Position numbers and translations under genes: made by a program
Source: a virus
Direction: 5' to 3' (one strand)
Length of the DNA stretch: 64,000 nucleotides
Virus record (IMG/VR): IMGVR_UViG_3300030419_006925
Location: 1 to 64,000 of that record
In this document: in pieces, positions 1-64,000 of the stretch
Position numbering within the stretch: the first letter of the stretch is position 1
How the letters are laid out: each line of letters starts with the position of its first letter
Notes under the pieces: generated by a model
Database searches by the model: none
Told to the model about the DNA's origin: nothing
Seen by the model: only the letters and a program-made list of their open reading frames with translations

Positions 1-419
1 GCATCTTCAACAATTGCACCATTTTGACTTAATACCTCTTTTCCATAGTCTACGTTTTTTCCAATCCCGTCTGAATCAGGGATGAGGACAACGTGATCCT
101 CTTCTACATTCTTTGGAATGTCTTTGCCTGTTGAATTAACAAGCAGTGTTTTATTAAAACCAAGCTCGATGAAAGCGTTGGCCATCTTGTTGCCTCCACC
201 GCCGACACCGACAAAACCCACATTAATAGACGAGGGGGCCGTATTCTCGGGGAGCAAGTCTTCATCGGAATACTCCATCTGTAACCCAAAATCCTCAACC
301 ATGCCGAAGTCTTCTGCATCCACTTCTTCGTGGTAACTGTCCTTCTCTTGATTAAAGGCCGGAGGTGGCTCTGCGGGAGGCAGAAAATCAAATTCGTTGT
401 TATCGTTTTCGTCTGACAT
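1..419 (-). CDS. Tubulin/FtsZ-superfamily GTPase (PhuZ/TubZ/FtsZ-like), N-terminal part only, truncated at window edge; absent from ORF track
   Basis: Hand translation from ATG at 419: MSDENDNNEFDFLPPAEPPPAFNQEKDSYHEEVDAEDFGMVEDFGLQMEYSDEDLLPENTAPSSINVGFVGVGGGGNKMANAFIELGFNKTLLVNSTGKDIPKNVEEDHVVLIPDSDGIGKNVDYGKEVLSQNGAIVED. VGVGGGGNK matches the T1 loop, LVNS the T2 (N-T/S) region and GIGKNVDYGK the T3 loop (cf. FtsZ GAGANPEVG). Frame is open to position 3. Confidence 0.85.
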   Translation of the reverse strand, partial: MSDENDNNEFDFLPPAEPPPAFNQEKDSYHEEVDAEDFGMVEDFGLQMEYSDEDLLPENTAPSSINVGFVGVGGGGNKMANAFIELGFNKTLLVNSTGKDIPKNVEEDHVVLIPDSDGIGKNVDYGKEVLSQNGAIVED

Positions 420-421
420 GT

Positions 422-955
422 TTACTTTCCTTGTAGTACTTTCGCGAGTTCTTCTTGGACGATCTTATTAAGTTCGTCTCTATCGATGGATTCAAATTTT
501 GCACCTCCAAAGGTGTCCATATTCATTCGACGACCGCCCCGGGGCGCGCCGCGACCAATCTTCTTTTTGAGTTCTTTATCTTTAAGTTCTCTCTCTTTTT
601 CCCGATCTCTGTCTGCTTTTGCAAGGCGACCTTTAGATGCGGCCCAAGCTTCTTCCTCGGCTTTATCTTTTCTGGCCTGTGTTCGGTCGCGGTCGCGCTG
701 TAATGCTGCTTCTTTGTCGTAATGCATAGAGCTAGGGTCATGTATCCTCGCATGCTCAGCGTCAGCTTCCATCTCTTTCGCGCGAGCTAGGCTGGCATCG
801 CGGCGCTGCTTTGCAAGTCTTTTTGACTTTTTAGACATCTTGGTGCCGGCCACCTTATCAACACTTCTCAAGGTATCATCCCACCAGCCTTCTTCAAGGC
901 TCTGTTCGATCTCCTCTTCAATCAGCTTTTTAAGCTCGCCTCTTGTAACCTTCAT
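422..955 (-). CDS. Hypothetical charged protein with MKVT..LKKLIEEEI leader (putative head-packaged protein)
   Basis: ORF 422..1003; ATG at 955 follows RBS AGGAG. A similar helix (ELNKIVQEELAKVL) occurs at the C-terminus. Confidence 0.7.
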   Translation of the reverse strand: MKVTRGELKKLIEEEIEQSLEEGWWDDTLRSVDKVAGTKMSKKSKRLAKQRRDASLARAKEMEADAEHARIHDPSSMHYDKEAALQRDRDRTQARKDKAEEEAWAASKGRLAKADRDREKERELKDKELKKKIGRGAPRGGRRMNMDTFGGAKFESIDRDELNKIVQEELAKVLQGK

Positions 956-965
956 TGCGCATCTC

Positions 966-3900
966 CTATTGATTGACTCTTGCGTATCCTGATTTCTTTT
1001 CAATCACGATTTGCATGTCAACACAATCTTTGAGCGAATCAAGGTGAGAGATCAACAAAACATTCTTGAAATATACCTTAATTAGTTCCAAGATGCGGAT
1101 AAAACCCTCCATATTTTCTTCGTCTAGTGCTGTGCCGGGTTCATCGAGAATAAATAAATCGCTCTTAGGTAGTGACGAGACACTCAAAAGAGCCAAACGA
1201 ATTGCCATGGCGCACAAAGTTTTTTCAGCACCGGAGGCCATTTCAATGGGCCTTGGTTCGTGTTTTGGGTGTTTGATAAAGATATCAAATTTCTTTCCAG
1301 AATCCTCAAAAAAGATTTCGAAGTCCACAATGTTTGCTAAGACTTTCGCGATTTCTTGGTTGATAACTGGAAGTTTGCGCTTAATAATATCGTAAGCAAC
1401 CCCAGATGTATGCATGCAACGCATATAAAGATCATAGGCTGAATATTCCTCCTGTAGATTTAAATATTCTTGTTTTTGTTCTTTTATACTTTCTACTCTT
1501 TGTTCCCACGAGCCAACTTCCTTATAAAGAACCAAGGTTTGACCCTGACACTCTTCATGTTTGGTTGTGGCGCTATCTAATTTTGCCGTACACGATGCCA
1601 ACTCACTTGTGAACTCTTCGAAATTTTCGATGGCCTCTCTGTTCTCTTCATATTTTTGTCTTTTTTCTTCAAGATCTTTTAATTCATATCCCAATCGCTC
1701 AATCGATGTGTGATTTCTTTCGATGGACAAATTCAAATCAGCGATCTCATGAGTTGTTGAATTCTTTTTCTCAACAATCTTGTTGTATTTTTCTATTCGT
1801 TCTTCTACTAATTCAGGACGCAAGCTTCCTATCTTTAAATCCAGCGCCCTAAGTTTAATTCTTGAGTTCTTTTGATCGCCTTGAACATGCGCCAAATTAG
1901 CCACTGCAATATTTGCATCACGAATAAACTTGCATTGTGGATAATTCGTACCGCAAGGAATGCCATCTAAGAGTTTAGATTTTTTCTCGATATCTTCTAT
2001 TTGCTGCAACAATGAATCTTCAATGTTTGCTTGATTTTCTCTTTGTTCTCTCAGGCATGTGATTGTCTCCATCTGCTTTGATAAAATCTCTATGTTGATC
2101 TTTTGCAGATACTCTTCTATTTTGTGAACCACCTCTCTCTTGTCGGCCAAATCGGCTGTGTGTTGCTTATTCTCTTCTTCTATGGAAGAGACTTGAATTT
2201 GCTTCTTCTGAATGAGCCTCTTTGTATCTGCCACGTTGATTACTTCTTCTGGGATAGCTTCGATGCTCTGCCTCAGTTCGTCACAAGTTTGTGTGATTTG
2301 TTCTATTTCTGTTCTTAGTTGAACACACTTTTGTTCGTGGTTATTTAATTCTGCGCGTTTGTCCACCAAATGAAGATCGGCCTCTTCGATCTCTTCATCG
2401 TAGTTTCTCGCCTCAAGTCTCCGTAGGGCGCCCTTGAGGTCAGTGCTGTCTTCTTTCGCTATTTTAAATTTCTTCTCAAAAATTTCCAAATCAAGAAACT
2501 TGGCAATAATCTCCTTTCTTCGAGTGGAGCCTTCATCAATAAATGACAAGGCGCCGTGCTGAGATGCCATTGAGGAGATCAGAAAGTCTTCGCACTCTCC
2601 GAAGTGTTTTCTAATAATCGCATCTGTGTGTATTCGGCTCAAGCCATTTAGTGATATCGTGTCGCCCAAAACTTCATCATATACTTCAAAGTTGAGATCA
2701 GTTTTTGCTTCTAACGTCTCCTCTCCCTTTAGGCGTTTAATATATTTTTCAGCAGTCCTTTCGACTGTGTAGGTTTTGTGACCAACTACAATTGTTAACT
2801 TGCCTCGACAAAACTCCTTATTCTGGTTAATAACATTGAGATTCTTGCGCTCATTTTTCGAGGTTGTGTTAAAAAGAGTCCAAAGCACAGCATCAATAAT
2901 ACTGCTCTTCCCAGAATAGTTCTTCCCAAAGATCCCTGTAATGCCATTAAGTTCATCAAAGCTGACATTGTTGTTCTCCCCATAATTAAATAAGTTGTCA
3001 AATTCAAAATTAGTTAATTTCCAATTAACATTTCTGGATATATCATTTTCATCCTCGACCATCTTCTTATATTTTCGATTAAGTTCATAAATCTTTTCCA
3101 TCGTGGACGAATCTACCTGATATTCCTTTAGATATTCGCTCATCAACTCTTCCTGAATGTTGATGTCTCGTAGGTTTTCTGTCTTCAGGTTGTCAGTAAG
3201 CTCTGTTACGTCGCCGCGGGTTCCGGCGGCGCGATTAAGAAACGTCACCACTTCTGGCTTAAATCGATGTTTGGCAATATCCATCGCGCGCTTCATGGTA
3301 TTTAGCGGCAAATTATTGTTACTTACGATACGAAGCCTCGCACCCTCCGGAACATTCGCCCCCTTGGGCATGCGACCTTTCGGTGTGAGTTCCAATGTAA
3401 TGAACGGCTTCGGGTTCTTGAACACAACCGGCTCGATGTCCCAATTGTCCTTTGATTGAATATCCCAAATAAGAATACCCTTGTCGTTGGTTTCTCCGTG
3501 GTTCTGCTGTACGGTGCTCCCGGCGTACCAGATACGACCTGCTTCGTCAAGGAATTGGCGACGATGAATATCGCCAAGCATTGCAAAATCAAATCCATCA
3601 AAAATATTCATCGTATCTTCGCCATTTGACATAATCCATCCAACATCTGTCTTGCAGTTGCTGATCGATCCATGATAAAGAGCGATATTGATCCTGTCTG
3701 GATTGGTCGGTTTGATCCAGTTTTCGCGATCAAATACCGAAAGAACATTCAAACAAAACTTATCGTCAATGTTTGTTTCTCCAGAATCTTTCAACAAATG
3801 AAGATTCGGATGATTAAGCGCATTAAAAATTGGTGTCAAGGCGTCTTGACGGCTGCTATTCTTTAAGTTGCCATCATGATTACCTAAAATCGCATATGTG

Positions 3901-4115
3901 GGCGCAATGTTTGCCAAGCTCTCAAAGAACCGCGAACACATATCAACATATTCAGGAGAGATTTGCGTTTTGGTGTGCGCAACATCTCCGCAATGAATAA
4001 TATAATCGACCTTTTCTTCCCTCAGTTTTTCATACAACTGCTCGAAGATGATCCGATACTCATAATGATATTTTAAATTTTTAATGTGAGTATCGCTAAT
4101 ATGAGCAAACTTCAC
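966..4115 (-). CDS. Fused Mre11/SbcD nuclease - Rad50/SbcC ATPase (gp47-gp46-like fusion)
   Basis: N-terminal metallophosphoesterase motifs (SDTH, GD, GNHD, HG, GDIH). Walker A GKNYSGKSS, long coiled coil with central CGTNYPQC, signature ASGAE, Walker B ILDEP, D-loop ALD, H-loop ISH. Confidence 0.93.
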   Translation of the reverse strand: MKFAHISDTHIKNLKYHYEYRIIFEQLYEKLREEKVDYIIHCGDVAHTKTQISPEYVDMCSRFFESLANIAPTYAILGNHDGNLKNSSRQDALTPIFNALNHPNLHLLKDSGETNIDDKFCLNVLSVFDRENWIKPTNPDRINIALYHGSISNCKTDVGWIMSNGEDTMNIFDGFDFAMLGDIHRRQFLDEAGRIWYAGSTVQQNHGETNDKGILIWDIQSKDNWDIEPVVFKNPKPFITLELTPKGRMPKGANVPEGARLRIVSNNNLPLNTMKRAMDIAKHRFKPEVVTFLNRAAGTRGDVTELTDNLKTENLRDINIQEELMSEYLKEYQVDSSTMEKIYELNRKYKKMVEDENDISRNVNWKLTNFEFDNLFNYGENNNVSFDELNGITGIFGKNYSGKSSIIDAVLWTLFNTTSKNERKNLNVINQNKEFCRGKLTIVVGHKTYTVERTAEKYIKRLKGEETLEAKTDLNFEVYDEVLGDTISLNGLSRIHTDAIIRKHFGECEDFLISSMASQHGALSFIDEGSTRRKEIIAKFLDLEIFEKKFKIAKEDSTDLKGALRRLEARNYDEEIEEADLHLVDKRAELNNHEQKCVQLRTEIEQITQTCDELRQSIEAIPEEVINVADTKRLIQKKQIQVSSIEEENKQHTADLADKREVVHKIEEYLQKINIEILSKQMETITCLREQRENQANIEDSLLQQIEDIEKKSKLLDGIPCGTNYPQCKFIRDANIAVANLAHVQGDQKNSRIKLRALDLKIGSLRPELVEERIEKYNKIVEKKNSTTHEIADLNLSIERNHTSIERLGYELKDLEEKRQKYEENREAIENFEEFTSELASCTAKLDSATTKHEECQGQTLVLYKEVGSWEQRVESIKEQKQEYLNLQEEYSAYDLYMRCMHTSGVAYDIIKRKLPVINQEIAKVLANIVDFEIFFEDSGKKFDIFIKHPKHEPRPIEMASGAEKTLCAMAIRLALLSVSSLPKSDLFILDEPGTALDEENMEGFIRILELIKVYFKNVLLISHLDSLKDCVDMQIVIEKKSGYARVNQ

Positions 4116-4126
4116 ATATCCTCCAC

Positions 4127-4246
4127 TTAGTTAAGATAGGGCGTCCCAAAACAGGAATGTAGCATTATCGGCAACACAAACATGCCGAAATAATAACCAA
4201 TCTCAAAACACACAACTCTGATAAACGTGTCTACAATAAAGTACAT
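4127..4246 (-). CDS. Small hydrophobic protein (39 aa), absent from ORF track
   Basis: MYFIVDTFIRVVCFEIGYYFGMFVLPIMLHSCFGTPYLN; RBS-like GAGG upstream; lies just downstream of a sigma70-type promoter and fills the intergenic gap. Confidence 0.5.
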   Translation of the reverse strand: MYFIVDTFIRVVCFEIGYYFGMFVLPIMLHSCFGTPYLN

Positions 4247-4262
4247 TTTGCCCTCATATGTT

Positions 4263-4291
4263 AATATACCACGTCTCTATTGACTATGCAA
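4263..4291 (-). promoter_or_regulatory. Sigma70-type promoter for the small ORF and Mre11-Rad50
   Basis: Minus strand TTGCAT-N17-TATATT with TG extended -10. Confidence 0.65.
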
Positions 4292-5258
4292 GTATTTTCT
4301 TTCGATTTCTATAATTTTTCCAAGTAATCTTGCTTTCTTTCATTCTTTGCTTTTGATGCTGCTGTGCTCTTTTGTTTGTTGCATCAATAAGTCCTTGATC
4401 TAATTTCTCATCATCATCGGGAGTTACGATCATTTCCTCATCAGGCAAATCTAATGCGGCTCTTTCACCAGAGCCCATGTACTCTCCATATTGATAATTG
4501 TAGTAATCTTCTGCTGTCATCCCCAGTTCCGGCAAGTAGTAGTCTCCGCTAATTTTATCTGGATCCAGCATAATTATCTGTTCTTCCATTCCGCTTCCCG
4601 GAACAATCTGTAGTTCATCATGGGACGCTACTACGTTCATTGCATCAACAAATTCGCCTTGATGGGCTTTAAAAAAACCATCGATGTTCTCTTCATAATC
4701 GCCTTGATATTCGCGATCATGATCAAGATCTAAATTCAAATCAACATTACCATATTGAAGGATCGGCTTAAGGCCTTGTTCCATTCTTTCGGCATTTTCC
4801 TTTTTGTCTTGCATAACCTTTACCATCACACTATAACTTGGTGGAAGCACAGTAACCTTGCCGTCTGAGCCGGGGGCGTGGACCACAGAATCGTTCCCTT
4901 TACCCCATCGAAATGCATATTGGTTATTTAGCTGGTCAACTAATTCTTCAAATTGAGCTTCATCGGTTTCTGCCGCGGCGATGTTTAGTTGTGTTTGTCT
5001 ATCAAAATCTGCGGCGCGGGTATCCGAATATTGATCGGTGGCCAACTTCAAGCCTCCAATGCCCACTCCAAGGCCCAAGGCGCCAAGTGCTGCATCGCGG
5101 GCCTTAGCTTTTCTCGCTTTCCATTTTGCAGCATCCCAGTCTGCTTTCTCGTTTTCAGAAATCAGCGCAGCAAACTCTTCATCAAGGTACTTGTCTAAAA
5201 GATATAACCGTACCTCTTCCAAAATAATCTGCCTAAGCCTATTCTCTGTGAGTTTCAT
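4284..5258 (-). CDS. Hypothetical protein with MKLT..LRQIILEEV leader and Gly-rich hydrophobic segment (putative head-packaged/ejection protein)
   Basis: ORF 4284..5285, likely start 5258. Contains AALGALGLGVGIGGL followed by an acidic body. Confidence 0.65.
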   Translation of the reverse strand: MKLTENRLRQIILEEVRLYLLDKYLDEEFAALISENEKADWDAAKWKARKAKARDAALGALGLGVGIGGLKLATDQYSDTRAADFDRQTQLNIAAAETDEAQFEELVDQLNNQYAFRWGKGNDSVVHAPGSDGKVTVLPPSYSVMVKVMQDKKENAERMEQGLKPILQYGNVDLNLDLDHDREYQGDYEENIDGFFKAHQGEFVDAMNVVASHDELQIVPGSGMEEQIIMLDPDKISGDYYLPELGMTAEDYYNYQYGEYMGSGERAALDLPDEEMIVTPDDDEKLDQGLIDATNKRAQQHQKQRMKESKITWKNYRNRKKILA

Positions 5259-5265
5259 TGTTGCC

Positions 5266-5970
5266 TTACAGACCCCACATCCCACTTAAAAAACCAGAAC
5301 CAATTTCGTTGATCAGCTTGTCTCTCAGCGGTTCCGGTACCAGATTGTCTCGGACAACAACGTCGATAGCCTGATCGAAATATTGCGCGTGTCGTCGAAG
5401 GGTATCTCGCACCTCGTCGTAGTTGTTGGCGCCGTCTATATAAGCATCAACTGCCATGGCTTCGGATGGACCACCTCTTGTGCTAGTGTCTACCATTTCA
5501 GCCGGAAGCCCATTAATCTTACCAAGTATGTGCTCGATGCGTGAATGAAGCGCTTTTAAGTTTTCGGTGGCTTCGTTGTAGTTGCTGCCTTCGTTTACTG
5601 GTTCGATCTCTGTGTCTTTTACGTGCTTGGCGTATTCTCTAATAATGCCGGCCAATTCTTTGAGAAGGGGCTGATCTCTCGATCGCAATCCATAAGGGGT
5701 TGGGTAACCGTCACCGCTATCTGGTCTTGGAAACACTTGTGTTCCTTTTTGTTTTACCGCTGCGGTTATTTCAAACATTAGTTCTAATGCGCGTGCAATC
5801 TCATTCAAATCATCGCGGACGGCTCGATGGCGCTGCTTCTTGGTGTCTGCGGCGCCGCGTTTATCCATTGCAGTCATGCGGGCTTCAAGATCTTCCAACG
5901 AAGCTTCTGATAATTTTTTTGAGATCTCCTCTTGAATGATCTCTTTTAGTCTTGATGTAGTAATTTTCAT
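5266..5970 (-). CDS. Hypothetical protein with MKIT..LKEIIQEEI leader (putative head-packaged protein)
   Basis: ORF 5266..5982, likely start 5970 after GAGG. Confidence 0.65.
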   Translation of the reverse strand: MKITTSRLKEIIQEEISKKLSEASLEDLEARMTAMDKRGAADTKKQRHRAVRDDLNEIARALELMFEITAAVKQKGTQVFPRPDSGDGYPTPYGLRSRDQPLLKELAGIIREYAKHVKDTEIEPVNEGSNYNEATENLKALHSRIEHILGKINGLPAEMVDTSTRGGPSEAMAVDAYIDGANNYDEVRDTLRRHAQYFDQAIDVVVRDNLVPEPLRDKLINEIGSGFLSGMWGL

Positions 5971-5978
5971 GGGTACCC

Positions 5979-6917
5979 TCACACTGCCGATAGTAAATCC
6001 AACAATAAATAGTTGTCTCTATCGATAAAGAATGCGCTTTTCTTTCTTTCCTCAAACACTTCTTTTGGCATGGAGCCTACATCTTCGTAGCCGGATACAT
6101 CGATTTTATGAAGTTCGATATCGTATTCCAGCAACATCTTAATAATCCGGCGCTCTTTTTCTGCGGCATCTGGGTCGAGGGCAACGTAGACGGGCGTGTC
6201 GTTTCGTACAATCTTTCGTAATAGCTCTGACCCGGGCCTAAGTGTTGAACCCAATATAGGAACAGCATTTCCTGCGACCAATGCATCAAAAACTCCTTCT
6301 ACCAAAACAAGATCTGAATTCCAGTCAATAAATAGCTCATTAAACACTATATCCTTCGACGCTTTTGGGTTTTTATACTTATAGGAATCGCCCGTGTAAG
6401 ACCTCGCTATAAAATAGCTGCAATCGCCATCATCATTAAATGATGGAACAATAATCCTGTTGCGATATTGACCACTAAAACAAAAGCCAATTTTCCATTT
6501 AAGAATATCGGCCTTTGTGACGCCGCGTTTCTGCAGATAACTTAAAGCGTAGGCACCAGTTGCTGGAACGTTCTGTGTTGCAAGGCTTATGAATTCCTCT
6601 GGGAGTTCCACTTTTGCTTTGCTTTCTCTACTGACTCCTCCCATAAAGAGGTCAGCAAATCTTTCAATATCTGGCCTGTCTGATATTCTGTCCCATTTCT
6701 GTAGTTGCAGATACGAACCATAATATCTAACAAGACGCCTAATATTACGACCCCGATAATCACAAACCCAACACTTATAAGCATTTTTATCCAGATTAAC
6801 AGAGAACTTACGCTTGTGGTGATTGCATGACGGGCACGAGAAAAGTAACTCGCTGCCTTTGTTTGAGTGGTGCCCAAGAACTTCATTTAATATTTTTTTC
6901 GCTTCTTTTTTATTCAT
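5979..6917 (-). CDS. DNA primase (Zn finger plus TOPRIM)
   Basis: CPSC...CWVC zinc finger; YLQKRG, RIIVP and KYKN motifs; TOPRIM EGVFDA and DPD. Confidence 0.9.
   Translation of the reverse strand: MNKKEAKKILNEVLGHHSNKGSELLFSCPSCNHHKRKFSVNLDKNAYKCWVCDYRGRNIRRLVRYYGSYLQLQKWDRISDRPDIERFADLFMGGVSRESKAKVELPEEFISLATQNVPATGAYALSYLQKRGVTKADILKWKIGFCFSGQYRNRIIVPSFNDDGDCSYFIARSYTGDSYKYKNPKASKDIVFNELFIDWNSDLVLVEGVFDALVAGNAVPILGSTLRPGSELLRKIVRNDTPVYVALDPDAAEKERRIIKMLLEYDIELHKIDVSGYEDVGSMPKEVFEERKKSAFFIDRDNYLLLDLLSAV
6005..6012 (-). promoter_or_regulatory. Candidate late promoter CTATTTAT inside the primase 3' end
   Basis: About 35 nt upstream of the 5970 start; same motif at 19187 and 39212. Confidence 0.45.
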
Positions 6918-6945
6918 TGACCCTCAAATGAACAAACGATTGTTA

Positions 6946-7038
6946 TTACTTCTTCTTTCTAAGACGACGATTACGTCGACGTTTTGAACCTAGCTTGCGT
7001 CTACGGCGCGCCTTAGAATGTGGTGCTTTGCGACTCAT
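6946..7038 (-). CDS. 30 aa Arg/Lys-rich protamine-like peptide, absent from ORF track
   Basis: MSRKAPHSKARRRRKLGSKRRRNRRLRKKK (18/30 R+K). Starts 4 nt after the FKBP stop, ends in tandem TAA TAA, and occupies most of the FKBP-primase gap. Confidence 0.65.
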   Translation of the reverse strand: MSRKAPHSKARRRRKLGSKRRRNRRLRKKK

Positions 7039-7042
7039 GTTA

Positions 7043-7621
7043 TCACGCTGCAGATTCAAGTGCTGCGATAATCTGTGCCTTTGTTGTGCGCGTGTTCACT
7101 TTCAAGCCTTGTTGCTTTGCTACTTCAAGAAGCTCAGCCTTCTTCATGGAAGCACTCCAGTTTGCCATTTGGGGAGTCTCTGCGGTGTTGCCATTGTCGA
7201 CGATTGATACCAACTCGATCTCGAAGTTGATGTTCTTTCCGGCTAAGGGATGATTGAAGTCAAGGACAACCTCGTTCTCATGCAAGGCTTCTACCTTTGC
7301 AACAAAGGGGCCGCGAGGACCATTACCCTGAATCATTCGACCAACCTCAAATTCAAAGTCGGGCGCAAATGCCGTCTTGGGAATAGCTTGCACTGATGCC
7401 TCTCTTCGTGGGCCATAAGCCTCATCGGCAGACAGCGACACAGATTTCTGTTCGCCGGCAGTCATTCCGACAAGTGCGGAATCAAATCCCGGGATCATCT
7501 GCCCGGAACCTACTTGGAAATCTAGAGTGCGCCCACGCTCGCGCGAATTGTCAAACTCTGTTCCGTCTTCAAATGTGCCTCTATAGTGCACGTGGACAGT
7601 GTGTCCATTTTCTACTTTCAT
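7043..7621 (-). CDS. FKBP-type peptidyl-prolyl isomerase (SlyD/FkpB-like) with C-terminal Rho-N/HEH-like helical tail
   Basis: VHYRGTFEDGTEFDNS, MIPGFD, AYG, DFNHPLAGKNINFEIELV; tail MKKAELLEVAKQQGLKVNTRTTKAQIIAAL; RBS GGAG before 7621. Confidence 0.92.
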   Translation of the reverse strand: MKVENGHTVHVHYRGTFEDGTEFDNSRERGRTLDFQVGSGQMIPGFDSALVGMTAGEQKSVSLSADEAYGPRREASVQAIPKTAFAPDFEFEVGRMIQGNGPRGPFVAKVEALHENEVVLDFNHPLAGKNINFEIELVSIVDNGNTAETPQMANWSASMKKAELLEVAKQQGLKVNTRTTKAQIIAALESAA

Positions 7622-7656
7622 TATTTCTCCTATTAGTGATGAAAACCATCTTGATA

Positions 7657-7685
7657 AAGATAACACATATATTAATTTATGTCAA
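7657..7685 (-). promoter_or_regulatory. Sigma70-type promoter for FKBP, basic peptide and primase
   Basis: Minus strand TTGACA-N17-TATCTT with TG extended -10. Confidence 0.75.
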
Positions 7686-7974
7686 CATCTTTTTGTGTAA
7701 TTTTTATCCAAAAGCCCCACATAAGCGGCACCATTAGCCAATGTAGGCACCCAATCCATGCAACTGGGATGAGCGTGTAAAAAGCAGGGTGTACAAATTT
7801 TCCAAGGCCGGCAAACAATAGCGGAAACAATACGTCCTCTATTATTTCCCATGCCACTATGATCACCACCAGCGCTAATCCGTGTTCTTTCAGGGTTTTC
7901 TTAAGAGAGCCTGAGCTTACATGATGTAGCTTGTGCCCTATTCTATGTTTAATCCAGTTCCACGCTTTTTTCAA
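7672..7974 (-). CDS. Small membrane protein, two predicted TM segments
   Basis: Hydrophobic segments LALVVIIVAWEIIEDVLFPLLFAG and YTLIPVAWIGCLHWLMVPLMW. Confidence 0.65.
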   Translation of the reverse strand: MKKAWNWIKHRIGHKLHHVSSGSLKKTLKEHGLALVVIIVAWEIIEDVLFPLLFAGLGKFVHPAFYTLIPVAWIGCLHWLMVPLMWGFWIKITQKDVDIN

Positions 7975-8521
7975 TTAGATCTCCTGCTTTTGCTACTACT
8001 ATGGCATCCGCCCGATCATATGATTCTGGCTTCGGATTACCAAATTTTGTATACTCTACATGAAATGCGGGCTCTATTTCAAGAAGGTGTTTTAAAACCA
8101 CTTCTTTTGCCTTCTGGCCGCGTTTCACCTTAATACCACAATGCTTGCGCGCAGATGTAGCTGCGATGTATTGTGGCTCAATTTCGAACATTTCATAAAT
8201 AAGCCACGAAACAACACCATTGAAAGTCATAAGTGTAGAAAGGGTCTTGGCTGAGGATTTACCTCTCATGAACATGTGCAGTGGTTGTTCGATATATATG
8301 TGTTTGATTGGGAATTTTGATTCACCCCATCCTCCGGTATCTTCTTGGTCTAGTTGGTAATTTTCAAACAAGTCTTCAATATATTCTTTTAAGACGGTCG
8401 CTTTTTTAAAAATACCCTCATGTTTTCTCAAATCGATGGAGCTATAGTGCAACAATTGGCCTTCTGCTGCCACCGCAAACCCAGTAATACTTGTCGAAAT
8501 ATCGATACCTAAAACCATCAA
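7949..8521 (-). CDS. RuvC-like Holliday junction resolvase
   Basis: RNase H-fold motifs LGIDIS..TG, IYIEQP and C-terminal DRADA. Confidence 0.85.
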   Translation of the reverse strand: MMVLGIDISTSITGFAVAAEGQLLHYSSIDLRKHEGIFKKATVLKEYIEDLFENYQLDQEDTGGWGESKFPIKHIYIEQPLHMFMRGKSSAKTLSTLMTFNGVVSWLIYEMFEIEPQYIAATSARKHCGIKVKRGQKAKEVVLKHLLEIEPAFHVEYTKFGNPKPESYDRADAIVVAKAGDLIEKSVELD

Positions 8522-9954
8522 ATATCCATTTTTAATTTAAATGTAAGATCTTGATCTTCTTTTTTCAAAACAGGATTGGCCAAAGTGGCAATCCCTATCA
8601 AGTTTTTGTTATCATCATACACCGCAATCTTTGAAATGTATACCTGTCTTTTAAAAGATGCGCTATGATCGCTATAACTGGAACTGACCGTGTTTTTGAT
8701 CATCCTTTTGCTGTTCTCTTCGTAAACATGGGAGGACGTGAACGCTAGTTGTTCTTGGTTGTAGGCTATGTACGTTGGATTGTTTGAATAATTAACCTTT
8801 CCTCTTGGTGCGTGTGCGTGCAGGGTCATAACTTGGGTTGTGGTTTCGCCCTCAAAAGATAATCCAAAGGAAGCCTTCTTGAAAATTGTGGGTCCGCCGG
8901 AACCAACATTATCTTCATTGACATCATCTCTAGCGCCGGCGCCCCAAAGTGTCCATTTTGGCTTTTGTGTGTCATTGGAGCTATTAGGTATCAGTGTTAC
9001 ACTCTTTGCTGAGTGCATTTCCCAAGAGCCAGTTAGAAGTATAAATCCCTCATTATATAGCACAACCCCCGCAACCGATCCGGATCCCAAACCAGATGGA
9101 GAGGATGGCGTAGCCTGTTGTTGTATCAGTTCCCCGTTTTTCTTGCTGTCCTTTAATTCAGCAATCAGTGAGCCAGTGTAGTACCACTGCAGGCTTACAG
9201 AGCCCGGGCGGATCCTTTTACCATAAAAAATTGAAGGAATGTGGATTAAGTTGAGTGTCTGTTGATCTTTATCCCAGCCATCTCCGTAACTTGAGGAAAC
9301 CAAATAGTGAGGGCTTATGCCCCCGTACAGATTGAGAATATTTCTCAATGACCAATAATTCATGTTGTGGCTGCAGCCGGCTGTGTCCTTGCATGCTGGG
9401 CCGGTCGCTCCTTCTGCATCGACATCAGATGACGCCGAAGGAGTTGTTATATATTCTCTTTTGATCGTCGCCCACTGCGGGTAGCTTCCAGTTAATATAT
9501 CCCCATATTGAAATTCATTATCATAAACTGTGCCGGAAATGGTAGAACCCATTTTCAAACTAATGCGCGAACTGTCCTTATGTACGTAAGGATAGATTGG
9601 CGGACGATTCGTGCCTCGGGCTGCGGCCTTGGCAGCGGTGGCCGCGGCGTCTGGCGAGGGTCGATTGGCAATATACATAGTTGAGGCCGCTCCGCCGCGG
9701 GTGCCGAGGTCGGCGCGATCTACTTTAGAATACGTAGGGACATCAATGTTATATTCATACAGGCTGATGAAACCAGATGATGCACTATAGCCAGCGTCTA
9801 GATCCCCCAAGACATTCTTGGCAAACGCGGCAGAACTGGACCCCGGCTGATTGTTATAATATATCTTACTATCATAAATGAAGAACTCACTCCGAGGGTA
9901 AGTCTTCATGGTGTTTATATTAACATCATTTTTGCCAAACTTGCGGTAAGGCAT
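8518..9954 (-). CDS. Virion structural protein (baseplate/tail-fibre attachment-like C-terminus)
   Basis: C-terminal VYISKIAVYDDNKNLIGIATLANPVLKK...KLKMDI; paralog of 9957..11072; rich in TGS/SSS/SAS. Confidence 0.65.
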   Translation of the reverse strand: MPYRKFGKNDVNINTMKTYPRSEFFIYDSKIYYNNQPGSSSAAFAKNVLGDLDAGYSASSGFISLYEYNIDVPTYSKVDRADLGTRGGAASTMYIANRPSPDAAATAAKAAARGTNRPPIYPYVHKDSSRISLKMGSTISGTVYDNEFQYGDILTGSYPQWATIKREYITTPSASSDVDAEGATGPACKDTAGCSHNMNYWSLRNILNLYGGISPHYLVSSSYGDGWDKDQQTLNLIHIPSIFYGKRIRPGSVSLQWYYTGSLIAELKDSKKNGELIQQQATPSSPSGLGSGSVAGVVLYNEGFILLTGSWEMHSAKSVTLIPNSSNDTQKPKWTLWGAGARDDVNEDNVGSGGPTIFKKASFGLSFEGETTTQVMTLHAHAPRGKVNYSNNPTYIAYNQEQLAFTSSHVYEENSKRMIKNTVSSSYSDHSASFKRQVYISKIAVYDDNKNLIGIATLANPVLKKEDQDLTFKLKMDI

Positions 9955-9956
9955 TT

Positions 9957-11072
9957 TTAATAATCCAATCGAACTCTAATCGCTAATTCGTTATCCACGC
10001 TCTTCTTGAGGGGTTCTGACAATTTAGCAATTGCCAACAATTCGTTCTGAGCATTATATAGTCCAACCGTTGTCACATACGATACGGGATTGTCCGAGGC
10101 TACATTCTTAACTCTGATCTTGGAGCCCGAAAGATATGTCGGGTTTGAACTATAGTTGAACGCGTTGTATCCAGCGCGACACGTAAACAAGGTTGAATTA
10201 ATTTGGGTTGTGTTGTTGAATGAGATGTTGTGAATTCTATGTCGCAAGGCGTCACAACTTCCGCTGATGGAGCCTGTGAACAACGCTTGATGAACATTGT
10301 ATGTGTTGCCGTCAATGCCGGGGCCCCAGAATGTCGAACAGGTGGTTGGCTGGTTGTTTGATGCGCCGGGTGCTCTGTCGCCCATTGGGAATACCGCAGA
10401 CGCGGAAAGCACACAAATTCCTGCTTGGTAGAAAATTACTCCATAGCCCGAACCGGTTGCTGACGTGTTGTCGTAGAGTACGCCGTAATCACCACCATTC
10501 GTAGTGTTGATCCCTGTACCATCGACACGGGCTGCGGAATCTTGCAGTGTCAAAGTGTTTCCGCCATGAACTGCTGTGTCCCATGAGCCGGAAGAGATGG
10601 TTATACTAAAGGTATTTTTCTTGATTTCGTCCTTGACGAGAAGTCTGGAGAAATCGATGAAAAAGCACTCCTTCATTGTTCCAACTTGATCTAAAACTAA
10701 GTCGTTCTCGAATGCTCTAAGGGTGGAAGTTGAACTGGTTGTGGAGCCAGTGAATCCTAAAAGAACCTGTGCATGCAAGTTGTACATGTTGATTTTCTTT
10801 GCATTTTGGGTGGCTGTCGATGAAGAAAGCGGAGAACCCGCGGAATACCCACAAGAAAGATCGAAAATATGGTTCGCGGACGAACTTAAAACAGGATAGT
10901 CATATACCGACTGGAACATCCCGTGTGTGTAATTTTTGATATTGTTTTCGTTTGGGAACGTTCCGTATGTTGCAGTTAAGATTGTTCCAGTGATTGGAAT
11001 AACCTCATGCAAAAAAGTTCTCGTTGTTGTTACATCTGATGCCGGGTTAATTGGCTGATAGCTACGTGGCAT
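9957..11072 (-). CDS. Virion structural protein (paralog of 8518..9954)
   Basis: Shared G.I/VFY..G, NYS.NPTY and YVTTVGLYNAQNELLAIAKLSEPLKK...RLDY motifs. Confidence 0.65.
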   Translation of the reverse strand: MPRSYQPINPASDVTTTRTFLHEVIPITGTILTATYGTFPNENNIKNYTHGMFQSVYDYPVLSSSANHIFDLSCGYSAGSPLSSSTATQNAKKINMYNLHAQVLLGFTGSTTSSTSTLRAFENDLVLDQVGTMKECFFIDFSRLLVKDEIKKNTFSITISSGSWDTAVHGGNTLTLQDSAARVDGTGINTTNGGDYGVLYDNTSATGSGYGVIFYQAGICVLSASAVFPMGDRAPGASNNQPTTCSTFWGPGIDGNTYNVHQALFTGSISGSCDALRHRIHNISFNNTTQINSTLFTCRAGYNAFNYSSNPTYLSGSKIRVKNVASDNPVSYVTTVGLYNAQNELLAIAKLSEPLKKSVDNELAIRVRLDY

Positions 11073-11095
11073 ATATATTCTCCGTTAAATTTTTA

Positions 11096-12079
11096 TTATG
11101 CATTCTTCTTGAACACTCTTATTGGGATTTCCATTTGTACTCCGGTTTTTGTTCCGGTGATTTTCACCATTGTATCAATTGACTTACCTGCGACTCCGGA
11201 AATGGTTCTACTAGTGCCGTATCTACTGAATAAGTCGTCAGTTACTAAAGTCGTATCGAAATTCAAAGCGGTAACCGTTGCCCGGGGTCCAAGAATGTTT
11301 GATGTCGCAGTATCAAGTCGGGCATCCGTAAGTCTTCTGACTACTAGATTTGGAACTCCTCTGATTGCGCTCATTACGTGGTTTCGATAAGACTTGTCGG
11401 TGCCGCCGGGACCTACTCCCCTTAATTTCAGGGCGACGATAGCTTCACCATCACCACCGTTGTTGTTAAATACGGCGCCCGGAGCGGGTTCTAAGACTCT
11501 CGAAATAAATCTGTTGTCGTATGATACATGAAATGTCTTATCTCTCAATCCCTGAGCAACTATGTAATTGGCAACATTCGCGGCTGTTCCGGCGATTTCT
11601 TCGGTATGGAGACCTGTTTCCAAAATGATTTTTGTTCCATTTCTTTCGCCGGCCCTAAGAACCTGCAGATCTCCGCCGGAGGACATGCCTCCAAAGGCTG
11701 TCACTAGCGCATCGGCGGTTACCCCGTCATGAACAGCCAAAATAAATATCCCATCCCTTGGGCGTGCAGCTTGGGTAACCTGATCGTTTCTAACCATCAT
11801 CGGAAGATAAAGGACTCCCGGGTTTGGAAGAGTAAGAAGTCCATAATTAATATTAGCATTAAATCCAGTATGGGCTTCGAATACTGGGGTCTGCATAATT
11901 TCTAAATCGTAGTATGCACTACCAGAGGCGTGATTCTTGTCATATAGATTATAGTTAATCTCATCATCGCCAAAACTATATTTGACAATCTGAAATTGTC
12001 CGTTTGCCATTCTTTTGCGGCCTTGTTCGGTCAAGACTGCATCTAGAATTATGTCACCTGAGTTGTCTAAGAGTGCCAT
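11096..12079 (-). CDS. Virion structural protein (baseplate/tail)
   Basis: N-terminal DAVLTEQGRKRMANGQFQIVKYSFGDDEINY; paralog of 12158..13261. Confidence 0.6.
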   Translation of the reverse strand: MALLDNSGDIILDAVLTEQGRKRMANGQFQIVKYSFGDDEINYNLYDKNHASGSAYYDLEIMQTPVFEAHTGFNANINYGLLTLPNPGVLYLPMMVRNDQVTQAARPRDGIFILAVHDGVTADALVTAFGGMSSGGDLQVLRAGERNGTKIILETGLHTEEIAGTAANVANYIVAQGLRDKTFHVSYDNRFISRVLEPAPGAVFNNNGGDGEAIVALKLRGVGPGGTDKSYRNHVMSAIRGVPNLVVRRLTDARLDTATSNILGPRATVTALNFDTTLVTDDLFSRYGTSRTISGVAGKSIDTMVKITGTKTGVQMEIPIRVFKKNA

Positions 12080-12099
12080 TTATTTTCCTCACTTGTAAA

Positions 12100-12107
12100 A
12101 TAATTAG
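12100..12107 (-). promoter_or_regulatory. Candidate late promoter CTAATTAT
   Basis: Intergenic, about 10 nt upstream of the GAGG RBS of 11096..12079. Confidence 0.4.
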
Positions 12108-12157
12108 TATTTTTTAATTAAAAGTAGTATAACACATTAAATATTTACTTGAAAGAT

Positions 12158-13261
12158 TTACGTGCCAGAATATCGAATTAATCTGATTGGAATCTGAATT
12201 TGTGAATTGGTGGTGGCGCCAACCACATATATAGCAGTATCTATATAATCAAATTTTGTTGAACCACCGAAAATTGTCTGATCAATATGACCAAATTCAG
12301 TGTACCTGAGATCTCTAGTGCCCGTTGAATTTATTTTTAGCTGGGGTGTCACTTTTATATTAAAGGCACCAACGGATCCTCGGGGTCCTCGGATATCCGA
12401 GAAAGCAACACTATGCTCGGAAGTTGCCGCGGTGAAGTCAGAAATCAGATTATCCGTAGTTTTAATTATAAATGTGGCGAAATCATCAAATTGATTCTCC
12501 AATGACACGGGAGGCATTTCCATCAAGCCATCAAGTTCTATTTGACTTTGGTTGCTCGGAAAATTCTGAAATTTAGCGTTCCTTGTTGACCCAAGAACCT
12601 TCGATACAAGCCGGTTGTCGGCATAAATAATAAAGTCCTGATCCAATAAAAATTTTTCTATTATATATCGACGTCGGTGGTCATAATTACCCGCCGGCGA
12701 GGAGAAGGTGACGCTGTCCGGTGGCACATCTATCCCGGTTTCGACTACAAATTTAATTTTTTCAGACTTATTTTCTTGTATAAATCTGAATCCTTTTGTA
12801 ATTCCTTCCTCGCTACTATCGCTGGCTAGTTGGTTTATTTTCTCGGTAGTTTCATCGTTTACTGAAACACAATAAACCGAACCAGTAAGAGACGGAGTCT
12901 GCTTGAGGCATTTATTTTGTTTCAGAATTGGCAGATAAGTCAAAAACGCATGTGGGTGTTCTGGGTTATAATCGGCGTGTTGCAGTTCTTCTCTTTTTAA
13001 ATATAAGATCCCTTTATCAAAAGAATTTAATCCATATTGTATATTCTTGTGTTCGTTTGTGCATGCTTCAAACATTTTAGAGTGTTTGAGGCCAGCGGTA
13101 TCACCTCTAGCAGAATCTGGGTCACAGAGAGTGTAGTCTATTTCGTCGTCGCCTAATGCAAACTTTGAAATTTTAAATGTTCCGCGGACCATATGCTTCC
13201 TTCCCTTTTCGGTCAAGGCTGCATCGATAACAATTGAGTCACTTGTGGTGATAAACGCCAT
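12158..13261 (-). CDS. Virion structural protein (paralog of 11096..12079)
   Basis: N-terminal DAALTEKGRKHMVRGTFKISKFALGDDEIDY; shared GPR, IDT and IPIR motifs near the C-terminus. Confidence 0.6.
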   Translation of the reverse strand: MAFITTSDSIVIDAALTEKGRKHMVRGTFKISKFALGDDEIDYTLCDPDSARGDTAGLKHSKMFEACTNEHKNIQYGLNSFDKGILYLKREELQHADYNPEHPHAFLTYLPILKQNKCLKQTPSLTGSVYCVSVNDETTEKINQLASDSSEEGITKGFRFIQENKSEKIKFVVETGIDVPPDSVTFSSPAGNYDHRRRYIIEKFLLDQDFIIYADNRLVSKVLGSTRNAKFQNFPSNQSQIELDGLMEMPPVSLENQFDDFATFIIKTTDNLISDFTAATSEHSVAFSDIRGPRGSVGAFNIKVTPQLKINSTGTRDLRYTEFGHIDQTIFGGSTKFDYIDTAIYVVGATTNSQIQIPIRLIRYSGT

Positions 13262-16200
13262 TTATGTCTCCTCGGTCCACGTCTCTGTCGAAGTGTAGTT
13301 TTCTGTTCTTAGATTAAAATTCACATTAATATCTAGTTTTTTGCCGGTTTTTTTGGATGTTAATCTTATTTTGAATTTTTTATCAAACAGTGTGTCTTCG
13401 CCAGAGTCGCCAATTATTACTTTATGTGCCTGCGTGGCGGCCGGCTTGGAATAATCAACATCCGTATCATTAATTAATATTTGAGATATGTTCGGTTCGA
13501 GTTGCATAACCTTCTTGAATGACGTTGAAACTCTAGTTAACGTGTTGTCGACAAAATCAGATTCCTCTATAGCATTAAATATAGAATACAAGTATCCCCC
13601 ATCATCTATCAACTGGCATTCTAAAACTTTGGATAGTTCCCCGGGCACACCATTTTCCGTCACAAATCTGAATAAATAATAGTATTTTTTATTCGGCTGT
13701 ATTTCATCAGCTATCATGTGATCTGCGTAGGTCAGTGCACTATCTTTAATTTTTAAATCAATTCTGCTAATCAGGTGATTGTTAAAATCATCGTAAGATG
13801 ATGGCTTCGAAGTGATCCTATACATTTCAATATATCTTGCTGGAGATTCTGAGAAGATGTCAATCACTTCAGTTGCCAAAAGATCTTTGGAATTTAAGTA
13901 GTTGCTTCGCAGGGTCCTGTCTTCTTCGCTTATGGTTATTGGATACATCTTATTGGGCTGAAAATCATCATGCATTACGTTAAATCCGATCTTTTTTGAA
14001 TTATCAAGAAACTGGAACGGTATGCTTGTTATTGTGTTTCCGGGGCTATCGTATATTCCTAATTTTTTACTGTACATCGGTATTTTGAAGATCTTAATGC
14101 AGGGCTCAATGTCTAAGTAAAAATCGGCCAGATGTGGAGTGGTGCTCAAGTCTACATTTTTAGTAGCAAATTCGTTTCGTTGCGAGAGGGCTGTGTATCT
14201 CGGAGATTCTGAGAGGATTTCGCGAACATCTCCAATATTGCTGCCCACATAACTCACATTAGCTAAAGAGAATTCGGTAGCAAAAAGCTGATCTGCTGAT
14301 TCCATATTTCTTGGGTCGTAGAACTGCACGCAATAATACTCAGGCACTCCATCCAAATTTTCATCGATGGTTCCGATCATTTTTGTTAATCTAAACTCGC
14401 GATAACGATATTTGTGACCCGTTACTGCAACATAGGCATAACAATCATATGTGTATTCTTTTCCGTACTTTACTTGGGTATCTTTATATTCTATATAGGG
14501 AGCGGCCAAGGATGAATTAAAGAACCAAAAATTTTGTAAATTTAATAACTCCGAACTTCCCTCTTGTGTGTTGCCTTCAAATTTTTCTATCTTATATGCC
14601 AAGACTTCTGCTTTTTTGTTTGCAGGATTAAAAAGATATCTTAATATCTGTTCAGACTGTGTGGTATATTGGGACAGTTGTTCTTCAAAATCACTGCCTT
14701 CCTCCATATCTAATCCGTCATGTGCCTCCGTCATGTCCACTCCCAATTCCATGTAGTCTCTCAAATATTGTAATGTTCCTTCCATGGTTTGTAGAATCTT
14801 CACGCTGTCATTATATCTATCCAGCGAATTGTCATAATAAGTTGATCTAAACTCGTTCATGTGACTTCGGCGCTCCGCGGTTTTGTCATAGCTGAGTTTC
14901 CATGCCCGTTTGCGGACCTCATATCCCGGGTAAAAATAATTTTTATTCAGCGCGTCGTCAAAATGATTATAAAGGTAGCTAAGAAACTCAAGATAATCAA
15001 AAGATTTTAATTTTATGTTAGAGAATTCACTCTGCACGTCGGACGCGATGTCCGAAAGGACGTGTCTCGTCTGTTTTACAAACGACTTCTCTGAATATTG
15101 TAAACCGGCTAGCGCGCCGTCATCAATGTCTTTTAGCATCTCCATGAATTTAGAAGAAAGGCCGTGATCCTCTATGATATCTCTTAGCGGAAGACCATCA
15201 GTTAAATTTAACTCGTTAGCGTTCCAATATTTTGGCTCGTCGGGCCTTCCGGTGACGTCGGAGTGGGTATTTTCATATCTTGGAAATTTTAGATTGATCT
15301 CATAAGGGTGTTGGAGTATATGCTGCGACTTGTTATTTATACTCTCCAAGGACGACTCATATGTGTCCTCATCTCCGCCCGGCATATTGAGGGTGCTGTA
15401 GATTATATTTTTATACATCTTTTTTATCACATTTTCCGTTGATGATGAGTGTATGTGATAAGGGAAGGCTCCAACCCACTCATTGTAGACGTCAGTATAG
15501 CCGTTGGTAAAGGCTGAGGCTCCGGGGCTCATGTAATACATGACACGGTTGAAGTATATATCTAATAGTTCGCGGGACTGATCCTCCAGTGCGGCAATGT
15601 CCCAGCCTATTAAATCATCCGATTCGGGCGCAATTGGCGATGGATCCATTTTACCATAACTTACAACTTCCCAATAACTATAAATATTTGGTATAAGCAA
15701 TTCGCTTCTTTCGGAAGACCAATCTTGGTATCTTTGTACATCCTCATTATAGTTGAAATATTTTGCTTGTATTTTGTACACGGCGGAGGCATCTGCAGCC
15801 GATGAATATATCTTTGTCTGCATGTTAGAATATGGCATCGGTATACTAAAAACTTGATCGTAAAACACGCGGTCGATATTCATTAAATTGTCAAAATTGT
15901 TTTCGCCAAACTTGCCGCCGGAGAAAAGCTCTTTCCAAAATTTGTCCCCTTTGGTGTTTTCTTCGTTCGCATAAAGCCTAACTGGCATTCTATAATTGGG
16001 AACAAGCGTGCGATCATTTATCGCTTTTATGAACACCGGATTTACTTCTATTTTTGAAATATATTTAGACTTGGACTCCAGCTTGTACGTTGTTATGCCT
16101 CTTATCGATTCGTCTGGGCCCTCGACGAAGATTTGGGGTGGCGCTAGCGTATACGTTGACACATAGGCTTCTGTTTCTATTTCCTCCAGATCGGGCTCTT

Positions 16201-16351
16201 CGGCTTTCCAGATCTGCCCCAATTCTTTTCTTAAAAGATCCTCGGTGCCTTCCACCACATCCGGACACAAATAAATACTGATTGGGTTTGTCCAAATATC
16301 AGTGTAGCTCCATGGAACCATGTCTGTAAAATCGTGGCCACTCCAAACCAT
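13262..16351 (-). CDS. Large hypothetical virion protein
   Basis: 1029 aa ORF in the structural block; DTQVKYGKEYTY and DEIQPNKKYYY resemble FN3-like strands. Confidence 0.55.
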   Translation of the reverse strand: MVWSGHDFTDMVPWSYTDIWTNPISIYLCPDVVEGTEDLLRKELGQIWKAEEPDLEEIETEAYVSTYTLAPPQIFVEGPDESIRGITTYKLESKSKYISKIEVNPVFIKAINDRTLVPNYRMPVRLYANEENTKGDKFWKELFSGGKFGENNFDNLMNIDRVFYDQVFSIPMPYSNMQTKIYSSAADASAVYKIQAKYFNYNEDVQRYQDWSSERSELLIPNIYSYWEVVSYGKMDPSPIAPESDDLIGWDIAALEDQSRELLDIYFNRVMYYMSPGASAFTNGYTDVYNEWVGAFPYHIHSSSTENVIKKMYKNIIYSTLNMPGGDEDTYESSLESINNKSQHILQHPYEINLKFPRYENTHSDVTGRPDEPKYWNANELNLTDGLPLRDIIEDHGLSSKFMEMLKDIDDGALAGLQYSEKSFVKQTRHVLSDIASDVQSEFSNIKLKSFDYLEFLSYLYNHFDDALNKNYFYPGYEVRKRAWKLSYDKTAERRSHMNEFRSTYYDNSLDRYNDSVKILQTMEGTLQYLRDYMELGVDMTEAHDGLDMEEGSDFEEQLSQYTTQSEQILRYLFNPANKKAEVLAYKIEKFEGNTQEGSSELLNLQNFWFFNSSLAAPYIEYKDTQVKYGKEYTYDCYAYVAVTGHKYRYREFRLTKMIGTIDENLDGVPEYYCVQFYDPRNMESADQLFATEFSLANVSYVGSNIGDVREILSESPRYTALSQRNEFATKNVDLSTTPHLADFYLDIEPCIKIFKIPMYSKKLGIYDSPGNTITSIPFQFLDNSKKIGFNVMHDDFQPNKMYPITISEEDRTLRSNYLNSKDLLATEVIDIFSESPARYIEMYRITSKPSSYDDFNNHLISRIDLKIKDSALTYADHMIADEIQPNKKYYYLFRFVTENGVPGELSKVLECQLIDDGGYLYSIFNAIEESDFVDNTLTRVSTSFKKVMQLEPNISQILINDTDVDYSKPAATQAHKVIIGDSGEDTLFDKKFKIRLTSKKTGKKLDINVNFNLRTENYTSTETWTEET

Positions 16352-16353
16352 TG

Positions 16354-18426
16354 TTAGTAATCCTCCACGGTGGGGGCGCCCGAATCGCCGAGGCCCTCTT
16401 CCTCAACCGCAGTTTCGGCCCCCAAGGTCGCCTCGTCGGCGGCGGCGCGCGCGCGGCGCTCAGCTTCCAGTGCCTCGCGAGCGGCTTTTTGAGACTCAGA
16501 AAGGGTTATAGAAGTGCCAGTATCATATTCATCTGCAATGCCTCTTTCGAACGACGATAAGTCAGCCATCCTAATTGGCTTGGATTTTTGCATTTTTGCC
16601 TTATGATCTCTTGGGTAAGGAAGAGTGGCGTCAACCAGTTCTTCAGCGGTGTGCATCAGCAAACTTACCCACATCCAGTGGCGGAAAGTTATCTCTCCGC
16701 CCGCCAGTGACTTGCGCGCGCTGTACAAATGGGCGGACTCCGTGGTTGTTGTAGCATCTTCAACCTCGGAAAGAGGCATTCGAAGGATATCCAACTCTTC
16801 CTTAAAAGGGGTCGCGCCCTCAGCGCTCCAGTCGAGCAGAGTGGCGCCTTCAGACTTCAGAAAGTCGTCCCAAAAGGTCCAGTCGGGGTTAGCCCATTTG
16901 AATCGAGTTGCTGTCTCTATATTAGCATTTCGGATGTGGGTTGGGAGCATCCCGCCGCCGCGGGCAGTGGCCATTAAGTAATCTGGCGAAGAATCTACCC
17001 AAGTTTCATACCAGCCCGAGGCGCCAAACATTGACCATATAGGGGTTCGGTTGGCCGCTACCATGAGGTCCGTTCCCACATATTTCGGAGTGTCACCGCC
17101 GTCAATGGGCGAACCATAAAAATCGTAATAGTTGTCAGGGTGCACATATCCAATTCGGAATTCTGTAATATGGTGAGGTTCTGAGCCATAGTGAACCGTC
17201 GATTCGCCGGTGTACTCCTGCACATCATCTGCTGTATCGGTGTACAGTCTTGGATAATCACCGTTCTTACCTCGATGATACGCCCACTTCCAAGCGCTAC
17301 CATCACCGAAGAACGGATATGGCCACGTTTCTCCGGAGTGGCCGATGTAGAAATTCGCATCTGTGGCGGCGTCGAACAACACGTTGTAAGTGTCATACCA
17401 GCTATCATCGGAATCCCGTATATAGTTCATATCGCCATACTCATCCATCATGAGCGTTTGGTAAACGTTGATCGGGGATAAATCCGATCCCCAATAAGCG
17501 GCCCGCATGTGGGTTGGGTGGAGCGAGAGGGATGCATCAACATATACCTGCTGGACTTTGCTATAATTGCGTACAGAAGAATTTATGTATCCGGGGGATA
17601 TGTGCGCATATCTGCTAAACCTGAAAGCGTTGTAATTCTCGGCAGATCTGAAGAAGTTAGACTTGATTTGCGCCGTACCTGCTTGGTCCGGAGTGTCCGT
17701 GCCGCCCGGGTGACATCGAGGAGTCGGAACGAAGGTGTAGGACGGCTCATCGCTCCCGGGGCGATCATCAAAGACTTCCCATTCATAACTATACCAGTGA
17801 CCAAAAGGGCATTCAGCGTCTAAAAATGGACCAGTGGCTGTGCAACGTGCAGCAGTGATCCCGGTATCCTCAATTAGATCTTGGGCATAGGCCCAAGAGT
17901 CGGGGTCTATGAACGTATTATATGGTAACTCTGCCAGAATAGTATAAAGATGGGTCATATAATACCCGTTACCCATAACCCGCTCGGAGGTTGTGGTGGG
18001 CCAGCCCAGGTTATTCATCCATTGGTACGCCCCTCTTTGCACATGAAACCATGGAGCATAACTTACATCTTCCCAATCGACCGGTTGAGGATCCAAGAGG
18101 GTAGAGTGAGCCGAGCCGGCGTAGCTCTTGTACACATTCCAGCCACCCGTGTCGTCTTCATAGAAGTGTTTACGCAAGGGTGCATCCGGGCCGTCATCAA
18201 CTAGATTTCCCTCATAATATCCCCACTGTCGAAGCCAAGAGGTGCCCAGTGAATGATTATCAGCGGCCCTTACTACTAGCGGCAGTGACCAGCCGAGAGC
18301 CATGGCTCCATCGGCCTCGATTGTAGTGAAGGTTGAACTAAAGATGTTATACTTTCCGGAAGAGCCGTGCCAACTTGGGGTAAAAGAGGCGCCCCACAAA
18401 GTGTCGTCGTCAGTATCGTCAGCCAT
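16354..18426 (-). CDS. Acidic Trp/Tyr-rich hypothetical protein (probable virion protein)
   Basis: ORF 16354..18447; likely start 18426 (TAATG overlap, GGAG RBS). Confidence 0.55.
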   Translation of the reverse strand: MADDTDDDTLWGASFTPSWHGSSGKYNIFSSTFTTIEADGAMALGWSLPLVVRAADNHSLGTSWLRQWGYYEGNLVDDGPDAPLRKHFYEDDTGGWNVYKSYAGSAHSTLLDPQPVDWEDVSYAPWFHVQRGAYQWMNNLGWPTTTSERVMGNGYYMTHLYTILAELPYNTFIDPDSWAYAQDLIEDTGITAARCTATGPFLDAECPFGHWYSYEWEVFDDRPGSDEPSYTFVPTPRCHPGGTDTPDQAGTAQIKSNFFRSAENYNAFRFSRYAHISPGYINSSVRNYSKVQQVYVDASLSLHPTHMRAAYWGSDLSPINVYQTLMMDEYGDMNYIRDSDDSWYDTYNVLFDAATDANFYIGHSGETWPYPFFGDGSAWKWAYHRGKNGDYPRLYTDTADDVQEYTGESTVHYGSEPHHITEFRIGYVHPDNYYDFYGSPIDGGDTPKYVGTDLMVAANRTPIWSMFGASGWYETWVDSSPDYLMATARGGGMLPTHIRNANIETATRFKWANPDWTFWDDFLKSEGATLLDWSAEGATPFKEELDILRMPLSEVEDATTTTESAHLYSARKSLAGGEITFRHWMWVSLLMHTAEELVDATLPYPRDHKAKMQKSKPIRMADLSSFERGIADEYDTGTSITLSESQKAAREALEAERRARAAADEATLGAETAVEEEGLGDSGAPTVEDY

Positions 18427-19169
18427 TAAATAAGCTCCTTGCTCCAAACTGGTTTTGTTCTATGGTTTAAATATTTTGAATGTTTATTTCTCTCATGAAA
18501 GACACATATTCCGGATGCTATCTGTATCATATCCGGCATGTTATATTGCTTTTCAAACGTGGACATTTGCTGCTGCATGCGCGGGCGAGCATCGTCCAAT
18601 TGATAAAACGGATCTGTCTGATCCGTGAAGCCCTTTGGTGTAATCAATTGTGGGGTTTTTGAATAGGTATCTTCAGTGATAAGTTGGGTGTTTCTAAATC
18701 TTATTTCTGCTGTTTGTGTACTGATTAGTGAAAAATCTTTGGTATAGTTCCTTTCTGCGTAGTCAAAATCGTTCAGTTGCGTACGCATAGACTTAACAGC
18801 AGTGAGGCCAAAACCATGCAAAGCATCATGCGCCAAAATATTTGTTCTTTTTTGTATAGGACCAATAGAATAGCCCAATGATTTCAATGCTTCTAGGCCG
18901 TTTGTTATTTTATGTCGATGAGGAGTAAGAAAAGGGCTGGCATGCGGCCTTGTTGAAGAAAATAACTGATTATATTGATTTTTTCTGCGGATCTGCATTA
19001 ACCTTCTTCTGTTTGTCGCGTGGTCTACGATGGGTGGAACCCAGTCCGTTCCTTTTGTTTTTTTCCTTTTGCCGCTATATCTTTCATGTGCGGTCTGCCT
19101 TTTGCTTTTTGTGCGATGGTCGTCTAATAGTTCTTGATTTTTTGGTATTTGATCTTTTGTGGGTGCCAT
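18426..19169 (-). CDS. Basic hypothetical protein
   Basis: ORF 18426..19184; likely start MAPTK at 19169 after GGAG; K/R-rich N-terminus. Confidence 0.6.
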   Translation of the reverse strand: MAPTKDQIPKNQELLDDHRTKSKRQTAHERYSGKRKKTKGTDWVPPIVDHATNRRRLMQIRRKNQYNQLFSSTRPHASPFLTPHRHKITNGLEALKSLGYSIGPIQKRTNILAHDALHGFGLTAVKSMRTQLNDFDYAERNYTKDFSLISTQTAEIRFRNTQLITEDTYSKTPQLITPKGFTDQTDPFYQLDDARPRMQQQMSTFEKQYNMPDMIQIASGICVFHERNKHSKYLNHRTKPVWSKELI

Positions 19170-19186
19170 TTTTTTATTCTCCAAAA

Positions 19187-19194
19187 ATAAATAG
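19187..19194 (-). promoter_or_regulatory. Candidate late promoter CTATTTAT
   Basis: Intergenic, a few nt upstream of the GGAG RBS of 18426..19169. Confidence 0.5.
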
Positions 19195-19208
19195 ATGATT
19201 TATGTTTT

Positions 19209-22200
19209 TTAATTAAGTTTTCCGCCGCCGCCCTTAGTGAAACCACCGCCATCGCCCATGCCCTTTTCACCGCCTAGGTCGGGGCCCATCTTTCTGGTGG
19301 CCGCTTTTCGGGATTCCGTCGCTGCGAGTTCTTTCTCCAAGGCATCAGTGCCATGGCGGCCCGGGAGCGTGAACCCAACACGACCGCCGCTGCGGCCGCG
19401 GCGTGAGAAATGTATGTCATCGTTATTATCATCGCCGCCGGTGGAGCCGCGTTCTCCCTCGAAGTCGAGGTGTTCAAACTCCTTCAGTTCGGGCTGGAAT
19501 GGAGGCGGGTAATCGGGCACATCTATGGCGACTTCCGGGCCGGCTTCGTCATCCACCGTCTCATCATTATCATAATCATCATCGACGAGATCGTCAAAGC
19601 CGGTATCGGCGGACATGTCATCGCCCGGGACGGCGGGTTGCTCTGGGGCAGTGAAGAGAACGTCGCCTTGAATATGGCCACCGGAGTAGACACTATATCT
19701 TGCATTTCCTGCAATTGGCTCAGTAATTGGTATCGTGTTGTAAAACTTTATCGATCTAATCTCGTCAGCGCCGAAGTCTTCAAAATCTATAGTGCCGCCC
19801 GTAGAGGTGCCACCAAAAGAGTCCCAAACGTCGGACTCATCGAGCCCCATTAACTGTAGTGCACGGCTGAAAACAGGGTGATACGTGTATCCATATTCGC
19901 TTCGAAGCTGAGTCATAGGACTTACGACATTGATTAATTTTTCGAACATGTGCACGAAGCCGTCTACACCGCCCATGGTACCATTTGGGGGGAAAACTTC
20001 ATTTAAAATCCATTGTGTATTATTGGTCATGTTAACCCACATTTCATGATCTTCGGTTGTGTCCGCCGAAAACGAATGAAACAGCAACTCTCTCCACAGG
20101 TTATAATACACGACCGCCTTTATTGCCGATTGTTTATCTAAACTGCCGGCTTCTTCCATTAGGGCTTCGGCAAAAAATTCATTAAAATATTCTCCAAGGT
20201 TGTTGTAGCTACAGTATTCTTTTGCTTTGTTGTAATAATTGTCCATAAAATCATTATATACGTCGATTAAGTTTGCAACCATAAAATTGTAGAAAAAGTC
20301 AATTGTTGTATCTTCAACTTCAAACATAATAATATATTCTGTGGCTGGCACTCCTGTTACCGACAAGTATTCCAAGTGTTCTGAGCGACCAGATCGTTCG
20401 CCGCCGGTGAAGAATTTCTCGGCGCCACCAGTATTATAGAAAGCAACATCGTCGTCCATATAGTCAGCATATTCAAAGCACATTAAACGATAGCCATCTT
20501 TAACTTTTAATCCAGAATTATGCGAACTTTCGTAGGTATTATAATTCCAAAGCGTCTGCCCCCAAGATCTATCAAAGGCGGCCTCGTGAGGGTCGATGTC
20601 ACCGGATGTACCTTCGCCCGAGGTTGCATGTGATGAAGCGGCGAGGATATTCATCTCGCCCGGAGCGTACATCTGGATGAATCCATTTCCTATCACATCG
20701 AAATCGACAAATTTTAAATACGAATATTGTCTTTTTCCGTAGTCGTGGATTGCATGCTTCGAGAAGTTGCCGGCAAACGCTGGGCTACCGGCGACATCTG
20801 AATAGTTGTATATATATGGATAGCCTTGCTCTGGTCGGGAGGGATCAGATTTATAGCGAAATGTATGATTAGCGGGATAAGGCTTCTGATCATCCATGTC
20901 CAATTCTAGAACTATTACGCTCGTATTCACCGTGTAGGATTCCGGATCATCTGGTGTGTCGTACCAATCGCTGCCCGGGCTGGTCATTGTCGGCCAATCG
21001 CCCATCACCAACTCTCTTCTTATCATTTTTGCCTGCTTAACTCTAAAGTAATGATAGGGAATTGTGATACGAAATAGTCTTTGTAGTCTCGATAAGGAGA
21101 TCATATATCCCAAATTTGATTGCGTGTGAAGGGCCTTCTCCCAATCAAAAAATACAATGCCACTGTTTTTAGTTGCAAAATTTGCATATAAATCGTCGCC
21201 GGCTGCTGTCCAATGTGTTTCGTCCGGGATCGGATCCTGATCAGAGCCTATTGCGCCACCAAGATACATTTCATAAAGTGCATCTCTTGCGGCTTCAACA
21301 TCTTTATCCTCAATCCAGCCTTCGCTCGAACCTAGCCCAAGTTTTTCGTCACTGGCGATGTGGGCCCATCCTTCTTCTTCTAAAAATTCATCAAAGTCGC
21401 CGGGGGTTCCTCCTGCAATGGGCATTGTCATGATATTTTGTCGCGTCATCTGAGACCATTTAATCGGTATATATTCATTTCCTTGGTACCAATTCGGTGT
21501 CGGAGTATATGGCCGGCCAGAACCAGCGGGATCTCCTGTCTGCAGGGAACCCACCACCGAGACAGTCCGAGTGTCAACGGTAGATTGAGCCACGGTGGCG
21601 CCGCGGGCTATAGTCGTATCTCTGGTTGCTGTTTCGGAAACGCCATCCTCGTCCCACCCATGCTCATAAAAGCTAGCATTATCTATGGAATATGGTGGGT
21701 TCGGATTTTTTCCCCAATAAGACATAGCTACCGCCAAACGACGCAAATCAAAAATCTTTCCATTATAAATTAATTTCTTTACAAGCCTTCGTTGTAATCC
21801 AACTCTTCCGTTTATCACATTTAATAATGGAGAAAATCTATTGTAAAATTCCCCGGATTTGGTGGCGGTTGATTTTCCACTGTATGTTCTGCGGAACAAT
21901 TGTAGCTTGGGAATCATGGCGTAAGAATCTTTTTCCGTTTCTAGGATATACTGCAAATTCACTATATTTTCTTTCAAGCGGTTGGATGAGGCAATATGGT
22001 CCGCGAATGATGATATTAAATTTTCTAACGTATCAATAATTCCCTGATGATCAACATATCCGGATAAATCCGTTGCATGATACTTTCCATCAAACGTCTG
22101 TAGCGCGAGGCCCATATAAAGTGCACCGTTGTCTGCTTCTACGAAGATTTCCTCAATTGCGCTTGGGACATGATTTTTATCAAGTATGTGCTCATATGTT

Positions 22201-23003
22201 ATATCTCCAAAATTGTTATTGAAAAAAGATCCGCCGCTGATAAAAGCCGGCTGAATGACTGGCGAGGGGCCTTTATATGTGCCTTTACCGGGTCCATGCA
22301 CGTAGATGCGTCCCTCATCGGTGTCATCGAACACATCTTTATCGAACAGGCCGGCATTTTCATCGCCGTCGGCAATATCATCATAATGCAGACCACAAGC
22401 AAAGAATACAAAAACTTTTTCAATGGGTGTGCCGTCGGTCATTGCTGCTTCCAAGCTGTTCTGCTCATCGCCCTCAATGTTAACCTCAAGTGAGACTTTT
22501 ATATTTTGAATTTGAATAATTTCGTCTCCCTTGTCGTCATATGCACCGGTTTCAATAACATACGAGCCAAAGCCAGATCTAGAGTCGGCGGTACCCATAA
22601 AACTACTAAGAGGATCCATCCTCATACGCATTGGAGATGCGCGGATGGCGCCCGGATTGTCGAGGCCCTCGGCAGTGTCGTCACCAAGCATGTGCGCATA
22701 GAGAACATCTCGAATATTCAACCTTGATTCCAGCAACTCTTCATTGCGAGCCTCGTCTGCAGAAATCCAACTATACAAATATACATCTCGCAAGTGCTCG
22801 CTAATAAACTCATTAGGGTGAGCCTCGTGATCGCTTTTTGTTAAGCTTATCGTCAAGTAACAGCTAATGTGGAAGTTCCCATCCACCATTTGAATACCCG
22901 ACTCATTTCTTTCTCTTTCTATAAAAACCTTGTTAACAAACACATTTGGCAAATATCTTCCAAAAAGATTCTTAGATCTGGTTTCTAAAACAATTTTTCC
23001 CAT
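19209..23003 (-). CDS. Large acidic hypothetical virion protein
   Basis: 1264 aa ORF, TAATG-coupled to the upstream gene; low-complexity D-rich then G/R-rich C-terminus. Confidence 0.6.
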   Translation of the reverse strand: MGKIVLETRSKNLFGRYLPNVFVNKVFIERERNESGIQMVDGNFHISCYLTISLTKSDHEAHPNEFISEHLRDVYLYSWISADEARNEELLESRLNIRDVLYAHMLGDDTAEGLDNPGAIRASPMRMRMDPLSSFMGTADSRSGFGSYVIETGAYDDKGDEIIQIQNIKVSLEVNIEGDEQNSLEAAMTDGTPIEKVFVFFACGLHYDDIADGDENAGLFDKDVFDDTDEGRIYVHGPGKGTYKGPSPVIQPAFISGGSFFNNNFGDITYEHILDKNHVPSAIEEIFVEADNGALYMGLALQTFDGKYHATDLSGYVDHQGIIDTLENLISSFADHIASSNRLKENIVNLQYILETEKDSYAMIPKLQLFRRTYSGKSTATKSGEFYNRFSPLLNVINGRVGLQRRLVKKLIYNGKIFDLRRLAVAMSYWGKNPNPPYSIDNASFYEHGWDEDGVSETATRDTTIARGATVAQSTVDTRTVSVVGSLQTGDPAGSGRPYTPTPNWYQGNEYIPIKWSQMTRQNIMTMPIAGGTPGDFDEFLEEEGWAHIASDEKLGLGSSEGWIEDKDVEAARDALYEMYLGGAIGSDQDPIPDETHWTAAGDDLYANFATKNSGIVFFDWEKALHTQSNLGYMISLSRLQRLFRITIPYHYFRVKQAKMIRRELVMGDWPTMTSPGSDWYDTPDDPESYTVNTSVIVLELDMDDQKPYPANHTFRYKSDPSRPEQGYPYIYNYSDVAGSPAFAGNFSKHAIHDYGKRQYSYLKFVDFDVIGNGFIQMYAPGEMNILAASSHATSGEGTSGDIDPHEAAFDRSWGQTLWNYNTYESSHNSGLKVKDGYRLMCFEYADYMDDDVAFYNTGGAEKFFTGGERSGRSEHLEYLSVTGVPATEYIIMFEVEDTTIDFFYNFMVANLIDVYNDFMDNYYNKAKEYCSYNNLGEYFNEFFAEALMEEAGSLDKQSAIKAVVYYNLWRELLFHSFSADTTEDHEMWVNMTNNTQWILNEVFPPNGTMGGVDGFVHMFEKLINVVSPMTQLRSEYGYTYHPVFSRALQLMGLDESDVWDSFGGTSTGGTIDFEDFGADEIRSIKFYNTIPITEPIAGNARYSVYSGGHIQGDVLFTAPEQPAVPGDDMSADTGFDDLVDDDYDNDETVDDEAGPEVAIDVPDYPPPFQPELKEFEHLDFEGERGSTGGDDNNDDIHFSRRGRSGGRVGFTLPGRHGTDALEKELAATESRKAATRKMGPDLGGEKGMGDGGGFTKGGGGKLN

Positions 23004-24325
23004 TATTCATCCTCACAGGGTTCCGGATCAGTAGGCGATCCCGACGGAGCGAAGCCTTCATTTGGTACTGCACATATTTCAGGTACCGTCACCGATCCAT
23101 AAATATCATAATACAACGCGGGGGCCGCCTCCGGACAATCAAAATCCATATCAATATAGTATGTTTCTTTATTAAACGTTTCCTGACACTTACATGCTAT
23201 TATTGAATCAACATGATGATCAGTTAAAACATCAAAATAATATTCTACACCATCTTTGGTTAGTGCTGTAGTATTTTCTGTCATTTCGCGCTGCGGTCTA
23301 GGGCGGATCATGTGACCATCAACAACTTGAGGATCCTCTCTTTGGTAGTATTTTCTTTCTAGAATCGTTGATGTGCTATCGGATCCGAATTCGTCAGGAT
23401 CTTCATCTTTCATTTCAAATACTTCAACATCAAAATTATCAGTCAACAAGAGCGTGTTCATCTCCTCTGCATATACCACTAAATCATCTTTTATAAGTTC
23501 GACCACATTGCCGTCGGAAAAAGGCCTTGTAGATCTAATAGTGTTAGCAATGCTGGAATCTGCGAAAGTTTGACTTGGGGGGCCGATCCTTTTTTTGTAA
23601 AATAAATTTACATTAAGTTGCGGTATTTTATATTCAATATCCGTGTTTCCATCTGGGCCATTATCCGGGTAATAGGTCGTGTCGTCCATGGTCGAACAAT
23701 CCTTGATGGTACCTTGGCAGGCAACAATCTTCCATGCCGGGGCAGCCTGTTGGTCTTCACCGTCAAAATATGCATCACCAATTTCAGATTGGAAGGATAA
23801 TTTGTCAACAGAAACTTCTGGACTGATCGCCGTGAACGCATGAGTAAAGGCGGCGGGCGAAACACCTCCGACAATCAATGCTAGGATCCAATATGGTGTT
23901 TCGGAGCCAAAATACTCTCTTGCAGCGCTGTAATCCGTCGCTTCGAAGCCAGCGCCACCCGGAGAGTACGATTCTACGAATTCCTCAAATATTTCCACGG
24001 TAGGAAAGATTGAACCCATGGCATCCACGATTCCGTCGTGCGTTCGATCGGACCAACCCAAGAGGTAATCCGAATATGGAACAGTGTTTTCTATTCCTTG
24101 AAAAGACAATATCCCTTCTAAATATTGAGTATTTTTTTTGATTCTTTCGTGAATTTCATTTTGTTTTTCTTCTCTTAGGGAAGCATATTCTCCATCATAA
24201 ATTATGCCCTCATCATAAAATGAATAATATGTTGGCTTAAGATTTCCAATGGCCAATTTACGCTTACCATAGGGGGTAAATTGAAAATCAATAACCTGTT
24301 CTTTTTTATTTAAAAATTTTGCCAT
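23003..24325 (-). CDS. Virion structural protein (N-terminus related to 11096 and 12158)
   Basis: VIDFQFTPYGKRKLAIGNLKPTYYSFYDEGIIYD. Confidence 0.6.
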   Translation of the reverse strand: MAKFLNKKEQVIDFQFTPYGKRKLAIGNLKPTYYSFYDEGIIYDGEYASLREEKQNEIHERIKKNTQYLEGILSFQGIENTVPYSDYLLGWSDRTHDGIVDAMGSIFPTVEIFEEFVESYSPGGAGFEATDYSAAREYFGSETPYWILALIVGGVSPAAFTHAFTAISPEVSVDKLSFQSEIGDAYFDGEDQQAAPAWKIVACQGTIKDCSTMDDTTYYPDNGPDGNTDIEYKIPQLNVNLFYKKRIGPPSQTFADSSIANTIRSTRPFSDGNVVELIKDDLVVYAEEMNTLLLTDNFDVEVFEMKDEDPDEFGSDSTSTILERKYYQREDPQVVDGHMIRPRPQREMTENTTALTKDGVEYYFDVLTDHHVDSIIACKCQETFNKETYYIDMDFDCPEAAPALYYDIYGSVTVPEICAVPNEGFAPSGSPTDPEPCEDE

Positions 24326-24343
24326 TCTATTTAATTTCCGCCA

Positions 24344-27300
24344 TTATTTTAGCAACACATCAACATCAATTCTAACTAGCTCTACAATGGATAAATAATC
24401 ATACGGCCAATTATAGCTAATCTCGAAACCATCTTTTGTTACCACATTATCAAATATCTGTGAAGTTGTTCCATCAATCTGGTCTGCCACCATATCATAA
24501 TAATCGTGCATACCACGCTGCTTCACCTTAAACACCATCCATCGAAGGTGGTCGTTCTTTAAAATTTCTTTGTTGATCATTTCGTTATCAGACAAATTGT
24601 GAGCAACTGAGTGTTTTTGTATCGAGGCTTTTTTATAATTTCTTGGCGCTAAGTTCTGCCACATATAGTTCAGGTCGTCTTTGTCGAATTCATATTTGAA
24701 TTCAAAAACATACATAGCAATAGCATCAATATCTTCATTTCTAACAAAATCAAATTGTGGCGGGAATACATACTTTTCTCTAACCAATCTTTCTAGATTT
24801 CTAATCGACTGGCCAGCGACCGTTGTGGAATCTCCCGCCGTGGTGCCGGGGTATCCCTCAAGGGCGGCACGAACTCGCGATGGGGGAATTTGAATAAATT
24901 TCTTCCTATATTTTCTATCTATCGAAGCCTCTTTGTTAATTCTTTCCAACTCAACCTGCTCGACCTCATCAATAACGTATGGTATCGCAACAACGGCTTC
25001 CCAAACTGTTTGTTTCTTTTTCAATACTCCAAGCTTTCTTGTACTGTTCTCGCGATCAAAGCCCAACAAGTTAGATAAGGATTTAACACGTTTGTAGAGT
25101 GAAGAATTTTTTGCGAGATCGGAGATATCATAATCATTGTAAATGCTAGCCGATAACGTCATTTCATAATGAAATTTCAACCAACTTTCTGGAATGTCTG
25201 TTATTCCAAACTTAATGCCTTTGCTTGGATCATCGATGACCTTTCCAAACTGATGCCACATACCAACAGGAGTTGAAGTGGCACCATAGGTTGGCTGTGT
25301 CGGGGACGCGTCTGTGAAGTCGGCCATGGGGGTTTCCCATTTTGGCTGGATAACCCATCTTTTGCCAACAGCTTTGTTGGTTGTATTCCTTGGGTTACCA
25401 AACTGATCTCTCTCTGCTTCAAGCACTCTCTCCACACCAAACAGATTAAAGGCAGAACTTAGTTGCATAGAATTAACATCAATTCTATATCCATCATAAA
25501 TTGATGGAATAGTTTTATCTCCGCTAGGCTGAATTGGGCCATATGAGGCGCTGCGAGAAGACTCTACTGGCAACAATACCGGCTGATGGGGGTCGCCGGC
25601 TGCGGATGCAGTCAATTTGAGACGGTATCCTGAATCAAATCTGCGGTATGAAACTTTCGTTTCAGCCAATATTCTTTCCAGTGAATATGCATCCGAAACT
25701 GCTTTTCCATCATCCACATGTGGGCGGAAAACCAAATCGACGCGTGCCATTCCATCAAAGTAAGGAGGAGTAAATGCTCCGTTATATCCACTAAAACTGT
25801 CTCTAGCGGATCTTAAGAATGGCGATAGCAGGGCGCCGGATCCAGTTGGGCGGCCGGCGCAGTCTGGACCGAAAGCCGACACTCGATTATACATCGTGTA
25901 TGTCTGCTTAAATCCATTTGAGCCTGTGAATCTTGAAGGAAACTGTTCTGGGCGCCACGTGCCGCGGCCGGTGTTACCATTCGAGGCGCAAACTTTTACG
26001 CCGCGGCGGCCATAATATCCATTCTGTTCGTCGTTGTGATCGTATTCCTGATGGTAATATAACTTACCATTGTGGGAAGGCTCAATCCAAATTCGTCCCA
26101 TATATACCGAACCGCTGGGAAATCTAAGATCGTCTGGTACTACTTTGGACCTTAGCGATGTTAAGCCCCCATCTTCCAAGAAAAAGTTTGGAACAGCGCC
26201 GAAGAAGTTTCTTGCTTTTAATTCATATAATTTCTCACTACCTCCCATGGTCATCGAAGCAGTGATCACGTGTCGCGCGCTGCCATTTTGCGGGTTCGTA
26301 ACTGCCTGTACATCAGCGCCAGTCACCGCAAAACTCATTGACGGATGTGATTCCATTTCCACTATTCCCAATTCTGCCATATGTTGTTGTGGGTTAATGA
26401 TGGTCTCAAACGGAAGTCGCTTGTCCCAATACATGCCACCATTATATCCCTCCGGCGTAGCAGATGCAACACAGCCAGTGATCGACAAGGCCCAGTTATT
26501 ATCAGCACTAGCGGAGCCGTACCACTCTCTTTGTACTTTATCGTTGTCGGTGATTATTGGATAATCGACTGCAATTCCCGATTTAATTGAATTGTAAAGA
26601 ATGCCCGGAGAAAACAGGGGGTCTATTATTGGCTTGAGCCAGCCCGGGTAATAACGGAACGCATCGCGTCCGGACAATGTAAAGTCGTCTCCGCCATATG
26701 CTGGGCGGGATGAAACTTGCAACTGATCCGCAAAAGATCTAGAGAATGCTGAGACTAAATCAATTGTTGCGTCGGCCGGGTAGAAGCCCCTATATGGGTT
26801 ATATTTGATGGCAGCCTCGCAAGTCATTTTAATTTCTTCTGCTTGCAAGACTGTGTCTCTTGTTGTTCCGAGCAGTGTCCAGAAATCAGTGTTGGAATAG
26901 TCAATATAAAAATCCGATCCACTGCTGGCGATTGGTCTAATATATCTACGCGGGTTGTCACCTTTATCGCGTTGGAAGGAGCTTGTTCCGGCAGGGTTTG
27001 TGCCGGGAATTTCAAAAACATCGAACTTGTGGTAAGGGTTTATTCCATATTTTAAATACGACTCTACGTGCTCGCTAATTCTATATTCAGGTACAATGTT
27101 GAAACCTCTTGCTATTAGCTTTAAATCTGCACGGAAATCATCATAATTGTCATACCACGGAGCAGATGCCGAAACAACAAACGAGCCCGTACTTTCAAAT
27201 ATTCCAGATTGATCGGGAGCATCCCACGCAGCCTCGCCGGCGTAAGGTTGAATTTTATTGGCGGTAGCAAATATATCTTGTGTCTTGGCCGCATGGCCGA

Positions 27301-30300
27301 CTGCAGATAATGCTGATGGCTGGGGGGCATACGAGGGCGCTACCGACGTCGGGGTACCAAGCACATGCTTTCTGGCATACAGTGCACTGGGAGCCATCCA
27401 CTCATGGGGAGCAGGTACTCCATTTGAGGCGCTTGGGGTGATTGTCTTATAGCCCCACCATGTATTTTGTAATTCTCCCGATTTGGTTCGTCTATTAATG
27501 TTGCCAGAATGGGTTGTGCCAGTTAGTATTGTTGTTCTTGTCAAAAAGTCCTCTGGCGGATCTAGCGGCCATAGGCTCTGCGATACAAGGGACTGCCAGC
27601 CAGTCATGTCGCGGGATATACCAAATGAATTCAAGGGCCATTCGATGCCCGGCGCATATGTGGGGAGGCGATCGGTGGCGCTGTCGCGCCAAAATTCATT
27701 GAGGTATCCAACGCGCGTTGCGGATCTCGAAAGAAATTCATTTCTCATTGATGGAAAAACATTCTGTGAGTATAATATCCAATTCAATTTGTATCCGGGG
27801 GTCTTGGTGATTGCAATCACATCTTTTAGGGGAGTCTGTATCCCGTGTGGATTAACATTTGCGAACTCGTTCATCGCCGTTTCGTTAAAGAAGTTTGTTT
27901 CATTTGTGTGAATGGCTTTTAATGTTATGTTGTTTTCTTCGCCAACTTTACTAGCCATGCTAGCCGGCGCATCGAAATTAATATAACTGGGCCGGCCCTT
28001 TAGGGAAAGCGGCGGCATTCTAAATTCACGAAGTTTAAGTGAGGAGCCGGTGACACATCTCAGTACATTCAATTTCTTTTCGTGTCTTAATATGGGATGT
28101 TCTTGTTGTCTAAATTTTTTCCACGTCCAGCCGTATTGATATCCTCTTCTTGTCAACAAGAGGTTCAAGTATGAAGTGTTTGCTTGGTGAACGTTGCCAC
28201 TAGCAGAGTGAACCAAATACTGACTTGAATAAAGCGACTCATCTGGCGCCTTAGTATCTATAATAACGTTTGGAAGCTTGGGGGCGCCTAGGCGCGCTGG
28301 GTATTGAGAAAGGGTGTTATTCGCTATGTTCGCTTCGGTGAAAATGTGACCAAGTGTATTGTAAATTGTGCCGTCAGATACTGACTTGCCGAAATCGTCA
28401 CGGCGGCCGGAGCGGCCGTGTACGGGATCCAGCGTCAACAAATTAAGAACGTTACACGATTGAAATTTTGATGTCGTTCGATCTCCGCGCGTGGGAGATC
28501 CTGTAATATCTGATTGTGTTACAAAGTTATAATATGACTCAAATCCGGTGGAGGCGCTGAAAAATGGCATTCTTTCGGGATCCCAAGTGTTTTGGCGGCC
28601 GGCATATCTGAGATTGTCCGGATCTGACAGGGACTGGGTAATCCAGCGATACTGTTTGTCGGTTCGGGGAATTACATGCTGGATGTTATAATTGTCATAT
28701 ATTGATTCACAAGTATTAAACGTATATGAAGAACTATAGTGATCGAGCGTAGGTGTGCAGCCGGCTGGCACCCCACCAGTGCCATATTTCAAGCCTGTAT
28801 CATTTGAAGAATGAGAATACACAATCGCCATGGCATGATTATCGTCTTCGACTTGATTCTTGATAGAGTAAGTAAACATATCGTTATTTCCGATAGTTTC
28901 AGAATCATTGGTTCCATCTCCCATACGATACCACCCGACAATGGATGCTGATGCGTATGTGCTAGCCGTTAAATCACAGGGAACTCCGGAATTATATATG
29001 CTGGTAACTTCCGATGCCTGCAGTGCCCCACTGAAGAATGAAACATCAGTCATGGCGCCCGTGAATTCATATGAGCCGGGCGTGGGGTGAGTACCAATAA
29101 GAACCGTACCTTCAACATCCAAGGGAGCGTAGTTTCTAAAGTTGTTCTGTGTGGCGTCCATTTCTCCGATTCGAGCATAGGCATCTCCGGAGGCTGACAC
29201 AACCTGACTAACGCCGTTGACGTAAATCGACGGCTTTGTAATAGTGTCGTCCGTCCAGCCCGGGGTCGAGCCAGATGATAGCGCATTGTATGCAGATGCA
29301 GAAAAGACGACAACAATGTGATTCCAAGATTCGGTCACAACGGACGCGCTAAGCTGTTGGAATTGCACTGTTCTATTGTTGTTGTTCCCGTCGGTAGTTC
29401 GCAAGTCCATTCTGACATACGTGGTTCCGGGTACGCCGGGGGCGCTCTGATCTGCAAGAGCTTGTTGTCCCAGATATATATGAATACCCGGATTTGAAGC
29501 GTAATAGCCAATACTGAGCAAGGTGTTTGAGATGTTGGGCCTGCTCACCGGCGTGCCAGTACGCATATACGTAGGCCAGACCCACATGGCAACTGACCAT
29601 TGGGCCGGTCCATTTTGCCCATCATACAAGAATTTGCTCTTATATGTGCTTCCCGTAATTAAGAAGCCGGATCCCTTGGGCGTTGTATCTGTATATGGCC
29701 ATTCGACTGCAGAAGTGTTCGTCAAGTGTGAGCCAGAGTAAACTGGCGTAATTGTTTCAGTTCTGGTTACTATTCTTTTGTTGTTCCTGTGTATTTTGTG
29801 GAATCCCGGCAACTCTTCGTAGGTTGCCCCGGGGGTAGAAACATGTAACGAATCGCGTCCGAATCTTGCTGTGTGTCTAGCGAGATGAGAATATAGGCCA
29901 TAATCTTTATCATGAATATCTCGAACGCGAGATAGGGACGGCGTTCCGCCGGCAGGTTCGGATTCAGATCCGGAGGGCCCTTGTGATGGTTTTTTAACTG
30001 ATAAGTTTCGATACGAAATGCAGTTGTAGGGAGAGTATTCTCCTCCCTTGAAGTCTTGGTAGCCGCGTGATTGCACCTCGATTCCACCGGGAGCGCTGAA
30101 TCTGTTAACAATTACGCTCTTATTAACCGTTCCCGTTAAATATCCTGTATCATAATCATCAACAAACTTAAAGTGTCCTTCCTGTTCGCGATGTACATCT
30201 AATATGGTTCGCACATTTGTGGTGCTGTTAACATTACTGAGTTGATCTGGCAAGGTTGGCTGGTTTTCCACAAATTGCCGGGGATTATTATACCGACCAC

Positions 30301-33300
30301 CAATGCTTACGATCTCATGTACTTCTCTATAATTTCCAATTGGACCATAATGCATTTGAGAAGGATAGCTTGTGGACGCGTCCATGGAACTAGTCACCAT
30401 GCGAATATTTTTGATATTTACCGGCCTCTTGGCTATTGCATCTCGATATAAATAAGCCTTTGGAAATGGTGCATGTGGATAAGGCTCAGAATGATCGGAG
30501 ACTCTCAAATCCGGAGGAGGATAATCTGGACCGACCATACCAATCGCACCACTGACATTCAGGTCTCGGGAGCCATGGAGGCCACTGCTTCCGGGTCGGG
30601 TACCGAGTAGAATTTTCCACGCTTCGGGGCGGGACGTCGTACTATCTGAGCCCTCATTCAGAGGGATGTGTCTCGATTGATGGCCGCCAACATATCTTTC
30701 AGTAAAGGGCCCTTGCATTGGCTTTTCTAACTGGGGCCCGTAGACATCGTTGTGAAGATTGGTGATCTCAATGCTTCCTGATACTAAGTGAACTACCTCT
30801 TTATTAAATCCGGATTCAACCGAGGAACTCATTATATTAAAAGGAAAAGCAATTGAGGACTTGACATTCTTGTAGCCTATTCCGCTTTCCCAATCGCGGC
30901 CATGTTGTACTTTGAAGACTCTTTTAAATTTTCTTATTTTATTTTTAGGTAAAGTTTCATCATTAAATTCTCTTGGAGATACCCGATCTCTAGTCAGTGC
31001 AAGAAGAACATTTGTGGGTACATAAATATTATTGTTCGTGCTCACGGGTCCGCCGGGCTTTAGGGCGGTAAACGTATAATCAAGACTCTTTTGTGGTTCA
31101 AAATTTACACCGCCTTTGATTGTTTGCGTTGTTCCCCTAGAGGACGGACTCTCTGTTGTTCGATTCGCATACGGATTCTCTATCGTAAAACTCACAGGGC
31201 CGCCAAGGGCTCGGCGCTTAAAGAGATCTTTTGTGTATTTTGTTCCGTCGGCCAACGATGTGACCAGCGCGCTGGAGGACAATCGCGGCGATGAATATAT
31301 TACGTCTCTGTAAATATCTCTATGAGAGTCGATGATTATATCACCGCTTGTTATTTCTTCTGCGCTGGCGCTGGCCCGGGCTCTCCAAAATTCTGGTCGT
31401 ACTGTTGCATCCCGAGGCGAGGAGGGTACCGGAGAAGAGCCGCGGAGCCAATTGTAGCTCTGTTCTATAATTCCGCCCATTGATGCATCAACTTCGGCGT
31501 CATGACTGTCGATCATCGGTAAACGAGATTGGTATTTGTTTCTTTCTAACACATGGCTTTCAATAACGTTTTTAACTTCTGGTATGAAGTCGGAAGATGC
31601 CGGCACCATTTGTTCTATTATCTCGGTTATCGAATCATCAAACCATTTGTAATATTCTATATATTTTTCAACTTCGGCGACGTCAGACACCCTTCTAAAG
31701 AACATCTGTCTCAGTTTTTCAAGATCTTTATATCGATCACGATATCTGTTAACCGGCGCGCCAATAAGATTATGGAAGTCGGTTACGCCAGCAAAAAAAG
31801 ACAACATTTCTTCAGAAATTGACGCGTACAAGCTTTTTTCGATTGAGTAGATAAAATTAGGAATAATCTCCTCACGCTTCAAGTTCTGGAACATCACGTC
31901 TTCGTCGGAAAAGATTTGCACCATATCCGAAGCAACAGCTTGTTCTGGATCAATAAACTTATATGTATTAATGGCTCTCTTGTCAACTACATCGCTGGAA
32001 GATGTTGAAAAATCGTATCCCAAGCCATCGTATTGGTAGCCAGAAATCATACCCAATTCGCCAAAATTATCTCGTGTCTCTTGGGAGCCTGAACTAAAAT
32101 CTTGTACAATAAACTGTCCTATATTGTCTGAAGAGGTTACATTTAGGAAGTTCCAATTCAAAGCCAAAGTGTCTCTATTTCTAGGCGTGTAACCCCAACC
32201 GGCCTGATCGTCTCCGTCACCAGCACTTCCAGAATACAATGCTGTAATGTGCTGGTAGGAGCCCGAAATTCCGATGTTTTCGGGATCCAGTGCGTGTTGC
32301 AACAGCGAATTGTTGTCGATATATTTGGCCCAATACTTCGTGGAAGATATCAAAACATCCGACGGATGAACCACTGCTCCCGTTAAATCATTACGATGTG
32401 CACCAACGAACAGTCGCTTAGCTGCTCTGACAAAGTTTTGTCCTAAAGTTGAATCTATTGAAGCGCTAACTGTAAATGATCTATGGAGGTCCGCATTTCG
32501 CGGGTTGTATCCAGTAAACACAACATAATAGCCCTGCTCGCCGGGAGTGGACCAGCCGGCTGGTGTTGTTTCGGCGATGTATATTCGATCACCTTTCTTC
32601 GGCTTAATTCTAAATGACAAGTTCCAAAGCTCATTGTTGTATACATCAGAATAGGTGCTGCTTGTTAAAGCGAAACCGTTTCCGTTATTGGCGCCATCAG
32701 GCAGCGATGCGGTTAATTTAAAATATACATCATTCGAACCTTTTACATCTCTAACGGCATAAACATTAAAATTACAATGATTGTCTTGCTGTGGCACAAA
32801 AATGGTGCTGGTGCCGTCCTTGTTGGCGGTGGAGCCTGTGTCAACAGTCGTCATGCCGAATAAGGACGAGGTGTTGAATGATTCGATCTTTCTGTCTAAT
32901 TTTCTATTATGTTTCGAATAGAAGGGGAATATTATATTTGTCTCAACCGTAAATCCGAGCGCATCCTCAATTGGGTTGCGACCATCAGAAGCGGTGCCCA
33001 AGCCGCCAAGGATATATCCAGCCGACTCTGCATTTGTTGAAGATTTTTTCTGGTATATGACCGACCCAGTGTGTTGGCCGTGATTTAGATTTAGACAGTT
33101 ATCTCTCAGTAAGCGTTGCTGCAGATTGTTTCTGAGGATGTATTCATTATTGTTGGATCGTACATTTAATCTCAGCAATTTATCATCAATATTGAAACAC
33201 CTTAAGACATTCCTAATTGATTTTTCGGTACCTTTGGATTTGTACATGCTAGATAAATTGTTGTACAGATTTGTGTAAATTAGGTTTTTTGTTTCAGTGA

Positions 33301-35068
33301 GGTCGTTTTCAAATATTGTGTCCTCGTTTCTGTTTGCAAATTTTTCCAAGACAGTAGAGTCAACAAAAATTTCCGGAGTTAGCAAGCCTAAAGATTGGGG
33401 CAAATGCTCTGCAAATGCGATTGGCTTGTGTGACGCACTTGGATAAGATAGATGCCTTAATTTTGGTACTTCCGAAATTTGTAAATACAGTTTATCAAAA
33501 TATGTTCCAACTATATGAGACATATACTTAAGATCGGAATTCTCCTCTTCTGAATCTTCATCCAAGATCCAACCCGGCATTAAGCCAAGAAACGATGAGT
33601 TGTTGTTATAATCGTGAGTTGTTCCGGTTATCTCCAGCACTTCCGATAAGTTTTTTACATCTGGATGATTTTCGTAAATAATTGGATCGTGGTATTCTTT
33701 CGACGCTGCACTGGCGGAAACAATCGCCGAACCTGTGTTTCTGGAATTTGTTCCATAGCCAGTCCAAATGCCATTTGTAACTCGGCCGGCATAGTCCAGA
33801 ACCACACTATCGACACTAGACGTGCCCGTGATTCCTTCGTTGAATTTATAGTACACTCCAAGAGTTGTGTTGGCAATATCAGTGTTGACGCCGCCGCGGA
33901 TCTGTTGTCGCCAATTACGACCAATCTCTTGGTGGCTTCTCTTTACCTTCCAGTATCTAAATTCATCCATTGACCCACTAAGTCGGCCGGCACCAGCGAC
34001 GGTTGATGAGCCCGAGGGTGAGGTGATCAGGGCTCCTATTCGGGCCCTTGCGTTTTTTGATTTAAGTTCGCCAATATTAAATGTGGCTATATTTTCATCA
34101 TTTAGGTTTCCGTTAACATAAAGTTTAATACAAAAATCACTACCAGAGTTGAACATCGATACTGCATAATGGTTCCAATCTCCAAAGCTAGTTTGTAGAC
34201 TGGAGCTACCTACTTGGGCAGTGACGTGTTTTGTGTTCGGCTGGGCAGCGCCTGATTGGACAGTTACAAGGAACGGCTGTATTCCCTCGATTTCCTCTTC
34301 CGCATCAGTCTCTGGGGCTAAGTTTCCGGTCAACTCGATCGTAATTCGCCCATAATCAGTGCTAGAAGTGTCCTCGTTGTTCCACATATCAAAAACAACT
34401 TGTTTTTTGGTTATTCCATCGCCAATGGAGCCAGTCTTAAGCCAGAATTCCACCGTAACGCCATCATCAAAATTTGCTCTAAGGTTTGATGTTCTCGTAC
34501 CTTTACCATAATCAGATGGAAGACCTTCCGTTTGATATATGTCATCGTCATAAATGTTTGAATTTTGGAACTTGCTGTTATATTCGCTGGGTGTGAGGTG
34601 TTTTATCTGTCCGTCGTTTGTTGAACCTGTGCCCGGGCCACCCTTAAGTTCAATATACTCATTGGTCGTAGGGACGCCATATCCATCTGATGTGACTGAC
34701 GAGACCGCATATCCATCACGAGCAAAAGTGATATATCCGGTTGTTCGGGGGTAGCGATGTTTAAGTATGTATCTTTCAATATCCAAGCATTGATTATAAA
34801 ATTCGTTAATTTCTGCATCAGAGCCATCGTATGGATAGTAGTCTAGGATCCTGTTCATTGCGGATTTATAGTAAAGGCGCGCAGATCCAAATCTAGCAAA
34901 GTTTTCGGGCTTTGAATAATCTATCTGTGGAACGTATCGATCTTGATCAATTTTTACTTGTTCTACATTTCTAGATGATTCAACAGAATCAAACACATCT
35001 TTCTGGTTTGTGTTGCTTAGGTAATTTTTAGATGTGTCAGTTTTTCCGAATAACTTTTTAATACTCAT
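24344..35068 (-). CDS. Giant baseplate/tail protein with multiple LamG (concanavalin A-like) domains, gp7/P2-gpI-like wedge
   Basis: 3574 aa. LamG motifs (VTVEFWLKT...WNHYAVS...KLYVNG...MDEFRYW; WSVAMWV...WNHIVVV...IYVNG...MTDVSFF) and wedge-like YKSKGTEKSIRNVLRCF. Confidence 0.75.
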   Translation of the reverse strand: MSIKKLFGKTDTSKNYLSNTNQKDVFDSVESSRNVEQVKIDQDRYVPQIDYSKPENFARFGSARLYYKSAMNRILDYYPYDGSDAEINEFYNQCLDIERYILKHRYPRTTGYITFARDGYAVSSVTSDGYGVPTTNEYIELKGGPGTGSTNDGQIKHLTPSEYNSKFQNSNIYDDDIYQTEGLPSDYGKGTRTSNLRANFDDGVTVEFWLKTGSIGDGITKKQVVFDMWNNEDTSSTDYGRITIELTGNLAPETDAEEEIEGIQPFLVTVQSGAAQPNTKHVTAQVGSSSLQTSFGDWNHYAVSMFNSGSDFCIKLYVNGNLNDENIATFNIGELKSKNARARIGALITSPSGSSTVAGAGRLSGSMDEFRYWKVKRSHQEIGRNWRQQIRGGVNTDIANTTLGVYYKFNEGITGTSSVDSVVLDYAGRVTNGIWTGYGTNSRNTGSAIVSASAASKEYHDPIIYENHPDVKNLSEVLEITGTTHDYNNNSSFLGLMPGWILDEDSEEENSDLKYMSHIVGTYFDKLYLQISEVPKLRHLSYPSASHKPIAFAEHLPQSLGLLTPEIFVDSTVLEKFANRNEDTIFENDLTETKNLIYTNLYNNLSSMYKSKGTEKSIRNVLRCFNIDDKLLRLNVRSNNNEYILRNNLQQRLLRDNCLNLNHGQHTGSVIYQKKSSTNAESAGYILGGLGTASDGRNPIEDALGFTVETNIIFPFYSKHNRKLDRKIESFNTSSLFGMTTVDTGSTANKDGTSTIFVPQQDNHCNFNVYAVRDVKGSNDVYFKLTASLPDGANNGNGFALTSSTYSDVYNNELWNLSFRIKPKKGDRIYIAETTPAGWSTPGEQGYYVVFTGYNPRNADLHRSFTVSASIDSTLGQNFVRAAKRLFVGAHRNDLTGAVVHPSDVLISSTKYWAKYIDNNSLLQHALDPENIGISGSYQHITALYSGSAGDGDDQAGWGYTPRNRDTLALNWNFLNVTSSDNIGQFIVQDFSSGSQETRDNFGELGMISGYQYDGLGYDFSTSSSDVVDKRAINTYKFIDPEQAVASDMVQIFSDEDVMFQNLKREEIIPNFIYSIEKSLYASISEEMLSFFAGVTDFHNLIGAPVNRYRDRYKDLEKLRQMFFRRVSDVAEVEKYIEYYKWFDDSITEIIEQMVPASSDFIPEVKNVIESHVLERNKYQSRLPMIDSHDAEVDASMGGIIEQSYNWLRGSSPVPSSPRDATVRPEFWRARASASAEEITSGDIIIDSHRDIYRDVIYSSPRLSSSALVTSLADGTKYTKDLFKRRALGGPVSFTIENPYANRTTESPSSRGTTQTIKGGVNFEPQKSLDYTFTALKPGGPVSTNNNIYVPTNVLLALTRDRVSPREFNDETLPKNKIRKFKRVFKVQHGRDWESGIGYKNVKSSIAFPFNIMSSSVESGFNKEVVHLVSGSIEITNLHNDVYGPQLEKPMQGPFTERYVGGHQSRHIPLNEGSDSTTSRPEAWKILLGTRPGSSGLHGSRDLNVSGAIGMVGPDYPPPDLRVSDHSEPYPHAPFPKAYLYRDAIAKRPVNIKNIRMVTSSMDASTSYPSQMHYGPIGNYREVHEIVSIGGRYNNPRQFVENQPTLPDQLSNVNSTTNVRTILDVHREQEGHFKFVDDYDTGYLTGTVNKSVIVNRFSAPGGIEVQSRGYQDFKGGEYSPYNCISYRNLSVKKPSQGPSGSESEPAGGTPSLSRVRDIHDKDYGLYSHLARHTARFGRDSLHVSTPGATYEELPGFHKIHRNNKRIVTRTETITPVYSGSHLTNTSAVEWPYTDTTPKGSGFLITGSTYKSKFLYDGQNGPAQWSVAMWVWPTYMRTGTPVSRPNISNTLLSIGYYASNPGIHIYLGQQALADQSAPGVPGTTYVRMDLRTTDGNNNNRTVQFQQLSASVVTESWNHIVVVFSASAYNALSSGSTPGWTDDTITKPSIYVNGVSQVVSASGDAYARIGEMDATQNNFRNYAPLDVEGTVLIGTHPTPGSYEFTGAMTDVSFFSGALQASEVTSIYNSGVPCDLTASTYASASIVGWYRMGDGTNDSETIGNNDMFTYSIKNQVEDDNHAMAIVYSHSSNDTGLKYGTGGVPAGCTPTLDHYSSSYTFNTCESIYDNYNIQHVIPRTDKQYRWITQSLSDPDNLRYAGRQNTWDPERMPFFSASTGFESYYNFVTQSDITGSPTRGDRTTSKFQSCNVLNLLTLDPVHGRSGRRDDFGKSVSDGTIYNTLGHIFTEANIANNTLSQYPARLGAPKLPNVIIDTKAPDESLYSSQYLVHSASGNVHQANTSYLNLLLTRRGYQYGWTWKKFRQQEHPILRHEKKLNVLRCVTGSSLKLREFRMPPLSLKGRPSYINFDAPASMASKVGEENNITLKAIHTNETNFFNETAMNEFANVNPHGIQTPLKDVIAITKTPGYKLNWILYSQNVFPSMRNEFLSRSATRVGYLNEFWRDSATDRLPTYAPGIEWPLNSFGISRDMTGWQSLVSQSLWPLDPPEDFLTRTTILTGTTHSGNINRRTKSGELQNTWWGYKTITPSASNGVPAPHEWMAPSALYARKHVLGTPTSVAPSYAPQPSALSAVGHAAKTQDIFATANKIQPYAGEAAWDAPDQSGIFESTGSFVVSASAPWYDNYDDFRADLKLIARGFNIVPEYRISEHVESYLKYGINPYHKFDVFEIPGTNPAGTSSFQRDKGDNPRRYIRPIASSGSDFYIDYSNTDFWTLLGTTRDTVLQAEEIKMTCEAAIKYNPYRGFYPADATIDLVSAFSRSFADQLQVSSRPAYGGDDFTLSGRDAFRYYPGWLKPIIDPLFSPGILYNSIKSGIAVDYPIITDNDKVQREWYGSASADNNWALSITGCVASATPEGYNGGMYWDKRLPFETIINPQQHMAELGIVEMESHPSMSFAVTGADVQAVTNPQNGSARHVITASMTMGGSEKLYELKARNFFGAVPNFFLEDGGLTSLRSKVVPDDLRFPSGSVYMGRIWIEPSHNGKLYYHQEYDHNDEQNGYYGRRGVKVCASNGNTGRGTWRPEQFPSRFTGSNGFKQTYTMYNRVSAFGPDCAGRPTGSGALLSPFLRSARDSFSGYNGAFTPPYFDGMARVDLVFRPHVDDGKAVSDAYSLERILAETKVSYRRFDSGYRLKLTASAAGDPHQPVLLPVESSRSASYGPIQPSGDKTIPSIYDGYRIDVNSMQLSSAFNLFGVERVLEAERDQFGNPRNTTNKAVGKRWVIQPKWETPMADFTDASPTQPTYGATSTPVGMWHQFGKVIDDPSKGIKFGITDIPESWLKFHYEMTLSASIYNDYDISDLAKNSSLYKRVKSLSNLLGFDRENSTRKLGVLKKKQTVWEAVVAIPYVIDEVEQVELERINKEASIDRKYRKKFIQIPPSRVRAALEGYPGTTAGDSTTVAGQSIRNLERLVREKYVFPPQFDFVRNEDIDAIAMYVFEFKYEFDKDDLNYMWQNLAPRNYKKASIQKHSVAHNLSDNEMINKEILKNDHLRWMVFKVKQRGMHDYYDMVADQIDGTTSQIFDNVVTKDGFEISYNWPYDYLSIVELVRIDVDVLLK

Positions 35069-37016
35069 AGTCTTCTACTCTAAATTTGAATATTTCGTTT
35101 TGTTCTTGCCAAGATGACAATCCTGAGTCATAGAAAGATAGCTTAAGTCCATATTCGTATCCCGGCTCTAATAAGCTCATATCCAAATCAAAATAATTCC
35201 CAGACACATCATAAGACAATATAGTATTAAGGTCTGAGCCTGTGCCGTGAGAAAGGGCCTCGTAGCCGTCAAGAGTCCTAAAGACCCTGTAAGATGCACT
35301 CTGAATTGCTACAATCTGTGGGGTTGCGGTTGCCTTGCTGTAAATCGATGGGTTCCAATTCTTTTCTCTAATGTAGACATTAAATCTCGCTATCTGATCT
35401 CGCATATAGCTGTTTTGTAAATTGGTAACGTTGATATAATAGGTCGGCTCTCTCCGGTTGTCTCCCGCGGACATAACTATCGGCTTAACCGAGCCCGTAA
35501 AATACTGTGTAACGGAGCCTGAGCCTCTTGCGGTGCCATCATCATGCCAAACATCATAAACAGTATCTAACGTGACTGTGGCTGATTTAGTGAGCGCCAC
35601 TGAGCAGGTATAGATGCCCGTGGAGATCCATCCGCCGGTCATGACAGTATCATTGTTGTACATCACAAGCCTATCTCCGTCTGGAGCCGTGTCGTTGCTT
35701 GAGCCAGAATATAGACTAACAAAGATGTACTCTTTGCCAATGTTCGGTATATCTCTTAGACTACCTCTAACATAGTTGTAAAGATACAGCGTATTTAGAT
35801 TGTCATCTGGGCCGGCCAAAGAGCTACTAAAATAGAAATTACCTCTATCATCTCTTTTTACATCCGTGTTCCAGCGGGCCTCAAGACACGGGCGTTTGAA
35901 AAAATATTGACTTCCTCGACCGAAGAAGCGCTTGGTATAATATGATTTTTTAGATCCGCTTGGGTTATGAATCACACTACCAGAGTTCTTGCCAGTAGAA
36001 TGAGAAAAGTAGGCCTCATAACTAGCGGAAAGCCTAACACCGACACCATAGTTTGTTACTGTGCCAGCGATCCAATCTTCGACCAAGGAGGTGATATCTA
36101 CCTCTACATCTTCCAATCCTGTAGAGAATGACTGAACGTAAGACGGCGAATCGGCATAGTCACCACCAACATTTTTCCAAGGTCCATCGCCCCCCGAGTA
36201 GTGATAGCCGCCAGAGCTTGCCATGGTTACGACACTGTCGTCAATGCCAGTCCCGGTCACGTTAAGTGAACTGTTCTTGTTGCCCCCTAATCCGGCGGCG
36301 GTCTGAGTCAACGTAACAGTTGCACTAGATGCAGAGGCTGATACATTTAAAGAACCGGCATCGTTTGCTGCATTGACTGCCGCGGCTATATTTGTGGCAA
36401 ATTGGGAGGCGTTACTGTTGGCATTTCCAAAGGCTATTTTTGTAGCCGTGGATGTAGAGAGAGAGTTATCAATAGTAAACGTTACAGAGTTGCCTGCGAC
36501 GTCAGTAATAACCAAAGTTCTGGTGTTTGCTTGGCCTGCGGTTTTGCTTAGGGCGGTCAACGTTGCGGTAGCATTCTGGCTATTTCCATTTGCATTTATC
36601 CAGTTTGAGCCAGTACCATTGTTTGTTTTGTCTCTATAGTTTTCTAAATCAAGACCGTCTCCCTCTTCCCATTGATTAGTTACAGGCTGTACAAACAATT
36701 TATAATCTTTGGGAACAGTTTTTGTAGTTCCAGCCGAATACATTCTCAAATACCAACTAACGCTTCCACTTGCTGGTATTTTTCCCGCTGTGCGATCTGA
36801 TGACATTGTGCTTGTTGGGAATTTTATCAAAATTCTTGATAATTCTTGGGAACCGGTGGAAGTGGAGGCGCTTATTTCTTGGCGGGCCCAGATTGAATAA
36901 ACTTCCAAAATATCTGCCTCACCCGCATTTGAACCAGTTGCTCTCTTTGTTAAATTTGAATAATAAGTGTTGACTATTGTATTATCTGCATCAGCAACGT
37001 ATCGTTTTGTGCCCAT
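35058..37016 (-). CDS. Virion protein with DNRLRE/CBM96-like domain, Ala/Thr-rich insertion and Ig-like C-terminus
   Basis: ADADNTI...SRILIKF...WEEG...SNW...W..GGDY...DITSLVEDW...NYG...P.LEARW. Confidence 0.6.
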   Translation of the reverse strand: MGTKRYVADADNTIVNTYYSNLTKRATGSNAGEADILEVYSIWARQEISASTSTGSQELSRILIKFPTSTMSSDRTAGKIPASGSVSWYLRMYSAGTTKTVPKDYKLFVQPVTNQWEEGDGLDLENYRDKTNNGTGSNWINANGNSQNATATLTALSKTAGQANTRTLVITDVAGNSVTFTIDNSLSTSTATKIAFGNANSNASQFATNIAAAVNAANDAGSLNVSASASSATVTLTQTAAGLGGNKNSSLNVTGTGIDDSVVTMASSGGYHYSGGDGPWKNVGGDYADSPSYVQSFSTGLEDVEVDITSLVEDWIAGTVTNYGVGVRLSASYEAYFSHSTGKNSGSVIHNPSGSKKSYYTKRFFGRGSQYFFKRPCLEARWNTDVKRDDRGNFYFSSSLAGPDDNLNTLYLYNYVRGSLRDIPNIGKEYIFVSLYSGSSNDTAPDGDRLVMYNNDTVMTGGWISTGIYTCSVALTKSATVTLDTVYDVWHDDGTARGSGSVTQYFTGSVKPIVMSAGDNRREPTYYINVTNLQNSYMRDQIARFNVYIREKNWNPSIYSKATATPQIVAIQSASYRVFRTLDGYEALSHGTGSDLNTILSYDVSGNYFDLDMSLLEPGYEYGLKLSFYDSGLSSWQEQNEIFKFRVEDYEY

Positions 37017-38812
37017 TATCTAACCGTTCCTTTAATATCCGTTTCAGGAAATTTAATTTCTGCGATTGCATTTTGAGGAATTATGAGATAATCTCCTTCT
37101 GGTGATAAATTTTTATTTATGTCGATTGTTGCACTTGAGTAATTCGTCCCTGTTTTGCTAACAAATTTTGCCTTGATCACATCCAACACACCATCAACTT
37201 CTTTTAAGATCGAGTAGATATCGCTTATGTATAGTGGCTCTCCAATAAAAAGCTTAGTATCAAAATGTTCTCGCAACGACTCAACACACTTGTCGAGTGT
37301 GGTGTATTTATCGCTGCCCGGAAGGGCTTTTATCATAAACTGTATTCCCAAATTAACAATAAACGGATCTATTATATCAATAGTGTCATTCAACATTCTA
37401 TATTGATTTAACCAGACTTTTAAATTCTTCTTAATTGTAGAATTTGTTTTGGTCAAGTTTCCAAATGAATCTTCTGACACAACATACATATTTAAATTTC
37501 TTTTTTGGGAATCAGCATCTTTTTGTACAGAAACTCTCTTAATTGAACCAAATTTAGCTGGCATTCTATATGCCAAATTTTCATAATCTGCTTGTGTTAC
37601 TGCTCTGTTTTGAGTTGGGAAGGTGTCGAAAATTCTTTGCTTAATTTCTTCTGAATTGGGATTGGTCACGTCGCCAACTATGGGAGTTTCATTGTATACC
37701 TCAACCGTGCTTGTAATTGTATCAATTATCTCCTCCGACAGTCTAGAGCGTTCTTCGAATTCAAGCTCGACACTATTGACGGTCGTTATCTGGCCGGATG
37801 CGGCGTTTGAATTTCTCGGATTTGAAGTGCGAAGATTTATGGTTAAGGTGGTATCTTGTGGTACTATTCCAAAACTTTCATTTTTTGATAATTTTGTGGG
37901 ATCAAAAGTTGTGTCTGTGACATAGGTTTTTCCGAATATATCCATGGAGACGTTTTGCGGATCGGAAACTACATTTGATTCTCCTGATTTGCCGCTTCCA
38001 AATTGCAAAAATGTACTTAAAGTGTCTCTCTCAACGGTAAATTTTCTTGAAACCAAAAATGGCTTTAATATGGATGGAACATAATCATTCCTATGATTAT
38101 CGTTTCTAAATTCTTTAAATACCATATCTTGTGCTAAGTAATCTACTTCAAAATACTCATTTCCTTCGGAATCGTACACTGAGATGATCTCTGACACGTT
38201 TGCAGTGTTAAGTTTAACTTTTTTGAACCTCTCGTAAGCGCCCACCTTAAGTTGCTCGGTCTTAAATATTCCAGAAACAACTGGGCCATACGCTTTTATT
38301 GCATAATAAGTTGGAGAGCCGGTATTAGAATCGGTTCTAGCCACTACAACTGGATATTTTGGATCTGCAAAATCGATGTTTTCCGTTAGCACAAAGTTTA
38401 GGCCCGCTTCGCTAGAGAAGGAGGCGCCGCGTTTTAAAATGGGGAGATATTTTCCATCTGGACCAAGAGATGTTTGAGATGCTGGTACAATTATATAAAT
38501 CGCAACGGTACCGTAGGTCGAGGGCCGGCCAGTATATTTATAACCTAGAGCGCGGCCATGGCGGAGCACATTATTAAATTGATACGCTGTGTCTAGGAAC
38601 GACTCATTCACATTGTAATCTAAATAGAACGACAACTGATCCCCTACGTAAGAAACTGCGTCGATCATGAGGGAACCAAACGAAGCTTCGCTAAAATCTT
38701 GGAAAGAGTCGGGATATAACCTTTCTGCTATCTGTAGTAGATCTCTTCTGATAGAAGAATATTCCCTACTAGTATAATTGATTGGCATTATTTTCTTTTG
38801 ATTTTTTGGCAT
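37016..38812 (-). CDS. Baseplate wedge subunit (T4 gp6/baseplate J-like)
   Basis: INYTSREYSSIRRDL, DFSEASFG, ESFLDTA, ALGYK, FGSG, QNRAVTQADYE. Confidence 0.88.
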   Translation of the reverse strand: MPKNQKKIMPINYTSREYSSIRRDLLQIAERLYPDSFQDFSEASFGSLMIDAVSYVGDQLSFYLDYNVNESFLDTAYQFNNVLRHGRALGYKYTGRPSTYGTVAIYIIVPASQTSLGPDGKYLPILKRGASFSSEAGLNFVLTENIDFADPKYPVVVARTDSNTGSPTYYAIKAYGPVVSGIFKTEQLKVGAYERFKKVKLNTANVSEIISVYDSEGNEYFEVDYLAQDMVFKEFRNDNHRNDYVPSILKPFLVSRKFTVERDTLSTFLQFGSGKSGESNVVSDPQNVSMDIFGKTYVTDTTFDPTKLSKNESFGIVPQDTTLTINLRTSNPRNSNAASGQITTVNSVELEFEERSRLSEEIIDTITSTVEVYNETPIVGDVTNPNSEEIKQRIFDTFPTQNRAVTQADYENLAYRMPAKFGSIKRVSVQKDADSQKRNLNMYVVSEDSFGNLTKTNSTIKKNLKVWLNQYRMLNDTIDIIDPFIVNLGIQFMIKALPGSDKYTTLDKCVESLREHFDTKLFIGEPLYISDIYSILKEVDGVLDVIKAKFVSKTGTNYSSATIDINKNLSPEGDYLIIPQNAIAEIKFPETDIKGTVR

Positions 38813-38826
38813 TTAAAGTTCTCTCC

Positions 38827-39195
38827 CTAAATAGTAAATTCCAGCATTTCAGTTATACCGATATCTGGTATACCATAAGTTAGTGCGATGCCCAAGGTGT
38901 TGCTGTCTGCTCCAGCGGCACTAAACTGTATGTTGATCACTGAAACTACAGGCATAAATTTATTTATTTGCTCTCTTATTCTTGTCTCTATCATTACATA
39001 TGTTTGAGAGCCAAAATTTTGAAACAGAAAATTTCTTAAACCAACACCAAACTCCGGCTCCATGACTCTTTCGCCGGGGGCTGTTAAAATCAACATCTTA
39101 AGATTCTGCCTGACGAGTGCTCTAAAATTTTTTATCATAGTAAAGCCGTCGATCGAATTTTTAGTAATCGGTAGTGCTACTCCAAATGAAGACAT
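38827..39195 (-). CDS. Baseplate wedge subunit gp25/GPW-like
   Basis: QNLKMLILTAPGERVMEPEFGVGL...LF. Confidence 0.9.
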   Translation of the reverse strand: MSSFGVALPITKNSIDGFTMIKNFRALVRQNLKMLILTAPGERVMEPEFGVGLRNFLFQNFGSQTYVMIETRIREQINKFMPVVSVINIQFSAAGADSNTLGIALTYGIPDIGITEMLEFTI

Positions 39196-39211
39196 TTTTT
39201 AGAACCTCCTA

Positions 39212-39219
39212 ATAAATAG
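39212..39219 (-). promoter_or_regulatory. Candidate late promoter CTATTTAT
   Basis: Intergenic, immediately upstream of the AGGAGG RBS of the gp25-like gene. Confidence 0.5.
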
Positions 39220-39244
39220 CTGCTTTAATTATTTGTGCACCGAA

Positions 39245-42200
39245 CTATCCCGGGCCATCACACATATTGCCTTTGGCGTCGTAAGGAGTGGAGCGCAACT
39301 TCCGGCGTTGCCACCAAGAAAGCAGGCCGGCGCCGGGAGACGGCATTATTCTTGCTCTCATATTTCTTAAGAAGATCTTTGCTGCTCCTTCGCTATAATT
39401 ATCGCCCGGCTTCCAACTGCGGGAGTTGTAATATGCTCGGAACATTTTCTTAATTCTTGCTTTTGAATTCCTCAAAAGCAGGCGATCCCAGTTGTCCCAC
39501 TCTTTAACAAATAGGCCACCGAAAAAGCCGGGTTGGCGATTGTAGTACTCTTGCCACCCTTCTGCACCATATGTGCCACTCTTTTTCATGTCATAGGTAA
39601 TGGTATCGAGCGTATATGTTTCTCCAAAAATTGGCCACCAGAACGGAGATCTTCCCGTGATCTCTCCCTCGACTTCGTGCAAGTACGCTATCATTCCCGG
39701 CTTAGCTCTAATTCCATAGTGCTTCGGTGAGTCGCTCACATCAATCCAATCTTCGATATTACTACTATCAACAAAAATCTCATCAAGCAGTGGCACGCTT
39801 GTGGTTGGAACCCATCTGGTTGCGTCTCCGGGGCCCACTGTTACCTCGCCGATTGATGACAAGAATCCCATATCGTTATACAGTGCCAAAATTGCTGTTA
39901 CCTTTTTCATCGAGAAAATATAGCTTGTCATTACCTTATACTTTGCATCATTTTTGAGCATATTGAGCAAACAGAACAATAACTTGCTGTTACCCGTAAA
40001 TGACTGAGTTTCACCGATTAATAAGTCCAGTGCATCTACCGAAACCGTTGTTACTAGAACCTTGGATGTTCCATAGTAAAAGTTGATACCATATTGAACT
40101 CCCATCTTGCCTTCAATGCCGACAACCTCATTATCTTTGTTGGTAACGGTCTTCATTGTTCCGGGATATACATCAGAAATTCTCAAATCGTGGTCATTTG
40201 ACATAATTATGCTTAGGGCGTCACCAACTTTGTGTTGTTCCCCGTTGATACTTATAAACTTTTCTATTGCGAAGAAATTGGTTGTTGTTGGGGTTGCTTC
40301 GCTCAGATCTGGGATGTCTCCTATTGGCATAAATTCTTCGGCCACACCGGTGGGGGATTGAGGACCGGTTCGTTCTCTACCGGGTACATTTTTATTGCTA
40401 CCCTCTGTTCCTGCATCTTTAATTGCCTTCGCGTCGGTGCGCTGTACAGTTCTTTTTATCGTTCCAACATCAACTGATTTGGCGACCGGTCGCAACAAGT
40501 CTACGTTCAAGTCATTTGGGTTGTGTAATTCTTCGCCAGTATAAAACATCTTGTCGCCGGCCTCATCAACTTGAGAATGGAAATACCCAACGTAATCATC
40601 GCCAAAGTCAAATCCATTATTCGGATCGTTGTCTTGTGCTATTCTCCATTCGCCGCCAGAGGTATAAAAAACGTCGGGCTTATCGGGGTCCACGGGTGCA
40701 GGATCGTAGAGTTCCCTAAATTGCTCAACAAGTTTGTAATCAAATATCTGCAACGGATCACCTGCAGTGGGGCAGAGGTTCATGAACAACCAATAATCCA
40801 AATCAAAGATGTCTGGTACGAATCCGTTGGCAGCCATATTGTCAACTAGTTTTTCGCCCATAACATTCAATTGTATTTTGACCAGTTCTGTCAATATCAG
40901 CTTTGCTTCTTCTTCCAGCATCTGCACTGCTTCAAAATTCTCATCTCGACGATAACCTTGAAGAGTCTGGAAAAAACCAGCATCACCAGCTAATTTTGCA
41001 TCCCAAAGACTTTGAACATATTTAGACTTTTTCTTGCCGGTTTCCACATCTTTATAGCGCATATTGTATGCTTCTCTAAAAGGGTAGCCGTATTCTTGTT
41101 GAAAATCATTAATAATATCCATAGCTTCTTGAATTGGCGGCGTGGGCACAACTGTCTGTTCCTCATCGACCAAAAATTTATAATACTGAACCGATTGCTC
41201 AAGGAATCCATACCAGAACATATCATCCTTAAAGGGATTAAACGATTCCCAAAATGCAGATTGCACATCTTTGAATCCTTCCTCCATATGTTCTACTATG
41301 TAGGCAGCAAAAATGTTGCTAAAGTTGTCTGGAAATTTTGGCATAATCTTGGAGAAGACTCCGATCGCCTTGAAAATATGAGTACTGGCATAGATTCTAA
41401 TCGCAGCATCTATAAGGCCCATCATTCCGGCCTTAGCTGGTCGATTCATAATTCGGTTAAACGGAACTTCTACTGCACAGTCAGGATTATTCTTTAATCT
41501 TGGATCTTCTTGCAGCAATGGGTATCTCTGATCGATCTTTCCTTTGATTTCCTCAAAATCGATCAGGTTTTGATTTCTCGGCTTACAAGGAGAGTATTCA
41601 GGGAAAAGCACCTGAGTAAATCCCATCCAGCCATCATATTTAAGTGGCTTAACATACAGAGGGGGGTTGGTGTAAGAACCTCCAAATTTTGATGGATCCA
41701 AATAAATGGCGCGCGCATTCTCAGCACCTCTCAGGTATTGATCATAGCTAATCCCAAGGATCATGTCATCATTGCTTGGGCCGCGGGTATATTCATTGCC
41801 AAACAAATCCACATCAGTAACACTAATTGAATCATAAGGATTTCCAGTTTCAGGATCGACATAATATAGATCCGACTTGGTCAGATAATCGTAATCCATT
41901 CCGTATTTCCATCCGGTCTCGTTTTCTCCAATTTCTTTGCAAAATCTCTTGAAAAGCTTCGTCATATAATCGTTGTAGTTATCGTACTCGGTCGCTATCG
42001 TCTGACCTGAAATATCTGCCAAGAGAGCTACTTGTGGTGGATATTGTTGATTTAAGACAGTCATAGCGCGAGCAAACTGTGGATAATCTGCCAAGGACAG
42101 ATCGGGCTCCACCGGCAAGTCTAATTTCTTAACCGGCTGGGCGTGGAACCCATTCAAACCCTCATCCACGGCTAAAAATTCAAACTCTCTTGCTCTTAAG

Positions 42201-45200
42201 ATCTCATCATCTAACTCCATGCCGCCGCCCGGCACAGAAGAAGGTTTCACAATCATAGAGAAAGGATACATAATGAGGTTAATAAGTGATTGAAGAGCCC
42301 AGCCAACAATAGGGACGTTTTCTATCCAATCCGGCAAGTCAAATGCATCATCTTTTTCATATTCAGAGCCAATATTTCCGCATAAAGGGTTTTCTATTTC
42401 AGCGCCAAAATTCATCTTCTCTTCAATCTTTACTCGAAGATTGTCATCAAATCTGTTTACATACTTTCCTTCCTCTTCAATTATATCTGAGAAGTAACAC
42501 TGAAGATCAAACCCCCAACTCCACGTGGATTCGCCACCTTCGTTACTGCCGCGGCCACAACCTTTTCGAAGACCAGCAGCATTATCTTTGAAGTTTAAAG
42601 AAATATCGGCACCATCAAGTTGCCAATGGGCGCCGGTTTCGCGGGAAGTGGGGCCCTTGCGGGCTCTTCGCGTTACAACTATCTTTTCGGCTGACATGTC
42701 CGCGCGAAGAGGGGTGTTATAGCCCATATCTGGAACTCTCAACAAATCGACGCCGGTGCCCATTACTGGATTAAAATCAAATTCGTCGAAATCGATCCTA
42801 AATCTTTTTTCGGGCATTACGCCATTCGTGGCCCTGAAATTTAATTTATCTTTCAGATCTTTTCCGCCTTTGCTGGTTTTGCCATAATGAGGGTTTTTTG
42901 TGCTCTCTCCCGCATTCAAAAACTGCCTCATCATCCACTCTCCCACATAATAAGGAAATTGTCCATGTTGGGAAGAAAAGCCTGCTCCGGGCTGGAGGAA
43001 CGAAAAGAATCCTGTGGCTGGCTCACCACCATTTGGCTGATTGGAGGCAAAGTTAACGTACGACTTATTATTCCATGCCTTTCTATGGTGTGCAGTCAAC
43101 GGATTTCCTTGTGTATCTGACATGACCATGTTGATAAATCCCCATCCGTCGTCGCCAACAAACAATCCGCCATTTCCAAGCATATCTTTTATGTAATCAA
43201 TCTCTAGCTGTTCAAAATCATTGCCCAAGGCAGCAGAGGTGACTGCTATTTGCTGCTCTGATTCGTATGGAACAAGGCCGTCATCACAACCGGGCGTAGA
43301 GACAAGAGGTGGCATATTATCTTCGATGTATTGTGGGATACCTTTTTGCATAATTGCACCCAAATCATCCAAATCATGAAGAAAACCCTCTCTCAAATTA
43401 CAATACATCTCCTGACATTGCTCTGGTGATGCTCGTCCTTCGAGCATTTCACATCTCAATTTTCTAAAATTCTCAAGCTCTTCCGTGTTTGCGCAAATTG
43501 ACGGATTAGCCGGCAGCGTTCTTGGATCTTCTCCTCCGGTTTGCTCCAGTTCTTCGGGAGTTGGTTCGCCGCGAGCAATGTCTCTCAACTGATCTCTGTA
43601 ATCTAGCGGGAATAAGTTACCAATATTTCCAAAGAGCGTTCCAAGAGAATTTTTATTTGGAAGTGCTTCTCTGAATTCGGGATATTCATATTCAATTAGC
43701 TGATCCGCTATTTCAAGCATTGCTGCGCTTGGATTTCCTAAAAAGGCATCTGAGATTTCTTGCCTAGTAACCGAGTTCGCAATATCTTCTGCAAATTGAA
43801 TAGTTCTAGATCTGTTGGCAAAGGCAGCACCGCCGGCACCAAGCTGGGCTACAATATCTACAATTGTATCTTCGACTTTCTTGTCATCAGCGTCTGGTCC
43901 ACAAATCGCTTCTTTGATTACCTCTGCGAACGTTGTCTTGCCTGACAGTACCGACGGTATTGCCATGGCCATCGCTCCCATGGTCTCAATTGCTTTACAT
44001 ATTGCATCACCAATCAATTCACAGATTTTAATAAACAGAAGCATCAGAATCTTCAATACCAATAGTTTAACGGCATATTTAATCGCTTCCCATAATAGTC
44101 GAGTAAGATCTTTTAGTTTCGGGATCCACCCAGCATAGTTTTCCATTCGGGGAAGGCGAATGTCGCTGATATCTCCACAGAAAATGTTGCCCAAACTCTT
44201 GATGAAGTCCCAGAAACTTGGATTAAACAATGGGGCCACTGGGCAATCCAACATTCCAATAAGAGATGCTATGATCTGGGCTCCGGGGAATTTGTTTAAC
44301 TCATCCAGCAGTGCAACAAGATTTTCTGAATAGTATTCCATGAGCGCTGCAATATAGGCTTGCATTAGTGCGTCAGTGTTCAATTCTTTATTGGCTTGAC
44401 CAGCAACATCAAATTGCTCGCCAATAGTTCTTCTAGTTTTTCCAGAGGGCGCGCCAGTGGGAGCACCCGGAACACCATAAAACTGGCCTTCCTTAGTTCT
44501 TCTTCTTTCGTCGTCAATAATCGCTTGATTTTCCCATGGCTTTGAGATACCTTGACCAGCAATTAAATTGGACACCTCTTGTGGAGTGCTCCCTGCAACA
44601 AAAATATCGCCGCTTTCCAATTTCTTAGCCGCCATTTCTCCCAATTCTGCTTGCGCTTCAGGGGGCAATCCAATAAATAAGTCTCCAAAATTTTCAATCG
44701 ACATGGCGTTTAGCGCGCTTTTGATCAAACTAGCCATGGCCTCCTCTAAAGTTAGGCCGGCCATCAAACATCTAATCGCATCCATCAACAAGTCGAAAAG
44801 ACCACATTTTTTAAGAGGCTCAAAACCATGGCGCCACAATTTATCTAACTGGCTCGCTGCTGGGCCAAATTTAGTTGTAGATGCCAAGACTATGGCGCAT
44901 ATCATCGTAAATGTGTTATCTGACTTTTCAAGTTCCTTGAAAGCTTGCATCTGGGCCATACCGTAAATGTTGGCTTTGTTTACGTCCTCTCCGTCGATTT
45001 GCAATCCCATATCGATTTCATCTGCTCTGATGCCATCAAATCCGACTTTACAGACATTCTTGTTAAATTTGTGAGCAATGACATCCGACAAGCTTAGTAT
45101 TTCATCAAGAATATCTTGACCGAGTTGTTTTCCTTCATTCGCTAGAGCATCGGCAATACAGCTTGCAACGGTCTTAGATTCGTCGTCAGCCTCTTCGTCA

Positions 45201-46282
45201 ATTGTGGAATATATCTTGGGATAAGTGTATTGTGTTACAAATTCAACCCAAGGAATTTGAACACGAGCAGAGAGGCCCGCTTCCATTTTAAAAAGCTGGG
45301 CGAGATAGGCGTTAGCTGTTACATCTTTCCAAGCATCTAGTTTGGTCAATGGTCGAAGTTTTTTTCTGCCGAAGTGGTATGGTTTTTCTGCACATTCCTC
45401 TGTATAGACAAGCATCTTCTTAAGTTTATAGTTGTTCCACCTAAAGGTGATCATTGTAACTGTTTCTTGACCAAAGCCGGCAAAAAGACCAGAGAATCCG
45501 GGACCAGCGACACCGGGAATTTGAAAGCCTTTTTGGTTCAAGAATGCTTCTAGTCCTGTCATCATCTCCGACAATATTGAACTTGAAAATAGGGCCACGT
45601 CTCCGTATTGCTCCAAGTTAAACAATCGATTGTCTTCCCAGAAAAGCAAATTTCCACCATTAATTGCACGGTATACTTTCAAATATCTACCATAAAGGTC
45701 AAGACCCTTGCGAACTCTAATCATTTTCGTTATCATTTGAGAAGCATTGTACGTAACTTCAACCTCTCCGGGCTCGTCCGGTTCTGGCTCTTCTTCCTTC
45801 GTGGCCGCCGGAATTTCATACATGACATCGAACGGTACCGAATATAGAAGCTTAAGTCTCGAATTGGGGCGCGGATCTAAATCATATTTATCATAAACTA
45901 TATATTCACGAACGAATTGTCTAGTTTCAGCAGAATCGTGTTTTTCATAAAATGTAAACAACGAGTCTATGACATCATCAACATTTTCTTCGTATTTAGA
46001 TTGTAATTCTTTCTTTATTTCATCTTCATCGCCAGAACTTAAAGTGGTTGAACTAGCGGTTGACTTGTGGGGAGTAACCACTGTTACTTGATATAGACAG
46101 AATTTTTCATTTAGTGTTGGCGAATCGATAGTTCTTTTTCTCCAGTCGGATATTATCGCCAGAGGGTTTGGGGTACACGGACCTTTACACGGCGACGGTC
46201 TTTCAAATATCTCATCATCACAAATATCGATTAAGCCGTCGTTATCAATATCTTGCCATTTTAAAAATTTAGATTCAGCCAT
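39245..46282 (-). CDS. Very large hypothetical virion protein between gp5-like and gp25-like genes
   Basis: 2345 aa, helical and Cys-containing N-terminal half with hydrophobic segment VKLLVLKILMLLFIKICELIG; assignment from position in the baseplate block. Confidence 0.6.
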   Translation of the reverse strand: MAESKFLKWQDIDNDGLIDICDDEIFERPSPCKGPCTPNPLAIISDWRKRTIDSPTLNEKFCLYQVTVVTPHKSTASSTTLSSGDEDEIKKELQSKYEENVDDVIDSLFTFYEKHDSAETRQFVREYIVYDKYDLDPRPNSRLKLLYSVPFDVMYEIPAATKEEEPEPDEPGEVEVTYNASQMITKMIRVRKGLDLYGRYLKVYRAINGGNLLFWEDNRLFNLEQYGDVALFSSSILSEMMTGLEAFLNQKGFQIPGVAGPGFSGLFAGFGQETVTMITFRWNNYKLKKMLVYTEECAEKPYHFGRKKLRPLTKLDAWKDVTANAYLAQLFKMEAGLSARVQIPWVEFVTQYTYPKIYSTIDEEADDESKTVASCIADALANEGKQLGQDILDEILSLSDVIAHKFNKNVCKVGFDGIRADEIDMGLQIDGEDVNKANIYGMAQMQAFKELEKSDNTFTMICAIVLASTTKFGPAASQLDKLWRHGFEPLKKCGLFDLLMDAIRCLMAGLTLEEAMASLIKSALNAMSIENFGDLFIGLPPEAQAELGEMAAKKLESGDIFVAGSTPQEVSNLIAGQGISKPWENQAIIDDERRRTKEGQFYGVPGAPTGAPSGKTRRTIGEQFDVAGQANKELNTDALMQAYIAALMEYYSENLVALLDELNKFPGAQIIASLIGMLDCPVAPLFNPSFWDFIKSLGNIFCGDISDIRLPRMENYAGWIPKLKDLTRLLWEAIKYAVKLLVLKILMLLFIKICELIGDAICKAIETMGAMAMAIPSVLSGKTTFAEVIKEAICGPDADDKKVEDTIVDIVAQLGAGGAAFANRSRTIQFAEDIANSVTRQEISDAFLGNPSAAMLEIADQLIEYEYPEFREALPNKNSLGTLFGNIGNLFPLDYRDQLRDIARGEPTPEELEQTGGEDPRTLPANPSICANTEELENFRKLRCEMLEGRASPEQCQEMYCNLREGFLHDLDDLGAIMQKGIPQYIEDNMPPLVSTPGCDDGLVPYESEQQIAVTSAALGNDFEQLEIDYIKDMLGNGGLFVGDDGWGFINMVMSDTQGNPLTAHHRKAWNNKSYVNFASNQPNGGEPATGFFSFLQPGAGFSSQHGQFPYYVGEWMMRQFLNAGESTKNPHYGKTSKGGKDLKDKLNFRATNGVMPEKRFRIDFDEFDFNPVMGTGVDLLRVPDMGYNTPLRADMSAEKIVVTRRARKGPTSRETGAHWQLDGADISLNFKDNAAGLRKGCGRGSNEGGESTWSWGFDLQCYFSDIIEEEGKYVNRFDDNLRVKIEEKMNFGAEIENPLCGNIGSEYEKDDAFDLPDWIENVPIVGWALQSLINLIMYPFSMIVKPSSVPGGGMELDDEILRAREFEFLAVDEGLNGFHAQPVKKLDLPVEPDLSLADYPQFARAMTVLNQQYPPQVALLADISGQTIATEYDNYNDYMTKLFKRFCKEIGENETGWKYGMDYDYLTKSDLYYVDPETGNPYDSISVTDVDLFGNEYTRGPSNDDMILGISYDQYLRGAENARAIYLDPSKFGGSYTNPPLYVKPLKYDGWMGFTQVLFPEYSPCKPRNQNLIDFEEIKGKIDQRYPLLQEDPRLKNNPDCAVEVPFNRIMNRPAKAGMMGLIDAAIRIYASTHIFKAIGVFSKIMPKFPDNFSNIFAAYIVEHMEEGFKDVQSAFWESFNPFKDDMFWYGFLEQSVQYYKFLVDEEQTVVPTPPIQEAMDIINDFQQEYGYPFREAYNMRYKDVETGKKKSKYVQSLWDAKLAGDAGFFQTLQGYRRDENFEAVQMLEEEAKLILTELVKIQLNVMGEKLVDNMAANGFVPDIFDLDYWLFMNLCPTAGDPLQIFDYKLVEQFRELYDPAPVDPDKPDVFYTSGGEWRIAQDNDPNNGFDFGDDYVGYFHSQVDEAGDKMFYTGEELHNPNDLNVDLLRPVAKSVDVGTIKRTVQRTDAKAIKDAGTEGSNKNVPGRERTGPQSPTGVAEEFMPIGDIPDLSEATPTTTNFFAIEKFISINGEQHKVGDALSIIMSNDHDLRISDVYPGTMKTVTNKDNEVVGIEGKMGVQYGINFYYGTSKVLVTTVSVDALDLLIGETQSFTGNSKLLFCLLNMLKNDAKYKVMTSYIFSMKKVTAILALYNDMGFLSSIGEVTVGPGDATRWVPTTSVPLLDEIFVDSSNIEDWIDVSDSPKHYGIRAKPGMIAYLHEVEGEITGRSPFWWPIFGETYTLDTITYDMKKSGTYGAEGWQEYYNRQPGFFGGLFVKEWDNWDRLLLRNSKARIKKMFRAYYNSRSWKPGDNYSEGAAKIFLRNMRARIMPSPGAGLLSWWQRRKLRSTPYDAKGNMCDGPG

Positions 46283-46300
46283 TTTTAATTCTCCTACTTC

Positions 46301-47302
46301 TTAACTCAACGTAACGTTTGAACTGTTAATGTAAAGATACCCAAAGGGCTCTAAGTGATTCAGTTCCCAAAAAAGCATATTGGCTCTCGTATGCCACAAA
46401 CTATTCAATACGAAATCAAGCACGGTTACCGTGGTTGGCGGGCCGGCTGCGGCGATCCACGGGCGCCATTGATCAACTGAATTGAGTGCATTGTAGCCGG
46501 CTTGAATCAGTGTTAAATTATATAGCGCACTCCAAATTTCACCAACTGCATCGTGTAGTTCCTTAAGCGCGTCAACTAGGTTATCTCCAAGAACAGCGCG
46601 CTGAAGTGTGTTGACTTCTTTGAATAAGTTTGCGATACCGCCATACACAATCCGAGGCTCAGTGTGGTCACCTGCTATTAATTCAATTGCTGGGGCTGGC
46701 AATTGTTTTCCGCCGAGGGAGTTTGGTTCGCCATCGGCGCCAATGCCAGTAAATCCACTAGAGCGGCCGGTAACAATTTTAATACTCGTCCTACCTATGA
46801 TTCTAACATCATCGGCCTTGATTCCAATACCGGATCTCTTTTTTGAATATCCATATTTTCCGCCGGCGAGACCAAAGTTCTTATCGATATCGGTCAATTG
46901 ACTTATATAGACTCTTGCAGCATCTGCGGACATCATTGGGTCCAACTGTGCACCTTCCTGTGGGCCGGCGCCTTTTGAGGCTCCCGCGCCGCGGCCAACA
47001 ACTAGATCGATCGTACTTGTGCCCTGAAAGCCCTCTGCACCAGCGCCAGAGGCCTTACTAGCTGGACGATCTGTTCCTAAAACTATATAAGAGCCGCCGT
47101 GTTGAATTACTGATTCGTCATTCGCCATCTTGAAACTAAGATTCTTCATCGGAACGACTGTGTGGAACAAGCCACTATTTGTCGGAACCATCTTTACGGG
47201 CTGTTTGCCCTTCATTTTTTGATATACGGTATCTTGGTCTCTTTGATTTTTTGGCAGTCTTTTTTTGCTATAGCCTTTCTTCTTATCTGTTCCGATTCCC
47301 AT
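46301..47302 (-). CDS. Baseplate hub/spike (gp5 C-terminal-like) protein
   Basis: GSYIVLGTDR, DAARVYISQ, IGIKADDVRIIGR, AVLGDNLVDAL; lies between the peptidase and wedge genes. Confidence 0.55.
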   Translation of the reverse strand: MGIGTDKKKGYSKKRLPKNQRDQDTVYQKMKGKQPVKMVPTNSGLFHTVVPMKNLSFKMANDESVIQHGGSYIVLGTDRPASKASGAGAEGFQGTSTIDLVVGRGAGASKGAGPQEGAQLDPMMSADAARVYISQLTDIDKNFGLAGGKYGYSKKRSGIGIKADDVRIIGRTSIKIVTGRSSGFTGIGADGEPNSLGGKQLPAPAIELIAGDHTEPRIVYGGIANLFKEVNTLQRAVLGDNLVDALKELHDAVGEIWSALYNLTLIQAGYNALNSVDQWRPWIAAAGPPTTVTVLDFVLNSLWHTRANMLFWELNHLEPFGYLYINSSNVTLS

Positions 47303-47323
47303 TATTCTCTCATTGTTAAAGTT

Positions 47324-48406
47324 TTATTTTCCATCAGAAGCTTTTGATCTTCTTATGTTTTGAATTATGTTTCCTTTTTTTATATATTCAAAATGCCATG
47401 GCTCAGGTAAGCTTCCGCCTTGGCGGGCCCACGCTGGGTTTGTAAACCCAAATCTCGGCGCATTCGCCAACATCCATTTGTATCTGGTTGTTCCATATCC
47501 GCCGGAGTTCCAGTCAAATGCCACTCCCCAACCGTGTGGTGATGTGCCGGGTGTGGCCGCGAATCTGCCGCGACCTTTTGCTGTAAATTCTTGTTTAATT
47601 CTAAGCTGCGTCTCAAATGGTCTATATCCAGAATTCACAACTAGCTTTTTCTTAAATCTTTGATAATATGCAGCCGCTAAATTATTAAAATCCTCAACCA
47701 CGTCTGCACACAGTTTTTCTTGCCTATTTTTGCCTATCACATATGTCGTATCAACATAGACCTGTAGAGCTTCTGGGAATTGTCCATTTGTGACAGTTTG
47801 GTGTTCGCCAAATTTTCCTGTGTATTCTGCTATCTTGGGTCGGCCAAAACTACCGCCGGAATATGTGTGGGTCTGGGCGCTTGGAAACGCATCCACTAGT
47901 GATTGACACTGGCTCTTGGCTAAGGGGTTTGTCGGCGAATTTGCTCTACTGATTATTTTTACAAACTCGGCTACCTGTAAATCATCGCTTTCGCCATCAG
48001 CCGATCTTTTTAATTTTATTTGCACCATATCGCCTACATTAACTGAGGCTACCTGACCTGAATTTGGTTCATCAAATATAAGAACCTCCGTAAACAGAGT
48101 TATCAGCGAGGCGGCGTCTGCGGGGCTTTTTGCTGTGGCCAATTCACACGGATCGGGTAAAATTATGTGTTGACTATTTTCATCTATTATCTGTGCTCTG
48201 AATTTATACTTTGCGATTCTAGCTCCGCTAACACTAAAAGGATCTCCACCGGATGCGTTTGCTTCATTGCCAGCAATTCCATACATAGGCGACAACACGA
48301 ATGCTAGTGGTGTATCGGGAGAAGATTTTGTCTTGAAGGAACGCCGAATTGACTCTTTTACTAAGTCGGCCGGGTTATCAAGTATGTCGGCGTATGAAAT
48401 GCTCAT
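47324..48406 (-). CDS. Peptidase M15B (VanY-like/L,D-peptidase) cell-wall hydrolase with N-terminal domain
   Basis: SGYR...Q, PGTSPHGWGVAFD, EPWHFEY zinc-peptidase motifs. Confidence 0.88.
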   Translation of the reverse strand: MSISYADILDNPADLVKESIRRSFKTKSSPDTPLAFVLSPMYGIAGNEANASGGDPFSVSGARIAKYKFRAQIIDENSQHIILPDPCELATAKSPADAASLITLFTEVLIFDEPNSGQVASVNVGDMVQIKLKRSADGESDDLQVAEFVKIISRANSPTNPLAKSQCQSLVDAFPSAQTHTYSGGSFGRPKIAEYTGKFGEHQTVTNGQFPEALQVYVDTTYVIGKNRQEKLCADVVEDFNNLAAAYYQRFKKKLVVNSGYRPFETQLRIKQEFTAKGRGRFAATPGTSPHGWGVAFDWNSGGYGTTRYKWMLANAPRFGFTNPAWARQGGSLPEPWHFEYIKKGNIIQNIRRSKASDGK

Positions 48407-48700
48407 TTAGGAAGTGCTCGCGTCTTGTATTAAATCTAACAGATTATCCTTATCTTTTTCAGAAAATTCGTATGAAGAGTCAACATTTTTTTGTCTCAGA
48501 GAAATAAGCTTTACAAGCTGTTCGTTTGAGCGCTGCATTGTTTCGATATGTTTTGCGGCGACTGGGCTAAGATATTTATTCTGATCAGTATCACCGGCGA
48601 TTTGATTGGCAATCTCATTAAGAAACTCACGCGCAACTTTGCGATCGTTTCTGATGTTGTCCAATGCTTCGGCTATTAATGACTCTAGGTTGTTGCTCAC
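48407..48700 (-). CDS. Hypothetical helical protein
   Basis: ORF 48407..48718; likely GTG start at 48700 after GGAG. Confidence 0.65.
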   Translation of the reverse strand: MSNNLESLIAEALDNIRNDRKVAREFLNEIANQIAGDTDQNKYLSPVAAKHIETMQRSNEQLVKLISLRQKNVDSSYEFSEKDKDNLLDLIQDASTS

Positions 48701-49413
48701 AATTCTCCATTCTCCCAACTAGCTTTAAATGTTGAATATCTTTTACGAAATTTCTTAAGAGAATTTACTATCTGCTTGGTATTCAAGCCAGTAATCTCAC
48801 GAAGATATAAATAAATAGCTTTCTTGTTAAAAATTTCAATATCTTCTTTTGACTCAAAAAGGATATTAATTGCTTTATACACCTTTAAATCATTTTCTTT
48901 CATTTGGGTGGTATCCCACGATTGCAATTCTTTGTGAAACGATATCCAAAATTCAGCGCCTTCGCGTTCAGTAATATACGATTCATCAGTTGAGAGATAC
49001 TCTTCTTCATATTTTTTCGCTATATTATCATAATCAACTTCGCGCGCAGAGCGCTTTTGTTGTTTCTTTACTTTGTGAATAAACCAGTTTTTTGTAATAA
49101 CTGAAAAATATGAAAAGGCCTTGGAGCCCTTTGCTGGATCAAATTTATCTAGGATGGTCATTAGCCATACTTTACATTCATCTCTTAAATAATCACAATT
49201 TGGTAAATTAGTAAACTTGTATGTATAGACTATTTTATCGACCATCTCATTAAATGCTGGCTCAATATAATTCACGTACAATTCTGTTCTTTCTTTTACG
49301 CAGCTTGTTTTTGCGTATTGTATGATTGCGTCTTCGTGAACTTGTGTAAAATAATGATTCTTACGTTTCTTCGATCTCTTCCTGCGCTTCGGCTTCGGGT
49401 TTGGTGCTGTCAT
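48697..49413 (-). CDS. Phage late-transcription sigma factor (T4 gp55-like)
   Basis: NHYFT and sigma region 2-like KFDPAKGSKAFSYFSVITKNWFI. Confidence 0.78.
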   Translation of the reverse strand: MTAPNPKPKRRKRSKKRKNHYFTQVHEDAIIQYAKTSCVKERTELYVNYIEPAFNEMVDKIVYTYKFTNLPNCDYLRDECKVWLMTILDKFDPAKGSKAFSYFSVITKNWFIHKVKKQQKRSAREVDYDNIAKKYEEEYLSTDESYITEREGAEFWISFHKELQSWDTTQMKENDLKVYKAINILFESKEDIEIFNKKAIYLYLREITGLNTKQIVNSLKKFRKRYSTFKASWENGEL

Positions 49414-49705
49414 AAAATTCTTCTTCTGTTAGCGTATAAATGAACTCAAATGTATCCATCTGTTCATTAAACGAGCGAGCATGCTCCATTAAGCCTTGTA
49501 ATGTCTGATCTCCGTAAAACATCTCCATTTCGTATACTTTTTCTGTATGTTCCGAAAAGGAGCTTATCATCTGCTGTAAGTCTCCCAATTCTTCCGACAC
49601 CATCAGAAGACGCGCAATTGCTGAGCGCGCATATATGAATATTCCAATGTTCAACGCGAAAGATATAAAAAGACAGAAAGACAGTATTGTTTCAAGTTGG
49701 CTCAT
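49361..49705 (-). CDS. Membrane-anchored hypothetical protein
   Basis: N-terminal TM ILSFCLFISFALNIGIFIYA, then MFYGDQTLQGL. Confidence 0.65.
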   Translation of the reverse strand: MSQLETILSFCLFISFALNIGIFIYARSAIARLLMVSEELGDLQQMISSFSEHTEKVYEMEMFYGDQTLQGLMEHARSFNEQMDTFEFIYTLTEEEFYDSTKPEAEAQEEIEET

Positions 49706-49955
49706 AGGTTTCGCTTTTGGCTTCCTTTTTTTGTTGTTTTAAAATTTTTTTGTTCTCTTCAATGTATTCTTTGGTGATTTCTCCAACTTCCGCAGTTGAT
49801 TTTTCCTTTTCAGAATTAACAGTAAACGAAGCTGAATAATCTTTTATCATAGTAGATTTGTTACAGTTTTCACAAATCTCAATGGACTCATTTATACCAT
49901 GAAAAAACACTTTTGTAAAATCACAGTCCGAACACACATACCTGTATCTCGGCAT
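49692..49955 (-). CDS. FmdB-family zinc-ribbon protein
   Basis: MPRYRYVCSDC...CENC. Confidence 0.75.
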   Translation of the reverse strand: MPRYRYVCSDCDFTKVFFHGINESIEICENCNKSTMIKDYSASFTVNSEKEKSTAEVGEITKEYIEENKKILKQQKKEAKSETYEPT

Positions 49956-50158
49956 TATTTGACCATTTTTTCTAACTGATCTGGTGTCACTTCACTATTG
50001 TCAGAAAACCTAACCGTAGGTGGGTTTTTGACAACTAGGCCTTCACCGGACTCTTCAAGTTCAAATCCTTGCAGAATTGGAACTATATCCAACTCATTTA
50101 AAAGTGATTCTTGAAGGGCCATCATGATGGCTCCGAGTGCTTGGTTTGATAAATGCAT
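49955..50158 (-). CDS. Hypothetical protein (67 aa)
   Basis: In-operon ORF with TAATG coupling. Confidence 0.65.
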   Translation of the reverse strand: MHLSNQALGAIMMALQESLLNELDIVPILQGFELEESGEGLVVKNPPTVRFSDNSEVTPDQLEKMVK

Positions 50159-50161
50159 TTT

Positions 50162-50923
50162 CTACTCCTTATTGTTTAAATGATTTTTGCAAATAATAAT
50201 TTTGCAATTTGGGTAAACTGAGACTGAGACTCCGGGTCGGAATGGGCGAGTTTCTCGCTCGGGAATCACGAACTCATCGAATCTCTTTTCCAGTTCTTCT
50301 TGTATTTTTTGCCATTCTGGCTGACTAGTGCCATGAAACTCTAATGCAAAGTTTAAGATCTTTTTATCTATATCATGCTTAAAAATATGCGGCAACAGTT
50401 CGTGTTCTCCGCCTTCACAATCCATCTTTAGGAAATCAATGAAATCAATATTATTTTGCTCAATAATCTCCTTAACAGATATTTGTTCTGGCAGATCTCT
50501 TATTTGTTCGGTATCTGCGTCTGCGGAAAATCTTTTTTCGGAAACATATGAATCATTGTTCTCGAAAAGGGCCTTGTGGCCACCAATCGATGTCGTAGAC
50601 TTCGCGAGACTGGCGGCTCTGTTCTCGCCTATGACTGCCATGTGATGTACTTGAATGTTTTCGTGTCCTTTCAATCTTTCTCGGGCGCGGAGATAATTTG
50701 ACTCTTCTATCTCGTATGCTAGAACTATTGATTCGGGATATCCATCACTAGCTAATTTTGCAAACCAGCCGGTGTTGCACCCTATGTCTACAATGAACTT
50801 AGGCTCTCTCTCAAAGTTGCATTTTTTAAAGCGATAATTATCATCCCTATAAGCTTCGCTTGCCATTCCTCGCTCGTCGCTTCTTATGCTTTGATCATTG
50901 TTGTCCCACTCTTGATATCCCAT
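50162..50923 (-). CDS. FkbM-family SAM methyltransferase
   Basis: VDIGCNTG, AYE, FLKMDCEGGE, EFH. Confidence 0.88.
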   Translation of the reverse strand: MGYQEWDNNDQSIRSDERGMASEAYRDDNYRFKKCNFEREPKFIVDIGCNTGWFAKLASDGYPESIVLAYEIEESNYLRARERLKGHENIQVHHMAVIGENRAASLAKSTTSIGGHKALFENNDSYVSEKRFSADADTEQIRDLPEQISVKEIIEQNNIDFIDFLKMDCEGGEHELLPHIFKHDIDKKILNFALEFHGTSQPEWQKIQEELEKRFDEFVIPERETRPFRPGVSVSVYPNCKIIICKNHLNNKE

Positions 50924-50932
50924 TTGTACTCC

Positions 50933-51184
50933 TTAATTTATATCTGTTTTGACCCATATTCCGGGGAGAGAATCTGCTAGTCTTTTTCCCCAGCCGGGGT
51001 TCGAAGGGTCGGCGGCGTTTCTAATCTGTTTCTCAATTAGAGGCTTGCGATCGACAAAACACCATTTCATCTCTACAATAAGCTCTTTACCATCTTCTGA
51101 GTAATATGCTCTTTGTTCGTCGTGGGGCGCGACATCTGGATTGCCGGCTAAAACATCATCTACCAAGTCTTTAAAATCTGTCAC
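50933..51184 (-). CDS. Hypothetical protein
   Basis: 83 aa in-operon ORF with ATGA coupling. Confidence 0.55.
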   Translation of the reverse strand: MTDFKDLVDDVLAGNPDVAPHDEQRAYYSEDGKELIVEMKWCFVDRKPLIEKQIRNAADPSNPGWGKRLADSLPGIWVKTDIN

Positions 51185-51486
51185 TCGTTGCTCCCAAAAA
51201 AGTTTTCTGAGTTTATGTTTTTATCGTCTATGAACAAGTCATAAATAGGCTTGCCAAATCTTAATTCATGATATTTTACTCCCCATTGGGCGAACTGCTT
51301 CTCTGTTGTATCTCTCCAGTCGATGCCCGTGCCCGTGCCGCGAGCAGTCCAATATACAATTACATTGCCCTCTTCGAAGAGACTATTAATTTTATCTATG
51401 TTCTTCTTAATTGGTCTTGCATCGGTATAGTCCCTATTCTCTGGTGAATCGCAAATTGTCTCGTCTATATCAACGAAGATGATCAT
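51181..51486 (-). CDS. Small HAD phosphatase (EcbF/BcbF capsule-biosynthesis-like)
   Basis: VDIDETI, WTARG, GKP...IDDK. Confidence 0.85.
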   Translation of the reverse strand: MIIFVDIDETICDSPENRDYTDARPIKKNIDKINSLFEEGNVIVYWTARGTGTGIDWRDTTEKQFAQWGVKYHELRFGKPIYDLFIDDKNINSENFFGSNE

Positions 51487-51848
51487 TTATATACCTCTTC
51501 CTTATCGTAAAAATAGTCTTCCTTGTCGAATGCTGTGGAACACAAAACCAACAAAATATCATTTCCAGTTAGATATTCTTGTTGAGCCCAGACCATCCTA
51601 TCGAGAAAGACTACTTTACCCGGCGTTAAAAATACGGTCTCAATGCCATCTCTGGAATGTAGCTCAACCTTGACTTTCCCCTGAACACAGAAGATGTATT
51701 GTTGATCTTCGTAGTGCCCGTGCTTTCCACGAACTTCGCCCTTGGGTGTGTCAGTAATATAATACATTCTTCTTGGAATAAACTTTAAATCAGTCAATTC
51801 CATATATCTTAAAATTCCAGTTTCTTCGGTTCCATTTTTGGATAACAT
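51483..51848 (-). CDS. FdtA/QdtA/WxcM-type cupin (NDP-4-keto-6-deoxyhexose 3,4-ketoisomerase)
   Basis: RMYYI, RGKHGH, Q..FCVQG, LLVLCS..FDKEDY. Confidence 0.85.
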   Translation of the reverse strand: MLSKNGTEETGILRYMELTDLKFIPRRMYYITDTPKGEVRGKHGHYEDQQYIFCVQGKVKVELHSRDGIETVFLTPGKVVFLDRMVWAQQEYLTGNDILLVLCSTAFDKEDYFYDKEEVYK

Positions 51849-51849
51849 A

Positions 51850-52785
51850 CTATTTTTTTCTCCTTAATAAAATTAAATTTGATTTAGGTAGCTGACCTAT
51901 CGGGTACCGCCAGAGATCGTCGAGCCACGGTTTTCTATCTAATACTTCAAATTTCTCTCGCATTTTTACAAAATCATTATAAATTTCTGGTCGCAGTTGC
52001 TTGAATCGTTCGTTAGCCGATGTTGAATTCGGAACGAGTGGGCGACCTTCTCCGGCTCTGTTCTCACCACCATTGTCAAACAAGGTGGTTGTGTCAACGG
52101 TCTCCGGCAACAAGCGAAAATCGAAGACTGCTCGGCCTTGGCCGGGTTTCGTTTTATCCTCATTGGGTTGCCAATGGGTATCCTCAATAATATAAAAGCC
52201 TCCAATTTTTACCAAACTGGCCAAATTAATAAAACTCAACTGTTGGTGGTAAAAAGCATGCGATGCATCATCTATTATGATTTCAAATATCTCTGATGTC
52301 TTATTATACACTTGTTTTAACACTTTCTTAAAGTCTTTATAGCTATCTAAGCTTCCCTGATCTCCTTGAAAGAATCTAAATCTTTCTAAATCAGTATCTG
52401 AGGTTTTTAGCGCATTTATATCGAACCCCCAAATGTCAGCCTTGTGATAGTATTCGTGCCACATTCTTATGGAAGGAAAGTCTTCTATTTTCCTATTCAT
52501 GTTATTCTCGCCATGCTCAGGTCCGCCATTGTTTAGACCAATTTCCAAAATATTAATCTTATCGTGTCGAGAGTATTCAAAATAATGTTCATACAAAAGT
52601 GTAAAGCCGGAACAACATCCGGTTGTGGTGCCCTTGTCGGTTCCAAACTTGTTGGCTAGTTTCGTTAAGGTTAACTTTTGGAAGAAGCTGTTAGTGGGAG
52701 GCATGCCCCACGGGTCGTCATAAGATTCATAAGTTCTGATCGCGGATCCTTCCGAATCATATTCAGTAATCACTTTCTTTCCCAC
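51850..52785 (-). CDS. Class I SAM methyltransferase (sugar O-methyltransferase-like)
   Basis: GTDK, LEIG, GFDI, QGDQG, IIIDDASH, GGFYIIED. Confidence 0.8.
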   Translation of the reverse strand: MGKKVITEYDSEGSAIRTYESYDDPWGMPPTNSFFQKLTLTKLANKFGTDKGTTTGCCSGFTLLYEHYFEYSRHDKINILEIGLNNGGPEHGENNMNRKIEDFPSIRMWHEYYHKADIWGFDINALKTSDTDLERFRFFQGDQGSLDSYKDFKKVLKQVYNKTSEIFEIIIDDASHAFYHQQLSFINLASLVKIGGFYIIEDTHWQPNEDKTKPGQGRAVFDFRLLPETVDTTTLFDNGGENRAGEGRPLVPNSTSANERFKQLRPEIYNDFVKMREKFEVLDRKPWLDDLWRYPIGQLPKSNLILLRRKK

Positions 52786-53696
52786 AATACCTCTTTGATT
52801 ACTGTTTCCACCTCTTCATCCGTCATCATTTCGTGATATGGAATGCTAACAGTAGAGTTTGATTCAATGATAGATAGCGGGAGTGGGGTCTCTGTAGTTG
52901 ATTTGTAGCACTCCACGTCGTGAACCGTCCTGTAATGAATACCACATTGAATCCCCCTTTGCTTCATGTTTTCTATAAAATCATCCCTATCGTCAACTCT
53001 CAATCTGTACAGGTGTCGACTTGTGTTGCTTAACCCAAGCGCACTATTGTAGGCCTCTCGAACTTCATCAAAGCGCTTAGCCTTGGCTTCAAGCTTTTCA
53101 AGATTTTTCAAAGCCACATAAGCCTGTATGGAATTCATATACATTTTCCAGCCGGGAAGAACGAACTTTCTCTCCCAACTGTTATCTTCGAAGTTTGTTC
53201 CATATCTTGAGAGTATTTTTAATCTTCTAATCTTCTCTTCGTCATTTGAGACTATCATCCCCCCGTCAATGCTGCCAACAGGCTTGGTTGGATAAAAACT
53301 AAAAATCATCAGGTCTTCATCGTTTGCTTGTTCGGCAAACTGATTTTTATCTAGCTGTTGTGCCGAATCTATGATCTTATAATCCTCAAATTGGTGAAGA
53401 GTGTATGAGTGCCCTACCCAGTTCACATCATCTCTGTATCTTACGTTGTGTCCTGCTGTTAAAATAGCGTTCGGCACTACGGGCGGAATGATCGAAGGGA
53501 TCTCAATTGTTGTTTTTTCTTGTTCTAATAACGTCATGAAAATAGCCATCGTTGCGCTGTGAATCGAACACGCATATTTGGCTCCAACATAAGAAGCTAT
53601 TTCATTTTCCAATTCTTCCACTATTTTATCATTTAATAGAGGACGAAATTGAGATGTGTCAATCACATAATCGTTGACATGCATTAATTTAATCAT
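52770..53696 (-). CDS. DegT/DnrJ/EryC1/StrS PLP-dependent sugar aminotransferase
   Basis: SATMA, IDSAQ, SFYPTKP...GGMI, GIHY, SIPYH. Confidence 0.9.
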   Translation of the reverse strand: MIKLMHVNDYVIDTSQFRPLLNDKIVEELENEIASYVGAKYACSIHSATMAIFMTLLEQEKTTIEIPSIIPPVVPNAILTAGHNVRYRDDVNWVGHSYTLHQFEDYKIIDSAQQLDKNQFAEQANDEDLMIFSFYPTKPVGSIDGGMIVSNDEEKIRRLKILSRYGTNFEDNSWERKFVLPGWKMYMNSIQAYVALKNLEKLEAKAKRFDEVREAYNSALGLSNTSRHLYRLRVDDRDDFIENMKQRGIQCGIHYRTVHDVECYKSTTETPLPLSIIESNSTVSIPYHEMMTDEEVETVIKEVLWERK

Positions 53697-54397
53697 TTTA
53701 TCTCCAAAGGGGGGCTAAATTTTTTTGAGGTGCTGACAGTCCTAGAATACCCAATACTATCTCCTTTACCCCATTTAAAATTATCAGAAGCGATTTCTAT
53801 TTGTTGAATATCAGACATGTAACTACTAATCTGTTTTCTCCACCAAGGAAATTTTTTAACTGTTAGTCTTGCTGGCTCCCCGTGTTTATTGTGTGACTGC
53901 ATATGGTGTATTGCCAAAATCCATCCTTCTTTGGAGACTCTGTTCATTTCTGATAGTACGCGTAATAAATCTTCTTCCGGAATATGCTCTAAGACTAAAA
54001 AAGAGGTTACTATATCAACGGTATTGTCACCTAGTGGTATCTCTGTTGAATCTCCTTCAAAAAAAGTAATCACATCACTGGCGTATGAATCTGTTATTCC
54101 TAGACCTACACTGGCTATATCAATGCCATAGGCTTTTTTTGCACTAAACGAATTGACTGCATCGTAACAAAATTTTCCAGACCCGCACCCAATATCTAAA
54201 ATAACCTTATCCTTAAGATTAAGTCTTTGATTAATTTTTTTATCATTCACAGAATTTGTAAATAAATCATAAAAAGCACTACCATAGTTTCTTACTAATC
54301 CTTTTGGAGCTTTAGTGCCATTTGGCATTACTGTCCAATCGCATCCTTCAGAGTGTAAGTAGCCATCCACAAAACTAGTTTTTAGTTTTTCATTCAT
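53693..54397 (-). CDS. Class I SAM methyltransferase (Methyltransf_11-like)
   Basis: ILDIGCGSG, GIDI, IPLGDNTVDIV...VLEHI...EMNRV. Confidence 0.88.
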   Translation of the reverse strand: MNEKLKTSFVDGYLHSEGCDWTVMPNGTKAPKGLVRNYGSAFYDLFTNSVNDKKINQRLNLKDKVILDIGCGSGKFCYDAVNSFSAKKAYGIDIASVGLGITDSYASDVITFFEGDSTEIPLGDNTVDIVTSFLVLEHIPEEDLLRVLSEMNRVSKEGWILAIHHMQSHNKHGEPARLTVKKFPWWRKQISSYMSDIQQIEIASDNFKWGKGDSIGYSRTVSTSKKFSPPLEIK

Positions 54398-54681
54398 AGC
54401 TTAATTCTTCCCGTTAACATATCCTTAAACATAATCCAGTCACTAATCTTCGCCTTTACGGGATCACTAAATGCTGCTGGTTTATTTTTTTCAAAAAGAA
54501 AGTGGCCAGACCAAGCAAACGGATAGATCACGAATGGTGCCAGCAATAGCGACCACAATTTCATATTGAGTCCCACAATTAAGCACACATAGGATATTGT
54601 AGCCAATTGACCTACGAAATGAAGCCTACGACACCACTTATTTTGATGTAACGTTAAGTAGTGTTTATAGTATTCATCCAT
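54394..54681 (-). CDS. DUF962/Mpo1-family membrane protein
   Basis: YLTLHQ...RRLHFVG, AWSGHFLFEKNKPA; likely start near 54681. Confidence 0.85.
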   Translation of the reverse strand: MDEYYKHYLTLHQNKWCRRLHFVGQLATISYVCLIVGLNMKLWSLLLAPFVIYPFAWSGHFLFEKNKPAAFSDPVKAKISDWIMFKDMLTGRIKL

Positions 54682-55639
54682 TTCCATCTTCAAGCTCCAT
54701 AAATGTCTGTATGTTATAAAACCTTTTGTCATTTAAGTCTATGTTTCTTTTTTTAACTTCTCGCAATATTTCTCGAATTGATTCTCTCGGGTTGTATCGG
54801 GGTTGAAAATTTAACAACTCCTTAGCTTTCTCGTTTGAAGCCAAATAGTTTCGAACATCTGGCCTGTTCTGTATTTCTACTTCGATGTTTATACCGTTTT
54901 CTGAGAGTTCTTTTTCAACGTCTTCTGCTAGTTTTCCGATGGTGTAGTTTTCTCCGCAAATATTGAACACGCCGGCGATACCATGATCACAAGTAATTGC
55001 CTTCTTGTATGCTTCAGTTACATCTCGAATATCGATTAAGGGGCGCCACAAATTAGGATTATGAACAACTATTTTACCTTGCGTTAGAGCAAACTTGGTC
55101 ATTGTGTTGACCACTAAATCAAATCTCATCCTAGGAGACCAACCGCCCACTGTGCCCTTTCTCATCGAAATGGGTCTGAAGGATTCATCCTGCAGGTTCA
55201 TCAGTGAGTACTCTGCTTGTAGTTTGGAAATACCATATGGATATTGTGGATTGACCGGGCTGTCTTCAGACATAATCTTGTTATCTGTAAATCCATATAC
55301 ACTACACGAACTAGCATACACATAGCGCGGAACTCCAACTTCTTTGCTTATGAAGGCCAAAAATGACGGGGCTGCGGCGTTCTCTATAAAGTTTCTTTTT
55401 GGGCTAAAGTTGGCCATTGGGTCATTGGACAGGCCAGCGAGAAAAACTACTGCGTCGTGTCCTGCGATCTCTTCTCTGGTAAGATCCATTAGGTCTTTGT
55501 GAATCATTCTTACATTTGAATTTAGGTAGTTTCCGAACCAAAACAAATCGACTGCAGTTACTTGATGGCCCTCAGTTGCCATCTCGTTGCACAACCTAGT
55601 TCCCACATAACCTCCACCACCAGCAATTAACACCTTCAT
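54674..55639 (-). CDS. NAD-dependent NDP-sugar epimerase/dehydratase (extended SDR)
   Basis: GGGGYVG, ASSCSVYG, YGISK, RFDLVVN. Confidence 0.92.
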   Translation of the reverse strand: MKVLIAGGGGYVGTRLCNEMATEGHQVTAVDLFWFGNYLNSNVRMIHKDLMDLTREEIAGHDAVVFLAGLSNDPMANFSPKRNFIENAAAPSFLAFISKEVGVPRYVYASSCSVYGFTDNKIMSEDSPVNPQYPYGISKLQAEYSLMNLQDESFRPISMRKGTVGGWSPRMRFDLVVNTMTKFALTQGKIVVHNPNLWRPLIDIRDVTEAYKKAITCDHGIAGVFNICGENYTIGKLAEDVEKELSENGINIEVEIQNRPDVRNYLASNEKAKELLNFQPRYNPRESIREILREVKKRNIDLNDKRFYNIQTFMELEDGNG

Positions 55640-56428
55640 CTACAGACACTCTTCCCTAAATTGATCATAATATTTGTACCAAATTTTAATTGCAGCATTC
55701 TCATTCATAAGAGTAGCAAACCTGATGCAGTTTTTGTTGTTATCATCTCCGTCCCATATCGGACCCCATGGTTTGCGGCGGCCGCTGTAGTGAATTATCT
55801 TTATTAGTTCTTTGTTGTTTTCATAATCTTTTGGATCGCCCTTGCCGCCGGCGCCAAAATTTTGAAAATTATAGGCTTCAGACACGGTGCCCACATCCGG
55901 ATTATTCGGACTGAACATATGCTGACAGGTGACCTGATCTCCATCGGGCCTGTGTTTTATCCCTGTGCTTACAACCAATTCCACCATCTTGTCATAGCAT
56001 TCGCCGGTTAGGTATTTCTCTCCTGCAATCAGCAATCCAAGATTGGGATATTTCCAAATAATCTCAGTCTCATCTTCTATAAGATTAGAAAAGTCTCCGG
56101 TGCACAACATGTCGGCATCTAAATAGACGCTCCTTTTGTATCCAATTTGAGCAAAAGTCTCAAACGAAAGATAAACATCATAATTTCCAACACCATAAAT
56201 TGTTCGTGGAATATGCTCATAAAAACTAGAATCTCTCGGAGGATCAAAAATCGTATCCTTGTGTGCCTTGCGAATGAGATTCATGCTCTTTTCATTCAAA
56301 TTATTATAGGGCACCTTTATATCACATTCATCAAAAACTCTCAAATTCTTTTTTAATGAGTGAATCAGTACCGCGGCCGCTAAAGCAAAATCATCAGAAG
56401 CGGGTATGCAAATAGCATATTTTTTCAT
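55640..56428 (-). CDS. Glycosyltransferase family 8-like
   Basis: VYLDADML, DQ, YN, IIHYSGRRKPW. Confidence 0.85.
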   Translation of the reverse strand: MKKYAICIPASDDFALAAAVLIHSLKKNLRVFDECDIKVPYNNLNEKSMNLIRKAHKDTIFDPPRDSSFYEHIPRTIYGVGNYDVYLSFETFAQIGYKRSVYLDADMLCTGDFSNLIEDETEIIWKYPNLGLLIAGEKYLTGECYDKMVELVVSTGIKHRPDGDQVTCQHMFSPNNPDVGTVSEAYNFQNFGAGGKGDPKDYENNKELIKIIHYSGRRKPWGPIWDGDDNNKNCIRFATLMNENAAIKIWYKYYDQFREECL

Positions 56429-56431
56429 ATC

Positions 56432-57283
56432 TTATACCTTATTTAAATAATCGGCCAAAGGCCTTTTGTGTTCCGGGAGGCTCTCGAAATCCGATAACTT
56501 CATACGTCCTCCAAATGTCTCTCTCCATTCTGTGGGATGTATCCCATAGTATACCGTTAGTATTGTGCGCTCGCCTTGTTCAACCTTTGTTCCCTTGTGG
56601 AACCCGTTCGTATTACCCAGTATAACATCTCCGACGTCACCTTTGCATCTAATAATCCTATCTTTTCCATAAATCGATTCGATATCATTGTGTGTCCAGC
56701 GATATTTTGAGTTCCAACCATTAAATTTTTGTAGATGACTTCCGTGGACATAAGTAAAGGGACCGTTGGCGTCTGTTACATCATTGAGATAAAAGAAAAA
56801 TTTTAAAAGTCTTGGGCTATCTTTGTCGCAATGAAACAAGGTTGTTTGACCATTGCCCGGAATATTTGATTCACTTATCGTAGTAGCCTTGCTTTTTCTT
56901 AGCTGGACATTATTGATTGCGGGGAGGCAATTAAAATAGCTCTTTGCTATTTCTACAACCTCATCATCAAACGCAACATTAAAGACCGAATCACACGTTA
57001 AAAGAGGGTGTGCAACCTGTTCTGTGTAGAAATCATTGTACTGTAATTCTCCCCGAGACTTAATTAGCTCAAACTCTTCCTTAACTGCGGCTAATCTTAT
57101 AGGATCTATAAACCCTTTTATACTCGAATACCCATTTAAATTTACCTCTTCCGCCGCGTGCTTGTACGTATCGCCAATATCAACCGGGTATTTCTCCCTA
57201 CGCTCCTGAATGCATGCGGCGTATCTTTCCACTTCAGATTGACCTCCCCATGCGCATGTCGGATTTATCTTAATTTGTATCAC
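56432..57283 (-). CDS. 2OG-Fe(II) dioxygenase (PhyH-like)
   Basis: FHCD, YLNDV...GPFTYVHGSH, GD...FHKG, distal R. Confidence 0.85.
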   Translation of the reverse strand: MIQIKINPTCAWGGQSEVERYAACIQERREKYPVDIGDTYKHAAEEVNLNGYSSIKGFIDPIRLAAVKEEFELIKSRGELQYNDFYTEQVAHPLLTCDSVFNVAFDDEVVEIAKSYFNCLPAINNVQLRKSKATTISESNIPGNGQTTLFHCDKDSPRLLKFFFYLNDVTDANGPFTYVHGSHLQKFNGWNSKYRWTHNDIESIYGKDRIIRCKGDVGDVILGNTNGFHKGTKVEQGERTILTVYYGIHPTEWRETFGGRMKLSDFESLPEHKRPLADYLNKV

Positions 57284-58113
57284 TTTCTACATCCAAAGTA
57301 TTTTCTTCTAACTTCTGGAAAATCATCAAACATGTGAAATTCAAACTTAAGTTTTTCCAAAAGGTCCAATTGTTGTAGATGATATTTCACTAATTGATGA
57401 TTTGAAATACGGCCGCTGGCGTCAGTTCTGCAATTTTCTGGCTTATTGTATTCGTCTAAATGATCATACAGCGAGAAGAAGTCTGATGAATTCTTAGAAT
57501 TCGCAAAAAACCAGAGGTCTAAAAACCCCTCATCATTGATTGGATAACCCTTGGTGGTTCTCTTAAGCTCTTTGAGCATTGGATGCCGGGCCTGTATTAA
57601 ATCATATAATGGGCCCCGACCTCCTTTGAATAAATCGGTTCCATTTCGATCAACAACCGCAGACCACTTGCCGGCATAAAAATATTCATTATCAAAATTG
57701 TCAAAAATCACATCAGTCTCAAATGCCAAATCAAATCGAGTTGTCATAACGTAGTCATATTTAAAATCATTTTCTTGTTCATGTTTTTGTCTAAGCTCGT
57801 TGACTATTTTGTTAGAATACCACCTACTATAGTGGTTATTTTTGCGTGTATCCTCCCCCTTTACATAATCTGGTATATCGAAGTATATCTGTTCTTCGAA
57901 AAGGCTCTTGGTGGGATTATAAAGCTCCAAAGTCTTATCTTCCAATTCTTTGTCCCAGCAATGCACAAAAACATCAACATCATTTTTGTCAAGTATGTGT
58001 CTTTGGTAGTGTTCGTGCCCTTTTATGAGTACTCTAGGATCTGATTCGAAGAAACCTGATTTTCCTTGTATATTGCCTATTTTTCCACTAAGACATAGTG
58101 CTACTTTACTCAC
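57280..58113 (-). CDS. Putative glycosyltransferase-like protein (VALCLSG...RFD type)
   Basis: KVALCLSG, DVFVHCW, YDYVMTTRFD; this type recurs in polysaccharide loci. Confidence 0.55.
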   Translation of the reverse strand: MSKVALCLSGKIGNIQGKSGFFESDPRVLIKGHEHYQRHILDKNDVDVFVHCWDKELEDKTLELYNPTKSLFEEQIYFDIPDYVKGEDTRKNNHYSRWYSNKIVNELRQKHEQENDFKYDYVMTTRFDLAFETDVIFDNFDNEYFYAGKWSAVVDRNGTDLFKGGRGPLYDLIQARHPMLKELKRTTKGYPINDEGFLDLWFFANSKNSSDFFSLYDHLDEYNKPENCRTDASGRISNHQLVKYHLQQLDLLEKLKFEFHMFDDFPEVRRKYFGCRK

Positions 58114-58477
58114 TTAAAAACTCCTTGATATCTGATAATTTGTTTACGTTTTCGGAATTTAGCGCCTTGTCATCAATCAACAGATCATAATGAATCTTGC
58201 CCATGACCAATTGATCAAACTTGACTCCCCAGTTTTTTAACTGCTCAAAGGTTATATCATATAAATTTGAATATATATCATTTACATTACCAGCGAAACT
58301 GGTCATGCCGCGGGCTGTGTACACTATAATTTTATTGCCCTTTGCGTGACATTCGTTCACTATATCAATCATATCCTTGTTTGGTTCGCATGTGTGATAT
58401 TTTTTAATTTTTCCTTTTTCAGATGTCCTGTAACACAAGACATCATCCAAATCAAATGCAATCACCTTATTGTGCAT
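58106..58477 (-). CDS. Small HAD phosphatase (EcbF/BcbF-like), paralog of 51181
   Basis: FDLDDVL, YTARGM, MGK...IDDK. Confidence 0.85.
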   Translation of the reverse strand: MHNKVIAFDLDDVLCYRTSEKGKIKKYHTCEPNKDMIDIVNECHAKGNKIIVYTARGMTSFAGNVNDIYSNLYDITFEQLKNWGVKFDQLVMGKIHYDLLIDDKALNSENVNKLSDIKEFLSE

Positions 58478-59457
58478 AAAATTTCCTCTATTCTTTGATT
58501 GATTTTTCTTTTAATCTTTGAGTCTATGTTTGGGTATTTCCCTTTTATCTCTTGAAACTCGGGGTTTGCAAAAACATAATGGCCCGATGTCCTTATTATA
58601 GCATACTTTCTTATTTCGTTTACGCTAAAGAGCGCTTTTGCAGGAAGCCATTTTTTCCACTTGTCTGATTCATAACAAAGAGAATACAGTTTTTGGAACG
58701 ATTTTTCATCAAAATGATTTAAAATCTCTTCAATCACACACTGTGTTTCTATTGCTCCAAATTCGGGAGCAATATTTATAGCGTCTAATCCCAAATCAAA
58801 TCTGTTTTTAATCTCCTCTGGGGATAGATAATCTCCATTGTGTTCTTTCGACAAGACACCAAAGTTTTTACAGGTCTCAATCATTTTTGAACAACGCTCT
58901 TCGTCGTATTCGCCTATATTTCGATTTCCCTCAATTCTGGTGCCACCTTGTATAACCGCATATTTAATCTGCGCAAAGGCGGGGCCTAGTATTTTTTTCA
59001 AATCAAATAAGATCTTTTCAAATTCTCTGTGTGAGTATTTTCGAATTGCCTGTTCTGTGCCAATTTCATATAGGCAATTCGAATTTACGCGGTTGCAGGC
59101 TTTGATTAATTCGGCGGTTGCGTTAATTCCGTCTTCTATATTAGTATATTCCTTCCAAGGATCAATATGTATCAGATCAAAACAGGCTTTTGCATCAGCA
59201 ATTAGTGATTGTTTTCCATCATCCATAGTCTTTCCTTGGGCTGGGCCGGCGTGATCTCTTTCTATAATCACCTTGTCTGTTCTATTTCTAACATAATCAA
59301 CAAATTCGGCTGTGGTCCAATTGTTTACGTAGCCGCCGTCATGTTCTATTTGGCGGCGAGATGGGATTAGTCCGATTATATCATCAGAATTGTTGCATTT
59401 TTCAATGACCACATCTACTATATTCTTGCTCATTGGTCCAATAAAAAGTTTAGCCAC
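58462..59457 (-). CDS. GatZ/KbaZ-like TIM-barrel enzyme (putative ketose-phosphate epimerase/aldolase-like)
   Basis: GGY, RDHAGP, IHIDP, EIGTE, KEHNGDY, NIAPEFG parallel the GatZ/KbaZ motifs GDHLGP, IHLD, IGTE, EAHSTDY, KVGP. Confidence 0.65.
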   Translation of the reverse strand: MAKLFIGPMSKNIVDVVIEKCNNSDDIIGLIPSRRQIEHDGGYVNNWTTAEFVDYVRNRTDKVIIERDHAGPAQGKTMDDGKQSLIADAKACFDLIHIDPWKEYTNIEDGINATAELIKACNRVNSNCLYEIGTEQAIRKYSHREFEKILFDLKKILGPAFAQIKYAVIQGGTRIEGNRNIGEYDEERCSKMIETCKNFGVLSKEHNGDYLSPEEIKNRFDLGLDAINIAPEFGAIETQCVIEEILNHFDEKSFQKLYSLCYESDKWKKWLPAKALFSVNEIRKYAIIRTSGHYVFANPEFQEIKGKYPNIDSKIKRKINQRIEEILCTIR

Positions 59458-61036
59458 GATTAGCCTCCAATAAATTATATAAACTTTGCTTGCCTAAGTA
59501 AAACAACATCTTGGAATAAGGATAATGATGCAGTGGTGCAATATTTAAAAAGATGAGCGATGTCAATAATTTAACTTTGTAGATATCTAGTTCATTATCA
59601 TGTAAAAATTTTATAAAATCGGCTTCATTCTCAACAAGAGAGTGTTTTCTATAAAAATCATATCCTATCACGTTGTCCGTCTGCTTAACATTATAACACT
59701 CTTTGTTAATAAGTTCATGTGAAACAATCAATCCGTGCAACAATTTTGCCAAATCATAATAAAGATCGCCATATGCTTTGATTCCTGCGAAATTTTGGCG
59801 CCAATCTAAAAGACAGAATTCTCCAGTTTCAGCAACCAAGATATTTTCAAAATGCAAATCCCCATGCATTCTCACTGGTGTTCCCATGGAGAGGTTTTCC
59901 CAATCTACTTTGCTAAGTAAGGCTTTAACGGGAGGGATCTTTTGTCCATTGATTGTTTCAACAAGATCCTGCTCCGAAAAACGATTAAAATAAAGTTCCA
60001 CCCTTTTTTCCGTCTTATCTTTATAAAATTTATTACAAGCACTCTTGAATTTTTTTTGTTCCTGCTCGTCTAATGCTTGTTCAGTCCAGAAATCTTCCAA
60101 AAACGATAACAGTCTTTTGAACGTATTTTTATTTGTAACCTTTGATAGTGTTTGACCTGTTATCATCCTATATGAATACATGTTCTTTCGGAAGTCTAAG
60201 ATTTCCGGCACATATCCCTCAAGGCGCTTGGCTCGGTCGATGCGATCTAGGATAAAGTCTGGATCACTATTGTATTTAATGGCGCGGCCGTTAACAAACC
60301 ATATGGCTTCATTTGGCTTTTCCAGAATCTCCGGCGCATTTTTAGATTTTACGATTTCTCTGGCCGCCTTTAAGCTTTCTAAATTGCCTGTGTCGTACCA
60401 AGTAAACTTCTTAGCCTCTATCAGAGAGTTTCGTTTTACCATTTCTCGGAGGGCGTACGATTCACCGATACGAATTGAACCGTACTTCTTACCAGATTCC
60501 ATCGAGTTCCAAAATTCTTTATAATCCTTGATCCCGGCCAAGCCAATATAGGGCTTTGTGTCGTATGATAAGATTTCATCCTTCTCACATATCCTTTCAA
60601 CACAGCTTGACTTTGATACCTTAAAGGAGCGATAGTTCTGATTGTTTTCGACTTCAGCATATCCAACCCAATTTGTTGTTGGTTCGGGTACTTCCTCTAA
60701 AATCACTGTATCATTGGGGCAAAAAATGAACGGGCACTGTAGGTGCTCTTTGCATTCCAGTATCGTTAGACCAAGACCGGAGCCACTACCGCAATAGTTC
60801 TTTATTTTGACGCATGTAATTTTTCTGTCTGGGTGGGCCATCTCAAGATAATCGCGCAGCAAGTCACCTTTGTGCCCTAGGGCTATAACTATTTCTATCT
60901 CTTTTGGAAACTTCTCAATAACATGAGAGATAACCGGCTTATTGTCGAGAGATACGAGGGCTTTGTTGAGATTCTTGCTAAAATCTCCCAGTCGTGTGCC
61001 CAAGCCGGCTGATGGTATTAGCACTTTATAATTCAT
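59450..61036 (-). CDS. Sugar-phosphate nucleotidyltransferase fused to APH/choline-kinase-like phosphotransferase
   Basis: N-terminal PSAGLGTRL...NKAL and WYDTG; C-terminal HGDLHFENIL, LLDWR, YYDLAKL. Confidence 0.88.
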   Translation of the reverse strand: MNYKVLIPSAGLGTRLGDFSKNLNKALVSLDNKPVISHVIEKFPKEIEIVIALGHKGDLLRDYLEMAHPDRKITCVKIKNYCGSGSGLGLTILECKEHLQCPFIFCPNDTVILEEVPEPTTNWVGYAEVENNQNYRSFKVSKSSCVERICEKDEILSYDTKPYIGLAGIKDYKEFWNSMESGKKYGSIRIGESYALREMVKRNSLIEAKKFTWYDTGNLESLKAAREIVKSKNAPEILEKPNEAIWFVNGRAIKYNSDPDFILDRIDRAKRLEGYVPEILDFRKNMYSYRMITGQTLSKVTNKNTFKRLLSFLEDFWTEQALDEQEQKKFKSACNKFYKDKTEKRVELYFNRFSEQDLVETINGQKIPPVKALLSKVDWENLSMGTPVRMHGDLHFENILVAETGEFCLLDWRQNFAGIKAYGDLYYDLAKLLHGLIVSHELINKECYNVKQTDNVIGYDFYRKHSLVENEADFIKFLHDNELDIYKVKLLTSLIFLNIAPLHHYPYSKMLFYLGKQSLYNLLEANRG

Positions 61037-61920
61037 ACTATTGTGATCCCTGCATAATCATCTTTATCATATCCGAAGTTGTCAAAATCTTCTTTATAAA
61101 ATTCATAAATCTTATTTGCTGTTTCTTGGGTCATTGCTCTTGACAGTTTTTGGCTCTCCTTGAAAGATGCATTATTTCTACCGAGAGATAACGGCTGCCG
61201 GTTGATTACCTCTTCCACAAAACATATTCCTATTTCGTTTTCTAATCTCTTCCAATCGTTTTCAAAATTTTCAAATCTACCAACAAAATCAACATTATGA
61301 TGCTTGGGAAGAAAGAAAGACTGATTTTTAATGTGGTTATCTTTAAACGTGTTCGTGTATACTTGTTCTACAAATGAATCAAAAACTAAAGCACCCTTTG
61401 ATGCTGTCTCCATGGGATCAGAATCAAAAGCACGAAACATCTTATAAGCAGAAAATAGCCTGTCATAAGGATTTCTCACAAAACCAAATTTGAAGTAATT
61501 TCGAAAAGATCTCTCGCCGGTTATCGGCGGGGCATCCGACGCGCGGGTGCCAGATGGCTTCAATTGAAGGCTCGGGGCGCGCTCTGCATTCATGCGAGCC
61601 TCTTGGCTTTTCCAATATTCCCACTTAAGAGTTGTCAAATATTTTAAATTCTTGACGGCGTCTTGTGGGTTTTTTTCAAGCCACGACATTAAGCTTGGAA
61701 TTTTCAACATTTCCTTTATAGATGAAGAAGCTGACTTCGGATTCAAATAACATGCTATCTTGTTCTCGTGATTAAGAAATAAGGTTTCCCACGGGCCGAG
61801 AGCGGGATGTTTCAATACTTCTCTTTGGAGGATCCTACCCCATGGCGAATATTGAGTACGCTCTTCTATAATAAAAGTGTAGTCTTCTGAATATCTCTTT
61901 TCTGTTTTCCACTCTGGCAT
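61033..61920 (-). CDS. Carbohydrate sulfotransferase (Sulfotransfer_2 family)
   Basis: 5'-PSB NPKSASSS, 3'-PB FVRNPYDRLFSAY, H...Q, VGRFE, YKEDF..FGY. Confidence 0.88.
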   Translation of the reverse strand: MPEWKTEKRYSEDYTFIIEERTQYSPWGRILQREVLKHPALGPWETLFLNHENKIACYLNPKSASSSIKEMLKIPSLMSWLEKNPQDAVKNLKYLTTLKWEYWKSQEARMNAERAPSLQLKPSGTRASDAPPITGERSFRNYFKFGFVRNPYDRLFSAYKMFRAFDSDPMETASKGALVFDSFVEQVYTNTFKDNHIKNQSFFLPKHHNVDFVGRFENFENDWKRLENEIGICFVEEVINRQPLSLGRNNASFKESQKLSRAMTQETANKIYEFYKEDFDNFGYDKDDYAGITIV

Positions 61921-62018
61921 TATACTACAAACCCTCCGTAATCGGCCCTATTGTATCCGAAGTTGTCAAAATCTTCTCTATAGATTTCATAAATCTTGTT
62001 TGCTGTTTCTTGGGTCAT
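61070..62018. repeat. 65 bp direct repeat, copies at 61070-61134 and 61954-62018
   Basis: 61/65 identical by manual alignment; encodes MTQETANKIYE.Y.EDFDNFGY in both sulfotransferases. Confidence 0.85.
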
Positions 62019-62702
62019 CACTTTTTGTGGTATTTGTTCTTTTTTCAACTTTGCGATCGCCGAACCATAGGGTTCTGGTTGTTTTTTGGTTGCTTCTTTC
62101 ATAAAGCGTATTCCTATGATTTTCTGCAATTTATGCCAATCGTCTGAGAATCTTTCAAGCTTTCCGATAAAGTCGATAGATTTTGGAATATGCCTACTTT
62201 GTCGATTAATGTGAGAATCAAGTTCGACTATTGGGCGCGTTGTGCGCCAGCCAGACCACTCTTGAGCAGAGAGTTCGATGCCCGGTGAAAGGTTAACATG
62301 ACCATTGGGGGGACCCTCAAGGAAGGGTCTGAACGATGTCTGGCCACAATACAGGCTGTTTATAAAATTATCAAAATTGGTTTTGCTAATTTCATTCCAT
62401 GGAAATCTATTCTTCCATGAAGGGCAAAACTTAAACATCTTATATGCTGAAAATATCCTCTCATATGGATTTCTTACAAATCCGAATCTAAACGGTCTAA
62501 AATGTTTTAAATTTTCTGCGATCGCTGATCGATCTATTGCTATAAAATATTCGTTGTCGGTGCGCCACTGCCAGTGTGTGTCCGTCTCCAACACCTCCCT
62601 CATTGATGTAGAAGCCACTTTAGGATTCAGGTAGACATACAAGGCATATTTATATTCTCTGTGGGTTATCTCGAAATCCATGCGCTCACCTTCGATAATC
62701 AT
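61920..62702 (-). CDS. Carbohydrate sulfotransferase (Sulfotransfer_2 family), tandem paralog
   Basis: NPKVASTS, FVRNPYERIFSAY, IGKLE, YREDF..FGY. Confidence 0.88.
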   Translation of the reverse strand: MIIEGERMDFEITHREYKYALYVYLNPKVASTSMREVLETDTHWQWRTDNEYFIAIDRSAIAENLKHFRPFRFGFVRNPYERIFSAYKMFKFCPSWKNRFPWNEISKTNFDNFINSLYCGQTSFRPFLEGPPNGHVNLSPGIELSAQEWSGWRTTRPIVELDSHINRQSRHIPKSIDFIGKLERFSDDWHKLQKIIGIRFMKEATKKQPEPYGSAIAKLKKEQIPQKVMTQETANKIYEIYREDFDNFGYNRADYGGFVV

Positions 62703-63027
62703 CCTCTAATCTGACGATATCATCTTCTCCAAAATAGGTTCCACATTGAACCTCAATAAACACCAAATCATCATCACCGGTGTTCTTAATTCTGTGGCTG
62801 GCTCCGATTGGGATGTGTACGTGCTCGCCTACTGAAAGTTCTAGGTCCTCCCCGTTGAGGGTGACTGTTGCGTTGCCCTGCACGATAACCCAATGTTCGC
62901 TACGTTTATGGTGGTATTGGTAACTTGGACGGTGGCCGGGCTTGATAATCAACCTCTTTACTTTGCAATATTCCTCGTCTAGTAGGTTTTCAAATGTGCC
63001 CCATGGGCGCTCTTCAGTATAATTCAT
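62686..63027 (-). CDS. Mannose-6-phosphate isomerase type II C-terminal cupin
   Basis: RPWG, VKRL, SYQYHHKRSEHW, HRIKN, IEVQCG.YFGEDDIVR; likely start 63027. Confidence 0.9.
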   Translation of the reverse strand: MNYTEERPWGTFENLLDEEYCKVKRLIIKPGHRPSYQYHHKRSEHWVIVQGNATVTLNGEDLELSVGEHVHIPIGASHRIKNTGDDDLVFIEVQCGTYFGEDDIVRLEDDYRR

Positions 63028-63035
63028 TGTAGTCC

Positions 63036-63851
63036 TTAGTGTCTTGCGCTCCAAGCCAACGTTGGATCCGGATTTACATACCCGGGTACCTCATAACTCG
63101 TTGTCCACTCGGGGCTAATGTATCGTGGTGGTTTTTCTATTGTTGGTTTAACGCGTATGTTAACAACATCTCTATATCCCTCTATAATGGGATTAACCCT
63201 GTGAACTGCATTATTGATAAATGATATAGCCGTTCCCTTAGAACCTATGACCTTGTTTGCGTTAAATCCCTCTTTCAGTAATTTTTCTACTTGTGGACCA
63301 ACTCTGGAATTGTTGGGCGCCGGGTACCAATGAGACGGGCCGAGGCGGGTACATTGACCCAAGATTCCTTTATCATTTGGTGCCATCAAATATTCGAATG
63401 GAGAGTTGTCCAAAGTAACGTCATTTAAATAAATCAATGTTTTGATAACTTCATTTGGATTATTATCATAATGCCACTCATATGATGATACCCTCTTATC
63501 TAAAGGTAGAGTCCTGTATATGTAAACCTTGTCAACATATAGATTACAGTAATACTTTGTCTTTTCTAGATAAGGTATTATAATATTTGATAATTTCGTT
63601 AATTCTTCAGTAAATTTCCATATGTTAGTGTGCTTTATTAGCACTCCATCGTCATTCGAGTCTGTCATTGAATCAAAATCTCTTTTTGTTTTTTGAGACA
63701 GTGCTTCAACCATGTCGCGATATTCCGAAGTAAATTTATCTATCGGAAGCATAATCACAGGATTGCCATAAAATCTTTCGTGCTCAAATTTACTTTGATT
63801 TGTTAAAGCATAATTTTCACGACAAAGCTTATAGTATTCATCATAATTCAT
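63036..63851 (-). CDS. 2OG-Fe(II) dioxygenase-like protein
   Basis: WHYD, IYLNDV...PFEY, G..GT...VHR, distal R. Confidence 0.75.
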   Translation of the reverse strand: MNYDEYYKLCRENYALTNQSKFEHERFYGNPVIMLPIDKFTSEYRDMVEALSQKTKRDFDSMTDSNDDGVLIKHTNIWKFTEELTKLSNIIIPYLEKTKYYCNLYVDKVYIYRTLPLDKRVSSYEWHYDNNPNEVIKTLIYLNDVTLDNSPFEYLMAPNDKGILGQCTRLGPSHWYPAPNNSRVGPQVEKLLKEGFNANKVIGSKGTAISFINNAVHRVNPIIEGYRDVVNIRVKPTIEKPPRYISPEWTTSYEVPGYVNPDPTLAWSARH

Positions 63852-63863
63852 CTATTCCTCTCG

Positions 63864-64000
63864 TCATGAATAACAAACGTAATTTGCTCTATATCCAGTT
63901 GAATATGCATCATACACATATAAAAGTCGCACTATCTTAAAGTATTTTTGCAATTCATTTTGAACAACCATTGGATCTAGATTCATTGTTGAATGATTCA
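63864..64000 (-). CDS. 3' end of an unidentified ORF entering from the right edge
   Basis: Open frame NHSTMNLDPMVVQNELQKYFKIVRLLYVYDAYSTGYRANYVCYS*, ending just before the RBS of 63036..63851. Confidence 0.4.
   Translation of the reverse strand, partial: NHSTMNLDPMVVQNELQKYFKIVRLLYVYDAYSTGYRANYVCYS

What the first reader, a model, noticed from the sequence alone, without database searches (positions are those of the whole stretch)
8518..64000. Candidate virion glycosylation/sulfation system: a 14 kb glycan-tailoring cluster upstream of tail proteins dense in [ST]-[GAS]-S tripeptides
Seen: four structural proteins (8518, 9957, 24344, 35058) are dense in TGS/SGS/SAS/SSS/TSS, usually after a hydrophobic residue. 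Examples are LTGSY, VSSSY, YTGSL, LTGSW, FTGSISGSC, NTGSAIVSASA, EISASTSTGS, YFTGSV and IQSASY, with more than a dozen in the 652 aa protein alone. Neighbouring large proteins (13262, 37016, 39245) have far fewer. A co-oriented cluster of GT8, aminotransferase, ketoisomerase, epimerase, methyl- and sulfotransferases and oxygenases lies upstream of the late sigma factor and tail genes. Known: some phages and giant viruses glycosylate virion proteins with their own enzymes. Inference: the tripeptide is an O-glycosylation sequon on exposed baseplate/fibre proteins, which would carry an aminated, methylated, sulfated glycan for shielding, stability or host mimicry.
Basis: partly seen in the sequence, partly recalled or inferred. 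Interest (0 to 1): 0.82.

Follow-up and report, generated by a model that had tools for sequence, protein, structure and literature searches.

The report
Serine motif on phage tail proteins
Four outer baseplate and fibre proteins of this uncultured marine T4-like phage carry Ser/Thr-Gly/Ala/Ser-Ser about four times more often than chance. The excess is conserved across a very abundant phage group that always encodes the same two sugar-transferase genes, so the motif is a plausible but chemically unproven sugar-attachment site.

Summary
[ST]-[GAS]-S occurs 93 times against about 24 expected in g8518, g9957, g24344 and g35058 (z 5 to 12). No other window ORF has more than three copies. SAS, TGS and SGS are the three most over-represented of all 8000 tripeptides. 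The motif is directional, uses mixed codons and survives local shuffles. T4 baseplate proteins lack it. Orthologues in about 80 marine contigs, Flavobacterium phage immuto and Microcystis phage Mel-JY01 keep a 3- to 4-fold excess. Some sites are fixed as a class (TAS/SSS/TSS/SAS/SGS at one column). In the giant protein most sites turn over while density is kept.

The sugar cluster is real by Pfam, but it is a hypervariable island. GT8 is absent from 14 of 14 large relatives that keep the motif. The conserved candidates are two adjacent GT4 glycosyltransferases just beyond the window (contig 70819-73343). They occur in 14 of 14 relatives and in immuto and Mel-JY01, and both keep the E-x7-E motif. 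Known DNA-glycosylation starter enzymes were not found.

Best reading, about 45%: the GT4 pair O-glycosylates the motif and the island diversifies the glycan. Nothing here shows a modification.

Earlier notes of this scan describe the same motif and transferase pair on other genomes of this phage group.

The parts
35058..37016 (-). g35058, 652 aa, the protein directly after the gp6-like wedge subunit. It is motif-rich (16 vs 5.0) and models as a chain of Ig/FN3-like beta-sandwich domains.
   Evidence: Searches give the counts. AF2 gives pLDDT 86.9. Foldseek hits are FN3, Ig and S-layer domains. 150 cluster representatives carry 1870 motifs vs 543 expected. About 12 of 16 sites lie in loops or at strand ends by my reading of the DSSP string.
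24344..35068 (-). g24344, 3574 aa giant baseplate or fibre protein with a Laminin_G_3 domain at residues 199-382. It is motif-rich (56 vs 13.6, z 11.8).
   Evidence: Orthologues carry 39-53 motifs each. 12-22 of the 34-49 alignable reference sites are kept per orthologue (32-45%), and more than half of each orthologue's motifs lie at other columns.
9957..11072 (-). g9957, 371 aa, a conserved virion protein of unknown fold. It is motif-rich (10 vs 2.3) and is a C-terminal paralogue of g8518.
   Evidence: More than 7900 database homologues. Site conservation at class level. AF2 pLDDT 64 with no PDB fold match.
8518..9954 (-). g8518, 478 aa, paralogue of g9957 and motif-rich (11 vs 2.7).
   Evidence: 77 orthologues carry 762 motifs vs 172 expected.
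37016..38812 (-). gp6-like baseplate wedge subunit. It is a motif-poor internal comparator (1 vs 1.7).
   Evidence: phrog_6 and phrog_219; counts. Wedge orthologues are also motif-poor in L001 and L002, immuto and Mel-JY01.
38827..39195 (-). gp25-like baseplate wedge subunit, motif-free.
   Evidence: phrog_261, E 9e-22; counts.
48697..49413 (-). gp55-like late sigma factor. It sits between the sugar island and the baseplate module.
   Evidence: phrog_234, E 1.1e-5. It is conserved in all compared relatives.
50162..64000 (-). Window part of a roughly 21 kb hypervariable nucleotide-sugar and transferase island. It runs on to contig position 70819 and is followed by the two core GT4 genes at 70819-72057 and 72057-73343, outside the window. 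Genes by start coordinate: FkbM methyltransferase 50162, FdtA 51483, DegT 52770, methyltransferase 53693, Mpo1-like 54394, epimerase 54674, GT8 55640, PhyH 56432, nucleotidyltransferase-kinase 59450, Sulfotransfer_2 61033 and 61920, cupin 62686.
   Evidence: Pfam. The continuation holds NeuB twice, a CMP-transferase, a 663 aa GT4 and then two core GT4 genes. Synteny and variability are shown.

Best explanation
The tripeptide [ST]-[GAS]-S, with a nearly strict Ser at the third position, is proposed to be the acceptor signal of a phage-encoded virion O-glycosylation system.

Proposed mechanism:
- Two adjacent, clade-wide conserved GT4 (GT-B fold, retaining-type) glycosyltransferases attach the first sugar or sugars in the host cytoplasm. 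They act on Ser or Thr in loops and strand ends of folded outer virion proteins. In this contig they lie at 70819-73343, just upstream of the window's sugar cluster.
- The main targets are the post-wedge Ig/FN3-like protein, the giant LamG-containing protein and the g9957/g8518 paralogues.
- In relatives, weaker targets are the outer domains of the sheath, the neck adaptor and the major head protein.
- The hypervariable island between the GT4 pair and the late sigma factor supplies unusual nucleotide sugars and extra transferases, which then build a lineage-specific glycan. In this phage the island is about 21 kb. It encodes a 3-amino-3,6-dideoxyhexose-type pathway (FdtA, DegT), methyltransferases, GT8, two sulfotransferases and a nonulosonic-acid pathway (NeuB twice, CMP-transferase).

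Shown:
- The motif statistics, their specificity, and conservation with turnover.
- The identity, conservation and synteny of the enzymes.
- The absence of the known DNA-glycosylation starter enzyme, a ThyA homologue.

Inferred:
- That the GT4 pair acts on protein, that the motif is its acceptor, and what the glycan is.
For: 1. Specific, directional, protein-level enrichment in four proteins, robust to local shuffles.

2. The proteins are not detectable homologues of one another, apart from g8518 and g9957, and they have different folds: LamG, Ig/FN3-like and unknown. This points to a trans-acting cause.

3. The excess is conserved. It is 3.4- to 4.4-fold in 77-80 orthologues each of g8518 and g9957 and in 150 representatives of g35058, while neighbouring genes sit near 1-fold.

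4. The third-position Ser is more conserved than other Ser residues: 0.77 vs 0.51 (p 0.04) and 0.58 vs 0.33 (p 0.0015). It is also higher in all four giant-protein orthologues.

5. Position 1 swaps S and T, and position 2 swaps G, S and A, exactly within the motif class.

6. In the giant protein, density is kept at 39-56 motifs per protein while more than half of the sites move. This fits a relocatable sequon.

7. T4 gp5-gp54 show no enrichment.

8. The two GT4 genes occur in 14 of 14 large relatives at 42-65% identity, adjacent to each other. They have the same synteny in immuto, and both keep E-x7-E.

9. Among 50,697 phage records, the seven that hold a g9957 homologue are exactly the top seven hits of the 428 aa GT4.

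10. Immuto and Mel-JY01 carry both GT4 genes and have motif-rich baseplate proteins (z up to 10 and 7.2). RM378 and LR756508, where only one GT4 type was found, show only weak or patchy enrichment.

11. The pair is conserved across phages with hosts from different phyla: Flavobacterium and Microcystis. That argues for a phage-intrinsic substrate.

12. No ThyA homologue was found in 5 complete relatives.

13. In sheath orthologues, 35 of 38 motifs lie in the central part of the sequence. Only 3 lie in the conserved C-terminal core and none in the first 140 residues.
Against: - There is no chemical evidence of any modification.
- The acceptor specificity of the GT4 enzymes cannot be read from sequence. 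The best matches are generic GT4 enzymes (BshA, MshA, PBCV-1 B736L), and only the donor-binding half matches.
- The co-occurrence of the GT4 pair and the motif is confounded by common descent, because it is a single clade. I found no clean loss or gain contrast.
- Several conserved, presumably external proteins lack the motif: g13262 and g11096, with orthologue ratios of 0.85 and 1.23.
- Many sites are positionally fixed, which also fits a structural role.
- A non-structural DnaB-type helicase family scores 11 vs 2.5 from two or three conserved instances, so moderate excesses can arise without any link to the virion.
Confidence: 0.45

Rival explanations
1. The motif is purely structural. It would be a small-residue strand cap, turn or helix N-cap that this clade's beta-sandwich virion domains use repeatedly, with no modification. 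Under this reading the GT4 pair and the sugar island serve another target.
For: - Sites sit at strand-to-loop and loop-to-helix boundaries in the AF2 models.
- Several sites are invariant across more than 100 homologues, for example SSS at residue 63 of g9957 in 117 of 117.
- The proteins are beta-rich.
- No modification has been shown.
Against: - It does not explain why unrelated folds in the same virion share the motif while neighbouring beta-rich structural proteins have none: g19209 0 vs 2.6, g16354 0 vs 2.1, and the gp6-like wedge 1 vs 1.7.
- T4 counterparts show no excess.
- More than half of the sites in the giant protein move while density is kept.
- The motif is directional, with a near-strict third Ser.
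Confidence: 0.25
2. The motif marks another process: a different Ser/Thr modification such as phosphorylation or acylation, or recognition by an assembly chaperone or partner protein specific to this clade's outer baseplate.
For: - The same statistics as for the best explanation apply.
- Many core genes of the clade have no assigned function.
- Position 1 swaps S and T and position 3 is a strict Ser. This shows only that hydroxyl residues matter, and says nothing about what is attached.
Against: - No conserved protein kinase or other protein-modifying enzyme turned up among the genes annotated here.
- The only conserved transferases seen next to the late-gene block are the two GT4 enzymes.
- A single chaperone recognising 56 scattered sites in one protein is not a known mode of action.
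Confidence: 0.12
3. The GT4 pair and the sugar island glycosylate phage DNA or remodel the host envelope (LPS, capsule, superinfection exclusion). Under this reading their co-occurrence with the motif is only shared ancestry.
For: - Phage glycosyltransferases are best known for DNA glucosylation and serotype conversion (reviewed in PMC12619734).
- The island's content resembles O-antigen and capsule loci.
- The co-occurrence comes from one clade.
Against: - No thymidylate-synthase homologue was found in 5 complete relatives. Such an enzyme makes the hm-pyrimidine or 5-hydroxycytosine needed by known DNA-glycosylation routes (PMC13326640).
- No TET/JBP hit was found either, but that search had no positive control.
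- A pair conserved at 42-65% identity in phages of Bacteroidota and Cyanobacteria is hard to reconcile with host-specific envelope chemistry.
- This rival leaves the motif unexplained.
Confidence: 0.15

Closest known systems
Mycobacteriophage virion glycosylation (Freeman et al. 2023, Cell Host Microbe; known to me, and seen here only as cited in PMC12619734 and PMC11256854)
   Same: Phage-encoded glycosyltransferases are encoded alongside structural genes. In both cases the proposal is cytoplasmic O-glycosylation of virion proteins, with a shielding role suggested.
   Different: In mycobacteriophages the glycans sit on the C-termini of the capsid and tail-tube subunits of siphoviruses. Here the candidate sites are a defined tripeptide scattered through baseplate and fibre proteins of T4-like myoviruses, with weaker signals in the sheath, neck and head. 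A conserved GT4 pair and a hypervariable sugar island accompany them. No chemistry has been shown here.
Serine-rich-repeat adhesin glycosylation by GtfA/GtfB (GT4) in Gram-positive cocci (own knowledge)
   Same: Two adjacent GT-B/GT4-type proteins are involved. Glycosylation is cytoplasmic and O-linked, on Ser in S-[A/V/E]-S-type contexts. Further transferases, including GT8 enzymes, extend the glycan.
   Different: SRR substrates are long low-complexity repeats exported by an accessory Sec system, and GtfB is a non-catalytic partner. Here the motif is dispersed in folded domains and both GT4 proteins keep E-x7-E. Sequence similarity to GtfA/B-type models is not significant. Only a far sub-threshold SdgA hit was seen.
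Flagellin and pilin O-glycosylation islands (Campylobacter and Helicobacter pseudaminic or legionaminic acid; own knowledge)
   Same: There is a variable island of nucleotide-sugar genes, including NeuB-type nonulosonic acid synthases and CMP-transferases. The modified Ser/Thr lie on exposed domains of a self-assembling polymer, often after hydrophobic residues.
   Different: Those systems use Maf-type transferases and have no defined sequon. Here the conserved enzymes are GT4, and the nonulosonic acid genes are part of the variable island and so are not conserved.
Autotransporter heptosyltransferases (Aah/TibC with AIDA-I/TibA; own knowledge)
   Same: Beta-rich surface proteins are O-glycosylated in the cytoplasm at many Ser sites that are recognised as a short strand-loop-strand context.
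   Different: The enzyme family (BAHT, ADP-heptose donor) and the substrates (beta-helix repeats) are different. This was not tested here.
T4-type DNA glucosylation and 5-hydroxycytosine arabinosylation (PMC13326640)
   Same: These are T4-like phages encoding GT-B transferases, and sometimes nucleotide-sugar genes.
   Different: Those systems need a thymidylate-synthase homologue to make the modified base. None was found in 5 complete relatives.

Membership tests
GT4 glycosyltransferases (Pfam PF00534 Glycos_transf_1), for the two core genes at contig 70819-72057 and 72057-73343 | Significant match to the GT4 C-terminal (donor-binding) domain above the curated cut-off | tested here: met
   PF00534 scores 46.9 bits for the 428 aa protein and 32.2 bits for the 412 aa protein; the cut-off is 26.4.
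GT4 glycosyltransferases (Pfam PF00534 Glycos_transf_1), for the two core genes at contig 70819-72057 and 72057-73343 | Conserved E-x7-E motif of retaining GT4 enzymes | tested here: met
   The 428 aa type has EGFGLATLE and the 412 aa type has EGFGLPLFE. Both are conserved in the 7 aligned orthologues of each type, including immuto and Mel-JY01.
Mycobacteriophage-type virion glycosylation | Phage-encoded glycosyltransferases present in the genome | tested here: met
   Two core GT4 genes plus island transferases: GT8 and a 663 aa GT4.
Mycobacteriophage-type virion glycosylation | Glycans demonstrated on virion proteins | not testable with these tools
   This needs glycoprotein staining and mass spectrometry of virions.
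Mycobacteriophage-type virion glycosylation | Acceptor sites at the C-termini of capsid and tail-tube subunits | tested here: not met
   Candidate sites are dispersed through baseplate and fibre proteins. The major head protein of relatives shows only a 2.6-fold excess, with just two C-terminal instances among the four orthologues.
GtfA/GtfB serine-rich-repeat O-GlcNAc system | One catalytic GT4 paired with a non-catalytic GT-B partner | tested here: not met
   Both proteins keep E-x7-E.
GtfA/GtfB serine-rich-repeat O-GlcNAc system | Substrate made of long low-complexity Ser-rich repeats | tested here: not met
   Motifs are irregularly spaced, 1-210 residues apart, inside folded domains. Block shuffles rule out Ser-rich patches as the cause.
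GtfA/GtfB serine-rich-repeat O-GlcNAc system | Sequence membership in the GtfA/GtfB or SdgA/B NCBIfam models | tested here: not met
   There is only an SdgA hit at 21 bits against a cut-off of 800. The best hits are generic (BshA, MshA) and are also below their cut-offs.
Phage DNA glycosylation systems (hmC, hmU or 5hoC based) | Thymidylate-synthase homologue that makes the hydroxylated or hydroxymethylated pyrimidine | tested here: not met
   PF00303 is absent from 5 relatives that are 96-100% complete; the control genomes gave hits. The window's own contig is only a fragment.
Phage DNA glycosylation systems (hmC, hmU or 5hoC based) | TET/JBP-type 5mC dioxygenase route | tested here: inconclusive
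   PF12851 gave no hits, but nothing rang in the control genomes either.
T4-like (gp55-dependent late transcription, gp6/gp25 baseplate) myoviruses | gp55-like late sigma factor plus gp6-like and gp25-like wedge subunits; sheath, gp23-like head protein, portal and terminase in relatives | tested here: met
   phrog_234, phrog_6/219 and phrog_261. phrog_23 sheath, phrog_138 head, phrog_213 portal and phrog_2 terminase are found in G005.

The most novel reading that the evidence does not exclude
A sequon-directed virion O-glycosylation system exists in one of the most abundant groups of aquatic T4-like phages.

- A conserved GT4 pair primes [ST]-[GAS]-S on the outward-facing baseplate, fibre, sheath and neck surfaces.
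- A hypervariable sugar island then gives each lineage its own glycan coat, a serotype-like variable glycan on the virus particle. In this phage the island could add amino-deoxy, methylated, sulfated or nonulosonic sugars.

This would be the first defined O-glycosylation sequon for phage structural proteins.
Probability: 0.38. Interest if true: 0.85.

Novelty: new variant of a known kind. Interest (0 to 1): 0.68.

Why it matters
If the motif is a glycan acceptor, very abundant aquatic phages would carry a lineage-specific sugar coat on their tails. One of these protein families alone has more than 7900 database clusters. Such a coat would affect adsorption, stickiness to marine polymers and mucus, resistance to proteases, recognition by grazers and host defences, and the interpretation of cryo-EM maps. 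It would also explain why marine phages keep large, fast-changing 'LPS-like' gene islands that are usually written off as host-surface auxiliary genes. It would give glycobiology a short, portable bacterial-cytoplasm O-glycosylation tag with its enzymes. The hypothesis can be tested directly, because two cultured relatives exist: Flavobacterium phage immuto and Microcystis phage Mel-JY01.

Tried and rejected
- DNA-level explanation: rejected, because the codons at all three positions are mixed.
- Ser-rich patchiness: rejected by 12- and 20-residue block shuffles.
- Generic property of T4-type baseplate or fibre proteins: rejected, because T4 gp5-gp54 all have z below 2.4.
- The four proteins as paralogues: only g8518 and g9957 are related (BLASTP E 2e-10 over the C-terminal 190 aa). 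No other pair is related at E 0.01.
- GT8 or the window's cluster as the conserved enzyme: rejected. GT8 is in 0 of 14 relatives and GT2 in 10 of 15 genomes including this one.
- Motif depletion in non-target proteins: an apparent ratio of 0.33 in 35 core families was a ranking artefact. The genome-wide rest ratios are 0.76-1.6, and T4 gives 1.15.
- RM378 as a clean negative: rejected. Its g9957-like p128 is not enriched, but two other RM378 proteins are, at z about 5.
- Fold identification of g9957: no Foldseek match with E at or below 0.001, VIA best Z 4.9, and no PDB profile match.
- Near-identical and protein searches of cultured phages: no DNA match, and no match for g35058.
- Literature: no paper describing this motif was found. 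The Freeman 2023 paper is not held. The 'moraphage' paper notes core glycosyltransferases in another aquatic lineage, and I did not establish any relation to this one.
- Surface accessibility could not be computed, because model coordinates are not returned.

Full report
**Setting.** All genes in the window lie on the minus strand. The window is the first 64 kb of a single 104 kb viral contig, which is a fragment. PHROGs identify several components:
- a gp55-like late sigma factor (48697-49413);
- a gp25-like wedge subunit (38827-39195);
- a gp6-like wedge subunit (37016-38812);
- a protein with a lysozyme-like domain (PHROG endolysin and tape-measure hits);
- primase, a RuvC-like resolvase and an SbcCD-like nuclease.

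The nearest cultured relatives are distant: Microcystis phage Mel-JY01, Flavobacterium phage vB_FspM_immuto, Rhodothermus phage RM378 and a 484 kb uncultured phage. Uncultured relatives are very numerous. The 371 aa protein g9957 alone has more than 7900 database homologues, many from marine surveys. IMG/VR yielded 583 confirmed loci, of which the 80 best were fetched, adding to two fetched earlier. They include complete genomes of 190-203 kb.

- [ST]-[GAS]-S occurs 11, 10, 56 and 16 times in g8518, g9957, g24344 and g35058, against 2.7, 2.3, 13.6 and 5.0 in composition shuffles (z 5.2 to 11.8).
- Every other ORF has 0 to 3 copies, and the large neighbours g13262, g37016 and g39245 are at or below expectation.
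- Shuffling within 12- or 20-residue blocks leaves z at 4.4 to 10.8, so local Ser-rich patches are not the cause.
- SAS, TGS and SGS are the three most over-represented of all 8000 tripeptides in these proteins, with p from 1e-12 to 8e-9.
- The motif has a direction: T[GAS]S is 37 vs 10, while S[GAS]T is 14 vs 10.
- The codons are mixed, so selection acts on the protein.
- L, V and F are about twice as frequent as expected just before the motif.
- T4 gp5 to gp54, including gp6, gp7, gp8, gp10, gp11, gp12, the sheath and the head proteins, show no such excess.

**The excess is a conserved trait of a phage clade.**
- Across the 82 fetched IMG/VR loci, orthologues of g8518 carry 762 motifs vs 172 expected and those of g9957 carry 656 vs 171. 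The flanking primase, resolvase, g11096 and g13262 orthologues and all unassigned ORFs sit at 0.6 to 1.2.
- 150 representatives of g35058, taken from clusters built at 50% identity, carry 1870 vs 543, with the same ratio in close and distant thirds.
- In four near-complete relatives the same orthologue set stands out. A family ranking adds the gp13-like neck adaptor (25 vs 5.6), the sheath (38 vs 18.3) and the major head protein (19 vs 7.3).
- In the sheath, 35 of 38 motifs lie in the central part of the sequence. Only 3 are in the conserved C-terminal core and none in the first 140 residues. By analogy with T4 gp18 (own knowledge), the central part forms the protruding domains.
- Immuto shows the excess in the proteins after the wedge (z 2.6 to 4.8) and in two further proteins (60 vs 20.6; 17 vs 2.8). 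Mel-JY01 shows it in at least seven baseplate or fibre proteins (z 4 to 7.2). Their wedge subunits do not.

**How the sites evolve.**
- In 117 homologues of g9957 some sites are kept as a class and not as a fixed sequence. Residue 223 is TAS, SSS, TSS, SAS or SGS in 115 of 117. Residue 83 is SSS, SAS or SGS in 98 of 117. Residue 315 is SGS or TGS in 100 of 117.
- Position 1 swaps S and T, position 2 swaps G, S and A, and position 3 is Ser in 63-77% and Thr in only 6-8%.
- The third-position Ser is more conserved than other serines in the same proteins: 0.77 vs 0.51 (p 0.04) and 0.58 vs 0.33 (p 0.0015). It is also higher in all four giant-protein orthologues.
- In the giant protein, 32-45% of the alignable reference sites are kept in an orthologue. 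More than half of each orthologue's 39-53 motifs lie at other columns, so density is maintained while positions move. Alignment error at 33-49% identity may exaggerate this turnover.

**Structure.**
- g35058 models with high confidence (pLDDT 86.9) as a chain of beta-sandwich domains resembling FN3, Ig and S-layer domains.
- About 12 of its 16 motifs lie in loops or at strand ends by my reading of the DSSP string.
- g9957 models poorly (pLDDT 64) and has no PDB match. Eight of its ten motifs are in coil or at element boundaries.
- g24344 has a Laminin_G_3 domain that itself holds several motifs.
- The motif therefore occurs in different folds. Apart from g8518 and g9957, the four proteins are not detectably related.

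**The sugar genes.** It continues beyond the window with two NeuB homologues, a CMP-transferase and a 663 aa GT4. This block is a hypervariable island:
- GT8 is absent from 14 of 14 large relatives, and GT2 occurs in 10 of 15 genomes including this one.
- In G005 the island is 4 kb. It holds GDP-mannose dehydratase, an unknown gene, a formyltransferase and a DegT aminotransferase.
- G008 has a sugar C-methyltransferase, a CAP59-like transferase, a third GT4 and Gmd.
- G009 has a nucleotidyltransferase-DHBP synthase fusion, a methyltransferase, a UDP-GlcNAc 2-epimerase and a GT2.
- Immuto has GT2, WecE, a methyltransferase, a mannosyltransferase, a PglB-like gene, an epimerase and WcaA.

What is constant lies just upstream of the island. 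Two adjacent GT4 genes sit at contig 72057-73343 (428 aa) and 70819-72057 (412 aa), preceded by a PD-(D/E)XK nuclease. The order GT4, GT4, island, three small genes, late sigma factor, baseplate is kept in all five compared genomes. In immuto the nuclease, the two GT4 genes and the island keep the same order, with the baseplate genes further downstream. Both GT4 genes are present in 14 of 14 large relatives at 42-65% identity. Both keep the E-x7-E motif.

Among 50,697 phage records, the seven with a g9957 homologue are exactly the top seven hits of the 428 aa GT4. The 412 aa type is found only in immuto and Mel-JY01, plus weak Streptomyces phage hits. RM378 and the 484 kb phage, where only one GT4 type was found, show weak or patchy enrichment. 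That gradient is confounded with evolutionary distance.

**Interpretation.** A short, directional, hydroxyl-bearing motif appears in unrelated folds of a defined subset of virion proteins. It lies in loops and outer domains, is conserved as a class, and is relocatable at constant density. This pattern fits an acceptor site for a trans-acting enzyme better than a fold signature does.

The only conserved transferases found next to the late-gene block are the GT4 pair. Their conservation in phages of Bacteroidota and Cyanobacteria argues for a phage-intrinsic substrate. The known DNA-glycosylation routes need a thymidylate-synthase homologue (PMC13326640), and none is present in five complete relatives. 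The TET search was uninformative.

I therefore favour, at about 45%, O-glycosylation of the motif primed by the GT4 pair and diversified by the island. The weak points:
- There is no chemistry.
- The GT4 acceptor cannot be read from sequence.
- The co-occurrence comes from one clade.
- Some conserved, presumably external proteins lack the motif.
- A helicase family shows a moderate excess from a few conserved instances.

Its mechanism is partly supported, and its choice of enzymes is not: the 14 kb cluster is optional. After I had found the GT4 pair, I read earlier AI notes of this scan. They describe the same motif and a conserved transferase pair on other genomes of this phage group. They agree with my results but are not independent evidence. 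One note claims that the motif occurs only where the pair is present. I could support this only weakly, because RM378 is not a clean negative. I found no published description of the motif.

Noticed in passing
contig G000 65136-68834 (L124:1136-4834), outside the window: There are two NeuB-family synthases, one fused to a cupin, and a CMP-sugar cytidylyltransferase. The island therefore also encodes a nonulosonic (sialic-like) acid pathway, next to a 663 aa GT4.
   Followed up: partly
G001 43808-45751 (L106): In this complete relative, the 412 aa-type core GT4 is fused to a C-terminal GT2 domain in one 647-656 aa open frame.
   Followed up: partly
G008 49767-50972 and G011 29403-30602: The core GT4 matches contain one in-frame TAG (G008) and one in-frame TGA (G011). 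I could not tell whether these are sequencing errors, pseudogenes or recoding.
   Followed up: no
immuto (NC_055915.1) 97658-100819 and 135075-136196: A 1053 aa protein (60 motifs vs 20.6, z 10) and a 373 aa protein (17 vs 2.8, z 9) are the most motif-dense proteins of this cultured phage. They would be good first targets for glycoproteomics.
   Followed up: partly
G005 167201-168568 and its orthologues: The DnaB-type replicative helicase family scores 11 vs 2.5. The excess comes from two or three conserved instances (WTASQT, TKSAS). This is a non-virion protein, which warns that moderate excesses can be unrelated to the virion.
   Followed up: partly
window 11096-12079 and 12158-13261: These two adjacent proteins are full-length paralogues (28% identity, E 9e-35) and are motif-poor. 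g23003 shares only their first 50 or so residues, which suggests a common attachment module.
   Followed up: no
window 13262-24325: g12158, g16354, g18426 and g19209 have few or no orthologues in the 82 related loci. g13262 and g11096 are conserved. This part of the fibre module looks like a swappable host-range cassette, and it lacks the motif.
   Followed up: partly
whole contig G000: CheckV rates this 104 kb contig as 28% complete, although the related complete genomes are 190-203 kb. An identical g9957 protein is recorded on a 173.7 kb contig. The contig holds 10 N.
   Followed up: no
G009 124375-125817 (L121:4375-5817): This is a fusion of a sugar nucleotidyltransferase with 3,4-dihydroxy-2-butanone-4-phosphate synthase in a relative's sugar island, which is an unusual pairing.
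   Followed up: no
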